Made by a program: the position numbers and the translations under genes. A stretch of 64,000 nucleotides of DNA, taken from positions 308,174 to 372,173 of the IMG/VR virus record IMGVR_UViG_3300043410_001892. One strand, written 5' to 3'. The notes beneath the pieces were generated by a model. The model was not told where the DNA came from. It saw only the letters and a program-made list of their open reading frames with translations, and made no database searches. This document shows, piece by piece, positions 1 through 64,000 of the stretch; within the stretch, counting starts at the first letter, position 1, and each line of letters begins with the position of its first letter.

Positions 1-3000
1 TATATTTGATGCTTTAAATAACTTAACAATGTTGATTGAATCGTTAGCAGTGTAAGATACTGAAGTAGTAGTTACATCTTGTCCCCAAACAAAATACAAT
101 CCGGTAATAGCTGGGAAATTTCCAGGATCTTGAATTGTAATTGAGTCATATGTAGATGAAACTGGTATAAAGACTTTATCGTAACTAGTTGCAGTATTTC
201 TAATTCTTACTCGATTAGTTTTGTTACGTATATTAGATGGGTTAAAGTATAACGTAATATAATCTGAAACAATAGTAGTTGAAACGAATGTATTTTTTTC
301 AAATGCATATACATTAGCAATAGATGGATTTGTGCTAAACCCAGTTCTACCAGTAATATAAATTAGTTCATCATACCATATTGGAGCAGTTGCACTTGTT
401 ATAGTTGATAATTCTTTACTTTGATAATTTCCAATTTTAACTGAAGTTAGAGCCAATAATTGTTTAGCAACATTGCCTTGTTTAATTTGGTTATTATCAT
501 TTGTAAGTTTAACTAGTTGTTTTGCCAATGTTCCGCTTACTGGAGCATCTACTAATTGACCTTGAAACTGTTTAACTTGTTTAATCAGTGGTACTGAATT
601 TGGATCAGTATAAGTTACATCAGTTTGTGTAGTTGAACGACCCCATGTGAAGTACATTCCTGAGATAGGAGGAAATTCGCGTGGTGCTTCGATTGTTACT
701 GAGTTAACAGTGGATGACACTACATTAAAGATTTGATTGTATCCAGTGTAAAGTTGTACAACACGAATTTTATCACCACCATTATATAAAGTTCTACCTG
801 TGTATAACGTGATGTAATTAGATGCAAGAGCAGTTGGTAAAATGATGTTTAAATCAAACTCGTACCATGCTGCAACTGATGGATTTGTGCTATGTCCACT
901 AATACCACTAACTGTAATCTGATCTGTATACCATATTACGGTTGGGAATGTTATACTTGTTGCACGTTCTGTACTTGCATATTTTCTATCAGATGTAAGT
1001 TTGACAATTTGTTTTGCTAAGTTGCCTGAAGTAACAGTTGTTCTATCAGATGCTACTTTAACTGATAGTGTGGTACTACTTACTTTGATAGCACTTGGTT
1101 CAGCTTTAACTATTATTCCTTTTAATTTTACACTATCGGATGACATCTTAGCAAGTGTATCTCTTAGTGAAATTTTAGAATTTATTAATATTCCATTAGC
1201 AGGAGTTACACTTGATGAACCTAATCCGGCTGAACCTTTGTTTAATGGTCTTAGCATTGAATAGTACAAGTTTTCTCTTGAATTAGTTGGGATAACAGTA
1301 GTTACTACTTGAGATTGTAAGTATACCGAAGCAGTAATTCGTTCTATATACAAGTTATCCATTGGCAATATAGTTGCTGGTTGTAAGAAACTAATTGAAT
1401 TGACTGTACCTGTAATTACTGTAGCAGTAATTGACATTAGGTCAGATGATATTTTTACAGTTGTGCCATTAGGATATGGAACTGCTAATTGCGTATCAAA
1501 GAATAATGTTTTAATAGTTGCAGGCGCAGATGTTGTAGTAATAACATTATTTTCAAACGTATACCACTGTAATATGTTGTTAGTTGCTGTTATTAAGTCA
1601 GATGTTTGTCTTGTAGCAAGTAATTTAAAATCACCTGTTATTTTCGTATCTTGGAAAACTTCAAGTCTGTTAGGTTGGCTAACATTTGTAACACCTGCAG
1701 CTCTATTACCAATTGAGTAATTAAATCCACGTAAGTTAGGTAATGTTTCAGTTGCGTACAAGTTTTCTCTTGGTAATGTAGTTTGAATAACAACACCGTA
1801 TTGCATTAATTGTGAAGCAACTAATGATCTACTGTATACTGGGTTTGAAACACTAACAATTGTCATACCGCTAATACTTGATGGAAAACCATCAACTTTT
1901 GCAAATGTTATGCTAAATGGTGTAGTTGATATTAGTTGTACAGTTGCAGAAAATCCACTTGATAACTGTTCAATTTTAACATAGTTGTTTTCATAGAATA
2001 GTTTAACTAAACCTTGTGTTGGACTATTAAATGTTAATGTCTGTGTTAATCCAGGAGTTGGTGTAGTTGATGCAACTATTTGATTTTCGTAAATATACCA
2101 AGATACAATATCATAGACTGCAGATTGACCAGTAACTGTTACTGGATTACCTTCAACTACATTATTAAAGTTAGATAACGCATACGATTTAACTGGGTCA
2201 CTTGGTACAGTAAATTTACTGTTAGCTGTAGGAGAAGTTGAAATCCCAGTTGGAATACCAAGTGGATTCATTTTTGCATATATTACTACTGGTGTTGCAT
2301 CACTAGAGTTTCCTGCATTAATATTAGATAAAACGCCGTATACTTCTTTATAAGTTTTTGCACTATATTTTTGAGGTACTACTTTTGAATAGAAGAAGTA
2401 ATCACATGGTCTTGATGCAGCACCATTTATAAGAATTGAATTTTGATCAATATAGTAATCAGTTGTAGCATATACCCCTATACCAGTATAGTTGATAGGA
2501 GGAAGTTGATCAATTTTAAGTTCGGGCAGTGTTGCAAGTTTATGTTTAAGTTTGGTTACTGTTTCAGTAGACAGTGCAATGTTATTACCTCTAACACCTA
2601 ATTTAATCTTTGTTAACGCTGATGCAGGTGTTGCGAATACATGTGTATTTGTAACAGTAAGTTTCATAAGTTTAGAAACTAGTAATTGCGTTGGTTCAGA
2701 TCTTACAGTTATTAGTTGTTTAGACATACTGCTCAATGATGATAGAGGATTAGGTGCAATTCCATTAACACTTCCGGTTAATTTAATAAAATTACCAATG
2801 AGTGGAAGAACTGGTAATGATTTAGCAAATATAACCTGCTTGCTTAATTGAGAATAACTAATATCTGCCGATACTGTTTTTAATTTTGTAATTGATTTAG
2901 ACAACCCTGATGACACAGGTGCTTCAAATACTTGAGAAGCTCCTGGTTTGTATTTTGTCATAGGTGACATAGAAATTACTGTTTTATCGGCTACTAATTT

Positions 3001-4599
3001 TGCTAATACTTTTTCTAATACAGCTGATCTAAGGTTGTTTCCAGACCCAGTACCTATAATTCGTACTCCAGATCGCAATCCAGGGCTTAAATTAAAGTAG
3101 TATAGATTTTCTCGAGGATTAACCGGTGTAGTTACTAATGAAACATTTTCTTGAGGAAATACGGATTTTGTAAAGTTATCAATGTATGTCCCATCAGTAA
3201 GGAATGCGTCAGACGTATCTAATATTACTGAATTGTTAGTACCTAATGCCACTGTGAATAATTTTGAATATCCATTTGTATTGTTTCTAAGTCTAATAGT
3301 GCTACCAGTTGGAAATGGTATTACGATTTGATTTTCAAAATATACAGTTTTAACTAATACTGCAGATGTGCCATATGTTAAAATATCAGAGTCGAATGCA
3401 TACCAAATACTTGTATTTGGATTTATAGTTATAAGATCAACTGATTGGCCAGTTATTGCAAAATTCTTATCACCAGTAAGAGCTTGATGTGTAAATGTTT
3501 CTAATTTGCTGTAGCTTGCTAATAAACGAGAATCTGCAAAGAATTGAGAAGTAGAAAATTTTACACCTCTAAAGTTTGGCAAATTTTCAGATGCAAATAA
3601 GTTCTCACGGGCCTTAGTAAGATTAGAAGGAACACCTTTACTTAACATTTCTGACTGCACTACAGATTTTGGATATACTTCCATAGTAACATTTACTAAT
3701 CTCAACGCTCCAGTATTTGTAGTAGGAAACCCGTCAACTACATCAAAAGTAATGCTTGCAACTGATGCTTCTCTAATTTGTACAATTGCACCAAACCCGG
3801 TTGTATCGTATGATATTTTAATTTTTTGATCTTTCTTATATCTTATTGATCCATTTTGAGAATTATCAAAGTATAACGTCTGTGTATTAACTACAGTCCG
3901 AGGTGATGATGTTAAAATTGCAGATTCTTTAATATACCAATCAACAACATTATACCCTAGATTGTACTGTCCGTTAATATATATTGGATTGTCAATTTCA
4001 GTTGATACGTTGTCAAACCAAGATAATTTAGGTGATACTTCTGGTAAGGTTGTAGTATTAAAGTTGTAATACCAACGTTTTGCAGATGTTGCTCCAGGTG
4101 CTGGAAAAGTAGTTGGTGCAGACGGCACAGGTGTACCTGGAAATAAATCAGTAGTAACGTTTACTAATCTAAGTCCGGCGGTATTAACTATTGGAAATCC
4201 ATCAAAGATATCAAAGGTAATACTTATTGGTGTAGATTCTTTAATAGTTACGATCTTGGAAAAACCGTCTCCAAGATATGTTAGTTTAATATCAGTATTT
4301 TTTCGATATAAGATCGCCCCAACTTTATCGGTATTATTAAGATATAAGGTTTGAGTTATAACCGGAGTTCTTATTGTTTTTGTAAGAATATTGCTTACAC
4401 TGCTAAGATACCAATCTGCTACATTATATGCAACATTGTATTGGCTACTTATGTAAGTAGGCGAATCAGTTTCAACTGGACTGTTTAAATATGTTGATAA
4501 TTTTCCAAAAACAGATGGAAGATCACATGAAACAAAGCTATCGGTTAATTGAAATGAGTTTGGTGCACCAGGTGCTGGAAAAATAATATTAGTAGTCAT
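1..4599 (-). CDS. Very large (>1530 aa) repeat-containing putative virion structural protein, 3' end outside window
   Basis: ATG at 4599 (MTTNIIFPAPGAPNSFQ...). Frame read open at both ends and in sampled internal parts, running off position 1, so absent from the ORF track. Recurrent modules ..WY..//..SITF..(V)DGFP..//..PRENL(Y/F).. ; late-promoter-like TAAATA just upstream. Confidence 0.85.
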   Translation of the reverse strand, partial: MTTNIIFPAPGAPNSFQLTDSFVSCDLPSVFGKLSTYLNSPVETDSPTYISSQYNVAYNVADWYLSSVSNILTKTIRTPVITQTLYLNNTDKVGAILYRKNTDIKLTYLGDGFSKIVTIKESTPISITFDIFDGFPIVNTAGLRLVNVTTDLFPGTPVPSAPTTFPAPGATSAKRWYYNFNTTTLPEVSPKLSWFDNVSTEIDNPIYINGQYNLGYNVVDWYIKESAILTSSPRTVVNTQTLYFDNSQNGSIRYKKDQKIKISYDTTGFGAIVQIREASVASITFDVVDGFPTTNTGALRLVNVTMEVYPKSVVQSEMLSKGVPSNLTKARENLFASENLPNFRGVKFSTSQFFADSRLLASYSKLETFTHQALTGDKNFAITGQSVDLITINPNTSIWYAFDSDILTYGTSAVLVKTVYFENQIVIPFPTGSTIRLRNNTNGYSKLFTVALGTNNSVILDTSDAFLTDGTYIDNFTKSVFPQENVSLVTTPVNPRENLYYFNLSPGLRSGVRIIGTGSGNNLRSAVLEKVLAKLVADKTVISMSPMTKYKPGASQVFEAPVSSGLSKSITKLKTVSADISYSQLSKQVIFAKSLPVLPLIGNFIKLTGSVNGIAPNPLSSLSSMSKQLITVRSEPTQLLVSKLMKLTVTNTHVFATPASALTKIKLGVRGNNIALSTETVTKLKHKLATLPELKIDQLPPINYTGIGVYATTDYYIDQNSILINGAASRPCDYFFYSKVVPQKYSAKTYKEVYGVLSNINAGNSSDATPVVIYAKMNPLGIPTGISTSPTANSKFTVPSDPVKSYALSNFNNVVEGNPVTVTGQSAVYDIVSWYIYENQIVASTTPTPGLTQTLTFNSPTQGLVKLFYENNYVKIEQLSSGFSATVQLISTTPFSITFAKVDGFPSSISGMTIVSVSNPVYSRSLVASQLMQYGVVIQTTLPRENLYATETLPNLRGFNYSIGNRAAGVTNVSQPNRLEVFQDTKITGDFKLLATRQTSDLITATNNILQWYTFENNVITTTSAPATIKTLFFDTQLAVPYPNGTTVKISSDLMSITATVITGTVNSISFLQPATILPMDNLYIERITASVYLQSQVVTTVIPTNSRENLYYSMLRPLNKGSAGLGSSSVTPANGILINSKISLRDTLAKMSSDSVKLKGIIVKAEPSAIKVSSTTLSVKVASDRTTVTSGNLAKQIVKLTSDRKYASTERATSITFPTVIWYTDQITVSGISGHSTNPSVAAWYEFDLNIILPTALASNYITLYTGRTLYNGGDKIRVVQLYTGYNQIFNVVSSTVNSVTIEAPREFPPISGMYFTWGRSTTQTDVTYTDPNSVPLIKQVKQFQGQLVDAPVSGTLAKQLVKLTNDNNQIKQGNVAKQLLALTSVKIGNYQSKELSTITSATAPIWYDELIYITGRTGFSTNPSIANVYAFEKNTFVSTTIVSDYITLYFNPSNIRNKTNRVRIRNTATSYDKVFIPVSSTYDSITIQDPGNFPAITGLYFVWGQDVTTTSVSYTANDSINIVKLFKASNI

Positions 4600-4612
4600 G
4601 TTATTATTTACC

Positions 4613-4643
4613 AAAAAAATAGCTGCGGGTTAGGCAGCTATTT
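4613..4643 (-). terminator. Rho-independent terminator
   Basis: AATAGCTGC/GCAGCTATT stem followed by a T7 run on the minus strand, just after the 1021-aa gene. Confidence 0.8.
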
Positions 4644-4668
4644 CTTGTTTACCTAAACAACTGGTAAA

Positions 4669-7600
4669 TTATGCAGGAATTGCAAATCTAAAGTTGTTTA
4701 CAAATACTGCAGAAGGAGTAGTACTGTTTGATGCAGTAGTATCTTCTAAACTACGATATTGTGCAGTTACAGGAACGTTTGGTGATGCTACGTTAACGAT
4801 TGTAAATCTATAAGTTTCAACACCTGTTTTAGTTGATGTAACACTGTTACCAGGTGATGTAACAACCCAGTGATCAGTTGCAGGAGCAGTTGAATCATAG
4901 AAATCATTTACTGTATCAACAGTTACACTTACTGTATCCATCAATGAACCTAATGCACTTGGAATTACTTTTAAACCAAAAATTCTTCCACGGATATCTG
5001 GATCATATGCAGGCCCCATAACAACTACTGGGCTAAACATAAAGCGTTTGCTGTTATAAACGTTAGAGTTAACAGGTACTAAATTTCCTAAGTGCGGCAT
5101 TGGGAACGCGTTTGTAACTGTAGCAGTCATTAAACCTGCAGAAAGTGTACCAGGAGAATTACCATACATACCAGTTGCACTTTGTTCAATTAAATGTCCC
5201 CAACGTCCAGTAGTAATTGTACATGCTGAATAAACATGAGCATTTTTACCAATTAAGTCACCACTACTTACATGCACACGTGGGCAAGCATAGATACCAC
5301 CATGTACTGACAAGTTAACACTGTTTAATGTGTAGTCACTCGGAGCAGTTGGAATTTGTGATGATCCAGTTGGGAATCTATCAGAATGGAAGTATGCAAA
5401 GCAAGGCCATGGACTGATGTTTGGTTGTCCAGTAGGCGAAATACTTGTGAAATAGTTTACACCATTTGAAGTAGTTGTTCCTAAACCTGTACCAACGTCT
5501 TCTGGTTGTGCTCTTTCAAATTCAATACAACCTAACCATGATTTTTGTACATTTAAGAATGATTTACCTTGGATAATAAAGTATCTTGGTTTAGCAAACA
5601 AATACAAGAAACCACCTGCAGTCAGCGATGTAGTTGTACGATCGATAACAGCACTTACTGAAGCTGTGTTATCACTTAAATCAGCTTTGTTTAAACCAAC
5701 ACCACCTGATTGTCCAAGTCCAGCAACCCAACGTTCGTATACAACTAAGTTATATGCACCGTCAGATGTAGCAAATGTACCTGTTGATTGCATTGGCCAC
5801 CAACGGAATCCAAAGTATTTACGATCTAAGCTTTGGTTAAACAATGCAACCGATGCTTCAGCTGATTTGTTTGGAGCTGAGTAAATAAATTCAATAAACT
5901 CGTTTTGTCCTGAAGAAGGTGTTGGGCACCAAACTGCTGGAGATTGTGCTGCTGCAATTTGTGATACTGGAATTGAGTTACGTAATGGTGTACCAAGTAC
6001 TAAGTTGTATGGACCAGCACCTGTTTGTGATACGATATATGTATACAATGGAACAGTTCTAAAAATTGGTGTAATACCAACTGTTGCTGCAAATGAATAA
6101 CTTGCAGTGAATGCAGAATCAGATGTAATAGATGCAACGGTTGTGTAAACACCTGCGATACATACTTCAGCACCGACATGTAATTCAGTTCCAAATTTAG
6201 TACCATAACCTGTAACAGTTGTACCTGCACCAGTAACAGCAACTGAACCAGTTAACATAACAGGAGGTCCGCCAGCATTTTGAATTTTGATAAAGTTGTT
6301 AACTGTGTTAATACCTGAAACTGTGTTTACAGTAATTGATGTAGCACCAATTGTTGCTGCAGTAGTAACATAAGATACAGTTGAGAATTTACCAATTGCA
6401 GTTGCACCTTCACGTGTACCTTCTAATACATAACCGTGAATTTTTTTCTTTTTGTATACAGTTGACAATGCAGGAATTGTAGGCATATCTTGTCCTACGC
6501 GGAACATTGTATCACTGATGATTTGAACAACAGTTGCTTCAGTTCCATTAACAATAATATCGTCACCTACACGCAATTCTTGTGATAACACAGTATTACC
6601 TGATTGAACATACGCAATCAATGTGTCATCTTTTCTAAATGGAGATGCCGAAATTGCTTCACGAATAGTACCATCAGTACCGCCTGATGAATATGTCGGT
6701 GCAGATAAAGTTGCAGCGTTGTATGCAGTTGGAGTGAATGTACGTAATTCATCACCAATCCATACTTGACTTGCAGCTAATGGTAAATCCCAGTAGAAGT
6801 TAGCACCAACTACGTTACCTGGTATAACTGCTGAAGCACCGGCTGCAACAGCGATAGTTCCACGTGGGTATGATTTTACTTTTAAGTTACTGTCAAAGAA
6901 ATCAAAACCAGCGTTAACTGTTAGTTGTGTGTTGCTAAGAATTGCAGTAATTTGTCTAACACGACCACCGATTACAATTGTTCTACCAGCAACACCGTTG
7001 ATTGCTTTGTAAATTGCTGATGCAGTTGAAATTGCAGATGCAGGCGGTACTGTTACAGTTGCAGTTGTATCATTAGTTACAGTTGCAATTGTGAAGTAGT
7101 TACTTGCACCAATTCTAATTGAATCACCAGGTTGTAATGCTGTAGTTGAAAGACCAGTACCTGTTGCAAATTGTGAATTAACACCAGTAATAACACCGTC
7201 TGTACCAACTGTAACGGTTACTGCAGCAGTACCTGTAAGTTGTACGTCGGTTACTTGGTTTGTAAGTTCACTTAAAAAGTATGTTCCAGTACCGTTAACG
7301 ATTGTGCTGTTTAAATCCGCTGTAACTGCAACAGATCCGCTAATGATATTTGAAAAATTGTAGTACCCTGTACCAGTTGTTGTGTTGTTAGCTGTCCCCA
7401 ATAAAGTATAGTTAATAACTTTAATTGAAGATGCAGTTGTAACTGCAGGGCTAAATGCTTGAGTTACAGTAAAACTTGTATCAGAAGCAACTGATTGTAC
7501 AATACGCAATTGCCCGGCAAGCATGATAGTATCGCCTGCTCTTACTTGTGTGTTAAAAATTGTGTTGTTTGTACCAGTAACAGTTGTGCTTGCTGCTGTT

Positions 7601-7734
7601 GCTGTCCCCTGTAACGTATCGTTTCGTAACCATTTGTCAACAGTTGCGAAAGTAGGCCATTGTTCAGAACCTGTACCACTTGCTGGGTATGTGATTGCTG
7701 CACTATTTCTGCCAAGTTCGTTAAGTACTGCCAT
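4669..7734 (-). CDS. Putative tail/virion structural protein with repeated beta-rich modules
   Basis: 1021 aa, T/G/S/V-rich; about 6 repeats of GT.T.F...GD.I.I.G..R.V..(V/I).SDT..TV; AGGAG RBS and late promoter upstream. Confidence 0.7.
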   Translation of the reverse strand: MAVLNELGRNSAAITYPASGTGSEQWPTFATVDKWLRNDTLQGTATAASTTVTGTNNTIFNTQVRAGDTIMLAGQLRIVQSVASDTSFTVTQAFSPAVTTASSIKVINYTLLGTANNTTTGTGYYNFSNIISGSVAVTADLNSTIVNGTGTYFLSELTNQVTDVQLTGTAAVTVTVGTDGVITGVNSQFATGTGLSTTALQPGDSIRIGASNYFTIATVTNDTTATVTVPPASAISTASAIYKAINGVAGRTIVIGGRVRQITAILSNTQLTVNAGFDFFDSNLKVKSYPRGTIAVAAGASAVIPGNVVGANFYWDLPLAASQVWIGDELRTFTPTAYNAATLSAPTYSSGGTDGTIREAISASPFRKDDTLIAYVQSGNTVLSQELRVGDDIIVNGTEATVVQIISDTMFRVGQDMPTIPALSTVYKKKKIHGYVLEGTREGATAIGKFSTVSYVTTAATIGATSITVNTVSGINTVNNFIKIQNAGGPPVMLTGSVAVTGAGTTVTGYGTKFGTELHVGAEVCIAGVYTTVASITSDSAFTASYSFAATVGITPIFRTVPLYTYIVSQTGAGPYNLVLGTPLRNSIPVSQIAAAQSPAVWCPTPSSGQNEFIEFIYSAPNKSAEASVALFNQSLDRKYFGFRWWPMQSTGTFATSDGAYNLVVYERWVAGLGQSGGVGLNKADLSDNTASVSAVIDRTTTSLTAGGFLYLFAKPRYFIIQGKSFLNVQKSWLGCIEFERAQPEDVGTGLGTTTSNGVNYFTSISPTGQPNISPWPCFAYFHSDRFPTGSSQIPTAPSDYTLNSVNLSVHGGIYACPRVHVSSGDLIGKNAHVYSACTITTGRWGHLIEQSATGMYGNSPGTLSAGLMTATVTNAFPMPHLGNLVPVNSNVYNSKRFMFSPVVVMGPAYDPDIRGRIFGLKVIPSALGSLMDTVSVTVDTVNDFYDSTAPATDHWVVTSPGNSVTSTKTGVETYRFTIVNVASPNVPVTAQYRSLEDTTASNSTTPSAVFVNNFRFAIPA

Positions 7735-7794
7735 TTTTTATTCTCCTTATTAATGAAGTAAGCTCGTCACTTCGATAAATGTATTTAGTTTATT

Positions 7795-9009
7795 TCACTG
7801 ATTATAAAGTAAAGTTAGACTAAAATTAGTACCTGCTCCTGCCACTACGCTAACCGTAAGTCGATCATTTGTATTGATACCAATTTGTAAACCAGTGTAC
7901 ATTGCTGTAATATTTGGTGCGTCAATTTGAAAAAATTGAACTAAGTCACCGCTTTTATATAATCCAACCATTATTTGTGAGGTTGTCATATTACCAACTG
8001 TTAGCTGTACAGATGTTATTAGTGAAGTAGCAACTGGAACAAAAATTGCACTTCCTAAAAGTGGTGCATGGAATTCTCCTAATATATTAAATGTTTTAAT
8101 TATAACAGGTGGGACATTATTTAAATCTTCGTAACTACCAGTTTTTGCTACAGTTGATAATCCTAAATTTGTAAATGCATTTAATTTTTCAGTATCTGAC
8201 AGATTTTGATTATTAACATCATATCTTATTGATGCAGTTACAAATTCAGTATATTCTAATCCATCTGCAGTAGAATTAACTCTTAAAACATTACCAGCTG
8301 CCCCGATTGGTAATGTAGTCATCTCATTATTAAGAGAACCAATTAGTATATCATTGGGATTAATAGATGAAAGACCAGTACCACCGTATTGTGGAGTTAT
8401 AACAGTACCATTCCACTCACCGGTAGTAATTGTTCCTAATGTAGTGATACTTGTTTGACCAACGTATGTGCTATCGATATCAATATTGGTAGTTGATACT
8501 ACAATTCGTCCATCAGTTCCTGCTTGTATTATCCCAGGAGGTCCTTGTTCACCTGTTGCACCGGTTGCACCAGTTGGTCCTTGTACACCAGGTACACCTT
8601 GTGGACCAGTATCACCTGTATCACCTTTAGGTCCTTGTAATCCGGTTTCTCCTTGTGGTCCAGTTAAACCAATAGGACCTTGATCACCAGTATCTCCCTT
8701 AGGTCCCTGTAAACCAGTTTCTCCTTGTGGTCCAGCAGGTCCAGTTTCACCTGTATCACCCTTAGGTCCTTGTAATCCAGTTTCACCTTGTGGTCCAGCA
8801 GGTCCAGTTTCACCTTGTGGACCAGTTGCACCCGGAATACCTTGTCCACCTGTTGAATATGGTAAATCATTCCATCGATGAATTCCATCACCAATCTTAA
8901 ATTTACCACCTTGATCTAATTCAATTGCTAATTCACCTTCAGCAAGAAGTGGATTATAATAAGTCCAGTCTGCCGCGAGTCCTCGCCGTAGTTGTAGCTG
9001 ATTAGCCAT
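7795..9009 (-). CDS. Collagen-like fibre protein with Mtd-like N-terminal domain
   Basis: N-term LRRG..ADW....LAEGE.AIELD..KFKIGDG..WNDLPY, then about 35 Gly-X-Y triplets. Confidence 0.8.
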
Positions 9010-11056
9010 TTATTCCTCCAAAATCAAAGGTTACTAATCCGCCGTATACTGAATTAGGTCCACCTCCGTCTATCATAAATTGTGATAAATCACCTTTAGG
9101 TCCTTGTGGTCCAATCGGACCAATATCACCTGTGTCGCCTTTAGGTCCTTGCGGTCCTACAGCTCCGTCTATTCCTTGTCTTCCGTCAACACCGGCAGGT
9201 CCTTGTTCTCCCTGAGGTCCTTGTGGACCAATTGGTCCAGTTTCACCTTGAATTCCTTGAATTCCTTGTGGACCAGTTTCGCCTTGAATTCCTTGAATTC
9301 CTTGTGGACCTTGATCTCCGGTATCGCCTTTAGGTCCCTGTATGCCTTGAATCCCTTGTGGACCAGTTAAACCAATTTCTCCTTTAAGACCTTGTTCGCC
9401 TTGTGGTCCTTGTGGCCCAATCGGTCCAGTTAAACCAGTTAAACCACGTGGTCCTTGTTCTCCCTGAAGGCCTTGAGGTCCTTGGTCGCCTTGTGGACCA
9501 ATTAATCCTGCAGGTCCTTGTGGTCCTTGTGGCCCAGTTAAACCATCTGCTCCCTGTGGTCCTTGTGGTCCAACAGCACCAGTTAAACCAGTAGCGCCAG
9601 TTAGTCCGCGTTCTCCCTGAAGTCCCTGCGGACCTTGCGGTCCTTGTGGACCAGTTAAACCAGTAGCACCTGTTGCACCAGTTAACCCCTGTGGTCCTTG
9701 AGCACCTTGTTCGCCTTGAGGACCAGTAGCACCAGTTAAACCACGTAGACCTTGCGGTCCTGTTGGTCCAATTTCTCCTTGTGGTCCTTGTATACCTTGA
9801 GCACCAGTTAATCCAGTTAAACCACGTTCCCCTTGTATACCTTGATCGCCTTGTGGTCCTTGTGGTCCAACAGCACCAGTAGCACCGGTAGCACCAGTTA
9901 GGCCACGCTCTCCTTGTATACCTTGCGGTCCTTGTGGTCCAACAGGACCAGTTGCGCCAGTTGCTCCTGTAGCGCCAGTTGCACCTGGTAATCCGTCTGC
10001 ACCTGCAGGGCCTTGTGGTCCAACTGCGCCAGTAGCACCAGTTAAACCAGTTAGTCCGCGTTCGCCTTGTAATCCCTGCGGTCCTTGTTCGCCTTGTGGT
10101 CCGGCAGCACCAGTTAAACCAGTTAGTCCGCGTTCTCCCTGCGGTCCTTGTGGTCCAATTGGTCCTTGTTCACCAGTAGCACCAGTTAAGCCGCGCGGTC
10201 CAGTCGGTCCTGCCGGTCCGGTATCGCCTTGTATACCTTGTGGACCAGTTGCGCCAGTAGCACCAGTTAAACCAGTAGCGCCAGTTAACCCCTGTGGTCC
10301 TTGTAATCCCTGTGGTCCTTGTGGGCCAACAGCACCAGTTGCACCAGTAGCGCCAGTAGCGCCTGGTAATCCGTCTGCACCTGCAGGTCCTTGTGGTCCA
10401 GTTGGTCCAGTTAAGCCAGTTAACCCACGTGGTCCTTGATCACCGGTATCACCTTTAGGTCCAGTTGGTCCAGTTAAACCAGTAGCACCAGTAGCACCAG
10501 TTAGTCCTCGTTCCCCTTGTATACCTTGAGGTCCGTCAGGTCCAGTTGGTCCGGTTAAACCAGTTAAACCACGTGGTCCTTGATCGCCTTGAGGTCCTTG
10601 TGGACCAGTTAAGCCTTGAGGTCCTTGTGGTCCAGCTGGGCCAGCTGGCCCTTGTGGTCCTGTAGTATATTCGACGCTAATAGTTCCGTCTGCGCTAACA
10701 GTAATACCAGAACCAATTTTAACACCGCCGAGGATAGATGAAGTAGCAATAGGTGTAGCAGATGCAGATCGCCATGTATTTGCATATCGGATATTTAGAT
10801 TGCCAGTTGTGGTATTCCACCACAAAGTACCTGGATCTAAAGAAGATGGAGGAGTGCTTGAAACGTAGATTGTTGCGTTGCCGGAACCCCCTCCACCTCC
10901 AGATCCTCCAAAGGTGAGTGGAATACCGCCAAGCGTTATACCGTCAGATAATCGTAAATCGCCGACATCTTCGTTATAAAATATAATACCTTTTTCGCCG
11001 ACAAAGTCGTCGGCATCAATTTTAACACGTCCTGATCTAATCTTTTGAGTGGTCAT
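9002..11056 (-). CDS. Collagen triple-helix repeat fibre protein
   Basis: About 175 consecutive Gly-X-Y triplets ([12 protein letters not shown]). Confidence 0.9.
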
Positions 11057-11106
11057 ACATGTATTTATTGTAGATTATCAAAAGATTAAGCAGGGTGTAT
11101 AAGTAA

Positions 11107-11340
11107 CTAGCGACGTCGTTTAGCTAGAATCGCTTCTTTTTCTAATTTTTTACGGTAACGTGCTTTTGCAGCGCCTGCTTCACGTTTACGCTTTGTAGTG
11201 GGTTTTTCGTAGAATTCTTTCTTACGTAGAGTTTCTAATTTATTTGAATCTTCAACTTTGCGTTTAAATCTACGCAATGCTTGTGTAATATTTTCATTTT
11301 CTCTTACTGAAACTTTAACTTTATTCTGCAGTGTTATCAT
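11107..11340 (-). CDS. rpsU: 30S ribosomal protein bS21
   Basis: [16 protein letters not shown].....[21 protein letters not shown] matches the bS21 signature; start reassigned to ATG 11340. Confidence 0.92.
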
Positions 11341-11728
11341 TATCTTCCTCATTGTTAATTTGATCAACTATCCAATCTAAATCAAAAATTCTATTTTTAG
11401 AAATTAAATTGTATGGTGTTAGTTCGTCGTTAGTTATATAATATGATTCTGGGTGTGTTAGCATAAAACTAATAAACAGTTTAGTAGTTGGATCACAATT
11501 ATCAACATCAATAATTATTACAGCTACTTGATGCATTACACTCAATAACCATTCAATATCTGGTTCGTCAGTATCGTAAATGAAGACATTCATGTCTTCA
11601 TCAGATTGACTAATAATAGTTTGAAAATTTTCTAAAACATTATTTGATGGACGTACTAATAAATAACCAACATCTAAATTAAAAAATTTATCTGGAGGAG
11701 TTATAACTGTAACTTTTCCTAAATTCAT
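11321..11728 (-). CDS. Hypothetical phage protein
   Basis: 135-aa ORF overlapping the rpsU start. Confidence 0.7.
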
Positions 11729-11736
11729 GTGACCTT

Positions 11737-12264
11737 CTATGTAGTGATTAGTTTTGTTTTGTATTTAGTGTAAAAACCTTTCACTGTTAAAGAAACCTTT
11801 TGAACACCGGTAATTCCAATTCTTTTAGCAGCTTCTTTTGAAAGATCAATGATTCTGCCTTTTAAAAATGGTCCGCGGTCATTGATTCTAACTAGTACTG
11901 ATTTATGATTTACATCATTAGTTACTTCAACAACTGTGCCAAATGGTAATGTCTTATGTGCTGCAGTTAGTTCTTTTGGACTAAAATATTCTCCGTTTGC
12001 AGTTTTTGGTCTGCGACGATATCTTGGTCCTGATTCATAACCATACCAGCTTGCATAACCATTCATGCTATCTCCAGATGCTAACGGATTTCTGTGTTTA
12101 TGTTTTCTGTGTTTTTTGAATAATGCAATTTTATGTTTCATTTTTGCATTGTGTTTAACTTGTTCGACATGTTTTTCGTTGACATGTTTTTGTGACGCAT
12201 CTACTGGAAATGCGGTTGAAATTAATGAGAGGGCAAGAAGCCCTATTGGTAGTGAATTTTTCAT
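11737..12264 (-). CDS. rlpA: RlpA-family septal ring lytic transglycosylase (DPBB) with N-terminal signal peptide
   Basis: G.ASWYG...TANGE.F....[16 protein letters not shown]...[19 protein letters not shown]; start [12 protein letters not shown] with AAAGGAG RBS. Confidence 0.9.
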
Positions 12265-12269
12265 ATTTT

Positions 12270-12575
12270 CTCCTTTCACTTGGTGTGCTCTGTCACAGCC
12301 GCACATTACATTAAGGGAGTAAACTGCACGAGGTTCTTCGAACCCATTTGTTCGTGACGTCTTCTCCATCAGCCACAACATTAAAACTGCAAATGTTGTA
12401 CCTTTGGCAAGCCTGGCTTCCCGAATTTCGCGGGTTTCTACTTTGGCCAAGACTCGCAGGATTGATTACATCTCTCAATCCAACTATCTTAGTTTCTCTC
12501 GAAACATATAATATATAGTATAAATTGATAAAATACAATTTAAAATATGGTTTTTTATCTAATTAACTTATACTT
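12270..12575 (-). ncRNA. Candidate structured 5' leader RNA of rlpA
   Basis: GC-elevated leader with several stems: GGATTGA/TCAATCC, GCGAGTCTTGGC/GCCAGGCTTGC enclosing CCCG/CGGG, ACAACATT/AATGTTGT, CACGA/TCGTG enclosing GGTTC/GAACC. Confidence 0.5.
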
Positions 12576-12581
12576 TTACAT

Positions 12582-12610
12582 ATTATACATAAAAATTGCT
12601 AAGTTGTCAA
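12582..12610 (-). promoter_or_regulatory. Consensus sigma70 promoter for leader + rlpA
   Basis: TTGACA-17bp-TATAAT on the minus strand. Confidence 0.8.
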
Positions 12611-12647
12611 GTGAAAACTACTAAATATAAGATAATAGGAGTTTTTA

Positions 12648-13550
12648 ATGAAAATACATGAATTAATGGAAGCACGTTTGCAAGATTCACTCCCTCATCT
12701 TCTTACAAGCGTAGCATCTTTAGAAAAACTATATACAATTACCATGCCAGGCATTCTTGCTGATTTTACAAGAAAAATGCGTGATACTGGTGCTGCTACT
12801 GATAGTTTTGGTCGTGGTATGGAAAATAGAGATATTAGAACTGTTACGATGCAACTTGGTGCTGCAAAATCAAAATGGTTTACTGAAAATTATTTTTCAT
12901 ATTCTAAGAGTAGAAGAGAGTTATCAGGGACTGGGCTAAAAACTGCATTAGTGGAATTATCAAAATTACCTGAATTACAAAGCATTCCTGCTATAAAAAC
13001 ATTAGCACATTTAGATGTTAACATAAATCCAAATAATAAATCTAAAGAAGCTGACATTATGTCATATGGTGAGTTAATGGGTGAGATTGAATTAGAGTTA
13101 CCAGAAATTTTAGAAAAAATTGGTAAAATTATTGGAAATCCGGATTTAACTGCTAGAGGAACAAGGTTAGATACTACTATCGGATCTTGGTATAAAAAGA
13201 AAGATGCTACTGTTCCAAAAGTTCATCAGGATGCAGACAAAATAGTAAAACGTGGTGATGCATATCATACTCATCGTAAAGATAGTAATTTAGGTAAAGG
13301 TGACATCATGTCGCCAGCTGAAAAACCTGGCAAATCTGGCAATCATAGTCAAAATATGAGTGCTGCTCAACAAGCAATTAATCAAGGTTTTGAATTACTT
13401 AAAAAGCATGGTATTAGAGATCATGAATTACATGCAATTAGACAAAAAGTTCAAAAAAGTGATAATCAACTAATGGCCTTACTGCAAGTATTTCAAGAGT
13501 TTGGAATCAACCCAAATGCGTTAATGGAAGCTTGGTTAAGAACTTATTAA
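12648..13550 (+). CDS. Hypothetical protein with capsid-targeting-like N-terminus
   Basis: 300 aa, MKIHELMEA start, AGGAG RBS, CTAAATA late-type promoter. Confidence 0.75.
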   Translation: MKIHELMEARLQDSLPHLLTSVASLEKLYTITMPGILADFTRKMRDTGAATDSFGRGMENRDIRTVTMQLGAAKSKWFTENYFSYSKSRRELSGTGLKTALVELSKLPELQSIPAIKTLAHLDVNINPNNKSKEADIMSYGELMGEIELELPEILEKIGKIIGNPDLTARGTRLDTTIGSWYKKKDATVPKVHQDADKIVKRGDAYHTHRKDSNLGKGDIMSPAEKPGKSGNHSQNMSAAQQAINQGFELLKKHGIRDHELHAIRQKVQKSDNQLMALLQVFQEFGINPNALMEAWLRTY

Positions 13551-13551
13551 G

Positions 13552-13578
13552 AAAAAAGGGCTAATTAGCCCTTTTTTT
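13552..13578. terminator. Bidirectional terminator
   Basis: AAAAAAGGGCTAATTAGCCCTTTTTTT between convergent genes. Confidence 0.85.
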
Positions 13579-13651
13579 AACGATTACAAATATACATAGT
13601 GACTTCAAAGCCAAACCGTATATCATTATAACTTGGTGTTTCCCATTTCAT
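13577..13651 (-). CDS. pqqA: Pyrroloquinoline quinone precursor peptide PqqA
   Basis: Translates to MKWETPSYNDIRFGFEVTMYICNR (24 aa), with the W..P...D.R.GFEVTMY..NR PqqA signature and E-x3-Y; AAGGAG RBS; terminator directly downstream. Confidence 0.92.
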   Translation of the reverse strand: MKWETPSYNDIRFGFEVTMYICNR

Positions 13652-13664
13652 AACTTAATCTCCT

Positions 13665-13931
13665 TTATCCGCCTGCAAATACGTTACCTGAACCGGTTGC
13701 AGGATGTGCGCATGATGCTTTATCACCCTCGCGACATACTCCAATATTGTTAGCAAACACTGTTCCGCTATGGTCAACCATTACAGGTGACGCATGTGGT
13801 GCATCACCGTGACCTTGAATGTGAGCACCTTGTACTGTAATAGGTTTGTTATTAACAAATACAGTAGGTGCTAACGCTTCAATGATTGTGCCACCTGCGG
13901 TATCTTGATTTACTCTCGAAACCCCAGGCAT
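13665..13931 (-). CDS. PAAR-domain baseplate spike tip protein (gp5.4-like)
   Basis: TVFVNNKP...H..HG..PH...S.TVFAN..GVCREGD.ASCAH..TGSGNVF. Confidence 0.85.
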   Translation of the reverse strand: MPGVSRVNQDTAGGTIIEALAPTVFVNNKPITVQGAHIQGHGDAPHASPVMVDHSGTVFANNIGVCREGDKASCAHPATGSGNVFAGG

Positions 13932-14218
13932 TAGGTTATAATACCAGTTGTTGCTTTAGTATAAGAACTTGCTGATTCTTTTTCAGTTGGTTCCATTACT
14001 ACTACAGTAGATGCAGCAATTTTAACTACTTTATCAGGATCAACTGTAAACAAGTATGGTGCCATTCCAATACCTGATTGTGTATTAGCTAACACACGAG
14101 GTTTTGAAACTTTAATATATTTGTCTGTTTCTTCAACCAATGAGGCTAATAGTTCTTCACCAGAAGTTAATTTAATTGTAACTACATCACCTACTGAAAC
14201 GCCTTTATCTATAATCAT
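13931..14218 (-). CDS. Conserved hypothetical phage protein (possible Sm-like fold)
   Basis: GDVVTIKLTSGEEL.A pattern. Confidence 0.6.
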   Translation of the reverse strand: MIIDKGVSVGDVVTIKLTSGEELLASLVEETDKYIKVSKPRVLANTQSGIGMAPYLFTVDPDKVVKIAASTVVVMEPTEKESASSYTKATTGIIT

Positions 14219-14448
14219 ACTTTACCTTTTAAATAATTTTGTAATTCTGAAAAACCACCTACATATTGACCATCAATTTTAATTTGTGGTACTGAACGTG
14301 CAGCTGGTACTTCTTCTAATAAATGTTCTTTTGTCCATCCGCCATCTGACAGATTTCTTTCTTCAAACTTAATGTTTTTCATTAGTAACAAGTTCTTAGC
14401 TTGTGTACATTGCGGGCACTGGTCCTTGCTCCATATAATTGCTGTCAT
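14215..14448 (-). CDS. Glutaredoxin
   Basis: CPQC, RSVPQI..DG.YVGGF; clustered with nrdAB. Confidence 0.9.
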   Translation of the reverse strand: MTAIIWSKDQCPQCTQAKNLLLMKNIKFEERNLSDGGWTKEHLLEEVPAARSVPQIKIDGQYVGGFSELQNYLKGKV

Positions 14449-14993
14449 TAAAAACTATCCATAATCTTTTGTAATCTATGCCATTCATCCATTTCTTTTT
14501 CTTTGTTAGCATTGCGGTAGTTTATGTATTCATCTGCGTACGGCGAAGCCGGCATTGGTTCTAAATTAGGTTTTGGATTTCCTGTAATACTGCAAACTGG
14601 TGCGTTTATCTTAGTTAACATATAATTACGAATTTTATCTGCAATAGTTTTTGATCGCGGTTTTTCAAAAAACTCAGCAACTGCACATAAAAACTTTACA
14701 GTACGGCATTCGTATTTTTGTTCAACTGCTTTTACGTGTTCGCTGATAATTTTCATATCATGTACTATTGCTCGATAATCCTCATCTGTTGATGTACGCA
14801 GTCTAACCAGTCGATCTTGACCTTCTTTTAATGTTATTTTTAACACTCTTATTCTTTCAGCCGGATTAATATACGAGTTATACCGGCTATTTGGATCAGC
14901 TTTGTCTGATTGACTTGGATTTTCAAGATCAGATATCTCTTGTTTTACTTTTTCAATTCTATCTTCTAATTTTTTTATTAAATGTGTTGTCAT
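14448..14993 (-). CDS. Hypothetical protein
   Basis: 181-aa ORF coupled to grx. Confidence 0.65.
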   Translation of the reverse strand: MTTHLIKKLEDRIEKVKQEISDLENPSQSDKADPNSRYNSYINPAERIRVLKITLKEGQDRLVRLRTSTDEDYRAIVHDMKIISEHVKAVEQKYECRTVKFLCAVAEFFEKPRSKTIADKIRNYMLTKINAPVCSITGNPKPNLEPMPASPYADEYINYRNANKEKEMDEWHRLQKIMDSF

Positions 14994-15128
14994 TTTAAAA
15001 AGTCCTTATGTGGGTTAGACCAATCGATCAATGATATCTTTTTCATCATATCATCTATTGCTTGTTGTTGGCTATTGATCGCTGCTTTAGTTAGTTCAGT
15101 GTACCTAGATGCTCTAGCGCACCTATAC

Positions 15129-15323
15129 TTACGGCTTTTCTTCAAAAATCTGTCTGAGCGCATTCTTCATGGCCTCCTGTTCTTTTTCAGTCCATAAACC
15201 AGCTGATGGAGTTTTTCCTTCTTTAACCATTGCGCAAGGGCATACAGGATCATTGCCCTGCGGTCCCATGCATGCACAAATCTTAAGATCTTTGTATTCG
15301 TTATAAGGCTGGTAGTTCGTCAT
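15129..15323 (-). CDS. Small Cys-rich hypothetical protein
   Basis: CACMGP...P.CPC.M motif; overlaps the nrdB end. Confidence 0.55.
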   Translation of the reverse strand: MTNYQPYNEYKDLKICACMGPQGNDPVCPCAMVKEGKTPSAGLWTEKEQEAMKNALRQIFEEKP

Positions 15324-16395
15324 AATTTAATTCATCCGACATTACACCTACTACATAGTTGACACTTTCAGATTCTTGTAAAGCAGTTTGCTTTTTACTC
15401 GGATCACTATGCTTGTTAAACCATGGAATAGGAGTTGATTTAGGTGCATGTTCACGATACTTAATGCCAACTTCTTTTAAAGCGTGTGCAGCAGTATAGT
15501 CAACAAATTCTTTTAAGATGTTAGCGTTAAGTCCAATTACTGGTCCTTTTAAGAATAAGTAATCTGCCCATTCTTTTTCTTCGCGAATAACATCTAAGTA
15601 CATATTATACACTAATTCCTCGCATTCTGCTTTAATTTCGGCAAAACGCGGGTCATCTTTTATTACCAAATTAATCATGTAAGCAGTCCACTCTTTATGC
15701 AATAATTCATCTTGTAATATAAGTGCAATAATGTTACCATTACCGATGAACAGTTTATTTTCAACCATTGCTAAACTGGTAGCAAACGACACCATAAATC
15801 TTAATGATTCTAATGCGTAGCTGGCATGTAGCGCAAGCCAGATAGCTTTAATGTGTTCTCTTTCAGGTACATAAATGCTAAGTTCGCATTTGCAATTGAT
15901 TATATGTAATTCATTATAGTATCTACCAACACTACTTGCCATATCAACAATTGGTTTAGTATCATGGATAGTGTTAAATATCTCTTTTGGGACATTATAG
16001 ATATTACGAATAATATGACTATAACTACGACTATGAATATTTGATTCAAAAAAGCCCCAGTTAAGCATTAGTAGTTCTGCTTCAGGTACACTAACTACAG
16101 GTGTAAACACTTGTGTAGGACCTCGTCCTTGTAAACTGTCTAATGCAGTTTGTCTTAATAAGTTACTAGTGAAAATATGTTTAACTGCATCACTAGCATC
16201 TTTAAAATCATTAGCGTCTTTGCTTAATGAGATTTCTTCTGGAGTCCAAAAGAAACCTCTAGCAGTTTGCTCATATTTTTGAATTTTTGGATAGCGAACT
16301 TCTTCAAATCTTTGAATGGTAACTGTCCCGTCTAGAAACAATTTTCTAGACAGGTAGTTAGTTTGTTCGCTTAGATTATATTGTTCATCACTCAT
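15301..16395 (-). CDS. nrdB: Ribonucleotide reductase class Ia beta subunit
   Basis: FFWTPEEI, LDSLQGR, E..HSRSY, LE..RF.VSFA, DE.LH, QE.E...Y. Confidence 0.95.
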   Translation of the reverse strand: MSDEQYNLSEQTNYLSRKLFLDGTVTIQRFEEVRYPKIQKYEQTARGFFWTPEEISLSKDANDFKDASDAVKHIFTSNLLRQTALDSLQGRGPTQVFTPVVSVPEAELLMLNWGFFESNIHSRSYSHIIRNIYNVPKEIFNTIHDTKPIVDMASSVGRYYNELHIINCKCELSIYVPEREHIKAIWLALHASYALESLRFMVSFATSLAMVENKLFIGNGNIIALILQDELLHKEWTAYMINLVIKDDPRFAEIKAECEELVYNMYLDVIREEKEWADYLFLKGPVIGLNANILKEFVDYTAAHALKEVGIKYREHAPKSTPIPWFNKHSDPSKKQTALQESESVNYVVGVMSDELNYDELPAL

Positions 16396-16397
16396 TA

Positions 16398-16655
16398 TTA
16401 CACCGATTCGTTAGGTACAACTGTAAATTCAGGAGGAGGAATTTCATCTCCTGAATAATTTATACATAACCCTTGTTCTTTATCGATATATACACTTAAA
16501 ACATCATCTGCACTTAACGCGGCTAAAACCATAGGTTTAGCTTCTTCTTCAATTATAAAATTATCAGGAACTCCCCATAATTTTAATTTTTCATTAAGGC
16601 GTTCATTTAACAGTTCGTCGTTAGTGAATTCTTTAATTGCAACTTCGTTAGTCAT
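16398..16655 (-). CDS. Hypothetical protein
   Basis: 85-aa ORF in operon. Confidence 0.6.
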   Translation of the reverse strand: MTNEVAIKEFTNDELLNERLNEKLKLWGVPDNFIIEEEAKPMVLAALSADDVLSVYIDKEQGLCINYSGDEIPPPEFTVVPNESV

Positions 16656-16839
16656 TTATAATCCTTATTGTACTTGTTTCATCTAATGCATACCACGCAC
16701 TTTCAAAATATTTCGTTATGTCATTTAATGTTTCTTCTGGCATACGCATTACCCATTCGTTTGTTTCAGCATCATGTTTAAGTGGTAATTCGATTTTTAA
16801 ATTATGCCGCATTGATACTACTAATTTTTTATCTTTCAT
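16648..16839 (-). CDS. Hypothetical protein
   Basis: Start MKDKKLVV overlapping the SOD stop. Confidence 0.55.
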   Translation of the reverse strand: MKDKKLVVSMRHNLKIELPLKHDAETNEWVMRMPEETLNDITKYFESAWYALDETSTIRIIND

Positions 16840-17384
16840 AACGTTTTGTTTACCTGTTCCCAGTTTATTATTTTCCATTGATTTTCTAAATACTTTTGTT
16901 TATCTGATTGATAGTCTAGTGCCCATGCATGTTCCCACCAGTCAACTAATAATACAATGTCTTTTTTAATAGCATGGTTAGTTATAGTTTTAATTTGTCC
17001 ATTTTTAGCAAGATAGACCCAACCACTTCCTTGTATGCCCATTGCTACTTTTAAAAACTCTTCTTTGAATTTATCAAAGGTTTTATAATGGGTTTCAATG
17101 AGCTCAAGTGCCTTGCCAACTGGCTTGTTTAGTTTACCAGTTGACTCTTGATATTGCTGGAACAAAATGTTGTGTAAAAATACACCTGCTTCGTTAAACA
17201 CCGGATCACCTTCACCTGCATTATACCGTTTTGCGTATGTTTTAGCAAGATGTTCGTAATGGTAATCTAATGTTTCTTTTGATATAGCAGGACTTAACTC
17301 ATTCATCCCGTATGGCAGGGCATCTATTTTTAAAGATGCCGGTCTACCTTCAGTTATAAATTGTTTAATGAAGCTATAACTCAT
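16836..17384 (-). CDS. sod: Fe/Mn superoxide dismutase
   Basis: LPY...L.P.IS.ETL.YHY..H, HN..F, GSGW..L, D.WEHA; ATGA-coupled to the nrdA stop. Confidence 0.9.
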   Translation of the reverse strand: MSYSFIKQFITEGRPASLKIDALPYGMNELSPAISKETLDYHYEHLAKTYAKRYNAGEGDPVFNEAGVFLHNILFQQYQESTGKLNKPVGKALELIETHYKTFDKFKEEFLKVAMGIQGSGWVYLAKNGQIKTITNHAIKKDIVLLVDWWEHAWALDYQSDKQKYLENQWKIINWEQVNKTL

Positions 17385-19696
17385 AGCTTGCAAGCCTCGC
17401 ATGATTCATCTTCTTCTTCAATAATTGCACTAGGTAAATCAATTTCAACTTCTTCTTTGCTACCAGTTTTGTCAATTAAACTATAGTAGAATGTCTTAAT
17501 ACCCCAATAGTGCCCTAACATTAAGTTTTTAGCAATTAGTGTAGTTGGTATCTTTCTACCTGGAAAGTGTTTTGGAGAATAGAATGTATCAGTACTAATT
17601 GATTGATCAATGTATGCAGCTAATACAGCCGCAGTTTTCAAATAACCAACACAATCAGTTTGTTCCCACATAAGTTGATATTTGTTTTTCAATTTATGAT
17701 ACTCAGGAACTACTTGTGTAAGTGAACCAGCTTTTGATTCTTTAGTTTGAATAAGCTGCATAGGCATTGCAATACCATTTGTAGAATTGATCACAACACT
17801 TGAACTTTCAACTGGAGCAATAGCACCTACTGTAGCATTTCTTACACCATATTGTTTCATTTCAGTACGTAGTGTTTCCCATGGTAATTCTGGAGTAAAG
17901 TCAGTTAAGTCATTAGCACCGTCTGCACGTAATTCCCATGGAAAGATACCTTGGCCATAACGTGTTTCTGCACTATGTCTGCAAGGACCACGTTCTTTAG
18001 CTAATTCAACTGACATTTCAGTTAAGTAGAAAGTTTGGTGTTCAATCCAGCTTTTAACTTCTGCCAATGCATCAGCATCTCCGTATTTAAAGTTACGTTT
18101 TGCATGCCAATATGCTAAGTTAGTAATACCAATACCTAACGGTCGTATTTCTTGATTGCTTTCATAACTATGTACAGACAAGAAATCTTGATAATCTAAG
18201 ATATTGTTTAAGCTGCGATGTAAAATACGGCAAGCTCTGCGCATATCTTCTGGATTACGGAATGCTCCCCAGTTCATAGACCCCAACGTACACAACGCTA
18301 TGCGTCCACTTGGATCATCCAATCGTTTAAATGCTTTTGTGGGGAGCAATATTTCTTGACATAAGTTACTTTGGTAAATTGTGTGAAAGTACGGATCAAA
18401 TGGTCCTTGCTTGATTACATTGTCAATGAACACTAAGTAAATACGGCCAGTGTCAGTGCGTTCTTTTAAGAGACCACCTTTGAACACCTCCTCGGCTGAC
18501 ATAGTTTTCTTCCGTAGCGTTTTATCTTGCTCATACTGGGTGTAGAGCTTTTCGAACAATAATGTATCAGTGTAAAACGCTTCATATAAGTCTGGTACTT
18601 CATTAGGATCAAAAAATGTTATGTTTTCTTTGTTTTTGAACCTACGCCAAAAGAATGCGTTTAATACAACGCTGTAATCTAAATGACGCACTCGTGTTTC
18701 ATCTGTTCCTTGATTGTTTTTAAGTACGATCAAGTCATCAAATTGATAATGCCAAATTGGAAATGTTATAGTTGCGCTTGCATTGCGTATGCCGCCTTGC
18801 GAGCAACTGCGTAAATCTCCAAACCATTTCTTTAAAAATGGAATCATTCCAGTATGCATGATTTCGCCACCGCGAATTGGGGAGCCCAAGGGGCGTAGTC
18901 GACCAATTTCTAATCCAATCCCCGCACGTTTACTGGCATATTTTGCCATCATTTCACCGCTTGCAAAAATAGAGTCAAGATCATCATCACTACGAATAAG
19001 TACGCAGGAGCTAAACTGTTTAGTTGGTGTGCCAAGCCCAGCAAGAACGGGTGTAGCAAGAGTAAATAAGCCATCGGATGCAGCATTATAATATTCCTTA
19101 ATATATTTCATTCTCGCAGTAGCAGGTTCTTCTTTATGGAAGACTGTTGCAGCAGCAATCATATATCTTACTTGTGGAGTTTCGTAAATATCTTTAGTAG
19201 CACGATTGCGTACTAAGTATTTTTCGATAAGTTGTTCAATAGCAGCATATGAGTAGGTTTCATCTTTTGAATGATCAAGCATGTCATTCATTTTATTCCA
19301 TTCTTCAACAGAATACCAATCAAGTAATTCTGAAGTGTATAGTCCAACTTCAATATTCTTTTTAACTATTGTATATAGATGTGGTGGTTCATATTGACCA
19401 TAGACATCTTTTCGTAGCATGGACAACCTTTGTTTACCTGCTACATATTGATAATTTGTATGACCTACATCAGGATTAGCGTCAACATCAATTAAGTTAA
19501 CAATTGCCCTTAATGTAATTTCGTCAATTTCTTGTGTAGTAATATTATCATAAAATTGTGGTTGGCTTTTGATTTCGATCATTGATTGACTAACATCTGC
19601 AATTCCACTGCAAATCTTTGCAATTTGAGCTTGCCATTTTTCGATTGTAAGATCGGCACAAATTCCGTTGCGTTTAATAACTTTTATTTTATTCAT
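17381..19696 (-). CDS. nrdA: Ribonucleotide reductase class Ia alpha subunit (with ATP cone)
   Basis: VIKRNG ATP cone, TPVLAG, FSSCVL, SCSQGGIR, SNLCQEI, APVESSS, KT.YY, C-terminal CEACKL. Confidence 0.96.
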   Translation of the reverse strand: MNKIKVIKRNGICADLTIEKWQAQIAKICSGIADVSQSMIEIKSQPQFYDNITTQEIDEITLRAIVNLIDVDANPDVGHTNYQYVAGKQRLSMLRKDVYGQYEPPHLYTIVKKNIEVGLYTSELLDWYSVEEWNKMNDMLDHSKDETYSYAAIEQLIEKYLVRNRATKDIYETPQVRYMIAAATVFHKEEPATARMKYIKEYYNAASDGLFTLATPVLAGLGTPTKQFSSCVLIRSDDDLDSIFASGEMMAKYASKRAGIGLEIGRLRPLGSPIRGGEIMHTGMIPFLKKWFGDLRSCSQGGIRNASATITFPIWHYQFDDLIVLKNNQGTDETRVRHLDYSVVLNAFFWRRFKNKENITFFDPNEVPDLYEAFYTDTLLFEKLYTQYEQDKTLRKKTMSAEEVFKGGLLKERTDTGRIYLVFIDNVIKQGPFDPYFHTIYQSNLCQEILLPTKAFKRLDDPSGRIALCTLGSMNWGAFRNPEDMRRACRILHRSLNNILDYQDFLSVHSYESNQEIRPLGIGITNLAYWHAKRNFKYGDADALAEVKSWIEHQTFYLTEMSVELAKERGPCRHSAETRYGQGIFPWELRADGANDLTDFTPELPWETLRTEMKQYGVRNATVGAIAPVESSSVVINSTNGIAMPMQLIQTKESKAGSLTQVVPEYHKLKNKYQLMWEQTDCVGYLKTAAVLAAYIDQSISTDTFYSPKHFPGRKIPTTLIAKNLMLGHYWGIKTFYYSLIDKTGSKEEVEIDLPSAIIEEEDESCEACKL

Positions 19697-19872
19697 ATAA
19701 TTTCACTTCTGGTTAGGATAGTATTTAGTTGGTACTAAACCGATAAAATACAGATTAGATTCCGCCTAAAGACCAGTAAAATCAATAAGATTTAATCATT
19801 TAAAATCAAGTTTATCTCTTATCATTTTTGTAATTATACTTGATTTTTTCTAATAAGTCTATCGATTTGGCA

Positions 19873-21459
19873 TTATGATATAGCTGAATATTTGTATGTA
19901 AATATACCCGAATCAGCTGTATATGTATTAAGGTAATTTAATGATATATTGTTATTTAGAACAGAAGCACTAAATTCCAATAATGTACTATTACTAGTTG
20001 TTCCAGTACAAGTGTAATCATCAACAACAGATAACGTTAATGATGTAGGATTTGGCGGAACATATATTGTAATAGTTCCTTGTCTGTTAAGATGATTACT
20101 TTTATAGGAGTAATCGATTGTGTATGTAACATCCCATGATCCAATTGAACCTCCTTCTGAATCAGTTGGAATTGGGAATCTAACTAATGATGTAGAAACC
20201 CCTACTACTGAAATAGTAGTATTAACTGTGTTTGTGCTGTACTCAACATGTCCTACTGCTACTGGGATAAATCTTGGTAAGGACAAAGATGTACTCGCCA
20301 TTGCAATAGCTCTTGATGATCTTAAATTTACAATTGAATTACCAACATCGTTAAAGTAAATTTGTGGATAATACGGCATTGTGTCTAAACCACCGACATG
20401 CTTCATTGATACATTGGCAATTGAGTTGTTAGATCCGTTATCTATAAACACACCTTGTTTAGTAATATCAGTAAACGTAGCATTTGTAATCTGTGTATTA
20501 AATGGTCCATTTGTACTTAAACCATTTCCTAAATTAACTGCAAAGTTACATATTGAAACTGTTAAATTAGTAAATGTGTTATTTGATGCACCAACATCAC
20601 CGTAAACTCCTGAATGATAGTTATTAATGGTAATATTGTTGAATACGTTATTAGATGAATTTTTTAGGTAAACTCCATTATGATCATTAAAGAAACCTGC
20701 AGTCCAACTTCCTGACATTTTTAAATCTTCAAATTTACTATCAGATACATTTGTAGCATTTATACCAGCATTAGTACCATTTGGTGATTTAAGCGTCATC
20801 CCTTGAATTGTAATAAATCTTGGGTTATTTGGTGATTCAAGTGAATCAACATCTGATACAAATCTAAATACGTCACTAGTATGTATATTTTGAATGATTG
20901 TTTTATCTATTCCTGCACCTATGATTGTTGTATAACTTGGTAATACAAGTGCATTAGTAATTTTATAAATACCAGCTGGCAAACGAAGAGTTACACGAGT
21001 TGAAATTCCATCGGCAGTGTTAAGGAATGATTTATTAGCAATTGGATTTGAAAACAATTGGTTAATTGCACGTTGTAGTAATGGAGTGTTATCAACTAAC
21101 CCATCCCCAACTGCACCAAAGTCAGCAGCCGATATTGAGTCATCAAGTTTTGATTGTATTGTTCTTGAAATAGGAAATGCTGCAGACGGACCAGTTACGA
21201 TTGGTGATCCTGCTGTTGCTCTATATGTATAAGGTAATAGAGAAATTAAGTTACCAGTAGTAGATGATATATCGCGTGAGGTTAATATTTTAGTTTTACC
21301 TATATAAGGTGCACCTTCTGCAATAGATCCGTTGCCAATGAACAACTCTTGTGTATCAATTGCCCATCCCATTTCGCCAGACGCTAGTTGCGGAAATCCA
21401 GTTTCGCTATTAGCTTTACCTCGACGTATTTGAATTTTTGAAACTTGGTAAACTGCCAT
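19873..21459 (-). CDS. Tail spike-like protein with right-handed beta-helix (pectate lyase 3-like)
   Basis: Mtd-like N-term (IQIRRG...PQLASGE.GWAID..LFIG); DFGAVGDG..DNT..LQRAI; PAGIYKI; Asn-rich beta-helix. Confidence 0.8.
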   Translation of the reverse strand: MAVYQVSKIQIRRGKANSETGFPQLASGEMGWAIDTQELFIGNGSIAEGAPYIGKTKILTSRDISSTTGNLISLLPYTYRATAGSPIVTGPSAAFPISRTIQSKLDDSISAADFGAVGDGLVDNTPLLQRAINQLFSNPIANKSFLNTADGISTRVTLRLPAGIYKITNALVLPSYTTIIGAGIDKTIIQNIHTSDVFRFVSDVDSLESPNNPRFITIQGMTLKSPNGTNAGINATNVSDSKFEDLKMSGSWTAGFFNDHNGVYLKNSSNNVFNNITINNYHSGVYGDVGASNNTFTNLTVSICNFAVNLGNGLSTNGPFNTQITNATFTDITKQGVFIDNGSNNSIANVSMKHVGGLDTMPYYPQIYFNDVGNSIVNLRSSRAIAMASTSLSLPRFIPVAVGHVEYSTNTVNTTISVVGVSTSLVRFPIPTDSEGGSIGSWDVTYTIDYSYKSNHLNRQGTITIYVPPNPTSLTLSVVDDYTCTGTTSNSTLLEFSASVLNNNISLNYLNTYTADSGIFTYKYSAIS

Positions 21460-21501
21460 ATAATATATCCTCTTGTTCTATATTTATGACATTTTAGACA
21501 T

Positions 21502-21525
21502 AAAAAAGCCCTGTTTACCAGGGCT
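21502..21525 (-). terminator. Rho-independent terminator
   Basis: AGCCCTG/CAGGGCT stem plus T run on minus. Confidence 0.75.
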
Positions 21526-21530
21526 AATTA

Positions 21531-22085
21531 TTAAGCTATTGTTAATGTAGTAGCTGATGCTACAGTTGATGTAGATAAATCGAAAGTTATTGTGAATACA
21601 GTTGCAGTTGTATAGCCAGTAGTTACAGGTGATGAAAGTGTTAAACTAGTTCCTGGAGTAACTGAAGAAACAGTAGTTCCTGTAGCAATACCTGGTCCTG
21701 TAACAGTTGCACCAACCATAACTGCAAGTGCAGAAACTGTAGTTAATGTTGAATTACTTGTTGTACCTAAGATATCAGCACCACTAATTCTACGAATACG
21801 TGTTTGTAATTCTGTTGCATCATTAATTGATTTATCCATAACTACGTGAATTAAGCCAGTTGATGCAGCAGGTGCATAGTAAATAAGTGGATTAATTTCT
21901 TTAATTATAGTTTCGTATAAACCATTAGGGTGTTGAGTAGTTGAATCAATATAGCTATCTTGTGCTTGTAGATCAATTGCAGTAGCACCCGTTTTTACTG
22001 TAATCAAATATGCATTTGCATTAGGTGTGTATATGGTTCCTGTTTTTGCAACAGAACCGTTTACTCTAGTAATTGTTTGAGTCAT
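21531..22085 (-). CDS. Putative virion structural protein
   Basis: Thr-rich 184 aa, GGAG RBS, late promoter, own terminator. Confidence 0.6.
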   Translation of the reverse strand: MTQTITRVNGSVAKTGTIYTPNANAYLITVKTGATAIDLQAQDSYIDSTTQHPNGLYETIIKEINPLIYYAPAASTGLIHVVMDKSINDATELQTRIRRISGADILGTTSNSTLTTVSALAVMVGATVTGPGIATGTTVSSVTPGTSLTLSSPVTTGYTTATVFTITFDLSTSTVASATTLTIA

Positions 22086-22110
22086 TATAAATCTCCGTTT
22101 GTTGTATTTA

Positions 22111-22827
22111 TCAGTTCATACTGTAATATTGGTCCACGCGATCCCACCATAAATTAACATACTTGTGGAAATCAGAACCTTCTAATATAAATTCCTGATA
22201 CGACGGTTCTCCCCAAATACATGTTGCTAGTTCTGGTGGTTTAACACAAATTAATACAACACCTTTTTCTATATTAGTTTCATGTATCTTATTATGTGCA
22301 GTAGCATAGGCAGCTAATTGTAGAAAGTAGTCCTCAATGTACTCTCTTTTTTTAGGTTTGTTAGATTGTTTATAATCAAGAATTGACGGAACGCCTAAAT
22401 GCAAACCAACTGCGTCAGTTGTACCTGCATATAGTTCTGGATAGTAAAGAGCAACTTCATTACCCCATACTTCATTTACATTCTTTAATCCGTTTTCAAT
22501 AATGTGTTTAGCCATTTTGTGACTTTGATGACTATATGGATTAGAACCTGGTTCTTTTAGAAATCCTTGTTCTACGTAATCCTCAAGAAACTTGTGCATT
22601 CTAGTGCCGCGTCCAGCAGCTTCTGTGGTTATTTGTTGTGCTTTTTCATGGCCGACCCAATTGCGCCATGCTTGTAAAGCAGCTTTGTCTTTTTCTGGTT
22701 TGGTTTCAGAAAGAATAGTGGTTACGGAAGGGACTTTTGAACCGTCTGGGCAAGAATAAAGTCTCTTGCCCTCTACGGATTGTCGGTTTATTGGTATATA
22801 TTGATATCGTTCTGTAAGTAGTTTCAT
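22111..22827 (-). CDS. PD-(D/E)XK exonuclease (Cas4/MGME1-like)
   Basis: PSVTTIL, GT.MH..LE, E..L, YAGTTD, I.DYK, Y..QL.AYA; TTGACA-17-TATAAT promoter upstream. Confidence 0.85.
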   Translation of the reverse strand: MKLLTERYQYIPINRQSVEGKRLYSCPDGSKVPSVTTILSETKPEKDKAALQAWRNWVGHEKAQQITTEAAGRGTRMHKFLEDYVEQGFLKEPGSNPYSHQSHKMAKHIIENGLKNVNEVWGNEVALYYPELYAGTTDAVGLHLGVPSILDYKQSNKPKKREYIEDYFLQLAAYATAHNKIHETNIEKGVVLICVKPPELATCIWGEPSYQEFILEGSDFHKYVNLWWDRVDQYYSMN

Positions 22828-22862
22828 AGTATGATTATACTACAAATTACATCATGTGTCAA

Positions 22863-23159
22863 TTACTTATTAAGCCGTCTTTTAGCTGTGCTTTTAGCAA
22901 TACCTGAAAGGTCAGCTTTTGGTTCTTGCATATCTACTGCATTGTCCGGTTGTTGCGGAGCAGTTGTTTTAAGTCTTAATCCAATTTGATCATAACCGTC
23001 AACATATTTTGCTAATTCGGGATCATTGTTAAATAATTCTTCAAAACCGGTACTATCAATAGCAGGAGCAGCACCATTTAAACTTTTATTGATATCTATA
23101 TATGTAAGAGTTTCTGGTGCTTCGCGTCTGTTTGCATCTGCTTGTAACTGACGTAACAT
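22863..23159 (-). CDS. Hypothetical protein
   Basis: 98-aa ORF. Confidence 0.6.
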   Translation of the reverse strand: MLRQLQADANRREAPETLTYIDINKSLNGAAPAIDSTGFEELFNNDPELAKYVDGYDQIGLRLKTTAPQQPDNAVDMQEPKADLSGIAKSTAKRRLNK

Positions 23160-23185
23160 CAGTTTAAGCGGTTCAAGCGTTTCTA

Positions 23186-24175
23186 CTACTTTTTTTTTGA
23201 GGTTAACATCATACCAAGTTTACGGCTGTACTCAACACTTTCACGTTTTAAACGTCCAGCATCAGGCATTTCTTCTTCTGGATTACCTGGCATTGGAGCA
23301 CCGCCCTCTGGGCTACCTGGAGCAGGAGCACCACCTTCTGGGCCACCTGGCATTGGCGCACCACCTGGAGCAGGAGCACCGCCAGGAGCAGGAGCAGGAG
23401 CACCGCCGGCTGCACCCATAGTATCTGGTTCTTCACCTGATACAATTGACAAACCAGTTGTAAATCCTTGGCGTGCTTGTTCTAAAGCGTTGTAAATTGT
23501 TTCAAATGCAGGACGTACTGCTTCGTTATATCTGTGTGCAACATCGCTACCTGCAATTTGTTTAATTTCGTCTAACAATTCTAAGAACTGTTCTGAACGC
23601 ATTGCAGCAACGTCTTCTAACCATCCAGTTACACGATCAACAATGTCGCGTGTAGCCATAATTACTTCAGCGCGTGTTTCTTCGTTTTCTAACAAGATCC
23701 AGCTGGCTTGTGATTCATTTAAATCATAGCGTAATTTTAATTCTGCAGTTAGTTCACGACGATCTGATTCGCCTAATGAAATTCTACGAATTGCACTATC
23801 AATCCAACTGTCAGGTACTGAACATTTTTCAGCACGTTGACGTAATGTACGTTGTGCATATCCTTCTTGAGTTTTTTGTTTTTTCTTTTTAATCATATTT
23901 TCAACAGGTGTTTTTTCACAGTTTTCACGTTCGTATATTTCTTGATTGATAACATCAAGGAACATACGTGTTTTTTGATATTCTGAATTTTCAATAACTG
24001 TGCTGTAACTTTCGTTCATTTCAAATTGGCTAATTTTAGTACGCAATTTATTACGTGCATCTTCAAGCTGTGCATCTGAAAAGTTTTCTAATTGTAATTT
24101 ATAACCAAAGTTTTTAGCTAAACTTTCGTTTAGTTTCAAACTTGTCATTGGTTGATTTAAATCATTAATTTGCAT
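23186..24175 (-). CDS. Hypothetical head/core-type protein with Pro/Gly-rich C-terminal repeats
   Basis: Helical, Glu-rich; GGAPAPG repeats; late promoter upstream. Confidence 0.6.
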   Translation of the reverse strand: MQINDLNQPMTSLKLNESLAKNFGYKLQLENFSDAQLEDARNKLRTKISQFEMNESYSTVIENSEYQKTRMFLDVINQEIYERENCEKTPVENMIKKKKQKTQEGYAQRTLRQRAEKCSVPDSWIDSAIRRISLGESDRRELTAELKLRYDLNESQASWILLENEETRAEVIMATRDIVDRVTGWLEDVAAMRSEQFLELLDEIKQIAGSDVAHRYNEAVRPAFETIYNALEQARQGFTTGLSIVSGEEPDTMGAAGGAPAPAPGGAPAPGGAPMPGGPEGGAPAPGSPEGGAPMPGNPEEEMPDAGRLKRESVEYSRKLGMMLTSKKK

Positions 24176-24206
24176 AATTGGTTCCTAGGTTATTCTTATT
24201 ACGTAT

Positions 24207-24653
24207 TTATATAAAAGTTTGGCGAAACAAAAGTAAAATTAATTTCTTATAATGCTTGTATTGTAAGCTATTCTCTTCAAATTTAGTTAATAACACATCG
24301 TGATTACTAAGATCTGTTACAGTATCTAAATTATGTTTAAAAATTAAATTATCATTTGATAACACTGCGTACTTTCTATCTAACTCGTTAATTTCGTAAT
24401 ATTTGGCATAATGCCTGTGGTTGTATGCTTTTGATGCTATCAACGCACTACTTTTAAGATAATATTCATTAATTAAGTCTTTAGTTGTTAAATTATACAT
24501 GCCCCAGTTCAGATTGTCAAGTTGTTTAACAAGAAAATCTTTATAAACTAATGATCCATCAGGCATTACTGATAATGGTAATGTAATTTGTAATTCCTGA
24601 TCAAAATAACTTGCTATTTCTTTGATTACAGTTTTAGATGGATATTTTTTCAT
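24207..24653 (-). CDS. Hypothetical protein
   Basis: Start MKKYPSK. Confidence 0.6.
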   Translation of the reverse strand: MKKYPSKTVIKEIASYFDQELQITLPLSVMPDGSLVYKDFLVKQLDNLNWGMYNLTTKDLINEYYLKSSALIASKAYNHRHYAKYYEINELDRKYAVLSNDNLIFKHNLDTVTDLSNHDVLLTKFEENSLQYKHYKKLILLLFRQTFI

Positions 24654-24843
24654 TTGCAACAACTGTTGGATCTTTAAATCCAATTTTCTTTACTAGACTT
24701 TTATGAATCATTCTTTCAACACAAACTTGTTCACGATTTTCAAGTTGTGATAACTTAACTGGCGTTTGTAATTTTTCTAATAACTTAGCTTCTTCGTTAG
24801 TAGTCCAAATTTCAAAGTCTGATATAAGTTCGTTTATTTTCAT
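24634..24843 (-). CDS. Hypothetical protein
   Basis: MKINELIS start; ATGA-type coupling. Confidence 0.65.
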   Translation of the reverse strand: MKINELISDFEIWTTNEEAKLLEKLQTPVKLSQLENREQVCVERMIHKSLVKKIGFKDPTVVANEKISI

Positions 24844-25286
24844 CTTAATCCGGCAATAGTTAGCATAGCTTCAAGTTCTGCAGATTCACGAACACGTTTT
24901 CCTCTAGCACCTCTTTCAAACTCTTTATCAACTACATCATCAATAAAATCATCGGTAGGATCACCACCAATATCTTTATTTCCTTTTTTGCTAATTAAAT
25001 CTTTTTCACCCATAGCTTCTGAAGTTTGTATATCAGTAGTGTCTATTTCAACATCTGAACCAACTTTAGGTCCAATTGGATCATGCGGGTGAGTATTTGT
25101 ATTATCTATTGATAACACTTCTGGATTGATTGAGAATTTAGTTGGATCGTTTGGTGTAGATTGAAGTGCAGCTAATTGTTCTGGTGGAATAATGACTGTT
25201 GTACCATCTGGTTTAGTTAAAGTAACACCAGATGCATCATTTTTGGTTACTTTGAAATTTTCTTTTACAATTTCATTTACTTTCAT
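24840..25286 (-). CDS. Hypothetical protein with capsid-targeting-like N-terminus
   Basis: MKVNEIVKE start; C-term EL..ML.IAGL. Confidence 0.65.
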   Translation of the reverse strand: MKVNEIVKENFKVTKNDASGVTLTKPDGTTVIIPPEQLAALQSTPNDPTKFSINPEVLSIDNTNTHPHDPIGPKVGSDVEIDTTDIQTSEAMGEKDLISKKGNKDIGGDPTDDFIDDVVDKEFERGARGKRVRESAELEAMLTIAGLR

Positions 25287-25308
25287 TTTATTTCTCGGTA
25301 AGTTTCAG

Positions 25309-25545
25309 TTAGAATTTTATTAAAATTGTAACAACAGTCGAAAGTAAACCGGCTACAATTGTAGCAGTTGCTCCTATGATTACTTTGCTCATACTTGATT
25401 GGCTATCTTGTATTTTTGAAGCTAACGTTTCAACTTTTGTTTCAATCACAGTAAGACGTGATTCTAAATTTTGGTATCGTAAAGCACATAGTTCAACATG
25501 GCTTTCTAAGTTTTCTTTTTCTATATCTGTAGGTTTTAGTGACAT
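25309..25545 (-). CDS. Small coiled-coil protein with C-terminal transmembrane helix
   Basis: LESHVELCA.RY..LE.RL plus hydrophobic tail. Confidence 0.7.
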   Translation of the reverse strand: MSLKPTDIEKENLESHVELCALRYQNLESRLTVIETKVETLASKIQDSQSSMSKVIIGATATIVAGLLSTVVTILIKF

Positions 25546-25594
25546 CTCATCGCTCCATTGGTCGTTCGGTGAGTTACTCTTGTAACACTAATAT

Positions 25595-25999
25595 TTATTG
25601 CTTTTTATGAAAAACAATATTCTTCAATTTTCCTTCAGTAATAAACACTGCATAGTTTTGATGCATTAATTCATCTAACCCTTGTATATATGGTACTAGT
25701 TCAAAGTCTTGTTTAAGAAAACCAATTGGATCATCATCAACCTCAAAAACATGTTCACGTTCTGTGTAGAAGTCAAATCTCCAAACTCGTATTAGCTGGT
25801 TGGTATCAAACCCAATTAAACTTCCTTTAACCTCAGTGACAATTGGATTAGTACTAAAGTTGATATTAGAACGAATTCCAAGTGTTTGAAGAACAGTATT
25901 AAAGTTCTGTTCTTTCCATCGAGCAGCTTCTTTGCCAGGCTCTGCCCTATATTGCCCGGTATGTGTTATATCAACATACGTGTAAAGTTTATATTCCAT
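25595..25999 (-). CDS. Hypothetical phage protein
   Basis: YT.VDIT.TG...QNFNT.LQT.G.R. Confidence 0.65.
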   Translation of the reverse strand: MEYKLYTYVDITHTGQYRAEPGKEAARWKEQNFNTVLQTLGIRSNINFSTNPIVTEVKGSLIGFDTNQLIRVWRFDFYTEREHVFEVDDDPIGFLKQDFELVPYIQGLDELMHQNYAVFITEGKLKNIVFHKKQ

Positions 26000-26017
26000 A
26001 CTGTATTTAACAGTCAT

Positions 26018-26050
26018 AAAAAAAGGGTTCATAAAAAATGAACCCTTTTT
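26018..26050 (-). terminator. Rho-independent terminator
   Basis: AAAAAGGGTTCAT/ATGAACCCTTTTT inverted repeat. Confidence 0.8.
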
Positions 26051-26071
26051 GAATTAATAAACTAGGTTAAA

Positions 26072-26557
26072 TTAAGCTGTTGTAGCCCAAGATAAAGATT
26101 GTCCTGAGAACGCACCGTTACTAATAGTAACTGTAACACCAGCGCCTAAGTTGTCAGCGATGATTTTTTCAGCATCACCCCAAATAGCACCACCTGATGA
26201 TGCAACTGCGTTTGAACCGTCTTCACTGTCGTTTGCAGTGTCATCTGCAATGATTGCAACGAAGTCATTTGCAGTTGGTGGAAATACAGCATAAATTTCA
26301 GCAACTGTTTGTAATGCACGAATTGCAAGGCTATATTTACTCAATGCAGCGTATTGATCACCGTCATTTGAGTTAGTACCATTTTGATATGTTAAGTTAG
26401 TACCAGTAGCGTTAATTTTGATTACACGCAATGTACGTGTGCCAAAGTTAGTAAATTTAAGACCAGTTCCATATGTTTGTTGAACAGACATTTTACCGTA
26501 GTTAGCAGCTACGTTTGTTTTACTGTTTGTCAACGATGCGTCGAATAATGATGGCAT
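26072..26557 (-). CDS. Putative virion structural protein
   Basis: Start MPSLFD with GAGGAG RBS; A/T/N-rich; late promoter and terminator. Confidence 0.6.
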   Translation of the reverse strand: MPSLFDASLTNSKTNVAANYGKMSVQQTYGTGLKFTNFGTRTLRVIKINATGTNLTYQNGTNSNDGDQYAALSKYSLAIRALQTVAEIYAVFPPTANDFVAIIADDTANDSEDGSNAVASSGGAIWGDAEKIIADNLGAGVTVTISNGAFSGQSLSWATTA

Positions 26558-26642
26558 GATTTGTATCTCCTCTATTACCATATAACTTACACTCTGTAAG
26601 TATTGTAATATTATTTAGCTTTAAGAGTGAAATTATATAGTA

Positions 26643-26891
26643 TTATTTGCTTTCTTGAATACGTTTGATACTACGTTTAAACTTGTTAGTGTCGCTTGAT
26701 TTAATACTGTTAATGAATCTACGTTCTAATTCTATTGCAGTTTCGACATCATAATTTTCTTTAATTAGTTCAATTAGGTTAATTGCACTTTGAATTATAT
26801 TTGAACCTCGACTCTCAATAATTAAGTTTATATCTCTACTAACACCAATGTCGCTAAGTTCTTGTAATATTGATCGTGTACTCTTTTTCAT
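26643..26891 (-). CDS. Conserved hypothetical phage protein
   Basis: TRSILQEL...IESR...II.SAINL...ERR..NSIK. Confidence 0.7.
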   Translation of the reverse strand: MKKSTRSILQELSDIGVSRDINLIIESRGSNIIQSAINLIELIKENYDVETAIELERRFINSIKSSDTNKFKRSIKRIQESK

Positions 26892-26893
26892 AA

Positions 26894-27295
26894 TTATTCC
26901 ACTGATGGTTGTTTAAACAGATTAGGATGCATTTTACCCCATTTACGCATAACCACAGCAGCTTGGGCATTAGCTTCGTTTTCGTGTGGACTCCCATCCA
27001 TACCGCTATCTGGTGTTAGTTCGTTATTTAGATCTTGTCGGTAGTGTACTAGTTCATGTGCCAATGTTCTACAAACATCCATAATATGTCTATTTGACAA
27101 AGTAACTGTAATATGATGATTACCGTAACCGCCAAATGAGCGATGTTTTGCACTAATTTTATTACCATCTTGTAAATCAATGTTAGGTAAATTATCTAAC
27201 CCTAATTCACTTGCTGCAAATTCGATAAATTTATCAATAATGCGAGATGCTTTATCACGACTAAGACCTTCTGTTAAAATTTCTTTTACTTTCAT
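26894..27295 (-). CDS. HExxH zinc metallopeptidase-like protein
   Basis: RTLAHELVH..Q and downstream ENEA; MKVKEILTE start. Confidence 0.75.
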   Translation of the reverse strand: MKVKEILTEGLSRDKASRIIDKFIEFAASELGLDNLPNIDLQDGNKISAKHRSFGGYGNHHITVTLSNRHIMDVCRTLAHELVHYRQDLNNELTPDSGMDGSPHENEANAQAAVVMRKWGKMHPNLFKQPSVE

Positions 27296-27312
27296 ATTAG
27301 TATTTACCTATA

Positions 27313-29610
27313 TTATCTAGCTATCTCAGTAATTCTCATCCATAGGGCAGTTGATGAGTTTGTAATAGTTATATTATCATCTGCACTATCTCTACGAACC
27401 CCAACAGTAATAGACTTTGCAGTTACGTTTGTGTTTGTGTATCTACCAGTTAAGGGAAATAGAGCACCTGTTCTAAAACTTTCGTTGCTCTTTGTCATCT
27501 GCCGACTGTAGGTAATTTCAGCTCCATCTACTTTAATACGAGAAAAATAGCTGTCTGTACCGGCACCGCCTGTATCAGATGCTGCTGAATATGCAGCCAC
27601 GTGAACATGAATAATTAGATAACTTGAACTACTCGATGGCGTATAACTATAGGTGATAAAATCTGTATCACTATTGCTAGTAGCTACTGTTGTCGTATTA
27701 ACAGTAAATTCTGTATTGCTTAACATAGTATCTTTAATAATCTGCCCAGCTCTATAAGAACCTGGTAGTACAAACCCGGCGGTCGCTAGATTACCAGTGG
27801 TATCAATCGCTGCTTTTACCGATCCACCTGTTTCGTTTAGATTATATACAAATCGTAGTAACTGTCCACTTAGAACACTAAATTGTCCATTCCAACTATC
27901 AAGCGCAAAGTTAGTATTATTGGCATAATACAGTAAGAGACCAGGTGTGTCTGTACTTCCGTTATCTAAAGTAATATCACCGGTTGCATATCCAGTCTTA
28001 GTAAATGTATTAGATCCAAAGTTATTAAGACCGGTAGTTCTTAAACCTGCTAATGTACCAACACTTGTTAAACTACTATTAACAACATTGTTTCCTAATG
28101 TCGTACCAGACAACGCAGACGTGCCTGCAATATAATATGCCATTCCAGCATCAATATCAATGTTATTTCCAACAAAGATATTAGCGGATACACCTAGTGT
28201 CCCTGTTATATTAACGGTATTAGATATGTGATTATATGTTGAACCACCAGTGCCGCGAGTAAATTGAATATAGCCATTGGAAGTAAGTGCAGATAGAGTT
28301 CCAACACTTGTTAAACTTGAACCAACTACGGTTGAGTTTAATGATGTTCCAGTTAAGGTCGTCGCTGCTGCGGTAACAGTTTTACTTTCACCTAATGATA
28401 TTTGTGTACCATTAATATAGAATAAGCTATTGGCTAATTTAGCATTACTAATACTACCAGCTAACATTGTATTTGTTACGGTTCCTGTATCTGTAGTATA
28501 AACACCATTAGTTACAGTTGCAGCATTGCCAGATGATGTAATGTAACCACTATCATTTGTAAACGCGCTTAACGTTGTAGGTTTATTAGTTAGATTATTA
28601 TAATCAGTAGTACCAGCTGGTCCTGTAAGTCCTTGTGGACCTTGATCTCCAGTATCACCCTTAGGTCCCTGTATGCCCTGAATTCCTTGTGCACCAGTTG
28701 CCCCAGTTGCCCCAGTGTCACCTGTAAGTCCTTGTGGTCCAGTTAACCCAGTATCACCCTTAGGTCCCTGTATGCCTTGAATTCCTTGTGGTCCAGTTGC
28801 TCCAGTATCACCTTTAAGTCCTTGTGCACCAGTTGCTCCAGTATCACCTTTAAGTCCTTGTGGTCCAGTTAAACCAGTATCGCCCTTAGGTCCCTGTATG
28901 CCTTGTGCACCAGTTGCACCAGTTGCACCAGTATCGCCTTTAAGTCCTTGTATGCCTTGTATACCTTGCGGGCCAGTTGCCCCAGTTGCGCCTGTATCAC
29001 CTTTGAGTCCTTGCGGTCCAGTTGCCCCAGTTGCGCCTGTAGCACCGGTTGGGCCAACAATAGGTCCAATGTAATCCCATTGTCCAAGTGTTAAATTCCA
29101 AAACCATAGTGCACCGTTTACATGTGGTAATATGCCAGTAGTAACAATCCAACCGTGACCTGCATAATCATTTAAATTAGTCGGAACTGCAGGTAGTGCT
29201 GATTCAGTTGCAACTGTTCCTTGGAGCTGTACACTAATACCTTGTGCACCAGTAGCTCCTGTGTCACCTTTTGGTCCTTGCGGTCCAGTTGCGCCTGTAG
29301 CACCGGTTGCACCAGTAACGCCTGCAGGACCTTGAATTCCTTGTACACCTTGTGGTCCTGCTGGGACAGCAGCCCATAATACAGTAGTACCATTAGTTTG
29401 TAAAAAATTACCACTTTGATTGGCTTGATCTGGATAACTAGCAGTACCACTACCGCTACCACTAATAATTATACCACCAGGAGTTATACCGTCTGATACT
29501 CTAATAGTATTACTTTCACTATCATACCAAAGACGATTTAATTGCCCAATACGTGTATTACCGTCGTTATAATCTCGATAACTAGTAAAAAAATCTTGTG
29601 TGAATGCCAC
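27313..29610 (-). CDS. Collagen-containing tail fibre protein
   Basis: Two Gly-X-Y blocks, SSLTSVGTL repeats; N-term LWYD....RVSDG.TPGG shared with 9002..11056. Confidence 0.85.
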
Positions 29611-29612
29611 AA

Positions 29613-29870
29613 TTAGCTCTCAAATGGTCCATCATCATCTGCTAAGTCAAATACAGATTTAAGACCTGCTGATTTTTTTAATAATTCAATTTTTTGTTGT
29701 AATGGCGGTGTAAACGGACCAGGTTCTTCATCTTCAGAATTACTTACATTGGAAGATGTTTCTCCATTCATATTATTATGGACGTGTACTACTACCGGTT
29801 GTTGTGTATTACCGTTTTCAATTTTATCTAATCGAGAAATTAATGATCTTAATAATTCTTGAATTGTCAT
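29613..29870 (-). CDS. Hypothetical protein
   Basis: [11 protein letters not shown] motif shared with the next gene. Confidence 0.65.
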
Positions 29871-30160
29871 TATAGTATACCTTTAATTATTTGTTTTAAT
29901 CTCGATAAATCATCTGGGGTATCATCACTATCGTCATCTTTACCAATATCTTCGGGTTCTGTAATTTTGTCTATAACTGCACTATCTTTACCAACCGCTG
30001 CTTTTTTAAGTTCTAATTCTTGTTGTAGTGGTGACACATAGATTGGATTCTCATCAGGTTCTTCTGAGTCATTGTTACCTGCTACATCAATTTCTGGATC
30101 ACCGTCACCGTTTATTCTAATATTAATAGGTACGTTGATTGTAAATTCTCTTGCTCTCAT
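29870..30160 (-). CDS. Hypothetical protein
   Basis: MRAREF start; PLQQELELKK. Confidence 0.65.
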   Translation of the reverse strand: MRAREFTINVPINIRINGDGDPEIDVAGNNDSEEPDENPIYVSPLQQELELKKAAVGKDSAVIDKITEPEDIGKDDDSDDTPDDLSRLKQIIKGIL

Positions 30161-30190
30161 TATAAATCCTTTAGCTATACTGTACTTATC

Positions 30191-32194
30191 TTAATCTTCA
30201 CTGAATACAACTGCTAATGATACACGATTTAATGCACTAGATGATTGTATCGCAAATGTAATGCTATCGCCGGGCGGTATTGCTACACGAACATTATCTA
30301 ATTGATACCTTGATTCACCGTTGATTGCCGTAATAAATCTAGAAACTGCAGTATCAATCAAATAGTTTAGTTGTCCATCTACTACACTAACCATACCATT
30401 ATCTTTAGGTTGACTTCTGTAAACATGTGTGGTATTTAAACTAGATGCATTGTAAAACACATATAAAATACCCGGATCATTTCCCTGTACACCTACGCTT
30501 ACATCTTTAAGAAGTATTTCTTTAGCGTTTAAAATATAATTCCCATTAAGTGCTCCTGCAGATCCGTTAGTAACATACGGGTTACGAATAGTTAATAAAT
30601 GATGGCATAAATCCTTAACTAACCCAGCTTTAACACTTTGAGTACTACGATTAAGTTCATTTTGTTTAATTTCGCCTTCAATAGCTCCCATCATACAAAC
30701 ACCACTTACTGTCGTATTAGTTGTGCTACCCAAGCTATATGCAACATACCCAATTTTAAAACTTGGATTAGCAACATGTGGTAAATTGTATTGATTAGTG
30801 TAATGCTCTCTATGAAAGAATAAAAGTTCCCCAGTGATTTGATTTTCAAGAGCATATCTAATTTCGCCAACACCTAACCATCTAAAGTTTATTTGAAATA
30901 CATTTAAGTGTTCAGTTGCTATTGTCATTCCGCTTGGGTTTAAATCTTTAGTTCCTGTTAGTGGATTGATATAACCTAATTTATCAACATTAAAGTCTTT
31001 TTGATATGTCCAATGTTCAGTTTGTGCTACTCCGATTTGCAACTGAGCAAATGTACCAGAAATAGTTCCAGTACTTGTGATACTATAAGTTCCTGATTTT
31101 GCTCCTAATGAATTAGCTAAGAATACAATAGTATTATCAACTTGATCTACTAACCATCCAGTGTATCCATTTAAACGTGTTGCAATTATAGATGCAGCAA
31201 TAGCTGTATCAGCAGTATTGACTGTTATGTTATTAAATGGAACTCCATTGAGTGTTATAGTGATTGTTTGCGATCCAGTTGTTATGCTGTTGATAGTAAG
31301 TTGATGAATATCTGCTTTGCCACCTGTTGCTCTCATTACACCAAACTTAGGTCCTGTTCCGTCGTCATTCCATCCAACCATGATAGCATTTTCTTGATTG
31401 AATAAACCAGCACGTTGACTAGTAAGTGCAATGTTTGGTGTAAATGCTGCAGTGAAACGACACAATGCACCTTGTCCAGGGCGGTATCTTATAAATCTTT
31501 TTGATCTTAACACACCGTATCCGTATGCGTCAGTTCCGGTATTTACTGTGAATAATGCCTGCAGTGGGTTTGCAGATGCACCTGATCCAGTACCAGAATG
31601 ATAAGTTTGAATTACGTCGTCAGTAATACCGTATATGCTGTCTAGTTGTATAACTGGTGTAATTGTTAACCCAAACGGTTCGCCAAACGCCGATACCGAA
31701 CTTGCACCTTTAACTACAGTTTCTATAGTACCTCCAGTAACAGTAGCAGTTAAGTTACCAGTAACTGCAATTGGATCAGTATTAGAAACTTTAGCATCGA
31801 CGTATATGCGATTGCTAGTAGTGTTGTCGTTGCTATCTTTAGATACTTTGTATATTGTTGGGAATGCAGGAAAATTACCTACATCGATACTGGTTGGAAT
31901 CGCAGGGAAGTTTCCTACATTGATACTTGTCGGAAATGCTGGGAAGTTTCCTACATTGATACTTGTCGGAAATGCTGGGAAGTTACCCACATCGATGTTA
32001 CTTGTTAAATGTACAGGGATACTTTGTAATTCAGTATTATTAACCCTAATCTCAGATGCAATGTTAACACTGCCGGTAACTGTAATATTATCAGAACCCA
32101 AAGTAACTCGAACATGGGGTAAATCACCAACTAGTTCCATTGCATGATGTAAATTGTTTATATTAACATCGCTTCGATCGTGTACGTATGCCAT
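30191..32194 (-). CDS. Putative virion structural protein
   Basis: 667 aa, beta-rich; 4x (I)DVGNFPAFPTS tandem repeat; RYRPGQG, F.WLG.G. Confidence 0.7.
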   Translation of the reverse strand: MAYVHDRSDVNINNLHHAMELVGDLPHVRVTLGSDNITVTGSVNIASEIRVNNTELQSIPVHLTSNIDVGNFPAFPTSINVGNFPAFPTSINVGNFPAIPTSIDVGNFPAFPTIYKVSKDSNDNTTSNRIYVDAKVSNTDPIAVTGNLTATVTGGTIETVVKGASSVSAFGEPFGLTITPVIQLDSIYGITDDVIQTYHSGTGSGASANPLQALFTVNTGTDAYGYGVLRSKRFIRYRPGQGALCRFTAAFTPNIALTSQRAGLFNQENAIMVGWNDDGTGPKFGVMRATGGKADIHQLTINSITTGSQTITITLNGVPFNNITVNTADTAIAASIIATRLNGYTGWLVDQVDNTIVFLANSLGAKSGTYSITSTGTISGTFAQLQIGVAQTEHWTYQKDFNVDKLGYINPLTGTKDLNPSGMTIATEHLNVFQINFRWLGVGEIRYALENQITGELLFFHREHYTNQYNLPHVANPSFKIGYVAYSLGSTTNTTVSGVCMMGAIEGEIKQNELNRSTQSVKAGLVKDLCHHLLTIRNPYVTNGSAGALNGNYILNAKEILLKDVSVGVQGNDPGILYVFYNASSLNTTHVYRSQPKDNGMVSVVDGQLNYLIDTAVSRFITAINGESRYQLDNVRVAIPPGDSITFAIQSSSALNRVSLAVVFSED
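31855..31998 (-). repeat. 4 x 36-bp coding tandem repeat
   Basis: Encodes I(D/N)VGNFPA(F/I)PT(S/I) four times. Confidence 0.85.
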
Positions 32195-32454
32195 TATGTA
32201 ATCCAGGGACGACCTAATACTAATCCGCCTGCATTAGGATTGTCGGTAATTCCGTCACCGTTATATTTTGTTGGTAGTTGTGTAATATCGTAATTGTTTC
32301 TATCGCGATAATATGGTTTAGTAGAATCGATGCTACCAGTAACCGTTCCATTGGCTGCTACCGTTTTACCTTGACGTTTAGCTTTTGCTAAGTTAAGTTT
32401 GGCTGTTTGTTTTGCTTCTTTGGTTGATAACCATGCTATTCCGTTTGCTGACAT
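32194..32454 (-). CDS. Conserved hypothetical phage protein
   Basis: MSANGI..L.TK...Q.AKL.LA...LPT.Y.....DNPN.GGL..GRPW. Confidence 0.7.
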   Translation of the reverse strand: MSANGIAWLSTKEAKQTAKLNLAKAKRQGKTVAANGTVTGSIDSTKPYYRDRNNYDITQLPTKYNGDGITDNPNAGGLVLGRPWIT

Positions 32455-32819
32455 TATTGTCCCCTCATTGTTTTAATCATTATAACGTGTTCAGGTGTGT
32501 CGTTTGATGGTTGATCAAATTCTTGATCTATTAAATGTGGAGTTGCGCTTGGATCTTTAACTCTAATATCAGCAGGATGTTTTGGCCCATTTAAACCACC
32601 ACCTGCATGAATTGTAACAGAATCAATACCAGCATACGCAGGATTTGGTTCATTAACATATTGATGTCTTTCTGGACTGTCAGCTAAGTCAACAATTTGT
32701 TTAAATCTATTGATGTCGTCTCCTGCTGTAACTTTATGATCAGGTTTAAGAACAACTTGTGGTTCTTGGCTACCATCAATAAAGTTTAAAATACTTCTTA
32801 TAATTTCGTGAGCTCTCAT
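32454..32819 (-). CDS. Conserved hypothetical phage protein
   Basis: MRAHEII start; N.P...YA......AGGGLNGPKHP.D.R. Confidence 0.7.
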   Translation of the reverse strand: MRAHEIIRSILNFIDGSQEPQVVLKPDHKVTAGDDINRFKQIVDLADSPERHQYVNEPNPAYAGIDSVTIHAGGGLNGPKHPADIRVKDPSATPHLIDQEFDQPSNDTPEHVIMIKTMRGQ

Positions 32820-32974
32820 TTATATGTCCTCTTAGTGTATTTAGTGTAAGAATAGACATTAAATGATGAATTTATAAATATGTTGTCAAAGTATGTTCTA
32901 AGATTTGAGGAAGAAAACGTTACAGGGATCGGTTGACAAAGTCAGTACCGTGGTGACATGGAAAATAATGAGAT

Positions 32975-33007
32975 AAAAAAATAGGAGCATAAGCTCCTAT
33001 CTTTTTC
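32975..33007 (-). terminator. Rho-independent terminator
   Basis: ATAGGAGC/GCTCCTAT stem flanked by A/T runs. Confidence 0.75.
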
Positions 33008-33016
33008 TAAGTACTG

Positions 33017-34234
33017 TTAGATAATATGTGATGGATATGGTGTCCATGATGGTTGAGGAACAGGCAATTCTAAACTTGTGTGTTTTTCTAAAACTGCATG
33101 CAAATACACGTTACCTATTTTCTTCTCAGGACGTTGAATGCCTTGCAATGTACCAGTAGTTGAAATAACGTTTCTAAACCATTCGTTATACGCATTTGTA
33201 CCATAGTTCATAAACTTAATGACATCAAACTTACCACCCATAACTGCATTTAGTGTATCTGCAACTGTTTTGATATATGCACTATCAACTGTAATCTTAG
33301 ACTTTTCACAAGCATCAAAGAAGCTATACAGTAACCAGCTTTCTTTTGTATCAACTGGTCGCTTTGCATCACATACTGCAGAAAAGTATTCACAAAAGTT
33401 TTCTGTAACCGTTAAGCTATATGCATCATTAAGGAACTCTGTCATTGTATGCAAAGCACCAGGTTTGTCTGTGTCACCAAACTTTGCATGTGTTGCAAAC
33501 ATGTTTGATTTTTCTAAGATCTTTTGCTTTGCATCTGCAAGTAGCCAATAATCTTGATAATTACAATCAGTTCTAACACCAAATAACATTTGATGGTACA
33601 AGTCAATTGGATCAAAACGTTTGCTAGAAACAGTATTCATGTAGATAAGTTTTTCTCTAACTTCATGCTTTTCTGTAGTAGTATAGACTGAACCTGGAAC
33701 TATGCAGTTATCTAGGTCGTTCTCTAACCCCATGTTTTTTGCAATTAGGTATAACATGCAAGCAGTATGCATACCATCAAATGCAATAAATTTATCAGGT
33801 ATTGCAGCATCGCGATAAACTCTAATTGCATTTACTGCATACTGATCAAATTTAGTAATAAGTCCAATTAAGTGATTTATATCTAATTGTCGTTGTAATG
33901 TTGTATCAACCATAATATCACTTAACGGAATATCCTTACATTCACATAGTAGTATGTCGCTCCATTTTTCATACGAGTGTTTACGATTAAAGATCGTCAT
34001 TGCATTCTGTAATCCTAATTGAGTATTGTTAGCTGCACTAACAGTATCAATTAATGTTTCTAATGAAACATAATGCGAATCAGATTTAAAAAATCGTTGA
34101 TTAACCTGTGATGAATATGATGACGTAGGATCAATTGTTAAATTAATTTCTGACGTGTTTATCACCGATTTAGGATTTAACATCCGTTTAATAGTTAATT
34201 CAAAGTTTGTATCTAAATCTAAATCTATGTTCAT
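33017..34234 (-). CDS. ParB/Srx (DGQH-type) domain protein, putative
   Basis: I.VD.T.QR.LD..H...I...FD...V....AFDGMHT; TTGACA-17-TATAAT promoter upstream. Confidence 0.55.
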   Translation of the reverse strand: MNIDLDLDTNFELTIKRMLNPKSVINTSEINLTIDPTSSYSSQVNQRFFKSDSHYVSLETLIDTVSAANNTQLGLQNAMTIFNRKHSYEKWSDILLCECKDIPLSDIMVDTTLQRQLDINHLIGLITKFDQYAVNAIRVYRDAAIPDKFIAFDGMHTACMLYLIAKNMGLENDLDNCIVPGSVYTTTEKHEVREKLIYMNTVSSKRFDPIDLYHQMLFGVRTDCNYQDYWLLADAKQKILEKSNMFATHAKFGDTDKPGALHTMTEFLNDAYSLTVTENFCEYFSAVCDAKRPVDTKESWLLYSFFDACEKSKITVDSAYIKTVADTLNAVMGGKFDVIKFMNYGTNAYNEWFRNVISTTGTLQGIQRPEKKIGNVYLHAVLEKHTSLELPVPQPSWTPYPSHII

Positions 34235-34325
34235 GCTGTTTCCTCACTAGTTGTTTAAAAATTGTTAATATGTGCATATTATACAATAAATACTATGCAA
34301 TGTCAATGATAACGAAGGAATAGAT

Positions 34326-34469
34326 ATGGAATTAATTAAGAGTATTATACATAATGTAATAGTTCATCCAATATTACCATTTTTGCCACGTAAATGGGCA
34401 AAAGTAATACATGAAAAAAACGCCCTGTGGGCATATGGTCCAAATGGACCATTTAATGGTTTAGATTAG
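34326..34469 (+). CDS. Small hypothetical protein (47 aa, not in track)
   Basis: MELIKSIIHNVIVHPILPFLP...; AAGGA RBS; abuts the lipase RBS. Confidence 0.55.
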   Translation: MELIKSIIHNVIVHPILPFLPRKWAKVIHEKNALWAYGPNGPFNGLD

Positions 34470-34478
34470 GAGCGTAAT

Positions 34479-35243
34479 ATGATATCAGATTTAACATTTG
34501 AAGAACAGTCTTTATTTTTTGCAAAACTAAGTTCTCTAGCGTATAACGATTATCAGTTATTCGATGGGTATGGTCTTAGTGGTGTATTTTTAAGTAATGG
34601 CGGATCACAGGCGTATGTACTGTGGAATAATGATGACATGATTATTGTATGTCGAGGAACTCAACCAAATGAACTTAATGACATTATTCACGATCTTGAA
34701 TTTGGATTAGTATCAAGTAGATCAGGATACGGACATGTTCACCGTGGGTTCCAAACCAGTATAGATTTAATATGGGTTGATATGCTTAAATTATTGCAGA
34801 AGTTTGGTTCTAATCGTAAGTTATGGTGTACTGGGCATAGTCTAGGTGCTGCAATGTCAACACTGGTTGCTGCACGATGTGCAAGAACAGATAAATTGCC
34901 ATGTCCAACGTTATTTACTTATGGTAGTCCGCGTGTAGGAAATATAGAATTTATTAGACATATGAATAATTTAGGAGTAGAACATCATAGATGGGTAAAC
35001 AATGCAGATATTGTTACGCGTAATCCAATTTATCCATATAAGCATCATGGAAAATTACACTACTTTGATCATTATGGCGATGTAAGAATTTTTACAAGAT
35101 GGCAAATGATCAAAGATAGAGTAAAAGGTTTTTATAAAGGTTTTAAAAAAGGTAAAGTGAATTTCTTTGTAAATCACTTTATGGATAACTACCTTAAGAA
35201 TTTAGAAAAGTTACAACCTTCCCCAAATGTCCCTGTTGACTGA
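34479..35243 (+). CDS. Class 3 lipase (alpha/beta hydrolase)
   Basis: RGT, VHRGF, GHSLGAA nucleophile elbow, YG.PRVG, N.AD.V, late His. Confidence 0.9.
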   Translation: MISDLTFEEQSLFFAKLSSLAYNDYQLFDGYGLSGVFLSNGGSQAYVLWNNDDMIIVCRGTQPNELNDIIHDLEFGLVSSRSGYGHVHRGFQTSIDLIWVDMLKLLQKFGSNRKLWCTGHSLGAAMSTLVAARCARTDKLPCPTLFTYGSPRVGNIEFIRHMNNLGVEHHRWVNNADIVTRNPIYPYKHHGKLHYFDHYGDVRIFTRWQMIKDRVKGFYKGFKKGKVNFFVNHFMDNYLKNLEKLQPSPNVPVD

Positions 35244-35966
35244 TTGTTCAATTGGTGTGGTACCAAGTGATGGGAAGAAGTTAATATTTACTATATTTTG
35301 TAATTGTTCAACAGTTAAAAGGTATTTAGGTAAATCTTTAGCAGACACTGAGTCATTTGGTATCAAAAACGCAATTGATTGTTTATTAGTTTCGTCGTAG
35401 ATAACCTTCCATAAGTAGTCCGGAATAACTACACCTTTGCCAATAGTTTTAAATGGTTTATCAGGCATGTGATAGGTACCGGATATTACATAAATGTCTC
35501 TTCCATCTTCAGCCCAATTTCGAACTGTGGCTTCCAACTTGTTCCAGATGCCTCTATTGTGAGCTGGAACTTGTGGAACCATGTTTGCGAGAGAAAAGCT
35601 TTCGCTCATCACCTCCTTGCTTTGTGTACTATCACCTGCAGGTACTAAGTGTCCTCTATCATATGGATGTCCTGCATAGTCATGCAGTGTTGAACGAAAT
35701 TGTTCAGGTAACGTTAAGTCCGGATGGAAATCATCTTCACGGTGGAATTCACCGTGTATATCTTCAGGTGATACATGTTCAACTACGTATTCTGCAGTCT
35801 TAGTATCATAACGATAATGAATTGCGTAATTCTGTTTACACATATATTGAGTAGCTGTTAGTTTTGAAACAGGTGCACCATATATTGTAAATTGCGGACA
35901 TTTATCGTCAATGGGGTTTGCTGCTACCGTTAGAGGTAACAGTAGTAATAATAAGAGTTTTTTCAT
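35211..35966 (-). CDS. DNA/RNA non-specific endonuclease (NucA-type) with signal peptide
   Basis: YDRGHLVPA.D, SF...NM.PQ...NRGIW..LE. Confidence 0.92.
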   Translation of the reverse strand: MKKLLLLLLLPLTVAANPIDDKCPQFTIYGAPVSKLTATQYMCKQNYAIHYRYDTKTAEYVVEHVSPEDIHGEFHREDDFHPDLTLPEQFRSTLHDYAGHPYDRGHLVPAGDSTQSKEVMSESFSLANMVPQVPAHNRGIWNKLEATVRNWAEDGRDIYVISGTYHMPDKPFKTIGKGVVIPDYLWKVIYDETNKQSIAFLIPNDSVSAKDLPKYLLTVEQLQNIVNINFFPSLGTTPIEQSVNRDIWGRL

Positions 35967-36373
35967 TTTAACCAGCCTATTTTTTTATTGTTGATAGTGC
36001 GAAAAATATATTCATCAATGCTTCCGGGGAATCTCCATGCCCATATTGCTACAAGCAACATAACACTTCCTGACCCAAAGATAGCATGTAAATTATGTGA
36101 AGTAAACCATATTGCAACTAATGAACTTGACATTACAAGTAACATCATATATTTCATTTTAGTTGGGAATACTTTCATGTTGACCCAATTATTTAAAAAT
36201 GGACCAAACTGTTTATGATTGTAGATCCATGTATGCATTCTAGGACTTCCTTTACTAAATGCATACGCAGATCCTACTAAAAATGGACTAAACGGTATAC
36301 CTGGAGTAACTACTCCAATATATGCTAGTCCTAATAAAATAAATCCTAAGATTTTCCAAAGTGTTTTTTTCAT
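35963..36373 (-). CDS. YbaN/DUF454 family membrane protein
   Basis: G.IG..PGIP..PFL..AYAFS..SPR.H.W...H..FGP...NW. Confidence 0.8.
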   Translation of the reverse strand: MKKTLWKILGFILLGLAYIGVVTPGIPFSPFLVGSAYAFSKGSPRMHTWIYNHKQFGPFLNNWVNMKVFPTKMKYMMLLVMSSSLVAIWFTSHNLHAIFGSGSVMLLVAIWAWRFPGSIDEYIFRTINNKKIGWLK

Positions 36374-36927
36374 TAGATCATAAAGTTTTGAGCAAATTCA
36401 AGACTGCATCTTTCTAATGCTTCGTCCCATATATCTTCAAGATCTGTTTCAAGTGCTAATTCTGAATCACAAGTTGATTTACACCAGCTAATGCTAGTAG
36501 TAGTTTGTTTTGAACCATTTATTTGTGATTCTAAATCTTCTAAATTCCATGTACACATACCCAAGAACATTCTCCATTGTTCTGGTTCGTCACCTACTTC
36601 AAATCGTGAAAGTATTTCATCATCTGAGCTTAAACAAAAATGTTCACTAATTTGGAATGTATTTCTACTTCTCCATTCTGTTGAATGTAATAATGAAAAA
36701 CTTGTTTGTCTATCTGGGCCTCCTATATGTAGCATACCTGACACATGTTCAAGGTTTGCACTTAGTCTTGATCCAAATTCGTTGATTGTCATACGACTGT
36801 CCTTATTTAAAATAAGTCCAGTTACGCAATTTGATCGTTCAATGTCAGTGACTAAAATAGTCGATCGTTCCCATAGATGATGTTTTACGCTTGGTGGTGC
36901 TATTAGTAATGTTCCTGGTTTTATCAT
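36373..36927 (-). CDS. YqgE/AlgH (DUF179) family protein
   Basis: G.LLIA.P......RS......GLILNK...GGP...LLH...R.FLG...W...L.. Confidence 0.8.
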   Translation of the reverse strand: MIKPGTLLIAPPSVKHHLWERSTILVTDIERSNCVTGLILNKDSRMTINEFGSRLSANLEHVSGMLHIGGPDRQTSFSLLHSTEWRSRNTFQISEHFCLSSDDEILSRFEVGDEPEQWRMFLGMCTWNLEDLESQINGSKQTTTSISWCKSTCDSELALETDLEDIWDEALERCSLEFAQNFMI

Positions 36928-36930
36928 ATG

Positions 36931-37968
36931 TTATGTTGGGTTATAAGTGTTATAATATTCGATTACGTCACCTTTAGTGTAATAATCTTGTCCTTTTGCT
37001 TGCGCAAATTTAGCAAATGCAGGGTTTGATCTCCATAAACTATCTCTAGAAATTTGAGTTCCTTTTAATGTTGAGTGATCACCTTTTCTTCCTATGACTT
37101 CAGAATTGCTTTTGTTTTTTGACCATGGTAAGAATGTTAGCATGTATATTTCAGAACCGGTCATTCCAGGTTTTACACCAATTACTTTATAATACTTATA
37201 AACATAATCTAATTGTTGTAATTGTGTCATGCTTGCAAGTTCTTTAAACGAAGTTCCTAGTCTTGCTGCTGTGTCTTCTGAAAATTGAATCAAACCAATG
37301 TGGTGACCTTTAGGCTCTCTTATTGAAGGCTTAAATGTCCCACCTGATTCGTGTTCCATAATTTTCATTAAAGTGTTTGGATCTATACCTAACTGCCCTG
37401 CAATCTTTTCAACTTTTTGAATAAATCCTGCTTCAAGTTTTCCGTTATAAGATTTCAATGGCTCAACTTTTGTTTTAGGTTCTTCATTACCTTTTGGTTC
37501 TTCATTACCTTTTAGTAGTTCGTCATCTTGATCAGTTCTAAATTGTTTAGTTATATCTTGATCTTGATCAGTGTTTTGTCTTGGTGTAACATTAAAATTA
37601 TCTATCGGTCTTTCTTTAGTGCCTTGTCCTTTATCACCTCCCAGTAATCTTGACACTAATGTAGTTAAGTATGCCATAACACCATTGATTTCAGGTGTTG
37701 CAATCAATGCAGTGTTGACATGATCGATAAATGTTGGATCAGCTTTTCCAGTAGCTGGCAATGATAAATCAGTCTGTGCTTGTTTTATAGCAGTCTCTGT
37801 TGGTAAATCATATTGTCCAGTTATTTGGTTTGGTTGCATATATTGAAATGCAACCAATATTTTTTGCAAATTTTGAGTATCGTCAGTGGTAGTAAGACTA
37901 ACAGGCAGTTGGTAAATCCCGTGAGTGCTTGCATAATCTTCGTTTATTCCAAATTCAGAGAATCTCAT
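36931..37968 (-). CDS. Peptidoglycan-binding plus lytic transglycosylase-like protein
   Basis: LQ..L......ITG.Y...T..AIK..Q..L.L..TG.AD (PG-binding); M..ESG..F.P......GLIQF...TA. Confidence 0.75.
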   Translation of the reverse strand: MRFSEFGINEDYASTHGIYQLPVSLTTTDDTQNLQKILVAFQYMQPNQITGQYDLPTETAIKQAQTDLSLPATGKADPTFIDHVNTALIATPEINGVMAYLTTLVSRLLGGDKGQGTKERPIDNFNVTPRQNTDQDQDITKQFRTDQDDELLKGNEEPKGNEEPKTKVEPLKSYNGKLEAGFIQKVEKIAGQLGIDPNTLMKIMEHESGGTFKPSIREPKGHHIGLIQFSEDTAARLGTSFKELASMTQLQQLDYVYKYYKVIGVKPGMTGSEIYMLTFLPWSKNKSNSEVIGRKGDHSTLKGTQISRDSLWRSNPAFAKFAQAKGQDYYTKGDVIEYYNTYNPT

Positions 37969-37970
37969 GT

Positions 37971-38354
37971 TTAACTCCAGTCTGGTAAAGGTCCACCGTA
38001 CTTAGCGCCTTTAATTTTCTTCCCATCAACTTTTACTCTTTTTCCTTTAGAACCTTTTGTACTTTTGCCACCCTTATTGATCAAATGGCTTTTATCACCG
38101 TCGCGAGCTCGTAAACCTTGACTTTTACAACTTGCCAATTGGCTAGCACCAAGATCTTTGTCTGGTTTAGAACTTTTGCATAATTTTACACTAGCTTTGC
38201 CTCTTTCGTCAAGATGCATTTCTTCAGTTTCTAAAGATTTTTGTTTGTATCTTGGTTCAGCAGCATGTCCACGTGGTGGACGATCGCTTGCACGACCTGT
38301 TCGTTTTGGCGTAGTGCCAATCTTTTCTTCTTTAATGAATTCTACAGCTCTCAT
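37971..38354 (-). CDS. Basic hypothetical protein with capsid-targeting-like N-terminus
   Basis: Start MRAVEFIKEE; ASCKSQGLRAR...YGGPLPDWS. Confidence 0.7.
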   Translation of the reverse strand: MRAVEFIKEEKIGTTPKRTGRASDRPPRGHAAEPRYKQKSLETEEMHLDERGKASVKLCKSSKPDKDLGASQLASCKSQGLRARDGDKSHLINKGGKSTKGSKGKRVKVDGKKIKGAKYGGPLPDWS

Positions 38355-38379
38355 AAGTATTCCTTTATTGATAATATAT

Positions 38380-39189
38380 TTATCTACTAATATATTCAAA
38401 TACATTAAGCCATGGCCGTTTTCCTATAGTTTCTTTTAGATGGGTTAAATTAGCACATGTTTTATTTCTTATTGCAGAATTAGTTGACTCAACTAACACA
38501 ATTTCAGCATCTTCTCTTTCTGCAATAGCTTCTGCTATATCTAAATAGCTATGTGCTAACCCTGAACCAACATTCCAAATGCCTGAACCATGTACTGTTT
38601 TAATAAAATCAATATGCAGCTTACACACATCACCGACCCAAACCCAATCACGTTTAATATGCTCAGCGTTATCCCAAACAGAAACTTTTCCAGTTTTATG
38701 GGCTTCTTCCTGCCAGCGATGTATAATATTAGCTTGATTGCCTCGGAGATGCATGTATTTGCCGTATACATTGAAATATCTAAATCCTTGTACAAATGCA
38801 GTATGTGCGGATTGCCTAAATGCCCATCTGTCAAAGAGATATTTACTCCATGCATACGGAGTTAGTGGTGAACACGCTGCAGTTTCACTAAAGTCTCGAT
38901 TATTACCATATACTGAACTTGTACTAGCATATTGTAAGTGAACTTCGTTAGTTTGACATTCGTTAAACAACCATTGGCTAAATTCATAATTTTGAATCAT
39001 AAACTTATCAATGTTTGTTTCAGTTTTGTCAGTTATTGCACCTAGATGGATTACCCATTGATACTTTTTAATATCAGGTAAATTGTTGGGATCGTAATCC
39101 CAACAATGTACATGCCATCCTTCGGCAGATAACCATTCAACCATATTTCGACCGATGAAACCAGACGAACCGGTTACTAAGATATTCAT
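38380..39189 (-). CDS. hldD: NAD-dependent epimerase, ADP-L-glycero-D-manno-heptose 6-epimerase-like
   Basis: GSSGFIG, HLGA..D.TE, YAS.SSVYG, YAWSK (YxxxK), GFRYFNVYG, RDWV.V.D, NVGSG. Confidence 0.75.
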   Translation of the reverse strand: MNILVTGSSGFIGRNMVEWLSAEGWHVHCWDYDPNNLPDIKKYQWVIHLGAITDKTETNIDKFMIQNYEFSQWLFNECQTNEVHLQYASTSSVYGNNRDFSETAACSPLTPYAWSKYLFDRWAFRQSAHTAFVQGFRYFNVYGKYMHLRGNQANIIHRWQEEAHKTGKVSVWDNAEHIKRDWVWVGDVCKLHIDFIKTVHGSGIWNVGSGLAHSYLDIAEAIAEREDAEIVLVESTNSAIRNKTCANLTHLKETIGKRPWLNVFEYISR

Positions 39190-39386
39190 TCGTCGTCGTG
39201 TATAACTAGTGAATAATCAACGCTAGAGAATGGACAGAGAACATACTCTTCAGCATCTTCTCTATTGTCAAATGTCTCCATTTCACATCGTGAATCGGTA
39301 TACTTAAAGACATGTATTGGACCGTCTTCATTTTGGCGGACTTGAACTGAATGTGTGTTAAAAACTATAGTGCAAAGGTTAATCAT
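39186..39386 (-). CDS. Hypothetical protein
   Basis: 66 aa; resembles 44770..44973 (Q......VF(K/A)(Y/F)....RC). Confidence 0.55.
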   Translation of the reverse strand: MINLCTIVFNTHSVQVRQNEDGPIHVFKYTDSRCEMETFDNREDAEEYVLCPFSSVDYSLVIHDDE

Positions 39387-39415
39387 CGAACCACTCCCTT
39401 ATTATAATATTTATG

Positions 39416-39910
39416 TTAAGTTACTGGTAACAAAATTGATTCTAACCATACCTTACAGTCTTCCCATTTCTTATATTGATACCCAACACCGCCTGCTTCA
39501 TTCCATTCAGTAATGTTGCTCATTCGATCATCAATTAAGATATCACCAAACTGACAACGTTTTACTTTTTCATGACTACGCGGACCAATAAACACAGGTA
39601 TACCCGGAAAGTACTTTTGGCACCACTCAACTTTATCCATAACTGCATAAGGAACATCGTTGTTTCTTGGAATAGCTGTTAAGAAAAACAAACCAGCATT
39701 GTGCTTATGGCAGTAAACTCGTAACCAGTTTATAAGTTCGTAACCACCATCTCTTACTTTAAGGTCACGATATAGTCTTTGATTGTCGGCTAGTCGATTC
39801 CACTCTTCTGGAGGTAACCGTTCTCGATCATCAAGTTCCTTGTTAAAGAACTCTTGTGCATATCCTTTGAAGTCTGCAACAACTTCATCCATATCTACAT
39901 ATATATTCAT
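39416..39910 (-). CDS. HAD-family 5'(3')-deoxyribonucleotidase
   Basis: IYVDMD.V.ADF, LTA, K..W, ILIDDR..N..EW..AGG. Confidence 0.85.
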   Translation of the reverse strand: MNIYVDMDEVVADFKGYAQEFFNKELDDRERLPPEEWNRLADNQRLYRDLKVRDGGYELINWLRVYCHKHNAGLFFLTAIPRNNDVPYAVMDKVEWCQKYFPGIPVFIGPRSHEKVKRCQFGDILIDDRMSNITEWNEAGGVGYQYKKWEDCKVWLESILLPVT

Positions 39911-40242
39911 TAGTTACCTGCAGGTTGTTGTACGATAACATCTCTATTTGGAAAACGAGCTTGAACTGCAGCTATTGCCTCTTCTAAACTTTTACCTTGA
40001 CCCGCAAAGATATTAGTTGAAATATCATATAGATACCAATGAGTGTTTACATTTTCAACTGAAACGATTAGTGCATCAGGGTCGTCAACGTCTTCAGGAC
40101 CGGATACTGCTTCGTGATAATCTCTAATAGCTTGAATTAGTTCGTTTGGCGAATGCTTCATAGCACTACGATGCATCATCAATATAAGCCATGCACCTGA
40201 TAAAACCCCAATAATAAAAACACCAATAAAAATTGCAATCAT
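39910..40242 (-). CDS. Hypothetical membrane-anchored protein
   Basis: N-terminal TM helix; YLYD....F.GQG. Confidence 0.65.
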   Translation of the reverse strand: MIAIFIGVFIIGVLSGAWLILMMHRSAMKHSPNELIQAIRDYHEAVSGPEDVDDPDALIVSVENVNTHWYLYDISTNIFAGQGKSLEEAIAAVQARFPNRDVIVQQPAGN

Positions 40243-40254
40243 CTCTAGTTCTCC

Positions 40255-40587
40255 TTAGTTTAAGTGTGAAGTGTCTAATTCTTCAATGTAAATATACAAT
40301 GTAGCATAAGATTTGTCCTCTGCTAATTTAATTATACAAAAATGCCCTAGTTCAATTACTTTCAATTCGATAGCAAGTAGTTCTTTTTGAAACTCCTTAA
40401 TCTTCTCATGGGCAATTAGTGCAACATTAGCAACTGGCAGCGGATCTTGCCGATATACATCAGTTGGTGTTACAACCAACATACAATGCTTTGATTCTTT
40501 TAGAGACTTGGCAATCTCATCGATTACCTTATCTAAAAGCGTAGGTTGAAAAAATTTACGCAAATATTTTACTGTGTCGTTAAACAT
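40255..40587 (-). CDS. Hypothetical protein
   Basis: 110-aa ORF. Confidence 0.6.
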   Translation of the reverse strand: MFNDTVKYLRKFFQPTLLDKVIDEIAKSLKESKHCMLVVTPTDVYRQDPLPVANVALIAHEKIKEFQKELLAIELKVIELGHFCIIKLAEDKSYATLYIYIEELDTSHLN

Positions 40588-40945
40588 CTTGTTCCTTAGT
40601 TAGTGGACGTTTATTACCGGCTTTATCAATACTAACAAATGTAATGTTAGTGCTGAAAGCATGTTCTCTTGGGTTTGATCGGTCATCGCAGTACACATCA
40701 ATTTTAAATGTAACTGATGAATTACCGACCGTTGTAAGTACAGCATCAAATTCTAAAATAGATCCGGCTGGTACACGCTTAGTAAACGATACGCTGTCTA
40801 AACCGCGTGTAACAAACTCATGTCCTGGAAATTCGTAGTTAGCTGATACGTAGCCTACTGAATCGATCCAGTGCAGCATTTGTCCGCCAAATAAAAAATT
40901 ATAGTGATTTAAGTGTGAAGCTAACACTAGTTTGTGATGTTTCAT
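40580..40945 (-). CDS. Acyl-CoA thioesterase (hotdog fold, YciA-like)
   Basis: HLN....LFGG.ML.WID......A....VT....V.F...V..G...VGNSS....TFV.ID..G..RP. Confidence 0.85.
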   Translation of the reverse strand: MKHHKLVLASHLNHYNFLFGGQMLHWIDSVGYVSANYEFPGHEFVTRGLDSVSFTKRVPAGSILEFDAVLTTVGNSSVTFKIDVYCDDRSNPREHAFSTNITFVSIDKAGNKRPLTKEQDV

Positions 40946-40984
40946 AATTTATACCTTAAAAAAGACTAAATACAAATAAAAAAA

Positions 40985-41039
40985 GCTGCTCGCGATCTTG
41001 GCGGATCCAGCAGCATTAACGTCGTTAAGGGACATCAAC
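40985..41039 (+). promoter_or_regulatory. Hairpin leader of homing endonuclease, downstream of a late-type TAAATA
   Basis: GCTGCT/AGCAGC stem enclosing GATC/GATC, then a small hairpin over the AAGGGA RBS. Confidence 0.45.
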
Positions 41040-41774
41040 ATGATTATTTATCAACCATTTACATACCTTATTAAATTTAAACCAACAGGCCAAGTTTATT
41101 ATGGAGTTAGGTATGCAAAAAATTGCAACCCAACACAGTTGTGGACAACATATTTTACTTCTTCGAAACAAATAAAAAACTTAATCAAAGAATACGGAAT
41201 TGCTTCATTTCAAACACAAATACGACATGTGTTCAATACAAAAGAAGCAGCAGTTTTATGGGAATCTAAGATTCTATCAAAGTTTAATGCTGCATTAAAT
41301 CCTTTATGGTTAAATCAAAACAATGGAGATAGAAAATTTATAGGAAGTCGTAAGTGGACTGACTATCAAAAACAAATTCTTTCTCAGAAGTTATCAGGTC
41401 GGAAACTATCAGACGAAACTAAGTCTAAATTGTCAGCAGTTCACAAAGGAAAACCAAAACCTCCTATTTCTGATGAAACTCGTGCTAAATTAAAAAATGC
41501 AGCAAACAACGTTTCTGATGAAACTCGTGCTAAAATCTCAAATTCGTTAAACGGTCACTTAGTATCTACAGAAACTCGATCTAAGATTAGTGTTGCTAAT
41601 ACTGGAAAAACCCACACTGCTGAGACTAAAGCTAAGTTATCAACTATACGAAAAGGTAAACCGTTATCTGCAGAACATCGGGCAAAAATCGCAGCATCAT
41701 CAAGAGTAAGACCGCCAGTGTCAGATGAAACCCGCGCTAAAATTTCTGCATCTAAACGTAAAAATAAACCATAA
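41040..41774 (+). CDS. Free-standing GIY-YIG-type homing endonuclease with NUMOD3 repeats (Seg-like)
   Basis: FTY.I......YYGVR.......YF.SS...E..N catalytic domain; about 7 S(D/A)ETRAKIS repeats; opposite strand to upstream neighbours. Confidence 0.85.
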   Translation: MIIYQPFTYLIKFKPTGQVYYGVRYAKNCNPTQLWTTYFTSSKQIKNLIKEYGIASFQTQIRHVFNTKEAAVLWESKILSKFNAALNPLWLNQNNGDRKFIGSRKWTDYQKQILSQKLSGRKLSDETKSKLSAVHKGKPKPPISDETRAKLKNAANNVSDETRAKISNSLNGHLVSTETRSKISVANTGKTHTAETKAKLSTIRKGKPLSAEHRAKIAASSRVRPPVSDETRAKISASKRKNKP

Positions 41775-41779
41775 ATTCC

Positions 41780-41787
41780 TATAAATA
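41780..41787 (+). promoter_or_regulatory. T4-type late promoter TATAAATA (representative of many NTAAATA sites)
   Basis: Exact T4 late consensus 20 nt before the ATG; (A/C/G/T)TAAATA also precedes about 15 other genes. Confidence 0.7.
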
Positions 41788-41807
41788 TATTATTATTTGG
41801 GTACAAC

Positions 41808-42527
41808 ATGAAAATTGAAGAAATACTAAGTGAAATAAAGTTTAAACCACGGATATCAAATAAATCTACAAGTGGTGTATTACAGTCACCAAGGTTGCAA
41901 TTTATTGCAGCTGGGTGTCAAGCCATTGCATACTATCATAAAACACATCCTAATACAGTAGTTAAAGTAGCTGCAGTATCAGGCGAAGATGATCCAATAT
42001 GGCAGTTCTTACGTGTATGTATCAATCATCCTAATAATCCGTATTTTCCAAAAATATTCAATCATAAAGTTTTTAACCTACAAGGTATAACACCTGAAGA
42101 AATAGACTATTTAGAGTCACAACCTGAGTTTGAATACCTTCCTATACACGACAATAGAAAGATGCAAATCTTAATAGTAACCGAGTTACTACAAGAAACT
42201 GATTCTGAACAGTTTGAAACATCATTAAACCGTATTGGAATACTTGATTACATCGTTAGCATGAAACCACAAGTCCAGGCTCAACGTAGAGCAAAGTATA
42301 ATATTACAACAGAATTTGCATGGATTCATCTGATGGATACACCACAGTTCCGTCGTGAAATAAGAAACCTTGCTACTGATAAGCATTTTAAAGATGCAAT
42401 GCGATTACTTGAACCATTATTTGCAAATACACGGTTTTATGCAGATGTCCATCTTGCTAATATGATGACACGCAGAAATGGACATCTAGTGTTCAATGAT
42501 CCGTTAGCACTTGCACTAACAGGTTAG
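41808..42527 (+). CDS. Protein kinase-like fold protein
   Basis: G....AY, VVKV, E.L, D.H..N.M, LVFNDP; MKIEEILSE start. Confidence 0.7.
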   Translation: MKIEEILSEIKFKPRISNKSTSGVLQSPRLQFIAAGCQAIAYYHKTHPNTVVKVAAVSGEDDPIWQFLRVCINHPNNPYFPKIFNHKVFNLQGITPEEIDYLESQPEFEYLPIHDNRKMQILIVTELLQETDSEQFETSLNRIGILDYIVSMKPQVQAQRRAKYNITTEFAWIHLMDTPQFRREIRNLATDKHFKDAMRLLEPLFANTRFYADVHLANMMTRRNGHLVFNDPLALALTG

Positions 42528-42772
42528 TACATTTCTGAATCTTTTGGAATACTGTCACACCAGCGTAAAACAAATACTCCGCGTTTCTTTTCGCTTTTAA
42601 AACTCCAAAGGCGTTCTGTCATACGAGTGCCGCAGTTATTATCCTTACACCATTGTTCCATTTCGTTACCTAATTCTTCGGTTATTTGTCCTTTGTCAAA
42701 AACAATCCCAGGTAGTCTAAACATTCCTACTTCACAAGTAGTCATGCCGTGTTGTTTGTTAGTGGTTGTCAT
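42524..42772 (-). CDS. Hypothetical protein
   Basis: 82 aa, F.LRW C-terminus. Confidence 0.6.
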   Translation of the reverse strand: MTTTNKQHGMTTCEVGMFRLPGIVFDKGQITEELGNEMEQWCKDNNCGTRMTERLWSFKSEKKRGVFVLRWCDSIPKDSEMY

Positions 42773-42780
42773 ATGATCTC

Positions 42781-43041
42781 CTAAGCTGAATGTTTAATAA
42801 TATATGTCATTACATGTGGTCCTTCAACTACTACTGTGTTCTCAGGTCTACATTGATAAAATTCACGTTTGTTGTACACGTTATTTGTATAAGCCGTTAC
42901 ACGATTTACCTTTACACGTTTTGGAGTAAGTTTAAGTACAGATCCAACTAATTGTTCATTACCTGAGCAATATGCAACTACATCACCTACTTTAATAACT
43001 TTACCTAACAAATCACGATGTTCAATTACTTTAGCTGCCAT
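42781..43041 (-). CDS. Hypothetical protein (SH3/KOW-like)
   Basis: Start MAAKVIEH; D.LG..IKVGD.VA. Confidence 0.6.
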   Translation of the reverse strand: MAAKVIEHRDLLGKVIKVGDVVAYCSGNEQLVGSVLKLTPKRVKVNRVTAYTNNVYNKREFYQCRPENTVVVEGPHVMTYIIKHSA

Positions 43042-43315
43042 AGTATTCCCAATCATTTGTTTCATCATCCCAATGTCTGCTGTCATACATTGACATTGAT
43101 AATTCAAAACAAAGCAAGCCAATGATTAGTTTAGGTCCTGCATGGTCTAATCCAGATAGCTGTGTGTATAATTCAAACGCAAAAATAGTATTTAGGTTAA
43201 ACATAAACTCTACTTCCCAGTGTTTGTGTTTACTAAATGAACCATGTTTGCAAAACAAGTTGCGAAACTTATTAGTTACAAACGGGTTAGTAACAGTAAT
43301 ATTTAAAGATAACAT
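43031..43315 (-). CDS. Hypothetical protein
   Basis: DHAG...YD.RHW; own sigma70 promoter at about 43347-43375. Confidence 0.65.
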   Translation of the reverse strand: MLSLNITVTNPFVTNKFRNLFCKHGSFSKHKHWEVEFMFNLNTIFAFELYTQLSGLDHAGPKLIIGLLCFELSMSMYDSRHWDDETNDWEYYGS

Positions 43316-43578
43316 AGTGTTTTCCTGTGATTGTTGTAATAGCGCATATTATATAGTGTTACATAAACATTGTCAAGTTATATTTGTTTCTGCATTTTAC
43401 ACTTATTATATAGCATTACAATTTGTAATCAAAATGTAGCAAATGATTTATTATTATTGGTATATTGTGTTTAATTGTTTACTAATTGTAGATAGTCATT
43501 TTACTGTTTAGCTACTTGTTTTTCGTGTTGAAAAAGCATAAAATACTATAGTAGCAACAACAAAAGGAGAACTACACT

Positions 43579-43734
43579 ATGATTAGCACTATTACAGCTT
43601 ATACTTCATCACGAAGTTGGAATGATTTAGCAATTGACGCATTGCATGTTGCAGGCGTTGTATTTTTTATTGGATTGGTTTGGGTAATGTTCTGTGGATA
43701 CATAATTACCCCTCCAGTCTGGTGGCATGTATAA
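43579..43734 (+). CDS. Small membrane protein (51 aa, not in track)
   Basis: AAAGGAG RBS; MISTITAYTSSRSWNDLAIDALHVAGVVFFIGLVWVMFCGYIITPPVWWHV. Confidence 0.65.
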   Translation: MISTITAYTSSRSWNDLAIDALHVAGVVFFIGLVWVMFCGYIITPPVWWHV

Positions 43735-43856
43735 CATGATCTCATAACTGCGTCACATTACAATACGTGGCGCAGTTATCCCCTAGCTTATCTTTCAAGT
43801 CAGTTGACTTGTCCTACAAAACTTGTTATACTTTTATTTTTTCACGAGAGTATACT

Positions 43857-44108
43857 ATGAAATTCGAAATAGCTCCTATTGATACACATATACTATGTGG
43901 TTCTTATGAAGAAGCCAAGATGTATCTAATGTTTTTAGAAGTCAACGGCAAACGAAAATGGAGACTTCCTACTCGATACGAACACTGTAAATATTTTGTT
44001 GCAGGAGTTAATCTAAATTATAATGATCATATATGGGATCAACGAGATGACAATACTATTCTGTTAAATGGTAACAAACGCCGTGTAATCCCAGTGAGAG
44101 ATTTATGA
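43857..44108 (+). CDS. Mini DUF1566/Lcl-like array A gene 1
   Basis: YEEA..Y...L..NG...WRLPT..E...VIPVRD. Confidence 0.75.
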   Translation: MKFEIAPIDTHILCGSYEEAKMYLMFLEVNGKRKWRLPTRYEHCKYFVAGVNLNYNDHIWDQRDDNTILLNGNKRRVIPVRDL

Positions 44109-44341
44109 CAGAAGTTTCAGATAAGAGTGTATGGTGTAATGAAATATCGTTAGATGATGCTCGATTATATCTGTTATTCTTAAATCATCGAGGACATAAA
44201 GATTGGCGATTTCCTACAGCATTAGAACGAATGATGCTTCCAGAGTTTTCAAAAACAGGAGGGTATTGGTATTCATTTGACCTTGATAGCACTAACATGG
44301 CATCTAAAAAATATACGCTAGTTCCAGTTCGAGATTGCTAA
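44105..44341 (+). CDS. Array A gene 2
   Basis: GHKDWRFPT...LVPVRD. Confidence 0.75.
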   Translation: MTEVSDKSVWCNEISLDDARLYLLFLNHRGHKDWRFPTALERMMLPEFSKTGGYWYSFDLDSTNMASKKYTLVPVRDC

Positions 44342-44349
44342 ATAATAGT

Positions 44350-44607
44350 ATGAAAATAGAAGAATTACTAACAGAACTTACGTTTAAGGGCTCGCAATGC
44401 ACTAAAGACTGCAGTGGTCACGAAGCAGGATTTAATCACCAAGTAAGAAAAGGTACTTCAAGTGACTCATATAGTCCTCATAGTCCTAGTTTTAATAAGG
44501 GTGCAGCTATTGCAAGGGCAGATCGAACTGTAACTAGAGCTCCTCAGCCTCGCGACAAAGGTAGATTTGCTGCTAGACCAAAGCCAAGAACTAAGAAATC
44601 TAAATAG
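44350..44607 (+). CDS. Hypothetical protein with capsid-targeting-like N-terminus
   Basis: MKIEELLTE; CT.DCSGH.AG...SF..G; CTAAATA upstream. Confidence 0.7.
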   Translation: MKIEELLTELTFKGSQCTKDCSGHEAGFNHQVRKGTSSDSYSPHSPSFNKGAAIARADRTVTRAPQPRDKGRFAARPKPRTKKSK

Positions 44608-44769
44608 GCCCCGCTGTGCAAGTGTGTGATATACTTATATATATGCGCATGCTTGCACGTTCAAAAAAATTTCAATTTAATCAAGTCGTATACATTGACA
44701 ATGCACACATATATGTGTATTATAACAGTTTTTAACATAGACCCCGCTGTACACATATAGGAGAAAACA

Positions 44770-44973
44770 ATGGCAGACGATTTTGAATCAAGAGTACAAT
44801 TGTCATCAGGTTGTTTGATGTACGTTCGTACACAGCACGATGATGATCGATTAGTAGTGTTTGCATTTAAGCACGATGAGTTTAGATGTGATTTCCAAAT
44901 ATTTTATGACGATTGTAGTGACGAATTTAAAAGCTGGGTAGAACAGCCAGTTATCACTGCTGCTTCGTTTTAG
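44770..44973 (+). CDS. Hypothetical protein
   Basis: AGGAG RBS, own promoter; flanked by motif copies. Confidence 0.7.
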   Translation: MADDFESRVQLSSGCLMYVRTQHDDDRLVVFAFKHDEFRCDFQIFYDDCSDEFKSWVEQPVITAASF

Positions 44974-45007
44974 GCCCCGCTGTACACATAATTGGTAAAA
45001 TCAATAA

Positions 45008-45048
45008 TTGACATTTGAGTTTAGTTACTGTATAGTATACGGTAACTA
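45008..45048 (+). promoter_or_regulatory. sigma70 promoter with overlapping palindrome
   Basis: TTGACA-17-TATAGT; TAGTTACTGTATA-G-TATACGGTAACTA inverted repeat at 45022-45048. Confidence 0.75.
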
Positions 45049-45410
45049 CAGAAGGTGTCGCGCAAACCACATAGTAACTGCGCCCTATAACTGGACAACT
45101 GTATCACAGTGAAGGAATTGTTGAGCTGTAGCAACGACATAACCACCTACCCATTTGGATGAACATGAGATGTACCTTTACAAAACTCATTACAGGTTAT
45201 GGCCCCGCTGTACACATAAGGTTAAAAGAAGGAGTAGCACTCCTACGATTGTATATGCAGTTAGCATTGTGTATACAGTCCGCCGTCATATTTACCAGGA
45301 CGGAGCTCGAGGTACCGGATGACCGCCTCTGTAATGCTCTAATGCTAAGACATGAAAAACTCAACAAATGTTCGCCATTGGCCTTTACGGGCCAATGTGA
45401 CTTCTTAATC
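45043..45410 (+). ncRNA. Candidate large structured non-coding RNA
   Basis: Follows a strong promoter with no credible ORF; at least 8 stems and a potential 8-bp pseudoknot (see findings). Confidence 0.6.
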
Positions 45411-45533
45411 TAACAAAATATTCAAAGAAATAAAAATTCAAATTAAAATAATGAATATGAGCGAATGCGAATTTGAATTATTTTAATTTGTTTGTGAGCT
45501 GTAAGCTCGCAATTTTACTATTAGTGAGGAAAT

Positions 45534-45767
45534 ATGATTGAAATATCTGACAAAACTGCATGCAGGAAATTAGGATACAATGAAGCATGGCTGTATTGCT
45601 TAACTTTAAACCATAATGGACATAAAGATTGGCGTATGCCAGCTCAGTTTGATCATTATCAAGGTAACGACTGGCCAACTTCAACTTGGGTTGAAGTAAG
45701 TAACCCAAATAGTATTATAGATATCACTGATACTTTTGGAATAGTCCCAGTAAGAACTATTGATTAA
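45534..45767 (+). CDS. Array A gene 3
   Basis: YNEAWLYCLTL..NGHKDWRMP...IVPVR. Confidence 0.8.
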   Translation: MIEISDKTACRKLGYNEAWLYCLTLNHNGHKDWRMPAQFDHYQGNDWPTSTWVEVSNPNSIIDITDTFGIVPVRTID

Positions 45768-45833
45768 ATTATCATTTGTAAATTCTAAAAATTTATATTA
45801 CAATAATGTTTTTTAATAATCATGAGGTGCAAC

Positions 45834-46190
45834 ATGGCAAAAAAAGTTAAGTATAAATCAGCCGAAGATAAACGCCGTGCATTAGAAGCTGAAAAACAAT
45901 GGAAAGAAATGACTAAGACATATGGTCTTAGTGATAAGCCGGCTAATACAAAATCACTTAGAACAATCTCACAGAAAAAAACATTAAGTAATGTTGCACC
46001 AACATATAGAGGTAGTGATAGTAAACCTCCCAGTTTAGTTACAACTACTAAAGGTGGCGGCAGCAAAGTTACAGCTCCAAGATATACCGGTACTTTGATT
46101 AAAGGTATCGCAACGATGCATAAATCAAATGCCGTGCCAATTATTGACCAAGAGCAAGCAACTGAGATTTCACGGATGCGTAGAGGATGA
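45834..46190 (+). CDS. Conserved hypothetical phage protein
   Basis: YTGT.IKGIATMHKSNAVP......A.EIS.MRR. Confidence 0.75.
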   Translation: MAKKVKYKSAEDKRRALEAEKQWKEMTKTYGLSDKPANTKSLRTISQKKTLSNVAPTYRGSDSKPPSLVTTTKGGGSKVTAPRYTGTLIKGIATMHKSNAVPIIDQEQATEISRMRRG

Positions 46191-46399
46191 CAGAATTTGC
46201 CCCAATGGTCTTCCATCAGCTAACATATAACGATGCATGGATGTACTGTGTTACATTAGAATACGATGGACATAAGGATTGGCGTTTGCCTACTTTTTTA
46301 GAATGGTGTAATAGAAATGATTTACTTGGTTGGTATGAAAACGCGACGGTGCAAGCCGCAACATCAGTGCGAGCTGTTTGCCCAGTGAGGGATATATGA
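46187..46399 (+). CDS. Array A gene 4
   Basis: AWMYCVTLEYDGHKDWRLPT...VCPVRDI. Confidence 0.8.
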   Translation: MTEFAPMVFHQLTYNDAWMYCVTLEYDGHKDWRLPTFLEWCNRNDLLGWYENATVQAATSVRAVCPVRDI

Positions 46400-46608
46400 T
46401 AGAATTTGCCGCAATGGTCTTCCATCAGCTAACATATAGCGAGGCATGGATGTACTGTGTTACATTAGAATACGATGGACATAAGGATTGGCGCCTGCCA
46501 ACCCTTAACGAATGGAGTAATAGTAGTGAATTACTCGGTTGGTATGAAAACGCGTCGCCGGTTTTCACCCATTCTAAGCGAGCTGTTTGCCCAGTGAGGG
46601 ATATATGA
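46396..46608 (+). CDS. Array A gene 5 (recent duplicate of gene 4)
   Basis: Near-identical DNA to 46187..46399. Confidence 0.8.
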   Translation: MIEFAAMVFHQLTYSEAWMYCVTLEYDGHKDWRLPTLNEWSNSSELLGWYENASPVFTHSKRAVCPVRDI

Positions 46609-46865
46609 TAGAATTTGGTCCATTATCTAGTACAAAATTTTTGTATCGAGATGCATGGCTATATTGTCACACCTTTAATTATAATGGACATAAGGATTGG
46701 CGTATGATAACAAAAGCAGATGCATTCGTATTAGCGTTGGACGGTATAACCATCTATTCTGGTACTTGGATTGATAAAACTGTTCCTGATCACATGTTAA
46801 GTAATAATATATTTGGCGACTTTACACGAGCCCATGTAATACCAGTGAGGGATAAAAATGATTGA
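46605..46865 (+). CDS. Array A gene 6
   Basis: AWLYC..F.YNGHKDWRM...VIPVRD. Confidence 0.8.
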   Translation: MIEFGPLSSTKFLYRDAWLYCHTFNYNGHKDWRMITKADAFVLALDGITIYSGTWIDKTVPDHMLSNNIFGDFTRAHVIPVRDKND

Positions 46866-47079
46866 TTTTGCAGAACTACCAGATTATAGGTTTACTTATA
46901 ATGAAGCATTTCTTTATTGTATAACACTAAGTTACAATGGTCATAAAGACTGGAGAATGCCAACACACGACGAATATATGAATTGCAAAGAGATTGCTAG
47001 TGAATCGTTTGATGACAGTGATGACCCTAAAGATATTAAAGCTAAATATCCCATTGTACCAGTCCGTGATGTGAACTAA
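46858..47079 (+). CDS. Array A gene 7
   Basis: AFLYCITLSYNGHKDWRMPT...IVPVRD. Confidence 0.8.
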   Translation: MIDFAELPDYRFTYNEAFLYCITLSYNGHKDWRMPTHDEYMNCKEIASESFDDSDDPKDIKAKYPIVPVRDVN

Positions 47080-47221
47080 TAACTACTTGCAAATTCTAAT
47101 ATAATTTGTTATAATTATTTTTTAAACTAAATGCGAGGTTATATGATTGATTTATTTTTAACTCTAAGTTTAATTGTAGTAATGCTATATTTGATGAATA
47201 AAGTTAGTGAGATTATCGAAC

Positions 47222-47470
47222 ATGATAGAATTTAGTACGCTATCTGATCAGATGGTTGACAGAGAAACTGCCATCATGTTAGAGTTTATGTGCTGTCACA
47301 ACAATAAAAAAGGTTGGAGATTTCCAACCGATCGAGAATACATCACTCGTAAAGAAATCCCATATGGAGTTTGGTCTAAAGGGTTAGTTGATCGTAATGA
47401 TAAAAAATCAAGATTATGCTTTTTTGTGAGAGATATAAATGACGAAAACATGGAAAGTAGCAGTAGGTGA
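47222..47470 (+). CDS. Array A gene 8
   Basis: MIEF...KKGWRFPT..E...FVRD. Confidence 0.7.
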   Translation: MIEFSTLSDQMVDRETAIMLEFMCCHNNKKGWRFPTDREYITRKEIPYGVWSKGLVDRNDKKSRLCFFVRDINDENMESSSR

Positions 47471-47741
47471 TTACGTAGTAGAAGTTGCTGATTATCCACG
47501 TAACTATATGTCGTATGATGAAGCAGCTATGCACTGTTTGTTTTTGAAAATCAATAAAGCAGCTGGTTGGCGAATACCAACTGCAGCTGAATATAACAAA
47601 ATTGATGGCATCACTTGTATAATTGATAGATATCGTGATAGTGGGCTATCAGCACCATTTGATCAACGTGATTTTGAGTCAGCAATACGTCGACCATTAT
47701 TACCAGTTAGAACTATCAAAGACCCCGCTGTACACACGTAG
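47439..47741 (+). CDS. Array A gene 9
   Basis: YDEA.MHC..L....GWRIPT..E...LPVR. Confidence 0.75.
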   Translation: MTKTWKVAVGDYVVEVADYPRNYMSYDEAAMHCLFLKINKAAGWRIPTAAEYNKIDGITCIIDRYRDSGLSAPFDQRDFESAIRRPLLPVRTIKDPAVHT

Positions 47742-47779
47742 GAAAATAGTAAATAATGAATTAGCCCGGGAGGAAAGTT

Positions 47780-48040
47780 ATGAAAAAACTTATTTTATCA
47801 GTTTTAGAAACTGGTCCAAAGACTCCGATTGAATTATTCAATCTTTGCAAGTTTACAGATCCTTATGTATTTGCAAGAACCATAACTGAACTCACTATTT
47901 CTAAGAAGATTCAAAGAAATGTGATAATCCCTAACCATCCTACAGTTTATCATTCAATTACCGCAGTACCTAATAAACTATTTGAGAATCTCTCATGGGA
48001 AGATATTCGGGTAGAATACCATTTGACATCCACACAGTAA
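47780..48040 (+). CDS. Hypothetical protein (possible winged helix)
   Basis: IL..L..GPKT..EL. Confidence 0.55.
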   Translation: MKKLILSVLETGPKTPIELFNLCKFTDPYVFARTITELTISKKIQRNVIIPNHPTVYHSITAVPNKLFENLSWEDIRVEYHLTSTQ

Positions 48041-48083
48041 TACACTATAATTTAACACATTACAACAACTTTAAGGAATCTAA

Positions 48084-48302
48084 ATGCAAGTGACGCAGAA
48101 CAATAAGGGCGATACAGTTGGTATTATTAAAGACGCAGAGGAAACAGTTATACTAAATTATTCCTTTTGGGAATGCGATTGTTCAACTATGTTTATACGA
48201 CCGGTAACTATTACACATTGTCGACAATGTGGTGCTGATCGTGATGACAGTCCTATTGCAAATGATCTTCATGTACAGATTTTTGTTTATAACACTATTT
48301 AA
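48084..48302 (+). CDS. Hypothetical Zn-ribbon protein
   Basis: WECDC...C.QCG; consensus promoter at 48023. Confidence 0.65.
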   Translation: MQVTQNNKGDTVGIIKDAEETVILNYSFWECDCSTMFIRPVTITHCRQCGADRDDSPIANDLHVQIFVYNTI

Positions 48303-48314
48303 TAAGGAGTAACT

Positions 48315-49394
48315 ATGACACTCGAAGCAACTGCTATTTCAATTCTTGAAGGCGAAGAAGTAAGTCCAATTGATAAAAAAGATGCAATGGAACTTATCGA
48401 ACACTTACAAGCATGGCTGCCAAATTATCCACAAGGTTCAAATAAGTTTATTTCTTATCTACATAAGAATTTAACTCCAATTCACGCAGTCTACGGTTTA
48501 TACTCTGCAGTTGACAATGGTAGTTTAGAAATTACACATCGTAATCTCCAAACTATGATGTTGTTTGAAAAAGATCTTGGTTACTTAGTCAAACATTTAG
48601 AAAATCCAGAGAAGAAGATAAACTTCTTCAATGCTATGCTTAAAGGTACTGATATTTCGTATGTCGAGCTGGAACTAACTAGTCCGTTTATGATTCAACC
48701 AGAAGAAGAGATTGGCACTGGTACATACGAACAAACTGTTGCGATTGAAGATTTATTTGCTAATACTGAAGAAGAAGATACTACAACAGCAGCTTCGACG
48801 ACCTCAGCGCCAAGTGTATCAACTGCAACTAAATCGTCTACTAATAAAATATCAGAACCATTTAAAGATATTTTAGATACTGCTGCTAAAAAAGTACTTG
48901 GCGTAGGAGTTAAGAAGACTGATGCTGAAAAAGATCAAGAACAAGATGATCATGATGCATACTATGTATATACGCAGTATTTGTATCAGTTTACCCCGGA
49001 TGAAGACTGTGATCTTGCTATCTCAGTAGTATCGCAAAAGTTTTGGGATGACAACGGATATCTTGATGATCAACACATCTCGGAGTATTTAGAAGCGATT
49101 ATTCCAGACTGGTCCGATAACTGGTGTGAAACTATGGAAAGTGTATTTGAATACACTGGTGGTTCAACTAAGGCAGAAGCTATTGCTTATTTAAAAGCAA
49201 CTGGGTTCTTTAAAGAAGAAGAACTATTTGATGTTGAATTTAGTAAAGCAGATATCTTACTAGGTTATCTTGAAGGCCAACCTGAAGAAATAATTTCTAA
49301 GTTTCTCAAAGAGGCACTTACACATCTTGATGAAAGCCAAATTGAAGACTTAATTCAAAAGTATGAAGACGCTTGGCACGAAGAGGATGATTGA
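48315..49394 (+). CDS. Acidic hypothetical protein
   Basis: 359 aa, AAGGAG RBS. Confidence 0.75.
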   Translation: MTLEATAISILEGEEVSPIDKKDAMELIEHLQAWLPNYPQGSNKFISYLHKNLTPIHAVYGLYSAVDNGSLEITHRNLQTMMLFEKDLGYLVKHLENPEKKINFFNAMLKGTDISYVELELTSPFMIQPEEEIGTGTYEQTVAIEDLFANTEEEDTTTAASTTSAPSVSTATKSSTNKISEPFKDILDTAAKKVLGVGVKKTDAEKDQEQDDHDAYYVYTQYLYQFTPDEDCDLAISVVSQKFWDDNGYLDDQHISEYLEAIIPDWSDNWCETMESVFEYTGGSTKAEAIAYLKATGFFKEEELFDVEFSKADILLGYLEGQPEEIISKFLKEALTHLDESQIEDLIQKYEDAWHEEDD

Positions 49395-49608
49395 TATACA
49401 CGATCTAGGCATATCAACTGATTACACCACTGCATGGTTGATATGCCTAACCATGGAACACAACGGACATAAAGATTGGCGATTGCCAACATGGTATGAC
49501 TATATAAATAGTGCAGAACTACATGACTGCTGGTATGAAGATGATTTTTACACCGTATACATAGGAAAGAACGTATTTGCAGTTCGTAGCAAAGAGGCCC
49601 CACTGTAA
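49387..49608 (+). CDS. Array A gene 10
   Basis: AWLICLT..HNGHKDWRLPT...AVR. Confidence 0.75.
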   Translation: MIDIHDLGISTDYTTAWLICLTMEHNGHKDWRLPTWYDYINSAELHDCWYEDDFYTVYIGKNVFAVRSKEAPL

Positions 49609-49826
49609 TGGAAAAAATAGAAATTGCTCAAACTACTCGAAAATCCTTAACTTATGCTGAAGCACAGATGTATTGTTTTGTGTATGAAGAGAATAATATT
49701 CGTGGTTGGAGATTACCAACTGAAGATGAGTATGTAAACCACAATGAAATATGGGGTTGGGTTCAAGATGATGAACGTCAAGACGAGTACGGTACCTTGA
49801 GAGTTACTCCAGTGAGAGATTTATGA
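49608..49826 (+). CDS. Array A gene 11
   Basis: YAEAQMYC......GWRLPT..E...VTPVRD. Confidence 0.8.
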   Translation: MEKIEIAQTTRKSLTYAEAQMYCFVYEENNIRGWRLPTEDEYVNHNEIWGWVQDDERQDEYGTLRVTPVRDL

Positions 49827-50056
49827 TTGAGTTTGCCCCTCAATCACCAACCAATATGTCATTTGATGAAGCATTTCTCTATTGTTTAACACTTAACTAC
49901 AAAGGACATAAGGATTGGTCTATACCTTATAGACGAGAGAAACGCTCATACATGATAGGTACTTGGTCTATTGATGATATAAAACTGATAGAGTTTTACT
50001 ATTCATCTGATACAAAGACATCTGTATTTCCTATTAGAGGTTATTATGAATCATGA
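49823..50056 (+). CDS. Array A gene 12
   Basis: AFLYCLTLNYKGHKDW..P...PIRG. Confidence 0.8.
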   Translation: MIEFAPQSPTNMSFDEAFLYCLTLNYKGHKDWSIPYRREKRSYMIGTWSIDDIKLIEFYYSSDTKTSVFPIRGYYES

Positions 50057-50273
50057 ATACGGTATAAGATCGCCCGATCGCTTAACTTTTGACGAAGCAT
50101 TTCTGTATTGCCTTACACATAATTTTAATGGACATAAAGATTGGTATATGCCAACTTTTACTATGTGGGTATTTGATGATGTTATTACTGGCTGGCATAG
50201 TTCAGCTAAACTGCAACGTGATATTAGTTATGACATATCACGAGTTATACCAGTGAGAGATATAGATGATTGA
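50046..50273 (+). CDS. Array A gene 13
   Basis: AFLYCLT..FNGHKDW.MPT...VIPVRDIDD. Confidence 0.8.
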   Translation: MNHEYGIRSPDRLTFDEAFLYCLTHNFNGHKDWYMPTFTMWVFDDVITGWHSSAKLQRDISYDISRVIPVRDIDD

Positions 50274-50481
50274 AATTGCATATAAAACTATAAAAGACAT
50301 GGATTACGATACTGCATGGCTTTATTGTTTGGTATATGAGAAAGACGGGCATAAAGATTGGCGATTGCCTAGTCGTGACGAATACTTTAATACTGACGGA
50401 ATACATCTACATACTTGGTTTGAAAACAGAGAAGATGACACTAAATGGTGTTGCCAACCAGTGAGAGGTATAGATGATTGA
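50266..50481 (+). CDS. Array A gene 14
   Basis: AWLYCL....DGHKDWRLPS...QPVRGIDD. Confidence 0.8.
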   Translation: MIEIAYKTIKDMDYDTAWLYCLVYEKDGHKDWRLPSRDEYFNTDGIHLHTWFENREDDTKWCCQPVRGIDD

Positions 50482-50686
50482 ATTTGCTATACGATCTCAA
50501 GAAGAAATGGTTTACGACCAAGCATTTCTGTATTGTCTAACACTCGAGTATAATGGACATAAAGATTGGCGATTGCCTACAGGAATTGAATATTCTATTA
50601 CGGATGCGCTATCATTTTGCTGGTTTGAAGAAAGAAAAACCGGCGAAAGATGGGTATGTCAACCAGTGAGAGATATAGATGATTGA
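50474..50686 (+). CDS. Array A gene 15
   Basis: AFLYCLTLEYNGHKDWRLPT...QPVRDIDD. Confidence 0.8.
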   Translation: MIEFAIRSQEEMVYDQAFLYCLTLEYNGHKDWRLPTGIEYSITDALSFCWFEERKTGERWVCQPVRDIDD

Positions 50687-50891
50687 AAAAGGACCAGCAG
50701 CTGGAAAAAAACTTCATTATAGAGAAGCGTGGATGTATTGTCTTACACTCTCTTATAACGGACACAAAGATTGGCGTATGCCAAGTTACTTTGAAACTAA
50801 TTACGGGTGGAATGAACGAGATGTAATGAACCCTAATTTAGAATCGCCCTATCAATATTCAATTATACCAGTGAGAGATATAGATGATTGA
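50679..50891 (+). CDS. Array A gene 16
   Basis: AWMYCLTLSYNGHKDWRMPS...IPVRDIDD. Confidence 0.8.
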   Translation: MIEKGPAAGKKLHYREAWMYCLTLSYNGHKDWRMPSYFETNYGWNERDVMNPNLESPYQYSIIPVRDIDD

Positions 50892-51090
50892 ATACGCCCC
50901 ACCAACAACAGAATGTGTAGACTATGACACTGCTTGGCTGTATTGCGTTACCCTAGCACACGATAACAAATACGACTGGCGAATGCCAACACATAAAGAA
51001 TATGAGACTTCTCCATTTATATTAGGTTGGTTTGTAGATAGACCACAGACTGAAAATCTCTGGACTTGCCAACCAGTGCGTGATTGTTAA
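50884..51090 (+). CDS. Array A gene 17
   Basis: AWLYCVTL....YDWRMPT...QPVRD. Confidence 0.8.
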   Translation: MIEYAPPTTECVDYDTAWLYCVTLAHDNKYDWRMPTHKEYETSPFILGWFVDRPQTENLWTCQPVRDC

Positions 51091-51157
51091 ACCATTTGCA
51101 ATTTTAAATTTATACTGTTATAATATATTTTTATTTACACACCCCGCGGGAGTATAT

Positions 51158-51451
51158 ATGTCTAACGAACTTATTGAAAAATTAGCACAAGACCCAGGTT
51201 CTCATTCAGCTTACATTGAGGATTCAGAATTACGAGAAATGGCAATTGTATGGGCAGTTGTAATTCGTAATGAAACCCGACCAGATCATTATTCAGAGTA
51301 TGTAAAACGAATAGATGAGATGAAGAAAAATGAGCCATTGTTGTATAGACGATTTGCTGACTATCTAGTCGATACTGTTGAAAACGGTACACATAGCGCA
51401 GCTTGGAGTGCACCAGCAGACCGTATTCGTAGAACATTACTACCTAAGTGA
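51158..51451 (+). CDS. Hypothetical protein
   Basis: Start MSNELIEK, GGGAG RBS, early promoter at 51097. Confidence 0.65.
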   Translation: MSNELIEKLAQDPGSHSAYIEDSELREMAIVWAVVIRNETRPDHYSEYVKRIDEMKKNEPLLYRRFADYLVDTVENGTHSAAWSAPADRIRRTLLPK

Positions 51452-51458
51452 GGTAAGC

Positions 51459-51662
51459 ATGGCAATTGAACACGCGCCACGTTCTGAACATAAGATGAGT
51501 TACGAACAAGCAGAGATATACGCATTTATGTGTAACCATGACGGTAAGCGCGGTTGGCGCTTACCGACCTTTAACGAGTTTGTGGATCCTAATACATGGT
51601 ATAAAGATGCTGAGATTACTAAAAGAAAGTGGTTTGTTGCACCAGTGAGGGATATAAAATGA
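51459..51662 (+). CDS. Array A gene 18
   Basis: YEQA..YA....DGKRGWRLPT..E...APVRDIK. Confidence 0.75.
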   Translation: MAIEHAPRSEHKMSYEQAEIYAFMCNHDGKRGWRLPTFNEFVDPNTWYKDAEITKRKWFVAPVRDIK

Positions 51663-51991
51663 ACTTTGAGATATCACCAAAAACGATGGAGATACACGCT
51701 ACGTGGGATCAAGCAGTTATTTACTGTTTTGGTTTAGGAGATGGTTGGCGATTACCAACGTTGGCGGAATTACAAGAAATAACCACAATCTCTAAAAATT
51801 CCCTTAATCCTACAACAAGCGTACTAACACATGTCCCATATCATGATATGGCAAATAAATGGCATTGGTCGTCTGACGAATATGAGTATAATAACAATAA
51901 AGTCTTGTGTTTCAATTATTGGACCAATACAATGTGGGACTGCGATAAAAACAACTGTTATATTATTAGACCAGTGAGGGATATAAAATGA
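51659..51991 (+). CDS. Array A gene 19, near full-length DUF1566 domain
   Basis: TW.QA..YC..LG.GWRLPT..EL...WSS.E...IRPVRD. Confidence 0.85.
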   Translation: MNFEISPKTMEIHATWDQAVIYCFGLGDGWRLPTLAELQEITTISKNSLNPTTSVLTHVPYHDMANKWHWSSDEYEYNNNKVLCFNYWTNTMWDCDKNNCYIIRPVRDIK

Positions 51992-52194
51992 AAGCTAAAG
52001 AACTAATTAAATTATTATCACAACATCCTAACGCTGATGTGGTTATAAGTGACTATAATGGTTGGGAAACACCATTTTATGATGTCGATGCTATTGAATT
52101 CCATGAAAATAGTTATCCTGTTGGTGAAAATATTAGAAAAAGTGCCAAGCCTAATAATGGTTTGGTTACTTTCACATTGGGTAAGAGACATTAA
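51988..52194 (+). CDS. Hypothetical protein (unrelated gene within array)
   Basis: MK.KELI..L...P.ADV. Confidence 0.65.
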   Translation: MKAKELIKLLSQHPNADVVISDYNGWETPFYDVDAIEFHENSYPVGENIRKSAKPNNGLVTFTLGKRH

Positions 52195-52195
52195 A

Positions 52196-52591
52196 ATGAT
52201 TGAATATGCACCAATCGCTATTACCAAACAACACTATGACAACAGATCCTCAGTTTATTCGGATAAATTGTTTGTGGTATGGATGCCAGATAATACCAGA
52301 AGAAAAACAATCGAACTAGCCATTAAATCAGTAAGTTTATCTTGGGCTAATTTAGCACATGATGATTTGTCAGAGTTAGATTTATCAGGTCTAGATCTTT
52401 CTTATGCTGATTTATCGTTTGCAAATTTGTCAAATGCTAATCTAACCAATACGAATTTATTTCAAGCAAGTTTACGTGGAGCAGATCTTACAGGTGCATT
52501 ACTTGACAATACCAACCTACAATATGTGGATCTGTCCTATGCAACTTTAGATCATACCAACTTACACAACTGCAACTTCCATAAATTATGA
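52196..52591 (+). CDS. Pentapeptide-repeat protein with array-A-type N-terminus
   Basis: MIEYAP start, then A(D/N)LS/T pentapeptide repeats. Confidence 0.8.
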   Translation: MIEYAPIAITKQHYDNRSSVYSDKLFVVWMPDNTRRKTIELAIKSVSLSWANLAHDDLSELDLSGLDLSYADLSFANLSNANLTNTNLFQASLRGADLTGALLDNTNLQYVDLSYATLDHTNLHNCNFHKL

Positions 52592-52902
52592 ATATTGAAC
52601 TAGCCCCTTACAAATATTGGCTGATTGACACTAATTTTGACACAGCTAAAATGCACTGCTTTTTTCTTAACATTGACAATAAGCTTGGTTGGCGTTTACC
52701 AACTAATCAAGAAGCCTGTGATCTTGTTAATTTTGTTGAATCGTTAGATACTGATTTCCCAAAAGAATTACAAGAGTTTTCAGAGTATTGGTTTGATGAC
52801 GAGAGTTATGGTTTTTGGACTTTTGAAGATGAAGATCTTCATTCAAATGCAGATTTAGGCGAATTATTTACAGTAATCCCCGTGAGAGATAAAGATGCTT
52901 GA
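52588..52902 (+). CDS. Array A gene 20
   Basis: FDTA.MHC..L....GWRLPT..E...VIPVRD. Confidence 0.8.
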   Translation: MNIELAPYKYWLIDTNFDTAKMHCFFLNIDNKLGWRLPTNQEACDLVNFVESLDTDFPKELQEFSEYWFDDESYGFWTFEDEDLHSNADLGELFTVIPVRDKDA

Positions 52903-53104
52903 ACATGCACCAAGAATAGAAAAAGATATGTGTTATGATACCGCATGGCTTCACTGCCTAACACTTAACTATAATGGCCATAAAGATTGGCGATTACCAA
53001 CTCAAAGAGAATATGATAAATCTAGTATAACAATAAGTTGGTTTGAAGATAGATTACCAACACCATTACAATGGTACTGTCAACCTGTACGCGATATAAT
53101 ATAA
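52895..53104 (+). CDS. Array A gene 21
   Basis: AWLHCLTLNYNGHKDWRLPT...QPVRD. Confidence 0.8.
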   Translation: MLEHAPRIEKDMCYDTAWLHCLTLNYNGHKDWRLPTQREYDKSSITISWFEDRLPTPLQWYCQPVRDII

Positions 53105-53189
53105 TCTTTACAAATCAACAAATAATTGCTATACTATATTTTTTTAACACTACAGCAAGCAGGCCCCGCTGTACACACAGGAGCATAAC

Positions 53190-53792
53190 ATGGCAACACG
53201 TAGCGCAATTGGTTTTATGAGAAACGATGGTACTGTCCGTGCAGTATATTGTCATTGGGATGGATACTTATCACACGTTGGTAAAATCCTTATTGAGAAT
53301 TATGATTTACTTGGTGTTGATGACTTATGCGATTTAGGTGATATAAGCTCATTAGGTGAAACAATTGAAGATACTGTGTTTTACGGACGCGATCGCAACG
53401 AAGATGATGTTGAAGCACATGAGTTTGCATCTGAACAAGAGTTTGTAGATTGGTATGATGATTCTGAGTTTTTCTACTTAATAAAAGATGACAAATGGTA
53501 TGTGTCAGAACATTGCGAAGAGTTCTCGTTACTTGAAGATCGTTTAAAAGATACAAAAGTTAAGTTTACTAAGTATGTTCGTCCAGATGAAACAACAACA
53601 TCCTACAGTGCAAGAGATGCAGTAGTAGCAATGGTAGCCGATGGTGTAGTTGAACCAGTGTATATGGTTAAGTTATTGCTTGATCGTATTGATCCTGAAA
53701 CATTAGAAGCGTTGTTGAAAGAAGAATTCCACATTGACGAGATCATTCCAGAATGCTACTTTGAAGAGGAGGAAAATAATGAAATTGATTAA
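53190..53792 (+). CDS. Conserved hypothetical phage protein
   Basis: MATRS.IG......VYCHWDGY...VG..L...GDISSL...YGRDR.E. Confidence 0.75.
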   Translation: MATRSAIGFMRNDGTVRAVYCHWDGYLSHVGKILIENYDLLGVDDLCDLGDISSLGETIEDTVFYGRDRNEDDVEAHEFASEQEFVDWYDDSEFFYLIKDDKWYVSEHCEEFSLLEDRLKDTKVKFTKYVRPDETTTSYSARDAVVAMVADGVVEPVYMVKLLLDRIDPETLEALLKEEFHIDEIIPECYFEEEENNEID

Positions 53793-54009
53793 ACTAACAG
53801 AGTTAAACACTGATCCTATGGTAATACCTAACACTTATCATATACCAGTTGAGAAAATTGATTATGTTATTGAACATGAAACAGGATCAACTGTTGTAGT
53901 CAATCGTGCAGATTTAAGGGTAATTGAACCAGCTGAATATATCAATAGCATATTATCAGCTAATACTGATTTTAGTAATTTTGGAGGGTTTGATGAGTAC
54001 GTCAATTAA
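53779..54009 (+). CDS. Hypothetical protein
   Basis: Start MKLIKLT. Confidence 0.6.
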   Translation: MKLIKLTELNTDPMVIPNTYHIPVEKIDYVIEHETGSTVVVNRADLRVIEPAEYINSILSANTDFSNFGGFDEYVN

Positions 54010-54283
54010 AGTCAATGTTGTAGCTAAGGATTCTAAACCTAAAAAACCAGTAATCAAAAAACGTTTGGTTCAGGTTGATAATCATCGCATTCGAATCGCT
54101 GAAACTGATTTGCCACATAAAGGTAATGTTGACCTGCATGATCCTAAGATTAAAGAACGCGGACCTAATCAAGAATTGGTAGTGTATGCTACTGCCAAAG
54201 AAGATACTTACGAACCTGGGAGAGAATACGTCTGTTACTTTACTCTTAAAGGTAAACTTGAAGGTTACTTCACAGTCAATTAG
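53993..54283 (+). CDS. Hypothetical protein
   Basis: Start MSTSIKV. Confidence 0.6.
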   Translation: MSTSIKVNVVAKDSKPKKPVIKKRLVQVDNHRIRIAETDLPHKGNVDLHDPKIKERGPNQELVVYATAKEDTYEPGREYVCYFTLKGKLEGYFTVN

Positions 54284-54291
54284 AAGGCACA

Positions 54292-54696
54292 ATGAATATT
54301 ACATTTGCAAGTTTAAAGACAACTGGTAAAGTTGAAACAGTATGGTGTGTACTTGATCTTGGTATGTCAAATTATTATAGTGACCTAGGTTACAGAGATC
54401 ATATTCGAGATTATCTAATAGTATGGGGTAGGCGTGGTGGCAAATTACAGACTATTGTGAAACGAGGACACACTAAAATCTCTATCAATAAAGACATTTA
54501 CGATCAAGAATTTCGCGAAAATATGTGGGGTTTTTACCAAATTACTCACGGCCAAGGTATGGCTATAGCTAAACGGATTTATAAGATTCTTAAGAAAGAT
54601 TATATTCCATTTAAGGCAGATTCTCTCGAAGAGATTGATCCAAACTTACCTGAACAGCTAAACAAATTAGTATTTTGGGAGACTATGAAATTATGA
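54292..54696 (+). CDS. WGR-like domain protein
   Basis: WGRRGGKLQ...K..K.Y; paralog of 55104..55448. Confidence 0.6.
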   Translation: MNITFASLKTTGKVETVWCVLDLGMSNYYSDLGYRDHIRDYLIVWGRRGGKLQTIVKRGHTKISINKDIYDQEFRENMWGFYQITHGQGMAIAKRIYKILKKDYIPFKADSLEEIDPNLPEQLNKLVFWETMKL

Positions 54697-54875
54697 GTGG
54701 ATTAGGATATATTGCAGCTGAACTTGAACAGTGTTGTGAACTCTGTGGCAAAATTGAAGAATGTCGTCCGTATGGTCCTAATGGTGAACAAATCTGTTTT
54801 GACTGTGGTATGAAAGATGAAGAAACTACTAAACAACAGATGGCAAAGTATATCTTTGGAGTAGACAGTGATTAA
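54693..54875 (+). CDS. Small Zn-finger protein
   Basis: CELCG...ECRPYG..GE.IC.DC. Confidence 0.7.
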   Translation: MSGLGYIAAELEQCCELCGKIEECRPYGPNGEQICFDCGMKDEETTKQQMAKYIFGVDSD

Positions 54876-55107
54876 AGATAATCCGTTGCTCGATTATGCT
54901 CCACCGTTAAATAAACCTGTAGATGAAGATACCGCATTCATGTATTGTATAACACTAAGTTACAATGGTTATAAAGACTGGAGATTCCCAACAAGACCTG
55001 AATTTGGAGATACGGGTGATGTATGGTTTGACGGTGAGAACTTTTCTAATGCATCTGGCTATTGGAGATGGCGAGTTCAACCAGTAAGATCTAAAGAGGA
55101 TATATGA
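54868..55107 (+). CDS. Array A gene 22
   Basis: AFMYCITLSYNGYKDWRFPT...QPVR. Confidence 0.8.
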   Translation: MIKDNPLLDYAPPLNKPVDEDTAFMYCITLSYNGYKDWRFPTRPEFGDTGDVWFDGENFSNASGYWRWRVQPVRSKEDI

Positions 55108-55448
55108 AGATTACATTTGCAGGTTTAAAGACCTCAGGTAAAGTTGAAACGGTCTGGGTTGTTATTGAGTTAGGTACACATCAACCACAATCATGGTATC
55201 ATGATTTTGTGATTGCCTGGGGCAGACGAGGCGGCAAATTGCAGTCTATGACTCGATTAGGATATAATCAACCACATTTAGAATATAACTCTGATCGTTA
55301 CCACAGGTTTAGCACTATTGGCGGCATGATCAATAAGAAACTTAACAATGGATACAAAAGTATTGACGAAACACAGTTAGATGAAGTATATCCAGAGTTT
55401 AAACAAGATTTAGATAAACTTGCATTTTGGGAAACATTGAAACTATGA
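55104..55448 (+). CDS. WGR-like domain protein
   Basis: WGRRGGKLQ...KKLNNGY. Confidence 0.6.
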   Translation: MKITFAGLKTSGKVETVWVVIELGTHQPQSWYHDFVIAWGRRGGKLQSMTRLGYNQPHLEYNSDRYHRFSTIGGMINKKLNNGYKSIDETQLDEVYPEFKQDLDKLAFWETLKL

Positions 55449-55726
55449 GAACAGTTGATCTTAAAGAAAACGAAAATGCATCTGATTTACATGTAAATCT
55501 AATACGAAGTTGTGTTAAGGAATATGAACAACTGAACGATACAACACTATTTGAAGTATTTCATTTTAAAGATTGGCTAATACCATGGATTTTTTCAAAA
55601 TATAAAGTTAAGTATAATGTGTTCATCGACGACGATGGCGATGACGCTATTTGTAGTGTTACTATAACCGATGAAAAGCAATACGCTTGGTACTTATTAA
55701 AACATACAACCTGCGAGGTCTTATGA
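55445..55726 (+). CDS. Hypothetical protein
   Basis: C-term I.DEK.Y.WYLLK, shared with the next gene. Confidence 0.6.
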   Translation: MRTVDLKENENASDLHVNLIRSCVKEYEQLNDTTLFEVFHFKDWLIPWIFSKYKVKYNVFIDDDGDDAICSVTITDEKQYAWYLLKHTTCEVL

Positions 55727-55980
55727 AAATAACAACAAACGATGAAATGTTTAATGGTGCAATTCGAACAGCCTATAGAGATGCATTCCGCGGTACATCT
55801 TATGCCAATCAGTGGTATTTTCGATACAGTGCAATAGAGCTTCTCACTAATTGGGCTAAACAGCACGGCATCCGTCCTTATGCTAAAGCACATGGAAGAT
55901 TTGTACAACTTAGAAAGAAAGATTGGTATATTACAGATAAAAAGAAGTATATGTTTTTCATTATGCAATATGGAAAGTAA
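55723..55980 (+). CDS. Hypothetical protein
   Basis: C-term ITDKKKYMFFIMQY. Confidence 0.6.
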   Translation: MKITTNDEMFNGAIRTAYRDAFRGTSYANQWYFRYSAIELLTNWAKQHGIRPYAKAHGRFVQLRKKDWYITDKKKYMFFIMQYGK

Positions 55981-56051
55981 AAATACTGCTTGCAATGCCA
56001 AACAAACTTTGCTATAATATATTTTTTAGTTAAACAACTGCGGAGCACACA

Positions 56052-56225
56052 ATGGACCAAATAGAACAATTTGAAGTAGACCAAATCACAGCTAATCTTG
56101 CAGCAAAAGGTATTACTGAATTTTCAATGCGACGTGGTAACAACTGCGTTTGGGTTTCATATGGCAGAGTAGATGCTTACTACATTTTTAGAGATGAGAA
56201 GTTAGTTGATATTCAAATTGACTAA
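56052..56225 (+). CDS. Small hypothetical protein (57 aa, not in track)
   Basis: Early promoter at 55990, GGAG RBS; MDQIEQFEV...DIQID. Confidence 0.65.
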   Translation: MDQIEQFEVDQITANLAAKGITEFSMRRGNNCVWVSYGRVDAYYIFRDEKLVDIQID

Positions 56226-56233
56226 TAACGTGC

Positions 56234-56270
56234 TTGCAATCCAGCTTACACTTTGCTATAATATATTTTT
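56234..56270 (+). promoter_or_regulatory. Early sigma70-like promoter (identical copy at 60672)
   Basis: TTGCAA-17-TATAAT with extended TG; related promoters near 43804, 44695, 45776, 47088, 48023, 51097, 53107, 55990, 59879, 62635. Confidence 0.8.
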
Positions 56271-56297
56271 ACTTACACAACATTAGGAGCGTACACT

Positions 56298-56720
56298 ATG
56301 GCTTACATGTCAAAAGAAAACAAAGAATCAAAAGCACCACGCTTAAGAGCTTTGGCTAAATCATATGGCTTAACTGCAACAGTAGCAGTTCATCATTCTA
56401 GTACATTGGTGTTAAATGTGTCTAAAGGTAAAATTGATTTTATCTCTAACTATGCTGATACTGTTTACAAAACTAATCACTGGGCAGCTGATAACGAACA
56501 AGACTACGAGTATAATAAAACTCGCACATATATGCAAGTATCGCATCACTACACAGGCAACTTTGATGGCAAGGCTAAAGAGTTTTTAGATAAAGCGTTT
56601 GCTATTATGTTTGAAGGCAATCATGATCGCAGCGATATCATGACAGACTACTTTGACGTGGGCTGGTATTGCGACATCAATATTGGAAAATGGGATAAAC
56701 CTTATATCGTTACTGCTTAA
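56298..56720 (+). CDS. Conserved hypothetical phage protein
   Basis: MAYMS.E.K...D.SD.MTDYFDVGWY.DINIGKWDKPY. Confidence 0.75.
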   Translation: MAYMSKENKESKAPRLRALAKSYGLTATVAVHHSSTLVLNVSKGKIDFISNYADTVYKTNHWAADNEQDYEYNKTRTYMQVSHHYTGNFDGKAKEFLDKAFAIMFEGNHDRSDIMTDYFDVGWYCDINIGKWDKPYIVTA

Positions 56721-56732
56721 GAGGAGATTGAA

Positions 56733-56981
56733 ATGGCAGTTAAAGTTACAACAAACCAAACAGAGTCTGTTGAAAAAAATAAGTATCCAATACTTGGAAT
56801 TTTTCCAGATGGTACTATTATTTTGTTTTCTTCTATAAATGAAGGCACTATCTTGAAATCAGAATCAAAACAAAGTATAGGTCAGTATAGTTCAAATCGG
56901 CCCGATTATCGCCATTTTGGTCCGGACTATAACTGGGTTCCGTATACTGGAACTATTACATTATCTAATGAGGAGCTATGA
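56733..56981 (+). CDS. Hypothetical protein
   Basis: GAGGAG RBS; YP......I.LF....GT....IG...Y.G.ITLSN. Confidence 0.7.
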   Translation: MAVKVTTNQTESVEKNKYPILGIFPDGTIILFSSINEGTILKSESKQSIGQYSSNRPDYRHFGPDYNWVPYTGTITLSNEEL

Positions 56982-57038
56982 GGGATTTAATAAATGTGGG
57001 ATAAGCCATACGTCGTTACCGCGTAACTTTCATTACAC

Positions 57039-57069
57039 AAGGTGCTTTGGTAACAGAGCACCTTTTTTT
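57039..57069 (+). terminator. Rho-independent terminator
   Basis: AAGGTGCTTTG-GTAA-CAGAGCACCTT followed by T run. Confidence 0.8.
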
Positions 57070-57079
57070 ATGAGATTAT

Positions 57080-57274
57080 ATGATAGAATTTTCATTTGAC
57101 GAACAAAATGGTGTTATTCATCGTACTAATGGTCCAGCTTGGATAAATCCAGGATATGGACATACTCCACTTGGATACTATTGGCATTGGCGGCTATTTG
57201 GCGTTAGACATCGTTATTATGGACCGCAAAATCGGGATGGTGATTGGTGGTTACATGGGAAGAGAGTAAAATGA
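57080..57274 (+). CDS. Array B gene 1 (HRxNGPA/HRYYGP)
   Basis: HRTNGPA...W.LFG.RHRYYGP...W.LHGKRVK. Confidence 0.8.
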   Translation: MIEFSFDEQNGVIHRTNGPAWINPGYGHTPLGYYWHWRLFGVRHRYYGPQNRDGDWWLHGKRVK

Positions 57275-57474
57275 TTGAAATACGAAACACTGCTAACAAT
57301 GGATTTGTATATCTTTTAGATGGTAATTGGCATCGATCTAATGGCCCTGCTAGGGTATGGGCAAATGGAGAATGGGGATGGTATTTAACTGATCGCCAAC
57401 ATCGCTATTATGGTCCGCAAGCAAACAATGAGTGGTGGATACATGGGGAGTGTATAAAATATGGATTCGACTAA
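57271..57474 (+). CDS. Array B gene 2
   Basis: HRSNGPA...HRYYGP. Confidence 0.8.
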   Translation: MIEIRNTANNGFVYLLDGNWHRSNGPARVWANGEWGWYLTDRQHRYYGPQANNEWWIHGECIKYGFD

Positions 57475-57682
57475 GTCACAACGATATTTATACAGTTATT
57501 TAACACCTAATGATACAGTTGAGTACAAATTGCATACTGGTGGGTTTCATCGATGTGATGGACCTGCACTAACACGATATGAAAGATGGGCATGGTTTTT
57601 ATATGATCAACATCATCGGTATTATGGTCCGCAGCACTCACATTATCCTAATTGGATGATTCATGGGAAGAGGGTTAAATGA
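57461..57682 (+). CDS. Array B gene 3
   Basis: HRCDGPA...HRYYGP. Confidence 0.8.
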   Translation: MDSTKSQRYLYSYLTPNDTVEYKLHTGGFHRCDGPALTRYERWAWFLYDQHHRYYGPQHSHYPNWMIHGKRVK

Positions 57683-57879
57683 TTAAACAAACTAAAAACG
57701 ATCATAGTATTAGGTTTACTAAAGATGGTAAGTTGCATTGTGCAAATGGTCCAACAGTATCATGGAATGATGGTTCATGGTCCTGGTATTTAGATGGCTA
57801 TCCTCATCGTTATTATGGACCACAAAAATCTTATGTGTTATATCGTAACTGGTATATTCACGGGATTGAAATTAAATGA
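57679..57879 (+). CDS. Array B gene 4
   Basis: HCANGP...HRYYGP. Confidence 0.8.
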   Translation: MIKQTKNDHSIRFTKDGKLHCANGPTVSWNDGSWSWYLDGYPHRYYGPQKSYVLYRNWYIHGIEIK

Positions 57880-58076
57880 TTATAAGAATTGAAGAAGAAC
57901 ATAGTATATGCTATCGATTAGAAAATGGTGTGTGCCATCGACCTAATGGACCTGCTGTAGAGTTTAAGGCTGACAAGACAGGCTATTGGTTCTTGTTTGG
58001 TAAACGACATAGATACTATGGTCCGGCATCTCATGCTAATAATTGGTTTTGGATACATGACAAGAGAGTTAAATGA
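57876..58076 (+). CDS. Array B gene 5
   Basis: HRPNGPA...HRYYGP. Confidence 0.8.
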   Translation: MIIRIEEEHSICYRLENGVCHRPNGPAVEFKADKTGYWFLFGKRHRYYGPASHANNWFWIHDKRVK

Positions 58077-58267
58077 TTACAAAAACTAAGGAAGGCAGTA
58101 TTGTTGTATACCGATTAAATGACATGTGGCATCGATCTAGTGGTCCTGCTTATGAGTTTCCTAATGGTAAAGGCTTTTGGGCATTATTTGGTAAACGACA
58201 TAGATACTATGGTCCGGCATCTCCCTATAGTAACATATATTATCTACATGACAGGTTGGTTAAATGA
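58073..58267 (+). CDS. Array B gene 6
   Basis: HRSSGPA...HRYYGP. Confidence 0.8.
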   Translation: MITKTKEGSIVVYRLNDMWHRSSGPAYEFPNGKGFWALFGKRHRYYGPASPYSNIYYLHDRLVK

Positions 58268-58491
58268 TAGAAAGATTTGAAGACATTGAATGTGTTCGTT
58301 ACCGATTAAATGGTGTGCCTCATCGAACTAATGGACCTGCGTTTGAATGGCTAAATGGTGACTGGAGTTGGGCATTGCATGGGAAAATACATCGTTATTA
58401 CGGACTTGCAGGTAGCAATGCAATGATAGATATTTTTCATGAATCGCGCAAAATAAAGTTTTGGGTATTGCACGGTGAGAGAGTTAGATGA
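58264..58491 (+). CDS. Array B gene 7
   Basis: HRTNGPA...HRYYG. Confidence 0.8.
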   Translation: MIERFEDIECVRYRLNGVPHRTNGPAFEWLNGDWSWALHGKIHRYYGLAGSNAMIDIFHESRKIKFWVLHGERVR

Positions 58492-58712
58492 TTGATCGAA
58501 TTGAGGAAAACGATCGTGTTTGTTATCGATTAAATGGGGTGCCTCACCGTCCTAATGGACCTGCGTTTGAATGGCCAAATGGTGACTGGAGTTGGTCGTT
58601 GTATGGGAAAATACATCGCTATTACGGACCTGCGGCTTGCAATGAAACGATAGATAAGTATCATGGCGGCAATTCAAAGTTTTGGGTATTGCACGGTGAG
58701 GGAGTTAGATGA
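58488..58712 (+). CDS. Array B gene 8 (recent duplicate of gene 7)
   Basis: HRPNGPA...HRYYGP. Confidence 0.8.
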   Translation: MIDRIEENDRVCYRLNGVPHRPNGPAFEWPNGDWSWSLYGKIHRYYGPAACNETIDKYHGGNSKFWVLHGEGVR

Positions 58713-58948
58713 TTGAAGAAAGACAGTGTGTAGCATCAGTTGTTGGTACATACACAGAATATGTAAAAGACAATAAACCTCATCGACCCAATGGCCCGGC
58801 AAGGATCTATAATGATGGTGATGCTTACTGGTGGTTATATGGGAATAGACATAGATACTATGGACCTCAAACATCTAACCAAGAACGATCAATTTGGCGA
58901 GTACACGACCGGGAAATGAAATATGAAGTCCACTGGATTGAAGAATAA
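58709..58948 (+). CDS. Array B gene 9
   Basis: HRPNGPA...HRYYGP. Confidence 0.8.
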   Translation: MIEERQCVASVVGTYTEYVKDNKPHRPNGPARIYNDGDAYWWLYGNRHRYYGPQTSNQERSIWRVHDREMKYEVHWIEE

Positions 58949-59117
58949 TAAGTATTATGAGCATCGAGAAGATGACAAGTTACACTGCACTAATGGTCCG
59001 GCATGTGCTGCCGGACCAAACAGTTGGTTATGGTGTTTAAATGATCAACCTCATAGATATTACGGTCCTTACCATTCTGACGGATGTTGGTGTCTTCACG
59101 GGAAAAGAGTTAAATGA
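58923..59117 (+). CDS. Array B gene 10
   Basis: HCTNGPA...HRYYGP. Confidence 0.8.
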   Translation: MKSTGLKNNKYYEHREDDKLHCTNGPACAAGPNSWLWCLNDQPHRYYGPYHSDGCWCLHGKRVK

Positions 59118-59323
59118 CTAAGCCACACCGATATGTAAGCACTTATTGTGAAACTGATGATACAGTTATTTATAGAGTGCTCAATGATTATCATCGATGT
59201 GATGGACCTGCACTAATACAATATGACAAATGGGGATGGTTTTTGTTTAACAACTGGCACAGGTATTATGGAGAGGCTCGTAGTGCCGGTGATTGGTATA
59301 TTCACGGGAAATTAGTTAAATGA
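59114..59323 (+). CDS. Array B gene 11
   Basis: HRCDGPA...HRYYG. Confidence 0.8.
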   Translation: MTKPHRYVSTYCETDDTVIYRVLNDYHRCDGPALIQYDKWGWFLFNNWHRYYGEARSAGDWYIHGKLVK

Positions 59324-59511
59324 TAAAAAAAACAGATGGCGGATATTATTATGAATATCGATCAAATGGTAAGAGACATCAAGTCAATGGTCCTGCGTTA
59401 GTCTTTGTTACTGGTGAAAAATATTGGTTTTTATATGATCAATGGCATAGATATTATGGCTATCAATCTAACAAGAATCAATGGTGGTTACATGGGGAAA
59501 AAATTAAATGA
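59320..59511 (+). CDS. Array B gene 12
   Basis: HQVNGPA...HRYYG. Confidence 0.8.
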   Translation: MIKKTDGGYYYEYRSNGKRHQVNGPALVFVTGEKYWFLYDQWHRYYGYQSNKNQWWLHGEKIK

Positions 59512-59720
59512 TTGAACAATTTGAGTACCATAGTTGCACAGTATATTTAAAGGACGGCGAACCGCATCGTCCTAATGGACCAGCAAGGATATACCGTGAT
59601 GGATCTAAGTATTGGTGGTTATATGGGATTCGCCATCGATACTATGGACCACAATGTAAGGATATTTATGGAACAATTTGGAGAATACATGGCTTACTGA
59701 TAAAACATGAACACAAATAA
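59508..59720 (+). CDS. Array B gene 13
   Basis: HRPNGPA...HRYYGP. Confidence 0.8.
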   Translation: MIEQFEYHSCTVYLKDGEPHRPNGPARIYRDGSKYWWLYGIRHRYYGPQCKDIYGTIWRIHGLLIKHEHK

Positions 59721-59871
59721 CGATCTAACACATAAGACTAATGGCCCCGCTGTAACGTGTAGCAACGGTTATTGGTCATGGAGATTATTTAACAATTATC
59801 ACAGGTATTACGGTCCGGTAAATAGTAGAGGACGATGGTGTATTCATAACAAGTGGGTTAAATGGTTGTAA
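59707..59871 (+). CDS. Array B gene 14 (54 aa, not in track)
   Basis: MNTNNDLTHKTNGPAV...HRYYGP...WCIHNKWVKWL. Confidence 0.7.
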   Translation: MNTNNDLTHKTNGPAVTCSNGYWSWRLFNNYHRYYGPVNSRGRWCIHNKWVKWL

Positions 59872-59931
59872 AAATCATTGTACATTTCTGTGATAATATG
59901 CTATAATATATTTTTTTACTTGCAAAATTAT

Positions 59932-60195
59932 ATGCCTAAATTAAAAAAACAAAAAGGGTTTTGGTATGCCCCTAAACCATATAAAGGAGTAATTGCTTTG
60001 AGAGATTTAATAAACATTGTCGAAGACAAAGAATGCCAGACACCTGGCGCAAATTATAGATTTGAAACAACTGATGATAGCGTAACATCAACTGTTACAT
60101 TACCATTCAAACTTAACTTAACAGAAGAACAGGTTAAGAAACTTGAAAACGAATTACACGATTCATTAGAACAAGTATTTAAACAATTTTTCTAG
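59932..60195 (+). CDS. Hypothetical protein
   Basis: Start MPKLKKQ after early promoter. Confidence 0.55.
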   Translation: MPKLKKQKGFWYAPKPYKGVIALRDLINIVEDKECQTPGANYRFETTDDSVTSTVTLPFKLNLTEEQVKKLENELHDSLEQVFKQFF

Positions 60196-60206
60196 GATAA
60201 CACACA

Positions 60207-60278
60207 ATGATACCTGGACCGCCTGCACCAAACACAATAAACTGGTTTTGTGTTAGACCAGTGAGGGATATTAAATGA
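60207..60278 (+). pseudogene. Vestigial array A member (23 aa)
   Basis: MIPGPPAPNTINWFCVRPVRDIK; keeps the CCAGTGAGGGATATTAAATGA junction. Confidence 0.6.
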
Positions 60279-60664
60279 CTATCGAAACTGCTAAAGAGTA
60301 TATCAAACACCGTGCAAGACCGCGATACACCAAATATTACGATGAAAGTGCAGTAGTTGAAACTACAATGCGATCTGGATGGATAGTGCATGATTTTAAA
60401 TTATCAGTTGAGCATAACCTCAACCTAATCCATGATGTAGCCCGTGCTTGGCTAACATCAACTCATGAGGAACGTATTGCCAACTGCAAGGCGACAACTT
60501 ACGACGAATGGTTGAAGAATCCTAAATCAGATTTTATTATGGTTCGTGATGGCCATAGAAGAGAAGTACAACGAGTAAATGATATTACTGAAATAGAAAA
60601 AACGCATACCTTTGAAGGTATGAGTACATTAGGCACTATGCCTATATTTCGCAAACAGGTTTAA
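60275..60664 (+). CDS. Hypothetical protein
   Basis: 129 aa, coupled to the vestigial ORF. Confidence 0.65.
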   Translation: MTIETAKEYIKHRARPRYTKYYDESAVVETTMRSGWIVHDFKLSVEHNLNLIHDVARAWLTSTHEERIANCKATTYDEWLKNPKSDFIMVRDGHRREVQRVNDITEIEKTHTFEGMSTLGTMPIFRKQV

Positions 60665-60732
60665 AAATCATTTGCAATCCAGCTTACACTTTGCTATAAT
60701 ATATTTTTTTAACGCACACATGAGGCAAACGC

Positions 60733-61263
60733 ATGGCACTGCTAAAATCTATGTCGCAACAAACTGTTCCAGTTCCAGTTACGGAACCAGTTACTGTATT
60801 TTCTCCATTTGGTAACAGTATAACAAATGGCATTCGCATTTCGACACATGTTAGGATTTCATTTAACACAGAAGATTTAACTCCGGTTAGCTTTTACAGT
60901 TTCTTTGCAGGTAATACATTGCCTTACCCTCATCAGCAAATGAGCTTTTCTGCGCGAGATGGCTATAAAGTAATGTACACATCAACTCCTAGTCCAGTAC
61001 ATAACATCGATGAAAATAGTTTACTTACTGTGGACAACATCATAGGTCCACATAAGATAACAGATGACATTTATGTTCATTTTAAAGATGGATATGATAT
61101 TCAAAGATCTCTAAATCTTGATATAAAAGATAGACGGCTAATAGCCTATATCCCCGATGCAAGTGGTAATAATACAGTCAGTTTAATACCACATGTCACG
61201 CGTGAAAATCTTGACGCATGGATTCGCGTGTTCTTAACATTCCGAACTTTAATAGAGGACTAA
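60733..61263 (+). CDS. Hypothetical protein
   Basis: MALLKSM; paralog of the next gene. Confidence 0.7.
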   Translation: MALLKSMSQQTVPVPVTEPVTVFSPFGNSITNGIRISTHVRISFNTEDLTPVSFYSFFAGNTLPYPHQQMSFSARDGYKVMYTSTPSPVHNIDENSLLTVDNIIGPHKITDDIYVHFKDGYDIQRSLNLDIKDRRLIAYIPDASGNNTVSLIPHVTRENLDAWIRVFLTFRTLIED

Positions 61264-61264
61264 T

Positions 61265-61786
61265 ATGTCAATTTTAAAATCAATGGTTAAACCTAGAACA
61301 ATTACTGTTGCAACTCCTCAACCAGTAGAAGATTCATATGATAAGAATACTATGCAGATTGCAGAAAATAAATGGATTCGTGCTTGTATCGATGACTTAG
61401 AAAAACCATCGTGCAATGTTAGAAGTGATGGGAACGACAGGGTATTATCGTGGGAGTTTCACGACTGGGACGACGATTACTATTCAGGTCCTGTTTGTAC
61501 AGTTGACTTTAGGAGCGGTCTTCCAGAGAAGTGCGGTGTGTTATCTTTTGATGAGGTGTTATCTTACAATGATGGAGGAGTCTACTATGTTCAGATAACA
61601 GAACCAGAATCATGTAAGAACTTAGAGGTTCAACTTACCCTTGCTGTAGATAGACGTACAGACGTATTGAGCATAGTACCTGACCCATATAATGGTGAAC
61701 GCATCTCTTTACTACATCTAGACAATCCTGCCGCACTTGATGCTTTGATTAGATCACTGATGGTTATTAGAAGTACGATCGTTTAA
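61265..61786 (+). CDS. Hypothetical protein
   Basis: MSILKSM; shares PD...SL......LDA.IR C-terminus. Confidence 0.7.
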   Translation: MSILKSMVKPRTITVATPQPVEDSYDKNTMQIAENKWIRACIDDLEKPSCNVRSDGNDRVLSWEFHDWDDDYYSGPVCTVDFRSGLPEKCGVLSFDEVLSYNDGGVYYVQITEPESCKNLEVQLTLAVDRRTDVLSIVPDPYNGERISLLHLDNPAALDALIRSLMVIRSTIV

Positions 61787-61814
61787 CAGCCACACTAAGT
61801 TGAAGAGGTATACG

Positions 61815-62627
61815 ATGGACACACTTGACCATTACGTGTTGCTAGGATTTCCTGTGCATCACAGTGAATCACCACGTATTCATGCGTTATTTGCAGAACA
61901 AACCGGGCAAAATATGAGTTATCTTGCGCAAGAAGTTAGGCCAGAAAATTTTATCGTTGCCGTCAATGAATTTTTTGAAAAAGGCGGCAAAGGCCTAAAC
62001 TGTACGCTACCACTCAAAGAATTGGCATGGGAATTTGCCACGAATAAAACGCCACGCGCCCAAGCGGCAAAAGCAGTCAATACACTGGTTTTGCAAGAAA
62101 ATGGGCAAATTTTAGGTGACAATACCGACGGCATTGGTTTAGTAACAGATTTGACAAACAATCACGGTGTCAATCTTGAAAATAAACGATTGCTTATTTT
62201 GGGAGCGGGTGGTGCTACACGCGGAATTTTATTGCCGCTACTTGATGAAAAGCCCAAAAGTATCACTATTGCTAATCGTACCGTTGAAAAAGCCATGCAA
62301 CTCGCTAATGAGTTTCAACAACACATTCATGCGTGTAGATTTGAGGCGTTAGAAAATCATCAATTCGATGTTATTTTAAACGCCACATCGGCCAGTTTGA
62401 GTGATGATTTGCCACCGCTACCAGAAAATATATTGGCTGAAAACGGCATTTGTTACGATTTAGCGTATAGCAATCAACCGACTGCGTTTGTGCGTTGGGG
62501 GATTGAGCAAAACGCCCATAAAAGCGTTGACGGCTTAGGCATGCTTGTTGAGCAAGCGGCAGAGGCTTTTTTTCTCTGGCGTGGCGTTCGTCCTAGCACA
62601 CAATTTTTATTACATGACATGAAGTAA
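61815..62627 (+). CDS. aroE: Shikimate dehydrogenase
   Basis: G.PV.HS.SP.IH, G.NCT.P.K, AVNT, GDNTDG.G, GAGGA, ANRT, NATS, YDL.Y, DGLGMLVEQAA. Confidence 0.95.
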   Translation: MDTLDHYVLLGFPVHHSESPRIHALFAEQTGQNMSYLAQEVRPENFIVAVNEFFEKGGKGLNCTLPLKELAWEFATNKTPRAQAAKAVNTLVLQENGQILGDNTDGIGLVTDLTNNHGVNLENKRLLILGAGGATRGILLPLLDEKPKSITIANRTVEKAMQLANEFQQHIHACRFEALENHQFDVILNATSASLSDDLPPLPENILAENGICYDLAYSNQPTAFVRWGIEQNAHKSVDGLGMLVEQAAEAFFLWRGVRPSTQFLLHDMK

Positions 62628-62697
62628 ATATCATTTGACAACCACACTAAATAATTGTATAATTGTTTTTTTACTTACACGCTATAGGAGCAAAAAA

Positions 62698-63069
62698 ATG
62701 TCTAAAACACTTAAAGAAACCTCACAAGCAGTTGCCAATGCTAACTTTGACGCAGCCAAAACTGCGGCAGTATTGTCAGCAGCTGGTATTGCTAACCGTC
62801 AAATTGTTAAGTTAGCAGCATCAAAAGCACCGCTAATGATGAGAGGTTACGTTGATACTGCATTTGGTAAGTTAGTTCTCGCTAACATCGCAGCACAAGG
62901 TTTAATGTATGCAAGACCAAACGATGCCAGAATCAACACCTTAGCAGAAGCTATGATGGTTACTGCTTATCAAGATGCAATTGGCGAGTTTGATATCGAT
63001 GGCATGATCGATGACTTCCTTAATACATCACAGATGAAAAAAGCATTAGCTAATTTGGAGACGGAGTAA
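62698..63069 (+). CDS. Hypothetical protein
   Basis: Start MSKTLKE, AGGAG RBS, consensus promoter at 62635. Confidence 0.7.
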   Translation: MSKTLKETSQAVANANFDAAKTAAVLSAAGIANRQIVKLAASKAPLMMRGYVDTAFGKLVLANIAAQGLMYARPNDARINTLAEAMMVTAYQDAIGEFDIDGMIDDFLNTSQMKKALANLETE

Positions 63070-63246
63070 AAACTTCCGTTTATAATAGCTTTGATAGCTT
63101 GGCTAACATCAACACTGCTGTTAGCATCTAATCCATATCCGGACTTACAAGGCTTGCTATGTCTTGTAATTACAATGACAGCAGTTGATATGGTTTCATC
63201 AACTATGGGGGAGTAATTCCCCCATTCACAGAATGGTGGTTACTTA

Positions 63247-63738
63247 ATGTTTAAGAAACACAGATCAGAACGCATCTCAGCATACTCTAACATGATTGCT
63301 GAATTGGCTATTGAGTTAGCTATGGACGATACAACAAAAGATGATGCAGTTAAATATGCAGCACGGTCTATGGGTAATATATTAGAGCGACTGATGCTAA
63401 GTCCTGAAGCGATTGAGCTACTTGACAATGACTTACAAACGAATGTAATTCCATTCTACACTCTCACAAAGTCAAAGAATGACGCTATCAGACGTGCTAA
63501 ACGAAAAGCTAAGAAAACAGACGATGACGAGTTTAATTTTGATTTAGACAAAATGAAAGCTGCTGTTGAGTCCGGACGTGTTTCAATTCCTAAAGAAGCC
63601 TTAACAAGTTTTGAAGCATTTGATAAATGGTTAAGTGAAGACACTGAACCTGTTATAAAAAAAGTTTGCGATCAAAAAGTAAATGGCAGTTGCCCATTAC
63701 ATAATCTACATTGTCAATATCCCGAATGTGAGAAATAA
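63247..63738 (+). CDS. Hypothetical protein
   Basis: C-term C....G.CPLHNLHC.YP.CE. Confidence 0.65.
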   Translation: MFKKHRSERISAYSNMIAELAIELAMDDTTKDDAVKYAARSMGNILERLMLSPEAIELLDNDLQTNVIPFYTLTKSKNDAIRRAKRKAKKTDDDEFNFDLDKMKAAVESGRVSIPKEALTSFEAFDKWLSEDTEPVIKKVCDQKVNGSCPLHNLHCQYPECEK

Positions 63739-63741
63739 ACA

Positions 63742-64000
63742 ATGATAACATTTTATCCCCGTAATATAGGAATGTGGCGTGAAGTATTTACATTTAATGA
63801 TATTACATTAAGTGTGAATAATATACAATCCAAAACATTTTATAACCGTGATGAATTGATTGAATTTTTAAAGCAACATAAAGTTAGATTAGATGATCCA
63901 AAATATCCCTTAGAATTCGATGGACCTTACGAACATCATGTCTTTGGTAATTGTGTTTATACCGTTATACAATGGTCCACTATTGGCTGGATTAAAGACG
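63742..64000 (+). CDS. Hypothetical protein, truncated by window end
   Basis: MITFYPRNIG... open to 64000. Confidence 0.55.
   Translation, partial: MITFYPRNIGMWREVFTFNDITLSVNNIQSKTFYNRDELIEFLKQHKVRLDDPKYPLEFDGPYEHHVFGNCVYTVIQWSTIGWIKD

Follow-up and report, generated by a model that had tools for sequence, protein, structure and literature searches.

Tandem arrays of miniature genes with a predicted C-type-lectin-like fold in an uncultured freshwater phage

An uncultured 372-kb freshwater phage carries at least 40 tandem copies of a stripped-down gene of about 70 residues with a predicted C-type-lectin-like fold, each with the same core and its own surface loop, which together look like a hard-wired library of small binding proteins whose targets are not known. 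The window analysed here is the last 64 kb (64,000 nucleotides) of a 372,173-bp IMG/VR contig (IMGVR_UViG_3300043410_001892). A profile HMM built from the copies and run on all six frames of the window returned exactly 22 hits (E 1e-16 to 1e-31), all on the + strand between 43857 and 55107 and 67–110 aa in length, while the next best hit anywhere had E 0.18 (Table 1). The count of 22 applies to the window only, as the first 20 kb of the same contig holds 18 more domains, 17 at positions 1–12.6 kb and one near 20.2 kb. The array described in an earlier note, made from the sequence alone, is real, and was understated. Similar arrays, with up to 41 copies in 11 kb, occur in a few other uncultured freshwater phages, and the arrays are stable in nature, with collinear arrays at 96–98% identity in independent aquatic samples, whereas none was found in GenBank phages, in cellular genomes or in the literature searched, and a search of 185,579 species genomes gave a single weak partial hit.

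The shared motif is as the earlier note had written it. Over 121 copies from five phage lineages, the conserved columns are M-I-E-x-A-P, Y-D-x-A-x-L-Y-C, D-W-R-L-P-T-x-x-E, one W, and P-V-R-D, while the segments between them are near maximal entropy (3.7–4.0 bits) and also carry indels, which shows the constant scaffold and variable loop that the note had proposed. Each ~70-aa protein keeps strand 1, helix 1 (YDxAxLYC), the DWRLPTxxE turn and helix 2, one Trp, and the closing strand PVRD, and the ~50-residue part that follows ‘WSS’ in the canonical domain is replaced by a 20–30-residue loop that differs in every copy. As claimed, only copy 19 of those in the window keeps ‘WSS’, and it is also the one copy that passes the Pfam cut-off for Lcl_C/DUF1566; the short copies score 15–23 bits, on profile positions ~19–57 only. 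No copy has a hydrophobic stretch typical of a signal peptide or membrane helix, again in agreement with the note, and the Cys pair typical of extracellular C-type-lectin-like domains (CTLDs) is present in only 16 of 121 copies, suggesting proteins that are soluble and not disulfide-dependent.

The AlphaFold2 model of copy 15 is confident (pLDDT 94.6, pTM 0.81), and all 50 of its best VIA-align structural matches are C-type-lectin-like folds, including MPXV A35 (Z 6.6), Bd2740 (Z 6.5), the C-terminal domain of Legionella Lcl (Lcl-CTD, PDB 8q4e; Z 6.2, 67 of 70 residues aligned) and the diversity-generating retroelement (DGR) proteins TvpA (Z 6.0) and Mtd. The nearest AFDB and ESM Atlas clusters are Lcl_C/DUF1566, with TM by query of 0.70–0.85, and Arg34 (98%) and Glu40 (89%) keep the spacing of the R338–E344 salt bridge of Lcl (PMC11162425). 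In natural fusions the relative orientation of the two domains was not resolved (pTM 0.64), leaving oligomerisation undecided.

Table 1. Features of the array and its surroundings, in coordinates of the 64-kb window. L003, L007 and L008 are labels of compared sequences.
Position	Strand	Feature	Evidence
43857..44108	+	copy 1 (83 aa), first gene after the divergent promoter region	HMM E 1.2e-22; translation
44105..44341	+	copy 2 (78 aa); ATGA overlap with copy 1	HMM E 8e-24; Pfam Lcl_C 15.6 bits; junction sequence
45534..45767	+	copy 3 (77 aa), follows the structured-RNA gap	HMM E 2e-28
46187..46399	+	copy 4 (70 aa), recent duplicate of copy 5	HMM E 7e-31; 79% DNA identity to copy 5; loop dN/dS 1.3-1.5 vs core 0.2-0.26
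46396..46608	+	copy 5 (70 aa)	HMM E 9e-31
46605..46865	+	copy 6 (86 aa)	HMM E 4e-26
46858..47079	+	copy 7 (73 aa), end of a run; Val-Arg encoded GTC CGT (not SD-like)	HMM E 3e-31; junction sequence
47222..47470	+	copy 8 (82 aa)	HMM E 8e-26
47439..47741	+	copy 9 (100 aa), divergent	HMM E 1.5e-22
49387..49608	+	copy 10 (73 aa), first of the 8-gene run	HMM E 3.5e-25
49608..49826	+	copy 11 (72 aa)	HMM E 5e-28
49823..50056	+	copy 12 (77 aa)	HMM E 6e-25
50046..50273	+	copy 13 (75 aa)	HMM E 6e-28
50266..50481	+	copy 14 (71 aa); 8-nt ATGATTGA overlap	HMM E 1.5e-31; junction sequence
50474..50686	+	copy 15 (70 aa); modelled copy; the only one with a clear DNA-level ortholog in the second 372-kb phage	AF2 pLDDT 94.6; 85.5% DNA identity to L003
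50679..50891	+	copy 16 (70 aa)	HMM E 2.7e-26
50884..51090	+	copy 17 (68 aa), end of the run; Val-Arg encoded GTG CGT	HMM E 2e-28; junction sequence
51459..51662	+	copy 18 (67 aa); orthologs in L007 and L008	HMM E 4e-25; tree
51659..51991	+	copy 19 (110 aa), full-length DUF1566 domain with WSS segment	Pfam Lcl_C 38.7 bits, above cut-off 34.9
52588..52902	+	copy 20 (104 aa), long acidic insert (net charge -16)	HMM E 1.4e-22
52895..53104	+	copy 21 (69 aa)	HMM E 3.5e-30; Pfam Lcl_C 22.8 bits
54868..55107	+	copy 22 (79 aa from GTG; a TTG at 54886 is an alternative start)	HMM E 3.7e-25
43804..43832	+	promoter-like site TTGACT-17-TATACT with TG, 25 nt before copy 1	promoter scan; sequence
47087..47123	+	TTGCAA-17-TATAAT with extended -10 motif, before copies 8-9	promoter scan; motif search
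48023..48051	+	perfect TTGACA-17-TATAAT heading the operon 48084 / 48315 / copies 10-17	promoter scan
51095..51132	+	exact TGTTATAATATATTTTT promoter motif heading the run with copies 18-21	motif search
53107..53143	+	promoter motif (1 mismatch) heading the run that ends with copy 22	motif search
50245..50274	+	junction cassette (PVRDIDD stop / MIE start); exact 27-30-nt repeats also at 50662-50688 and 50863-50892	repeat search
52196..52591	+	pentapeptide-repeat gene inside the array that starts with the family's RBS/start cassette (..GTGAGGGATATAAAAATGATTGAATATGCACC.., MIEYAP)	Pfam PF00805 65 bits; NCBIfam; translation

The organization of the arrays, which is new in this analysis, is that of translationally coupled cassettes. 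The longest run comprises 8 genes (49387–51090), with overlaps of 1, 4, 8 or 11 nt, and the stop of one gene overlaps the start of the next (ATGA or ATGATTGA). The Val-Arg codons of the C-terminal PVRD motif are held as GTG-AGR, providing a Shine-Dalgarno-like GAGG/GAGA 5–8 nt before the next ATG. The Arg codon is AGR in 121 of 137 copies that are followed by a gene, against 8 of 17 copies that are not (Fisher p 2e-4), and Val is GTG in 63% of followed copies, against 5.7% of Val codons in large genes of the window. This conserved ~30-nt junction is also where unequal crossing-over adds or removes whole cassettes: four independent assemblies of a ~91%-identical strain lack exactly one cassette, and the resulting hybrid gene switches partner inside CCAGTAAGG, the PVR codons. 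The exact junction repeats and the start cassette carried by the pentapeptide-repeat gene fit the same mechanism.

The claim that the runs lie behind sigma70-like promoters was confirmed in part. The overall count of promoter-like sites in the window equals that of shuffled sequences (64 versus 62.7), and is thus not above chance; however, a specific extended -10 motif, TGYTATAATATATTTTT, occurs 7 times on the + strand, 5 of them exact, and always in gaps between gene runs.

The interpretation offered in the earlier note, a paralog library of reduced DUF1566 domains built by gene duplication instead of retro-mutagenesis, is supported, as every part of it that we could test held. No reverse-transcriptase Pfam hit was obtained among the window ORFs tested, no template-like near-identical repeat was present, and mismatches between recent duplicates showed no adenine bias; the other ~288 kb of the genome was not searched for a DGR. 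The one-cassette difference between strains is direct evidence of unequal crossing-over. None of the outcomes that the note had listed in advance as fatal to its reading was encountered: a C-type-lectin-like fold is predicted, the loops are less constrained than the core but not free of constraint between orthologs, and such arrays are not described in the literature searched.

The family follows birth and death, in which loops diverge fast after duplication and older paralogs are then kept as recognisable orthologs between phages. Between-genome ortholog pairs give w of 0.14 for the core and 0.31 for the loop, whereas nearest within-genome paralogs give 0.24 and 0.78, and the excess of nonsynonymous change in loops is greater in paralogs than in orthologs (odds 1.67, p 3e-4). 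Between strains 3.7% apart, core pN/pS is 0.23 and loop pN/pS is 2.0 (Fisher p 0.044), although this strain-level loop excess is not above neutral expectation (binomial p 0.39). These values rest on Nei-Gojobori counts of short segments, on non-independent pairs, and on saturated dS (>1) for orthologs. All 22 copies here and about 100 in relatives have open frames.

Coupling these results, we consider that the analysis itself demonstrates a phage-specific, reduced, stand-alone subfamily of the Lcl_C/DUF1566 domain amplified in arrays, of which we are very confident; the cassette structure and its recombination junction, of which we are fairly confident; and, with the caveats above, its mode of evolution. 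What the proteins do is inferred. In this view, the runs would be transcribed from the sigma70-type extended -10 promoters, and so probably by host RNA polymerase early in infection, and the proteins would stay in the cytoplasm as a repertoire of small binders, each loop fitted to a different variable host molecule. We give the binder repertoire a probability of roughly 0.55. The most likely targets would be defence or other host-takeover targets that differ between host strains, but an early counter-defence or host-takeover role is no more than tentative. There is no direct evidence of expression, timing, location or binding partner, nor was it tested that the loop binds anything, or that the proteins have the roles suggested in the note (early intracellular binders, decoys or anti-defence factors). 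Searches of defence-related libraries gave no hits; no anti-defence library was searched. A cytoplasmic role would also be a departure from that of known DUF1566 domains, which work outside the cell as adhesin heads (Lcl, Bd2740, fimbrial tips) or on phage fibres.

That precedent raises the possibility that the mini-domains are instead virion parts, such as exchangeable receptor-binding tips or decorations that assemble, perhaps as trimers, on collagen-like or Mtd_N fibres and widen host range. Lcl-CTD is a trimer on a collagen stalk (PMC11162425), the Bd2740 fibre tip and the DGR fibre proteins Mtd and TvpA are among the fold matches, the window encodes three collagen-repeat proteins and two Mtd_N proteins, and copy 19 weakly matches the C-terminus of a fimbrial tip adhesin. 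We nevertheless think this unlikely, as the genes lie on the opposite strand from the structural genes, in a block of small genes behind sigma70-type promoters; all 70 residues are used by the fold, leaving no attachment or trimerisation segment; the C-terminal domains of the fibre proteins show no family signal; and the extracellular-type Cys pair is rare. Similarly doubtful is a role as lectin-like cytoplasmic or envelope-directed binders for superinfection exclusion or receptor masking, in which envelope glycan precursors or surface structures would be bound to block competing phages or re-adsorption. The predicted lectin fold, the binding of sulphated glycans by the Lcl head (PMC11162425), the frequent presence of surface-modification genes in jumbo phages (PMC7824862) and an epimerase gene nearby at 38380–39189 favour such a role, but the sugar-binding long loop and Ca2+ motifs of true C-type lectins are absent from the minimal copies, there is no export signal, and forty different specificities are hard to explain by one host's envelope.

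It is less likely still that the array is a by-product, in which a self-contained cassette with a recombinogenic junction amplifies easily and most copies are neutral passengers without individual function. The junction does promote gain and loss of cassettes, turnover between the two 372-kb phages is nearly complete, and loop pN/pS between close strains is compatible with neutrality. However, none of ~140 copies examined is interrupted, the core is under clear purifying selection in every comparison (w 0.14–0.24), several paralogs persist as orthologs across phages whose synonymous sites are saturated, and no decayed remnants are detectable in the window. That the copies are targets or donors of a DGR located elsewhere in the genome is the most remote of these possibilities and is already largely refuted for the window. 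Although DUF1566 is a known DGR target domain (PMC4159848, PMC5758913) and Mtd_N domains occur in two window proteins, the absence from the window, as far as its ORFs were tested, of the signatures described above is accompanied by paralog DNA identity of at most 79% and by loops that differ in length, which DGRs do not produce.

Among known systems, Lcl-CTD and DUF1566 (Pfam PF07603) share the sequence signature (aromatic-xxA-xx-YC, WRLPTxxE, W, and VR at the end), the C-type-lectin-like fold, with the aligned residues superposed at 2.2 Å, and the lack of obligatory disulfides. The phage copies are ~70 aa instead of ~100–130, have a short copy-specific loop in place of the hairpin after WSS, are encoded in tandem arrays of dozens, and stand alone, with no collagen stalk, secretion signal or other domain; trimer formation and glycan binding were not tested. 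The variable proteins of DGRs (Mtd, TvpA and DUF1566-type targets) likewise carry a hypervariable C-terminal surface on a constant C-type-lectin scaffold, with the variable stretch in the equivalent part of the fold, but here the diversity is germline, residing in many fixed paralogs rather than in one gene rewritten by a reverse transcriptase. The best structural matches are the poxvirus A33/A35 minimal CTLDs (PDB 3k7b, 4m1g, 8xa4; TM by query 0.64–0.70), which are also pared down by loss of the long loop region; these are disulfide-bonded dimeric membrane glycoproteins of an animal virus with 12–14% identity, and there is no sign of common descent beyond the fold.

Lineage-specific expansions in large viruses, such as the approximately 35 zinc-ribbon genes of Bacillus phage G, which Iyer et al. 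called unprecedented for phages (PMC7824862), or the ankyrin, BTB or MORN families of giant viruses, similarly place dozens of paralogs of one small domain within one viral genome, with fast turnover between relatives. The domain here is different, that survey found no C-type-lectin-fold (FGS) domains in 224 jumbo phages, and the present copies are strictly tandem, translationally coupled cassettes with a defined recombination junction. Finally, stand-alone ~100-aa Lcl_C proteins of the same family occur in uncultured phages, in ESM Atlas clusters that are 100% viral and in a contig (L009) where thirteen family hits are scattered and which carries clamp-loader (Rad17/AAA), dCMP deaminase, SegE-type GIY-YIG endonuclease and PhoH genes. 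These are full-length domains, scattered rather than packed head to tail and not reduced to the 70-aa core, and copies 19 and 20 and their L007 orthologs belong to this longer type.

The + strand across the array region is packed with small ORFs. To examine these systematically, a profile was built from the candidate ORFs and searched against every stop-to-stop segment in all six frames of the window, and exactly 22 segments matched (E 1e-16 to 1e-31), all on the + strand, with the next best hit at E 0.18. The trimmed proteins are 67-110 aa, and neighbouring genes overlap by 1, 4, 8 or 11 nt, mostly as ATGA or ATGATTGA, with a longest uninterrupted run of eight genes. The observation made in the earlier note, of 22 miniature DUF1566/Lcl genes sharing a common motif in this interval, is correct in its coordinates, count and motif. 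The window forms the last 64 kb of IMGVR_UViG_3300043410_001892, a viral contig of 372,173 bp, and the start of the same contig continues the array with 17 more domains, one gene being a two-domain fusion, and a further copy. This genome thus has at least 40 copies, spread over about 40 kb across the arbitrary contig ends. It carries ribonucleotide reductase, collagen-repeat tail-fibre proteins, Mtd_N proteins, a lytic transglycosylase and a GIY-YIG homing endonuclease, and reads and contigs holding it come from freshwater, aquatic and microbial-mat metagenomes. Among 50,697 GenBank phage records, megablast of the region and tblastn of a mini copy gave no match, and tblastn of a canonical 97-aa copy gave one weak hit, so that no cultured relative can be used.

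Coordinates of the array, its regulatory sites and neighbouring features
Feature	Sequence	Position	Strand
22 family genes	window	43857-55107	+
Longest uninterrupted run, eight genes	window	49387-51090	+
Copy 19	window	51659-51991	+
17 further domains	start of the same contig	1-12.6 kb	
Further copy	start of the same contig	near 20.2 kb	
Perfect TTGACA-17-TATAAT	window	48023	
Extended -10 motif TGYTATAATATATTTTT, seven sites	window	47107, 51116, 53127, 56010, 56254, 59899, 60692	+
14-mer CCCCGCTGTACACA, five sites	window	44742, 44975, 45203, 47723, 53164	+
ORF-free gap	window	44974-45533	
TTGACA-17-TATAGT promoter in the gap	window	45008-45036	
Polynucleobacter-1 RNA (RF01718)	window	45055-45199	+
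Terminator-like hairpin	window	45492-45512	
Polynucleobacter-1 RNA	L007	7389-7533	array strand
Polynucleobacter-1 RNA	L008	12830-12975	array strand
Polynucleobacter-1 RNA	L009	8906-9056	array strand
Pentapeptide-repeat gene	window	52196-52591	+
Two paralogous genes flanking copy 22	window	54292-54696 and 55104-55448	+
GIY-YIG plus NUMOD3 homing endonuclease	window	40998-41774	+
Two proteins starting with Mtd_N	window	7795-9009 and 19873-21459	-
Shikimate dehydrogenase	window	61800-62627	+
Two-cassette fusion	L005	8862-9296	
Two-cassette fusion	L006	2310-2738	

A comparison with the Pfam DUF1566 model had been proposed in the earlier note as a check on family membership. Copy 19 scores 38.7 bits on Pfam PF07603 (Lcl_C/DUF1566) over profile positions 22-117, above the curated cut-off of 34.9, whereas six of the eight short copies tested reach only 15.6-22.8 bits on profile positions ~19-57 and two had no hit; the score criterion by itself thus leaves the placement of the short copies undecided, and they are linked to copy 19 through the family HMM. 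The signature of the family, an aromatic-xxA-xxYC helix, (D/G)WRLPTxxE, WSS and VR in the last strand, is nonetheless present over 121 copies (A18 97%, Y21 83%, C22 66%, W33 98%, R34 98%, P36 97%, E40 89%, W52 89%, V72 90%, R73 92%), with WSS reduced to W in the short copies. The conserved Arg34 and Glu40 have the spacing of the Lcl R338-E344 intradomain salt bridge (PMC11162425). In the short copies the W of WSS is kept (89%), but the following ~50 residues are replaced by a 20-30-residue loop; by motif and fold they are a reduced DUF1566 domain.

The absence of a predicted C-type-lectin fold had been named in advance as grounds for rejecting the assignment, but such a fold is predicted. AlphaFold2 on copy 15 with the 22-copy alignment gives pLDDT 94.6 and pTM 0.81, with strand-helix-turn-helix-loop-strand topology. 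Foldseek against the PDB ranks the minimal C-type-lectin-like domain of poxvirus A33 in the first six places (TM by query 0.64-0.70), and VIA-align against 48,161 chains returns C-type-lectin-like folds in all 50 top rows, including MPXV A35 (Z 6.6), the Bdellovibrio Bd2740 C-terminal domain (6.5), Legionella Lcl-CTD 8q4e (6.2; 67 of 70 residues aligned, rmsd 2.2 A), TvpA (6.0) and Mtd (4.2). The nearest AFDB clusters and ESM Atlas structure matches are Lcl_C/DUF1566 proteins (TM by query 0.70-0.85). Individual Z and E values are modest for a 70-aa model, and Foldseek E-values against PDB, BFVD and Swiss-Prot are weak (0.5 or worse), so the fold call rests on the uniformity of the VIA-align, AFDB-cluster and Atlas matches. 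The long loop region of canonical Ca2+-dependent C-type lectins, with its EPN/QPD and WND motifs, is absent or replaced, and Cys in both helix 1 and the last strand, the pair that would correspond to a CTLD disulfide, occurs in only 16 of 121 copies. Only single chains were modelled, and neither trimer formation nor glycan binding, as in Lcl-CTD, was measured here. NCBIfam and PADLOC searches gave no functional lead for the mini copies.

When 121 copies from the window genome and four other phage loci were aligned to the family profile, the core columns were 83-98% conserved, whereas columns 8-14, 38-39, 41-51 and 53-68 had 3.7-4.0 bits of entropy out of a possible 4.3, with indels at two loop positions. 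The proteins are mostly acidic (median pI 5.1) and have no hydrophobic segment fit for a signal peptide or membrane helix, in line with the lack of signal peptides reported in the earlier note; they are best read as soluble proteins that fold without disulfides. A search of the rest of the genome for a reverse transcriptase or template repeat had also been suggested beforehand, as a test of diversification by a diversity-generating retroelement (DGR). No reverse transcriptase family was hit among the window ORFs scanned against Pfam or PHROGs, the other ~288 kb of the genome not having been examined. The window has no template repeat nearly identical to the variable region: paralogs are at most 79% identical at the DNA level and the only exact repeats are the 27-30-nt gene junctions; the mismatch spectrum of recent duplicates shows no adenine bias, and the loops differ in length. 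The interpretation offered in the earlier note, of a paralog library with a constant scaffold and variable loop built by gene duplication instead of retro-mutagenesis, is supported by these data from the window, although binding by the loop was not assayed.

The genes have a cassette architecture that is new here. The conserved C-terminal Pro-Val-Arg-Asp is encoded as CCA GTG AGR GAT, and the next ATG begins 11 or 13 nt after the first base of the Val codon, which puts a Shine-Dalgarno-like GAGG/GAGA 5-8 nt before the start. At the ends of runs, where no gene follows directly, the same residues are encoded GTC CGT, GTG CGT, GTA CGC or GTT CGA. Over all loci, Arg is AGR in 121 of 137 copies followed by a gene, against 8 of 17 not followed (Fisher p 2e-4), and Val is GTG in 63% of followed copies, although GTG makes up only 5.7% of Val codons in the large genes of the window. 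So the last strand of each protein doubles as the ribosome-binding site of the next gene. The same GTGAGGGATATAAAAATGATTGAA cassette heads a gene inside the array for a 131-aa pentapeptide-repeat protein (PF00805, 65 bits; nearest NCBIfam models Alr5209, HetL and Qnr types), giving it the family's MIEYAP start.

How the array grows and shrinks could also be traced, a second new finding. Four independently assembled contigs of a ~91%-identical strain (L032-L035) carry three genes where this genome has four; their first gene has the body of cassette A and the tail of cassette B, the switch lies inside CCAGTAAGG, the Pro-Val-Arg codons, and exactly one cassette is gained or lost. This is the footprint of unequal crossing-over at the conserved junction. 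A suspected extra family copy in L032 turned out to be a small membrane protein that is present in both strains, the real difference being the loss or gain of cassette B. Copies 4 and 5 are a recent tandem duplicate with identical junctions. Natural fusions of two adjacent cassettes into single ~140-aa proteins occur in many sequence clusters (for example proteins P0003, P0004 and P0014, and genes in contigs L005 and L006), with the PVR-x-x linker running straight into the next MIE-type strand; an AF2 model of one shows both halves folded, but its pTM of 0.64 does not fix their mutual orientation or show whether neighbouring domains pack. The array is otherwise stable, as contigs from three other samples tile it collinearly at 96-98% identity.

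On a tree of the 121 copies the terminal branches are long (median 0.88 changes per site), and copies from different genomes are interleaved. The two 372-kb phages share a single clear DNA-level ortholog, copy 15 at 85.5%, whereas the array-bearing contigs L003 and L006 share many, and copies 18, 19 and 20 have orthologs in L007 and L008, two further contigs with arrays. This is birth-and-death evolution on an old family. Neutral evolution of the variable segments had been put forward in advance as an outcome that would count against a binding library, and Nei-Gojobori counts were used to examine it. Fifteen between-genome ortholog-like pairs, for which dS is saturated, give w 0.14 for the core and 0.31 for the loop; 12 nearest within-genome paralog pairs give w 0.24 and 0.78, with several loop values above 1; and four genes compared between strains 3.7% apart give pN/pS 0.23 and 2.0. 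The nonsynonymous excess in loops is larger in paralogs than in orthologs (odds 1.67, p 3e-4). For the strain comparison, loop against core gives Fisher p 0.044, but the loop is not above neutral expectation (p 0.39). Because the segments are short, the pairs are not independent and dS is saturated, these are indications and not proof of positive selection. The core is clearly constrained, while the loops change fast, fastest soon after duplication, yet are not free of constraint in long-kept paralogs.

The claim that the runs lie behind sigma70-like promoters held only in part, as the overall number of such sites equals that in shuffled sequence. The gaps between runs, however, carry a shared motif, TTGCAA/TTGACA-17-TG-n-TATAAT-ATATTTTT. 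The conserved extended -10 element TGYTATAATATATTTTT occurs seven times on the + strand between 47 and 61 kb, five of them exact, usually with TTGCAA 17 nt upstream, and marks the starts of gene runs throughout the small-gene region; a perfect TTGACA-17-TATAAT heads the operon that contains the 8-gene run. Together with the small, tightly packed, same-strand genes, this supports transcription by host RNA polymerase, hence probably early. This is an inference, not a measurement: one freshwater metatranscriptome holds 7% of the sequence words of the 8-gene run, but its reads were not mapped. The 14-mer CCCCGCTGTACACA occurs five times exactly and only on the + strand (0.13 expected), at gene ends or just before ribosome-binding sites, with two copies bracketing the structured RNA described below; its function is unknown, though a processing or regulatory site is possible.

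Whether such arrays are routine and already described had likewise been raised as a potential objection. A profile search of 1.84 billion cluster representatives finds 3,923 proteins at E <= 1e-3, which fall into giant multi-repeat cellular DUF1566 proteins that match only the N-terminal half of the profile, many 65-90-aa singletons that match the full profile, and two-domain fusions; all named relatives are ‘hypothetical protein’ from metagenomes. The 22 copies hold no conserved 7-mer, and searches with two subfamily alignments returned the same few contigs. Arrays occur in a handful of other viral or metagenomic contigs, some of them partial loci, with 25 copies in L003, 28 in L006, 20 in L007, 10 in L008, 16 in L011 and 41 in the 11.4-kb L012, and copy number and content differ between relatives as in other viral lineage-specific expansions. 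Another contig (L009), with clamp-loader, dCMP deaminase, SegE-type endonuclease and PhoH genes, has 13 family hits, and the called genes there with Lcl_C hits are about 98-111 aa and scattered; the Atlas also holds all-viral clusters of ~100-aa Lcl_C proteins. A scan of one genome for each of 185,579 species found only one weak partial match. In the literature, DUF1566 in phages appears only as a DGR target, and we found no description of these arrays. A ~35-copy zinc-ribbon expansion in phage G was called unprecedented (PMC7824862), and the expansion of 40 or more copies here matches or exceeds this, the largest reported in a phage.

Sequence and computation establish the family, fold, array, coupling and crossover mechanism, whereas what the proteins do is inferred. 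Forty intact, core-constrained copies of a fold that nature repeatedly uses as a diversifiable binding scaffold, each with its own loop, are best explained as a repertoire of small binders. A cytoplasmic, early role against variable host targets fits the promoters, the lack of export signals and disulfide dependence, the high turnover and the neighbouring pentapeptide-repeat gene; pentapeptide-repeat proteins include DNA mimics. The main rival is a virion-tip or decoration role, suggested by what DUF1566 does elsewhere and by the collagen-like fibres. Two window proteins start with the Mtd_N domain of the Bordetella phage tropism determinant, one continuing with collagen repeats and the other with a pectate-lyase-like beta-helix, and are probably a tail fibre and a tail spike, but neither C-terminus shows the Lcl_C family signal, so the idea that the cassettes form part of the fibre protein found no support. 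Gene position and the absence of any attachment segment also argue against a virion role. Neutral amplification is unlikely, given the intact frames and the constrained core.

The C-type-lectin fold is the scaffold that DGRs use to make huge binding repertoires, and here a group of phages appears to reach diversity on the same scaffold by a different route, through dozens of fixed paralogs in self-propagating cassettes. A more far-reaching possibility, which we consider unlikely although it would be of high interest if true, is that a phage keeps a germline repertoire of about 40 minimal lectin-fold binders as the gene-array counterpart of DGR mutagenesis, formally like the C-type-lectin receptor clusters of natural killer cells. 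In this view each paralog would neutralise or recognise a different variant of a host defence or surface component, and cassettes would be gained, lost and re-diversified by crossover at a junction that is at once protein motif, ribosome-binding site and recombination site. This would be a new, general counter-defence or host-range strategy, and a natural source of 70-residue binding scaffolds. If the targets are host defences, the family would add a new class to the counter-defence catalogue; if the copies are virion tips, it would be a new way to widen host range. The 70-residue form is about as small as this fold gets, which may interest protein engineers, and the triple use of one 30-nt junction as C-terminal strand, Shine-Dalgarno site and crossover site gives a clear, testable mechanism for how such arrays grow.

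The 560-nt ORF-free gap inside the array holds a full-length Polynucleobacter-1 RNA (RF01718, 61.1 bits against a cut-off of 37), behind a TTGACA-17-TATAGT promoter and before a terminator-like hairpin. The same RNA lies on the same strand, inside or beside the Lcl_C arrays, in L007, L008 and L009. The whole ~450-nt gap is about 90% identical between window, L007 and L008, although the flanking genes are saturated, and a 40-nt block is invariant in all four loci. The motif's known range is Burkholderiales and fresh or estuarine water (PMC2864571), which is a weak hint at the host. The part 3' of the Rfam motif folds with 17 of 49 predicted pairs supported by compensatory changes, and this is probably a longer structured phage RNA.

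Other genes surround the array. A GIY-YIG plus NUMOD3 homing endonuclease (SegE-like) lies just upstream of the divergent promoter region. Two paralogous genes (134 and 114 aa; 81% DNA identity over the first 73 nt) flank copy 22, and neither has a Pfam, NCBIfam or PADLOC hit. The phage also encodes a complete shikimate dehydrogenase (three Pfam domains), an unusual auxiliary metabolic gene.

What the first reader, a model, noticed from the sequence alone, without database searches (positions are those of the whole stretch)
44092..60278. Self-chaining gene design: each gene's last codons encode the RBS and start of the next
Seen: internal array A members end in CCAGTGAG(A/G)GATATA(G/A)ATGA(TTGAA). 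This is a 25-bp identical junction at 50250, 50663 and 50868, with one mismatch at 50458. Their Arg codon is AGA/AGG, giving a GAGG/GAGAG SD about 7 nt before the overlapping ATG. Several run-terminal members (44323, 47059, 51073, 53083) encode the same PVRD with CGN codons and no SD. The junction also precedes unrelated genes (51988, 60275) and survives out of frame at the end of an unrelated gene (GTAAGAGACATTAAAATGATTGAA, ~52181). Array B uses CA(T/C)GG..AGAG(T)TAAATGAT in the same way. Inference: junctions act both as translational couplers and as microhomology for cassette-like insertion, excision and duplication, so any new cassette is expressed at once.
Basis: partly seen in the sequence, partly recalled or inferred. 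Interest (0 to 1): 0.8.

Follow-up and report, generated by a model that had tools for sequence, protein, structure and literature searches.

The report
Coupled mini-gene chains in jumbo phage
A 372-kb freshwater jumbo phage carries about a hundred tiny paralogous genes strung into operons, each gene's last codons holding the ribosome-binding site and start codon of the next; related phages show genes lost, gained and swapped mostly at these junctions, a translational version of known phage module shuffling.

Summary
The window is the end of a complete 372,173-bp jumbo myophage from a freshwater metagenome. Genome-wide it has 46 family A genes (about 70 aa, minimal Lcl_C/DUF1566 domains) and 56 family B genes (about 65 aa, MORN_2/DUF6745-like). 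They form runs that start at sigma70-type promoters and are chained by 4-11 nt stop/start overlaps.

In coupled A genes the Pro-Val-Arg codons are strongly biased towards a Shine-Dalgarno sequence: GTG 21/26 against 6% background, and AGG 11/28 against 3%. Run-terminal genes use background codons and TAA stops. ATGA overlaps are common across the whole genome (120, of which 68 lie outside both families).

Related phages support the cassette idea in part:
- 9 of 11 clean in-run indels have both ends within about 25 nt of a start codon.
- A close strain lacks exactly two genes, cut junction to junction.
- A gene 94.5% identical to a free-standing gene of another jumbo phage sits exactly between two junctions.
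- One A unit lies in non-syntenic arrays in two genomes.

About half of the gene-precise events have 4 nt of homology or less. Promoter-bounded and intragenic events also occur. Selection for intact coupling is therefore as good an explanation as microhomology targeting. I rate this a new variant of a known kind (compare PeSLs and boundary sequences).

The parts
43857..44341 (+). Run of two family A genes (43857-44108 and 44105-44341) with an ATGA overlap. The second is run-terminal (CGA, TAA).
45534..47741 (+). Family A region II. It holds A gene 45534-45767; non-A gene 45834-46190 coupled to A genes 46187, 46396, 46605 and 46858 (the last ends at 47079 with CGT and TAA); promoter 47087-47115; and A genes 47222-47470 and 47439-47741.
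49363..51090 (+). Run of eight family A genes, chained by overlaps of 1 to 11 nt. The last one is run-terminal (CGT, TAA).
50250..50892 (+). Four consecutive junctions: the 25-mer at 50250, 50458 (one mismatch), 50663 and 50868. Each encodes PVRDIDD-stop of one gene and Met-Ile-Glu of the next.
50474..50686 (+). Single A unit whose ortholog (85.5% nt identity) lies in a non-syntenic array of relative G001. Identity is about 90% from the ATG to the PVR codons and falls in the junction tails and in the neighbouring genes.
51096..51132 (+). Sigma70-type promoter with a TG-extended -10, 6 nt after the TAA of the preceding run. Sister copies are at 47087, 53107, 55990, 56234, 59879 and 60672.
   Evidence: (family D11)
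51158..53104 (+). Mixed run: non-A gene 51158-51451; A 51459-51662; A-long 51659-51991; foreign gene X 51988-52194; pentapeptide-repeat gene 52196-52591; A-long 52588-52902; A 52895-53104 (terminal; CGC, TAA).
51642..51662 (+). Junction that is the left breakpoint of the 537-nt indel seen against strain X4 (window 51654 joined to 52192).
   Evidence: record 17
52181..52210 (+). Relic junction. The out-of-frame VRDIK codons lie inside the 3' end of gene X, followed by ATGATTGAATATGCA, the A-type first five codons now heading the pentapeptide gene. It is the right breakpoint of the X4 indel and the point where homology to the donor-like gene in L054 ends.
54868..55107 (+). Solitary family A gene, coupled by ATGA to unrelated gene 55104-55448.
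57039..57064 (+). Intrinsic-terminator-like hairpin with a T run, just upstream of the B array.
57080..59871 (+). Array of 14 family B genes, mostly chained by ...AAATGA overlaps. The Shine-Dalgarno sequence lies in the His-Gly-x codons.
60207..60278 (+). 23-codon fusion ORF that ends in an intact A-type junction (PVRDIK-stop/ATG) coupled to gene 60275-60664. It is the product of a 504-nt deletion relative to contig L053.

Best explanation
What it is. The region is part of the hyperplastic accessory zone of a complete 372-kb freshwater jumbo myophage. The zone runs from about genome 352 kb, across the contig ends, to about 44 kb. It is built of short operons. Each starts at a strong host-type promoter placed a few bases after the previous run's TAA stop. 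Each holds up to about a dozen (in the largest B array more) tiny genes of two paralogous families, with occasional unrelated genes mixed in.
- Family A: minimal Lcl_C/DUF1566 domains.
- Family B: MORN_2/DUF6745-like repeat proteins.

How the genes are expressed. Within a run, genes are joined by stop/start overlaps (mostly ATGA, also 8- and 11-nt overlaps). The Shine-Dalgarno sequence of each downstream gene is written into the conserved C-terminal codons of the upstream gene: Pro-Val-Arg as CCA GTG AGR in A, and His-Gly-x in B. Ribosomes finishing one gene can therefore re-initiate on the next (translational coupling; inferred from sequence, not measured).

How the arrays change. The same 10-40 nt of junction recurs at every unit border. 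It is the longest near-identical stretch between otherwise 40%-identical paralogs. It is therefore both the place where short-homology recombination or replication slippage is most likely and the only place where a breakpoint leaves all genes intact and expressed. The outcome is birth-and-death arrays in which whole genes, and occasionally foreign genes, are deleted, duplicated, moved or inserted junction to junction. The events are shown by comparison of genomes. The relative weight of mutational bias and selection is inferred.
For: Genome and families.
- One complete contig with direct terminal repeats.
- 46 A and 56 B genes, all but one on the + strand, in one zone.
- A matches Lcl_C by Pfam (38.7 bits for the long form) and by Atlas structure (TM about 0.8).
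- B resembles DUF6745/MORN_2.

Coupling.
- Codon bias and TGA stops are seen only in coupled members.
- Anti-SD duplex energies are -5.1 against -1.4 for A (p 1.5e-5), -4.5 against -2.65 for B (p 0.036), and -0.8 for the background.
- There are 120 ATGA overlaps genome-wide.
- Promoters with TG-extended -10 elements sit directly after run-terminal TAA stops.

Recombination at junctions.
- Strain X4 joins 51654 to 52192, removing exactly two genes and recreating a canonical junction.
- In the census of G001, G002, L047 and L049, nine clean in-run indels end within about 25 nt of start codons. Four are flanked by junction repeats of about 10-15 nt (one with a mismatch). Binomial p is about 8e-6.
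- Gene X is 94.5% identical to a free-standing gene of an unrelated 306-kb phage contig. The homology starts 4 nt before the ATG and ends where the relic junction begins.
- The pentapeptide gene carries only the A-type first five codons.
- Unit 50474 is orthologous to a unit in a non-syntenic G001 array, with borders at the ATG and at the PVR codons.
- A 4-gene B block shared with L053 starts 3 nt before an ATG and ends 2 nt after a stop.
- Orthologous junctions are no better conserved than gene bodies (identity about 0.95 throughout). The four identical 25-mers therefore point to local homogenisation rather than extreme constraint.

Array turnover. Sister genomes G001 and G002 have 46 and 42 A genes but no B gene, and different numbers of A genes between conserved anchor genes.

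Recombinase. A RecA/UvsX-like recombinase is encoded in the genome.
Against: - No expression or ribosome data exist. The host is unknown, and the canonical anti-SD was assumed.
- The indel census is small and was classified by hand. The pairs compared share ancestry.
- Five of the ten junction-located events (nine from the census plus X4) have 4 nt of homology or less, which does not look homology-driven.
- Five other events are bounded by promoters or by the GGCCCCGCTGTA motif.
- At least three breakpoints lie inside genes: G001 339648-339825, the 504-nt deletion behind 60207-60278, and G002 54003-55048.
- One shared B segment (window 57209-57423) runs from mid-gene to mid-gene.
- In our genome adjacent A junctions are only weakly more alike than non-adjacent ones (0.48 against 0.37, p 0.11).
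- The public runs are held as contigs, so within-population heterogeneity and circles could not be seen.
Confidence: 0.7

Rival explanations
1. Selection filter only. Breakpoints arise at random by illegitimate recombination. Only products that keep every gene intact and translationally coupled survive, so mosaic borders appear at gene borders. The junction plays no mutational role.
For: - Five gene-precise events have 0-4 nt of homology: ATG-to-ATG or SD-spacer-to-SD-spacer cuts, including the non-A gene G001 329157-329458.
- Intragenic events that survive are in frame and keep coupling.
- This is the standard view for mycobacteriophage mosaics (PMC3029335).
Against: - Five events are flanked by junction repeats of 8-15 exact nt or about 10 nt with one mismatch (up to about 40 nt at 93%). 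That is far more than the roughly 0.3 nt expected at random joints.
- These accessory genes appear dispensable, since they differ between close strains. Selection against gene-breaking deletions should therefore be weak.
- Junction tails follow the local array rather than the unit.
Confidence: 0.3
2. Plain tandem duplication and divergence. The arrays are old tandem duplicates. Junction identity reflects only protein, Shine-Dalgarno and dual-coding constraint. No cassette exchange takes place.
For: - Recent tandem duplicates exist: 46187/46396 at 89% nt, and 58264/58488.
- The codon bias shows real selection on the Shine-Dalgarno sequence.
Against: - Foreign gene X lies inside the chain.
- One unit lies in non-syntenic arrays.
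- Family B is absent from sister genomes but present in 69 copies in a co-occurring phage contig.
- Orthologous junctions are not more conserved than gene bodies.
Confidence: 0.08
3. Recoding. The overlaps are sites of programmed frameshifting or read-through, so that consecutive units are made as multi-domain repeat proteins.
For: - B units look like 2.5 MORN-type repeats cut by the junction.
- Cellular Lcl_C and MORN_2 proteins are multi-domain.
Against: - No slippery heptamer or downstream structure recurs at junctions.
- Overlap lengths vary (1, 4, 8 and 11 nt).
- A Shine-Dalgarno sequence followed by ATG with SD-directed codon bias argues for re-initiation.
Confidence: 0.03
4. Site-specific cassette system of the integron type, with the junction acting as an att site.
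For: The genes form an array of promoterless cassettes behind a common promoter. Some changes involve exactly one unit.
Against: - No tyrosine integrase is encoded in the genome.
- No recurrent inverted repeats lie at unit borders.
- Breakpoints scatter over about 40 nt.
Confidence: 0.02

Closest known systems
Translational coupling through overlapping stop/start codons (AUGA type), with the Shine-Dalgarno sequence inside the upstream ORF. Examples from my own knowledge: the trp operon and many T4 genes. Surveys of 4-nt overlaps: PMC2716372 and PMC3887535 (listed; titles and abstracts only).
   Same: ATGA overlap, a Shine-Dalgarno sequence 3-8 nt upstream, and codon choice at the 3' end of the upstream gene bent towards that sequence.
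   Different: Here one junction type is repeated about 75 times between paralogs. Because the Shine-Dalgarno sequence lies in a conserved protein motif, coupled and uncoupled paralogs give an internal control.
PeSLs (promoter-early stem-loops) that mediate modular shuffling in the hyperplastic regions of T4-type phages (Arbiol et al. 2010, PMC2839356; PMC4122927).
   Same: - Short conserved expression signals flank small non-essential genes.
- Indels between close phages are bounded by them.
- Inserted genes are expressed at once.
- Promoter-to-promoter events also occur in this clade (L047 2199-4188; G001 343257-343679).
   Different: - PeSLs are intergenic, about 100 bp, and transcriptional (promoter plus terminator).
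- The junctions here are 10-40 nt, lie inside coding sequence, and act in translation.
- Mini-circles were not tested.
Boundary (linker) sequence model of phage module exchange, and its rival of illegitimate recombination plus selection (as summarised in PMC3029335).
   Same: Short conserved sequences at gene borders are proposed as sites of homologous exchange. The same unresolved debate between mutation bias and selection applies here.
   Different: Here the conserved sequence has a clear separate function (SD, start codon and protein termini) and recurs in tandem.
Poxvirus genomic accordions, and birth-and-death evolution of tandem paralog arrays (from my own knowledge).
   Same: Lineage-specific expansion and contraction of tandem gene copies in a large dsDNA virus.
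   Different: Units here are about 210 nt and translationally chained. No link to a selective pressure is known.
Integron gene-cassette arrays.
   Same: Promoterless cassettes are read from a common upstream promoter.
   Different: No integrase and no attC. Expression of each unit relies on coupling, not on its own or Pc-proximal signals.

Membership tests
Translationally coupled overlapping genes | Stop codon of the upstream gene overlaps or abuts the start codon of the downstream gene on the same strand. | tested here: met
   30 of 45 A genes and 46 of 56 B genes have an ATG from 30 nt before to 3 nt after the first base of the stop codon that opens an ORF of at least 40 codons. The ATGA overlap is the commonest arrangement.
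Translationally coupled overlapping genes | Shine-Dalgarno sequence for the downstream gene lies inside the upstream ORF and is under selection. | tested here: met
   Codon bias (GTG 81% against 6%; AGG 39% against 3%) appears only in coupled members. Duplex energy is -5.1 against -1.4 kcal/mol.
Translationally coupled overlapping genes | Downstream translation depends on translation of the upstream gene. | not testable with these tools
   Needs a reporter assay or ribosome profiling. No RNA run holds the phage.
PeSL-type mobile regulatory cassettes | Composite of a strong sigma70-like promoter and a stem-loop terminator, repeated in hyperplastic regions. | tested here: inconclusive
   Conserved promoters are present at run starts. 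Terminator-like hairpins were seen at only a few sites (45492, 57039).
PeSL-type mobile regulatory cassettes | Indels between close phages are bounded by the repeated element. | tested here: met
   Met for promoters in three events (L047 2199-4188; G001 343257-343679; G002 67757-68005). Met for translational junctions in ten events.
PeSL-type mobile regulatory cassettes | Excised mini-circles. | not testable with these tools
   The public runs are held as contigs only.
Integron cassette array | IntI-type tyrosine recombinase. | tested here: not met
   PF00589 finds nothing in the complete genome, while all 14 control genomes gave a match.
Integron cassette array | attC-like imperfect inverted repeat at each cassette border. 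| tested here: not met
   No recurrent inverted repeats at unit borders in 49300-53200 or 57000-60000.
Lcl_C / DUF1566 (PF07603), family A | Match to the Pfam model above its gathering score. | tested here: inconclusive
   The long form 51659-51991 scores 38.7 bits against a cutoff of 34.9. The 70-aa forms score 16-22 bits and cover only the first half of the model. Atlas structure matches to Lcl_C clusters give TM 0.8-0.85 by query.
MORN_2 / DUF6745, family B | Match to the Pfam model above its gathering score. | tested here: not met
   The two window members tested have no Pfam hit. Some longer homologs reach DUF6745 at 17-28 bits (cutoff 27). Atlas similarity to MORN_2 clusters is a lead only.

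The most novel reading that the evidence does not exclude
The junctions form a true, recombinase-independent cassette system. A translational-coupling element embedded in coding sequence doubles as the preferred crossover site, possibly with the help of the phage's UvsX/RecA-like enzyme. Promoterless single genes, including foreign ones, could then be excised, moved between arrays and between co-infecting jumbo phages, and be translated at once. This would be the translational counterpart of PeSL shuffling and would drive the rapid turnover of anti-host gene repertoires.
Probability: 0.3. Interest if true: 0.7.

Novelty: new variant of a known kind. Interest (0 to 1): 0.5.

Why it matters
Jumbo phages carry large blocks of tiny genes of unknown function that differ between close relatives, and how these blocks turn over is poorly understood.

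This case gives an unusually clean natural experiment on two points.

1. The same protein motif is encoded with Shine-Dalgarno-forming codons only where a gene follows. That quantifies selection for coupling inside coding sequence.
2. Related genomes show whole-gene deletions, a unit moved between arrays and a freshly acquired foreign gene, all with borders at the coupling junction.

If junctions really bias recombination, translational signals would join promoters and terminators (PeSLs) as vehicles of modular evolution. Operon architecture itself would then help explain how phages try out new genes without having to evolve new expression signals.

The junctions could also serve as compact, portable coupling elements for synthetic operons.

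Tried and rejected
- The INPHARED phage collection gave no match by DNA or protein.
- A single B protein and the 14-row B alignment could not seed a viral-contig scan. A 6-row alignment found only the same phage.
- An HMM search of G001 and G002 for family B found nothing. I read this as true absence.
- Boundaries of tandem duplicates within the genome (for example 46187/46396) cannot locate a breakpoint, because a tandem repeat can be rotated. This test was dropped.
- My first reading of 60207-60278 as an internally deleted A gene was wrong, as was my reading of the pentapeptide gene as carrying about 22 A-derived residues. Both were corrected by comparison with L053 and L058.
- My first reading of a 9-nt repeat flanking the 6.5-kb block 56981-63527 was replaced. 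The relic at 56978-57004 matches the start of the gene that follows the B array in L053.
- An ungapped comparison of adjacent and non-adjacent junctions gave only a weak signal in our genome.
- Several low-depth or short-sided joints (49872 to 52869, 50776 to 51116, 50266 to 52901) were treated as paralog matches or as too weak to use.
- The literature search for jumbo-phage paralog arrays returned nothing useful.

Full report
CONTEXT

The window is the last 64 kb of a single 372,173-bp contig (GC 35.5%) from a freshwater metagenome, JGI sample 3300043410. IMG/VR classes it as complete with direct terminal repeats. It encodes ribonucleotide reductase, collagen-like tail fibres and a baseplate hub, so it is a jumbo myovirus-type phage. 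Nothing similar is in the GenBank phage collection.

THE OBSERVATION

The 25-nt junction is identical at 50250, 50663 and 50868 and has one mismatch at 50458. The degenerate 20-mer occurs 9 times in the window against 0.02 expected.

HMMs built from window members find 46 family A and 56 family B genes in the genome. All but one are on the + strand. They lie at 2-44 kb and 352-368 kb, which is one accessory zone running across the contig ends.
- Family A (about 70 aa; WRLPT...PVRD) is a minimal Lcl_C/DUF1566 domain. The long form passes the Pfam cutoff, and Atlas structure matches to Lcl_C clusters give TM about 0.8.
- Family B (about 65 aa; HRxNGPA...HRYYGP...WxHG) has no Pfam hit for the two members tested. 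It has 172 small viral or metagenomic homologs and resembles DUF6745 and MORN_2 repeats.

CODON TEST FOR COUPLING

Background usage in 91 long ORFs is Val GTG 6%, Arg AGG 3%, AGA 43%, CGN 54% and Gly GGG 6%.

In A genes whose stop is overlapped by a downstream start:
- the PVR motif uses GTG in 21/26 and AGG in 11/28 (AGR in 25/28);
- the stop is TGA in 24/29.

In A genes with no overlapping successor the figures are GTG 2/14, AGG 0/12, CGN 7/12 and TGA 1/14. Terminal genes thus sit at background. They are relaxed rather than avoiding a Shine-Dalgarno sequence.

Predicted pairing with the canonical anti-SD is -5.1 kcal/mol upstream of coupled A starts, -1.4 for terminal members and -0.8 for random genome sites. 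For B it is -4.5 against -2.65, with GGG in 12/29 coupled His-Gly motifs.

ATGA overlaps are a habit of the whole genome: 120 have ORFs of at least 40 codons on both sides, and 68 of these lie between genes of neither family.

Each run begins at a conserved promoter (TTGCAA, 17 nt, TG-extended TATAAT, then ATATTTTT). It lies 3-8 nt after the preceding TAA, at 47087, 51096, 53107, 55990, 56234, 59879 and 60672. 'Run-terminal' therefore means 'last gene of an operon'.

All this fits translational coupling of the long-known AUGA type. It is inferred from sequence and was not measured.

RELATIVES

IMG/VR and JGI contigs give the following relatives:
- an identical copy of the phage (L001);
- a complete sister genome, G001 (372,016 bp; anchor genes 70-90% nt identical);
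- an 88.6-kb fragment, G002 (88-97% identical to G001);
- two further contigs of that clade, L047 and L049.

Anchor genes and promoters are conserved, but the arrays between them differ in number and are mostly not one-to-one orthologs. G001 and G002 have 46 and 42 A genes and no B gene at all.

A 39-kb contig of another phage in the same sample (L053) has 69 B genes in 20 kb, with the same ...AAATGA junction. It also shares 95-96% identical blocks with our phage.

I aligned G001, G002, L047 and L049 pairwise. I kept gaps of at least 40 nt (at least 30 nt in the first four segments) with at least 80% identity in the flanks.

Nine unique in-run events have both ends within about 25 nt of a start codon or, at a run's end, at the stop codon or promoter:
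- Four one-gene A indels. Three are flanked by junction repeats of 15, 11 and 10 exact nt (up to about 40 nt at 93%). The fourth is cut between the Shine-Dalgarno sequence and the ATG.
- Five events with at most 4 nt of homology: three ATG-to-ATG events, one cut from a start codon to the next promoter, and one SD-spacer-to-SD-spacer deletion of a non-A gene.

Outgroups show that at least two of the nine are deletions.

Two in-run events are intragenic or unclear. Five events are bounded by promoters or by a GGCCCCGCTGTA motif. If breakpoints were uniform, about 18% would fall in the junction zone. Nine of 11 gives p about 8e-6 (hand-classified, small sample).

EVIDENCE FROM THE WINDOW ITSELF

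Contigs of public runs from other waters hold close strains.
- In run X4 a 701-nt contig (16 mismatches) joins 51654 directly to 52192. This removes exactly the A-long gene and gene X and recreates a canonical junction that couples A 51459 to the pentapeptide gene. The two junctions share only TAAAATGA, so an assembly chimera is unlikely.
- In run X5 the anchors around the 49363-51090 array are about 90% identical, but the array itself is 490 nt shorter and cannot be aligned apart from one junction 29-mer.

Gene X (51988-52194) has only three homologs. One is a free-standing gene, with 185- and 72-nt spacers, on a 306-kb contig of an otherwise unrelated jumbo phage. Nucleotide identity is 94.5%, starts 4 nt before the ATG, and stops exactly where the relic junction begins. 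X is therefore a recent acquisition sitting precisely between two junctions.

The pentapeptide gene's nearest homolog is also free-standing and differs only in the first five codons. In our phage those five codons are the A-type ATGATTGAATATGCA.

Unit 50474-50686 is 85.5% identical to a G001 unit in a non-syntenic array. Identity is about 90% from the ATG to the PVR codons but drops in the tails (DIDD here, TIND there) and in the neighbours.

A four-gene B block shared with L053 starts 3 nt before an ATG and ends 2 nt after a stop.

CONSTRAINT OR HOMOGENISATION?

Across 22 orthologous coupled junctions of G001 and G002, identity is flat at about 0.95 from -90 to +90 nt. Junctions are not detectably better conserved than gene bodies. 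Tails after PVR vary widely across the family.

Four identical 25-mers in a row, between genes only 45-57% identical, therefore suggest local homogenisation or exchange of gene bodies between fixed junctions, rather than extreme constraint.

The general signal is modest. Adjacent junctions are more alike than non-adjacent ones in G001 (0.55 against 0.39, p 8e-5) and in our B arrays (p 0.03), but not significantly in our A arrays (p 0.11).

COUNTER-EVIDENCE

- The mini-ORF 60207-60278 arose by a 504-nt deletion between CCTGC(G/A)CCA repeats inside two genes.
- G002 carries a 178-nt internal deletion of an A gene.
- One shared B segment runs from mid-gene to mid-gene.

These products are in frame and keep the downstream junction, which is what a selection filter would leave behind.

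There is no tyrosine integrase and no attC-like repeat, so this is not an integron. A RecA/UvsX-like recombinase is encoded in the genome.

VERDICT

The sequence pattern is confirmed and highly non-random. Its first meaning, translational coupling with the Shine-Dalgarno sequence written into a conserved C-terminal motif, is well supported and of a known kind.

Its second meaning, junctions as the seams at which genes are lost, moved and acquired, is supported by several independent natural events. Whether the junction attracts recombination or merely survives it is not settled.

The nearest described system is PeSL-mediated shuffling in T4-type phages (PMC2839356) and the older boundary-sequence model (PMC3029335). 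The difference is that the repeated element here is translational and lies inside coding sequence.

Noticed in passing
window 44609, 44742, 44975, 45203, 47723, 53164, 59745 (16 sites genome-wide): The motif (G)GCCCCGCTGT(ACACA) occurs 16 times, only on the + strand and mostly in the accessory zone. In about half of the copies it lies about 15-30 nt upstream of a Shine-Dalgarno sequence and start codon. It may be a phage-specific promoter or RNA-processing site. In G001 the same motif flanks two indels of about 930 nt.
   Followed up: partly
window 56234-56270 and 60672-60708: Two promoter copies are identical over 37 nt although 4.4 kb apart. The promoter family has at least six members in the window.
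   Followed up: partly
genome-wide; G001, G002 and L053: Family B (56 copies here, 69 in 20 kb of the co-occurring contig L053) is completely absent from the sister genomes G001 and G002. Those genomes have a 24-gene A array where ours has B genes. Total genome size is nearly the same (372,016 against 372,173 bp).
   Followed up: partly
window 56978-57004: An 8-codon relic ORF (MRDLINVG-stop) is coupled by ATGA to gene 56733-56981. It matches the start of the gene that follows the B array in L053, and residues inside gene 59932-60195. This suggests the B array was inserted into the 5' end of that gene. The whole block 56981-63527 is absent from G001.
   Followed up: partly
window 41040-41774: An ORF just upstream of the arrays has weak precomputed hits to SegE-type GIY-YIG homing endonuclease and NUMOD3. 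It might contribute to local recombination.
   Followed up: no
window 57673: The identical IMG/VR contig from another data set (171,592 bp) ends here, inside the B array. This probably reflects assembly trouble in the repeats.
   Followed up: no
genome 371945-372173 and 2-345; L054 10271-10761: Two small genes next to gene X in the 306-kb phage contig are 91-96% identical to genes at our contig ends. In our genome X itself lies 12 kb away, so there has been recent exchange of several small genes between otherwise unrelated jumbo phages.
   Followed up: no
window 47222-47470: This A gene has lost its normal TGA. The junction-like sequence GTGAGAGATATAAATGA is read through for 10 more codons, giving a 32-nt overlap with the next A gene (47439).
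   Followed up: no
G001 350081 versus G002 74008: Where a coupled downstream gene is present, the upstream gene ends with AAGGAG. In the genome that lacks that gene the same codons read AAGAAG. This is a second, independent hint that Shine-Dalgarno-forming codons track the presence of a successor gene.
   Followed up: no
window 7795-11056 and 27313-29610: Several large collagen-like-repeat tail-fibre genes lie on the minus strand.
   Followed up: no

What the first reader, a model, noticed from the sequence alone, without database searches (positions are those of the whole stretch)
44607..59754. Polar GC-rich motif GGCCCCGCTGTACACA repeated 8 times
Seen: 8 plus-strand copies in an AT-rich genome, four of them within 600 bp. 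I noticed none in the left 44 kb. They lie directly after stop codons (44607, 44973), between promoter and RBS (44740, 53162), inside the candidate ncRNA between stems (45201), and across the 3' ends of array A genes (47721, 49596). Reading frame is not conserved, so this is a nucleic-acid-level signal. Inference: a protein-binding site (origin iteron, antitermination or RNA-processing site, DNA-entry signal) or a recombination site. The copy in the ncRNA could titrate the same factor.
Basis: partly seen in the sequence, partly recalled or inferred. Interest (0 to 1): 0.7.

Follow-up and report, generated by a model that had tools for sequence, protein, structure and literature searches.

The report
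Polar gene-boundary motif in phage early block
A GC-rich 11-13-base word (A-GGCCCCGCTGT-A) is repeated about 20 times, always on the coding strand and almost always at gene borders, in the 75-kb early-gene block of an uncultured 372-kb T4-like freshwater phage and its relatives. It most likely marks places where a still unknown factor stops, pauses or reprograms the host RNA polymerase.

Summary
Only 3 copies match the full 16-mer. Two more differ by one base, and 3 share only the 11-12-nt core GRCCCCRCTGT (one sits at 59743, not 59754).

In the whole 372,173-bp phage genome the core occurs 14 times on + and 0 on - (22:0 with one mismatch allowed). That compares with 0.05 expected, and these are the most over-represented 9-mers in the genome. 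All copies lie in one + strand block of small early genes and are densest at its two ends.

The motif is conserved at 97% at syntenic sites whose flanks are 41-53% identical. It recurs, always one-stranded, in five IMG/VR relatives, in a 48%-GC sister clade and in 32 metagenome contigs. Half the copies abut a stop codon. Others lie between a sigma70 promoter and the ribosome-binding site, inside a promoter spacer, or 1 nt after a Polynucleobacter-1 RNA.

The motif has no hairpin, no fixed -10 element and no complementary guide. The phage has a gp55 homologue and no detected RNA polymerase of its own.

Best reading (about 0.42): an orientation-dependent transcription-elongation control site, like mycobacteriophage stoperators or ops. 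Main rival: an RNA processing or binding site. An origin iteron or DNA-entry signal is not supported for this genome.

The parts
44607..44622 (+). Motif copy A (GGCCCCGCTGT + GCAAG). Its first G is the last base of the TAG stop of ORF 44335-44607.
44695..44723 (+). Sigma70-type promoter TTGACA-17-TATTAT, 16 nt upstream of copy B.
44740..44755 (+). Motif copy B (GACCCCGCTGTACACA), in the 5' leader. AGGAG and the ATG of ORF 44770-44973 follow.
44973..44988 (+). Motif copy C (exact 16-mer). It overlaps the TAG stop of ORF 44770-44973 and ends 19 nt before the next -35 box.
45008..45036 (+). Sigma70-type promoter TTGACA-17-TATAGT that drives the ncRNA.
45055..45199 (+). Polynucleobacter-1 RNA (Rfam RF01718, 61 bits, full-length model). 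Its closing helix ends 1 nt before copy D.
45201..45216 (+). Motif copy D (exact 16-mer), in a mostly unpaired linker between two structured RNA domains (RNAalifold pairs GCTG weakly, without covariation). It is kept in all six relatives that carry this ncRNA.
45217..45512 (+). Downstream part of the conserved ncRNA unit. It holds a hairpin with compensatory changes (45232-45246), a second structured domain, an AT-rich long hairpin and the terminator-like hairpin 45492-45512.
47721..47736 (+). Motif copy E (GACCCCGCTGTACACA), inside the last codons of ORF 47439-47741.
49596..49611 (+). Motif copy F (variant GGCCCCACTGT + AATGG). It spans the stop of ORF 49363-49608 and the ATG of ORF 49608-49826.
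53107..53135 (+). Promoter TTTACA-17-TATACT (with TG), 26 nt upstream of copy G.
53162..53177 (+). Motif copy G (exact 16-mer), in the 5' leader 28 nt before the ATG of the conserved 200-aa ORF 53190-53792. It is syntenic in G001 and G002.
59743..59758 (+). Motif copy H (GGCCCCGCTGT + AACGT), at the border between ORF 59508-59720 and ORF 59707-59871.

Best explanation
The motif is a cis-acting, orientation-dependent control point for transcription elongation by the host RNA polymerase within the phage's early-gene block. A sequence-specific reader recognises A-GGCCCCGCTG(T/C)-A on the DNA as the polymerase arrives.

Two ways of reading are possible:
- As duplex DNA, like the monomeric repressor on mycobacteriophage 'stoperators'.
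- As the exposed non-template strand of a paused complex, like RfaH on ops.

The outcome would be a polar block, pause or termination. Alternatively the polymerase could be reprogrammed at that point. Single copies would punctuate individual genes: just after stop codons, just after promoters, or inside one promoter. Clusters and tandem arrays would act as strong insulators at the two ends of the block and in front of the strong promoters of stable RNAs (the Polynucleobacter-1 RNA here, tRNAs in the sister clade).

Shown: existence, polarity, gene-border placement, conservation, and the absence of a hairpin, promoter or guide.
Inferred: the level at which the motif is read (DNA during transcription), the effect (stop or pause), and the existence of a dedicated reader.
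For: 1. Strict co-orientation with transcription.
- 14:0 in the genome, 22:0 at <=1 mismatch, and 19:0 for CCCCGCTG.
- 19:0, 12:0, 4:0, 3:0 and 1:0 in relatives, and 6:1 in G006.
- 32 of 32 multi-copy metagenome contigs are one-stranded.
- Pooled p is about 1e-16.

2. Restriction to one transcription block, with density at both ends.

3. Gene-border placement.
- 25 of 49 copies lie within -7..+21 nt of an ORF stop, against 10% expected (p about 9e-13).
- Deep-in-ORF placement is 11 of 49, against 68% expected.

4. Operator-like positions.
- Copies start 16-28 nt after a -10 box.
- CCCCGCTGT sits inside the spacer of an early promoter and is conserved in three genomes while neighbouring spacer bases vary.

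5. Strong purifying selection. The motif is 97% identical against 41-53% for flanks at nine syntenic sites, even where flanking genes are replaced. The motif persists across clades of 35-48% GC that share only a handful of early genes.

6. A self-contained 13-15-nt asymmetric word. No other conserved position, hairpin or fixed -10 was found in 130 non-redundant copies.

7. Tandem arrays with 23-73-nt spacing in relatives. These suit multiple binding sites or tandem stops, not promoters or cistron processing.

8. The layout G-11 G-10 ... T-3 G-2 Y-1 matches 5 of 6 positions of the extended consensus pause (PMC6062546). It also mirrors the 12-nt ops design (PMC5995543). Position 11 varies only T/C, which fits Y-1.

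9. The distribution reproduces that of L5 stoperators. Those are more than 20 asymmetric 13-mers in promoters and short intergenic spaces, with orientation tied to transcription (PMC9283540).

10. The phage relies on host RNA polymerase. It has a gp55 homologue. No T7-like, sigma70-r2 or giant-protein polymerase signal was found.
Against: - No reader was found. There is no NusG/RfaH NGN domain, no homologue of L5 gp71, and no MotA.
- Phylogenetic profiling (present in G0, G3 and G6; absent from motif-less G007) returned only metabolic or chaperone genes and unknowns. The one early-block candidate is an Api92-like fold with no informative match.
- The base after the motif is A (70%), not the G that the consensus pause and ops require.
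- The motif is absent next to most of the 32 canonical early promoters, so it is not a general early shut-off.
- Copy D sits in a mostly unpaired linker of an ncRNA. One RNA(?) contig of a relative starts 2 nt before it. Both fit an RNA-level site at least as well.
- There are no functional data of any kind, and the host is unknown.
Confidence: 0.42

Rival explanations
1. RNA-level site. The transcribed motif GGCCCCGCUGU is bound or cut by a sequence-specific RNA-binding protein or endoribonuclease. This would separate cistrons and release stable RNAs from early polycistronic transcripts, or control mRNA stability and translation. The ncRNA copy would act as a substrate or a decoy.
For: - The polarity and gene-border placement are the same as for the best explanation.
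- Copy D lies in a mostly unpaired linker, directly after the closing helix of the Polynucleobacter-1 RNA, in six relatives.
- Motif clusters precede tRNA genes in the sister clade.
- About a dozen copies sit 6-8 nt before a Shine-Dalgarno box.
- A contig of a relative in a probable RNA run starts 2 nt upstream of copy D. Other contigs in these runs start at plausible transcription start sites.
Against: - Eleven invariant contiguous bases are unusually many for a single-strand RNA-binding protein, and no such nuclease is known.
- No RegB homologue was found.
- No complementary guide exists anywhere in the genome, even allowing G:U pairs.
- Tandem arrays of three copies within 60-150 nt make little sense as cleavage sites, although they would suit a sponge.
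- The copy inside a promoter spacer is not explained.
- RNA contigs also run across copy D uncut.
Confidence: 0.28
2. Promoter of a new temporal class (for example middle genes), recognised by host polymerase carrying an unidentified phage factor or by an unrecognised phage polymerase. Transcription would start at the conserved A just after the motif.
For: - Polarity, restriction to one gene block, and position upstream of SD-ATG at a near-constant 27-30 nt in several unrelated genes.
- Conserved A at +12.
- An RNA(?) contig starts next to copy D.
- MotA was not detected, so the middle-gene mode of this T4-like clade is unknown.
Against: - No -10-like element lies at a fixed distance.
- No upstream conservation beyond 3 nt.
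- No phage polymerase or second sigma factor was detected.
- Copies lie 6-20 nt downstream of sigma70 start sites and inside a sigma70 promoter spacer.
- Arrays with 23-27-nt spacing are sterically implausible for promoters.
- Several copies at the block end have no gene downstream.
Confidence: 0.1
3. DNA-level repeat that serves recombination, replication or packaging. Options are a cassette-boundary site that shuffles early genes (as PeSL cassettes do in T4-type phages), an origin iteron, a nicking site or a Chi-like signal.
For: - The early block is highly mosaic.
- In G001 an extra unit [326-aa ORF + motif] sits exactly between two motif copies, and another ORF is inserted right after a copy.
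- In the G002-G001 comparison, 5 of 12 copies lie within 30 nt of a homology break (p = 0.007).
- Sister-clade arrays lie near DnaA-box arrays and GCGAAGC words.
Against: - Five of six pairwise junction tests are not significant.
- There is no inverted repeat or hairpin.
- Inserted ORFs are not homing endonucleases by Pfam.
- No DnaA-box cluster or phased tandem copies occur in this genome.
- Restriction to the co-oriented early block and 100% co-orientation with genes are not required by any of these roles.
- Gene shuffling at the motif could be a by-product of a dispersed repeat.
Confidence: 0.1

Closest known systems
Stoperators of Cluster A mycobacteriophages (L5 gp71-type immunity repressor)
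   Same: - More than 20 copies of an asymmetric, GC-rich 13-mer.
- Sites lie in short intergenic spaces and in promoters.
- Orientation is strictly tied to the direction of transcription (PMC9283540).
- Here: 22 copies, gene borders, one inside a promoter spacer, and 100% co-oriented.
   Different: - No sequence homologue of gp71.
- The phage is a T4-like (gp55-bearing) jumbo phage with no sign of lysogeny in what was examined, not a temperate siphovirus.
- Sites are confined to one 75-kb early block rather than the whole genome.
- The word itself is unrelated.
- Binding and blocking are untested.
ops element / RfaH (and other NusG-paralogue loading sites); the consensus elemental pause
   Same: - A 12-nt polar element with GG at positions 1-2 and TGT at 9-11, around a specific central core.
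- It matches 5 of 6 positions of G-11 G-10 T-3 G-2 Y-1 G+1 (PMC6062546, PMC5995543).
- It is found in leaders downstream of promoters.
   Different: - The next base is A, not G.
- No NGN-domain protein in the phage.
- Far more copies, many right after stop codons or upstream of promoters.
Lambda-type nut sites (boxA/boxB)
   Same: A polar signal placed in a leader (like nutL) and right after a stop codon (like nutR), on early transcripts.
   Different: - No boxB-like hairpin and no conserved flank.
- No resemblance to boxA.
- About 20 copies rather than 2.
PeSL mobile regulatory cassettes of T4-type phages; RNase III punctuation of T7 early mRNA
   Same: Repeated regulatory words between small early genes in a hyperplastic, mosaic region. 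They may promote gene shuffling and mark cistron borders.
   Different: Both of those are defined by stem-loops (PeSL also by a promoter). This motif has neither. This comparison rests on my own knowledge of those systems.
Iterons of plasmid or phage origins
   Same: Directly repeated, same-orientation protein-binding words. In sister-clade contigs, tandem copies lie near DnaA-box arrays.
   Different: In this genome the copies are dispersed over 75 kb at gene borders, unphased, and without DnaA boxes or a neighbouring unwinding element.

Membership tests
Cluster A mycobacteriophage stoperator system | Many (>20) copies of one asymmetric 13-bp site | tested here: met
   14 exact-core and 22 <=1-mismatch copies. 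The logo spans 13-15 nt.
Cluster A mycobacteriophage stoperator system | Site orientation correlates with the direction of transcription; sites lie in short intergenic spaces and promoters | tested here: met
Cluster A mycobacteriophage stoperator system | Cognate gp71-type monomeric repressor (HTH + stoperator domain) | tested here: not met
   L5 gp71 finds nothing in the six-frame genome at E <= 10. A fold-level relative cannot be excluded.
Cluster A mycobacteriophage stoperator system | Bound site blocks elongation only in one orientation | not testable with these tools
   Needs biochemistry or a reporter assay.
ops / RfaH-type loading site | 12-nt element that matches the consensus pause (G-11 G-10 ... 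G-2 Y-1 G+1) with pause at position 11 | tested here: inconclusive
   5 of 6 positions match. The +1 base is A in 70% and G in 11% of 130 copies (PMC6062546).
ops / RfaH-type loading site | Specialised NusG paralogue that reads the non-template strand | tested here: not met
   No PF02357 match in the phage genome. The host is unknown, so a host paralogue could not be checked.
Lambda-type nut site | boxA word plus boxB hairpin | tested here: not met
   No conserved position or pairing outside the 13-15-nt word.
Origin iterons | Tandem, phased copies next to an unwinding element and/or DnaA boxes at one locus | tested here: not met
   In the window, spacing runs from 133 to 6,581 nt and DnaA boxes are at chance level. 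Partly met in sister-clade contigs only.
Sigma70 or T4 MotA-type promoter | -10 hexamer at a fixed distance from the conserved box | tested here: not met
   MotA was not detected.
PeSL cassettes / RNase III processing sites | Stem-loop as part of the repeat | tested here: not met
   No inverted repeat in or around the motif. The reverse complement is absent from the genome.
Chi-like recombination hotspot | Short word over-represented genome-wide, oriented with replication | tested here: not met
   Copies are confined to 20% of the genome. The 16-mer gives only scattered chance hits in 185,579 bacterial genomes.

The most novel reading that the evidence does not exclude
A previously undescribed transcription-punctuation system of T4-like freshwater jumbo phages. 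A reader unrelated to stoperator repressors, NusG paralogues or N/Q antiterminators would recognise GGCCCCGCTGY in one orientation. It would gate host RNA polymerase at gene borders across a 75-kb early block. The phage-borne Polynucleobacter-1 RNA, which carries one copy in its 3' linker, would form part of the same circuit as a decoy or a regulated unit.
Probability: 0.3. Interest if true: 0.78.

Novelty: new variant of a known kind. Interest (0 to 1): 0.62.

Why it matters
How T4-like phages that lack MotA order and shut off their early genes is unknown. That group includes most environmental members.

Here a single, very sharply defined word marks gene borders in the early block of a whole clade of uncultured 350-370-kb phages. 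It survives while almost all early genes around it are exchanged. That gives a concrete, testable handle: a 13-nt site for pull-downs, reporter assays and in-vitro transcription.

It also places the orphan Rfam family Polynucleobacter-1 in phage genomes. There it sits behind a strong early promoter and next to the motif, which gives that RNA its first genomic context.

Practically, the word is a compact marker for recognising this phage group and its early block in metagenomes.

Tried and rejected
- **Chance or composition.** Rejected.
- **Coding repeat.** Rejected: frames differ and most copies are intergenic. One copy, at genome 23105, lies inside an Ala/Pro-rich ORF and may be chance.
- **Hairpin or intrinsic terminator.** No complement nearby; only two orthologous sites (G001, G002) have a GCCCCG/CGGGGC pair.
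- **Guide RNA partner.** None in the genome, even with G:U pairs.
- **Sigma70, sigma54 or MotA-type promoter.** No fixed -10.
- **Phage RNA polymerase.** PF00940 found nothing, but its control was silent. The giant 3-4-kaa ORFs show only CBM5/12, fn3 and Gly-rich domains.
- **NusG, sigma70_r2, RegB, MotA and L5 gp71 homologues.** None.
- **Host use of the word.** The 16-mer gives 84 scattered single hits in bacterial genomes. The one double hit is a GC-rich coding repeat.
- **Transcript evidence.** Only assembled contigs of four RNA or RNA(?) runs were available. They show that relatives of the ncRNA region are in RNA libraries but give no read-level ends.
- **Mosaic-junction test.** Mostly not significant.
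It gave curli, Hsp70, ClpP, heme oxygenase/bilin reductase, cyclase, AlgH-like genes and unknowns, with no nucleic-acid-binding candidate.
- **Early 145-aa candidate.** The model is confident (pLDDT 86), but only a weak Api92/DUF1281 resemblance was found.
- **ORF-strand test on metagenome contigs.** Too noisy to use.
- **DnaA boxes in the window.** At chance level.
- **Literature search for the word.** Only unrelated primer hits.

Full report
**What the window is.** The window is the last 64 kb of a 372,173-bp virus record. Its first and last 83 nt are identical, so the assembly is circular. GC content is 35.5%. The record encodes a homologue of the T4 late sigma factor gp55, NrdA, collagen-like tail fibres and a virion protein closest to T4-like cyanophages. 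It also has a SegE-like homing endonuclease, 13 tRNAs and many bacterial-type accessory genes. Runs that hold it are freshwater and aquatic metagenomes. It is therefore an uncultured T4-like jumbo phage that depends on host RNA polymerase. No T7-like polymerase, sigma70 region 2, NusG, MotA or RegB was detected. The 3-4-kaa ORFs show only structural-type domains.

**Checking the observation.** The full 16-mer is exact at only three places (44973, 45201, 53162) and has one mismatch at two more (44740, 47721). All eight are on the + strand and none lies in window 1-44600.

Genome-wide the core occurs 14 times on + and never on -. With one mismatch the count is 22:0, and for the 8-mer CCCCGCTG it is 19:0. 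Against an order-3 Markov model, GGCCCCGCT is seen 14 times for 0.05 expected. The motif's 9-mers rank first among all words of the genome.

All copies fall in one + strand block of small ORFs that runs from about 351 kb through the record's junction to about 54 kb. They are dense at the block start (4 in 594 nt) and in its last 8 kb (8 copies, three of them in an ORF-poor final kilobase before a strong bidirectional terminator hairpin). They are sparse in the middle, where 32 near-identical early promoters of the type TTGCAA-N17-TGCTATAAT sit.

**Anatomy.** In 52, and then in 130, non-redundant copies the only conserved positions are A(-3), T/A(-2), A(-1), the 11-nt core, and A(+12). No hairpin, no second box and no -10 element at a fixed distance was found. 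Position 11 varies only between T and C, and position 2 between G and A.

Placement relative to genes:
- 25 of 49 copies in the three closest genomes have the stop codon of the upstream ORF within -7..+21 nt, against 10% expected (p about 9e-13).
- Only 11 of 49 lie deep in any ORF of at least 45 codons, against 68% expected.
- About a dozen copies lie 27-30 nt before an ATG, with a Shine-Dalgarno box in between.

Placement relative to promoters:
- Sigma70-type promoters lie 10-40 nt downstream of the motif in 14 of 70 cases.
- They end 16-28 nt upstream of the motif in 6 of 70 cases.
- A GG-less copy, CCCCGCTGT, sits inside the spacer of an early promoter. It is conserved in three genomes while the neighbouring spacer bases differ.

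Copy D (45201) follows by 1 nt the closing helix of a full-length Polynucleobacter-1 RNA (RF01718, 61 bits). It lies in a mostly unpaired linker, ahead of a hairpin with compensatory changes and a second conserved structured domain.

**Conservation.** The 16-mer retrieved five related IMG/VR contigs. Whole-record counts of the core are 19:0 (a complete 372,016-bp relative), 12:0, 4:0, 3:0 and 1:0, with zero hits for the reversed control word. At nine syntenic sites the motif is 97% identical between this genome and two relatives, while ungapped flanks are 41-53% identical. This holds even where the flanking genes have been replaced.

A sister clade of about 48% GC carries GGCCCCGCTG(C/T) in the same one-stranded way. 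There a cluster of four copies is followed by a promoter and tRNA genes. A distant 354-kb relative has none.

A metagenome scan gave 120 loci. In 32 of these there are at least two core copies, and in all 32 every copy is on one strand. Only a handful of early genes are shared between these clades. The motif is thus far more stable than the genes it separates.

In bacterial genomes the 16-mer gives only scattered single hits, so it is not a general host signal. No paper in the searched library mentions the word in this context.

**What it is not.**
- It is not a coding repeat, because frames differ and most copies are intergenic.
- It is not a hairpin terminator or an RNase III-type site. No complement was found, and the reverse complement is absent from the whole genome, even allowing G:U pairs.
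- It is not a sigma70 or MotA-type promoter, because no -10 lies at a fixed distance.
- As a promoter for some other enzyme it is made unlikely by three findings. No polymerase gene was detected. Some copies lie just downstream of sigma70 start sites. Relatives carry tandem arrays spaced 23-27 nt apart.
- For this genome it is not an origin iteron or a DNA-entry signal. Copies are dispersed, unphased, restricted to gene borders of one transcription block, and not associated with DnaA boxes.
- A primary role in recombination has weak support. Only one of six pairwise tests links copies to homology breaks. However, two clean cases in G001 show an ORF inserted exactly at or between motif copies. 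A dispersed repeat may therefore help gene shuffling as a side effect.

**Most likely mechanism.** Every robust property points to a signal whose effect depends on the direction in which RNA polymerase travels:
- an asymmetric word of 13-15 nt;
- about 20 copies;
- absolute co-orientation with transcription;
- short intergenic and promoter-proximal positions;
- clusters at the edges of the transcription block and ahead of strong stable-RNA promoters;
- tandem arrays in relatives.

The only described system with the same distribution is the stoperator set of Cluster A mycobacteriophages. There a monomeric repressor binds more than 20 asymmetric 13-mers in promoters and short intergenic spaces and stops elongation only in one orientation (PMC9283540).

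A second precedent is ops. It is a 12-nt word whose outer bases make a consensus pause and whose centre is read on the non-template strand (PMC5995543). The present word has G-11, G-10, T-3, G-2 and Y-1 of the extended consensus pause (PMC6062546). That is 5 of 6 positions, but it has A rather than G at +1.

I therefore rank first an orientation-dependent elongation control site that acts as a block, pause or termination point, or as a loading point. It would be read by an unidentified, probably phage-encoded factor, with confidence about 0.42. What is shown is the anatomy, the polarity, the placement and the selection. The level of reading and the effect are inferred.

**Main rival.** The main rival is an RNA-level binding or cleavage site (about 0.28).
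- For: copy D lies in a mostly unpaired linker of a conserved ncRNA. Motif clusters sit next to stable-RNA genes. One contig from a probable RNA run starts 2 nt before copy D. Other contigs of these runs begin at plausible start sites 38-39 nt upstream of a relative's ATG.
- Against: the length of the invariant word, the tandem arrays, the promoter-spacer copy, and the lack of a RegB-like nuclease or a guide.

Profiling of genes present in three motif-bearing genomes and absent from the motif-less one returned accessory-metabolism and chaperone genes and several unknowns. The one early-block candidate (145 aa) folds confidently. It resembles only the uncharacterised Api92/DUF1281 family.

**Novelty and weight.** The motif family and its distribution appear undescribed. 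By behaviour it is closest to known polar elongation-control sites. It fails the membership tests that involve their proteins (gp71, NusG paralogues) or their RNA structures (boxB, stem-loops). The finding is solid as an observation and gives a precise experimental handle. Its function remains inferred.

Noticed in passing
window 45008-45512 (+); also L044 6605-6749, L308 1798-1942 (-), L331 4641-4785: The orphan Rfam family Polynucleobacter-1 RNA (RF01718) is phage-borne here. A full-length match sits behind a consensus sigma70 promoter at the start of the early block. It is part of a roughly 450-nt conserved ncRNA unit with a second structured domain showing compensatory pairs. The unit is 84% identical across relatives whose flanks are much more diverged. 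Pieces of it occur in lake and estuary metatranscriptome contigs.
   Followed up: partly
L318 1699-1888, L380 1733-1863, L299 9158-9243, L372 12244-12290, L294 5770-5781, L353 128-147 (metagenome contigs of the 45-48% GC sister clade): Arrays of 7-12 perfect DnaA boxes (TTATCCACA) lie about 600 nt downstream of tandem motif arrays. GCGAAGC mini-hairpin words lie upstream. This could be a DnaA-dependent origin or a DnaA sponge carried by these phages. The window's own genome has no such cluster.
   Followed up: partly
L294 4838-4898, L318 1011-1112, L372 11469-11625, L325 2432-2578: In relatives the motif also forms tandem arrays of three copies spaced 23-73 nt apart in non-coding DNA. This arrangement is not seen in the window.
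   Followed up: partly
genome 355280-44269 through the junction (window about 47100-64000 and beyond): About 32 near-identical early promoters of the type TTGCAAT-N17-TGCTATAATATATTTTT occur, all on the + strand. Their distribution is complementary to that of the motif: promoters in the middle of the block, motif at its ends.
   Followed up: partly
window 43767-46617 and many other places in the block: A large paralogous family of roughly 75-aa ORFs (...DWR(M/L)PT...VPVRD) fills the early block. It includes a 209-bp tandem duplication at 46187-46617. Their shared C-terminal codons give a second set of strand-specific over-represented words (CCAGTGAGGGAT).
   Followed up: no
genome 275-289 kb, 244-252 kb; window 35963-39189, 61800-62627, 40998-41774: There is an unusual set of accessory genes for a phage:
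- CsgG, CsgF and a curlin-repeat protein
- a CHASE2 adenylate/guanylate cyclase
- FecR
- heme oxygenase plus a ferredoxin-dependent bilin reductase
- Hsp70 and ClpP
- a Bax1-inhibitor-like protein
- AlgH-like, DUF454 and epimerase genes
- shikimate dehydrogenase
- a SegE-like GIY-YIG/NUMOD3 homing endonuclease
   Followed up: no
genome 273620-274041 (-) and about 52930-53010 (+): ARAGORN calls a tmRNA-like gene (marked permuted) near the tRNA cluster. Separately, a roughly 100-nt island of very high GC sits in the AT-rich, ORF-poor end of the early block.
   Followed up: no
genome 10235-10468 and 11261-11557 (L061): The two promoters that carry CCCCGCTGT in their spacer drive a 77-aa acidic four-cysteine (zinc-ribbon-like) protein and a 98-aa protein of unknown function. 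These are possible members of the motif's circuit.
   Followed up: no
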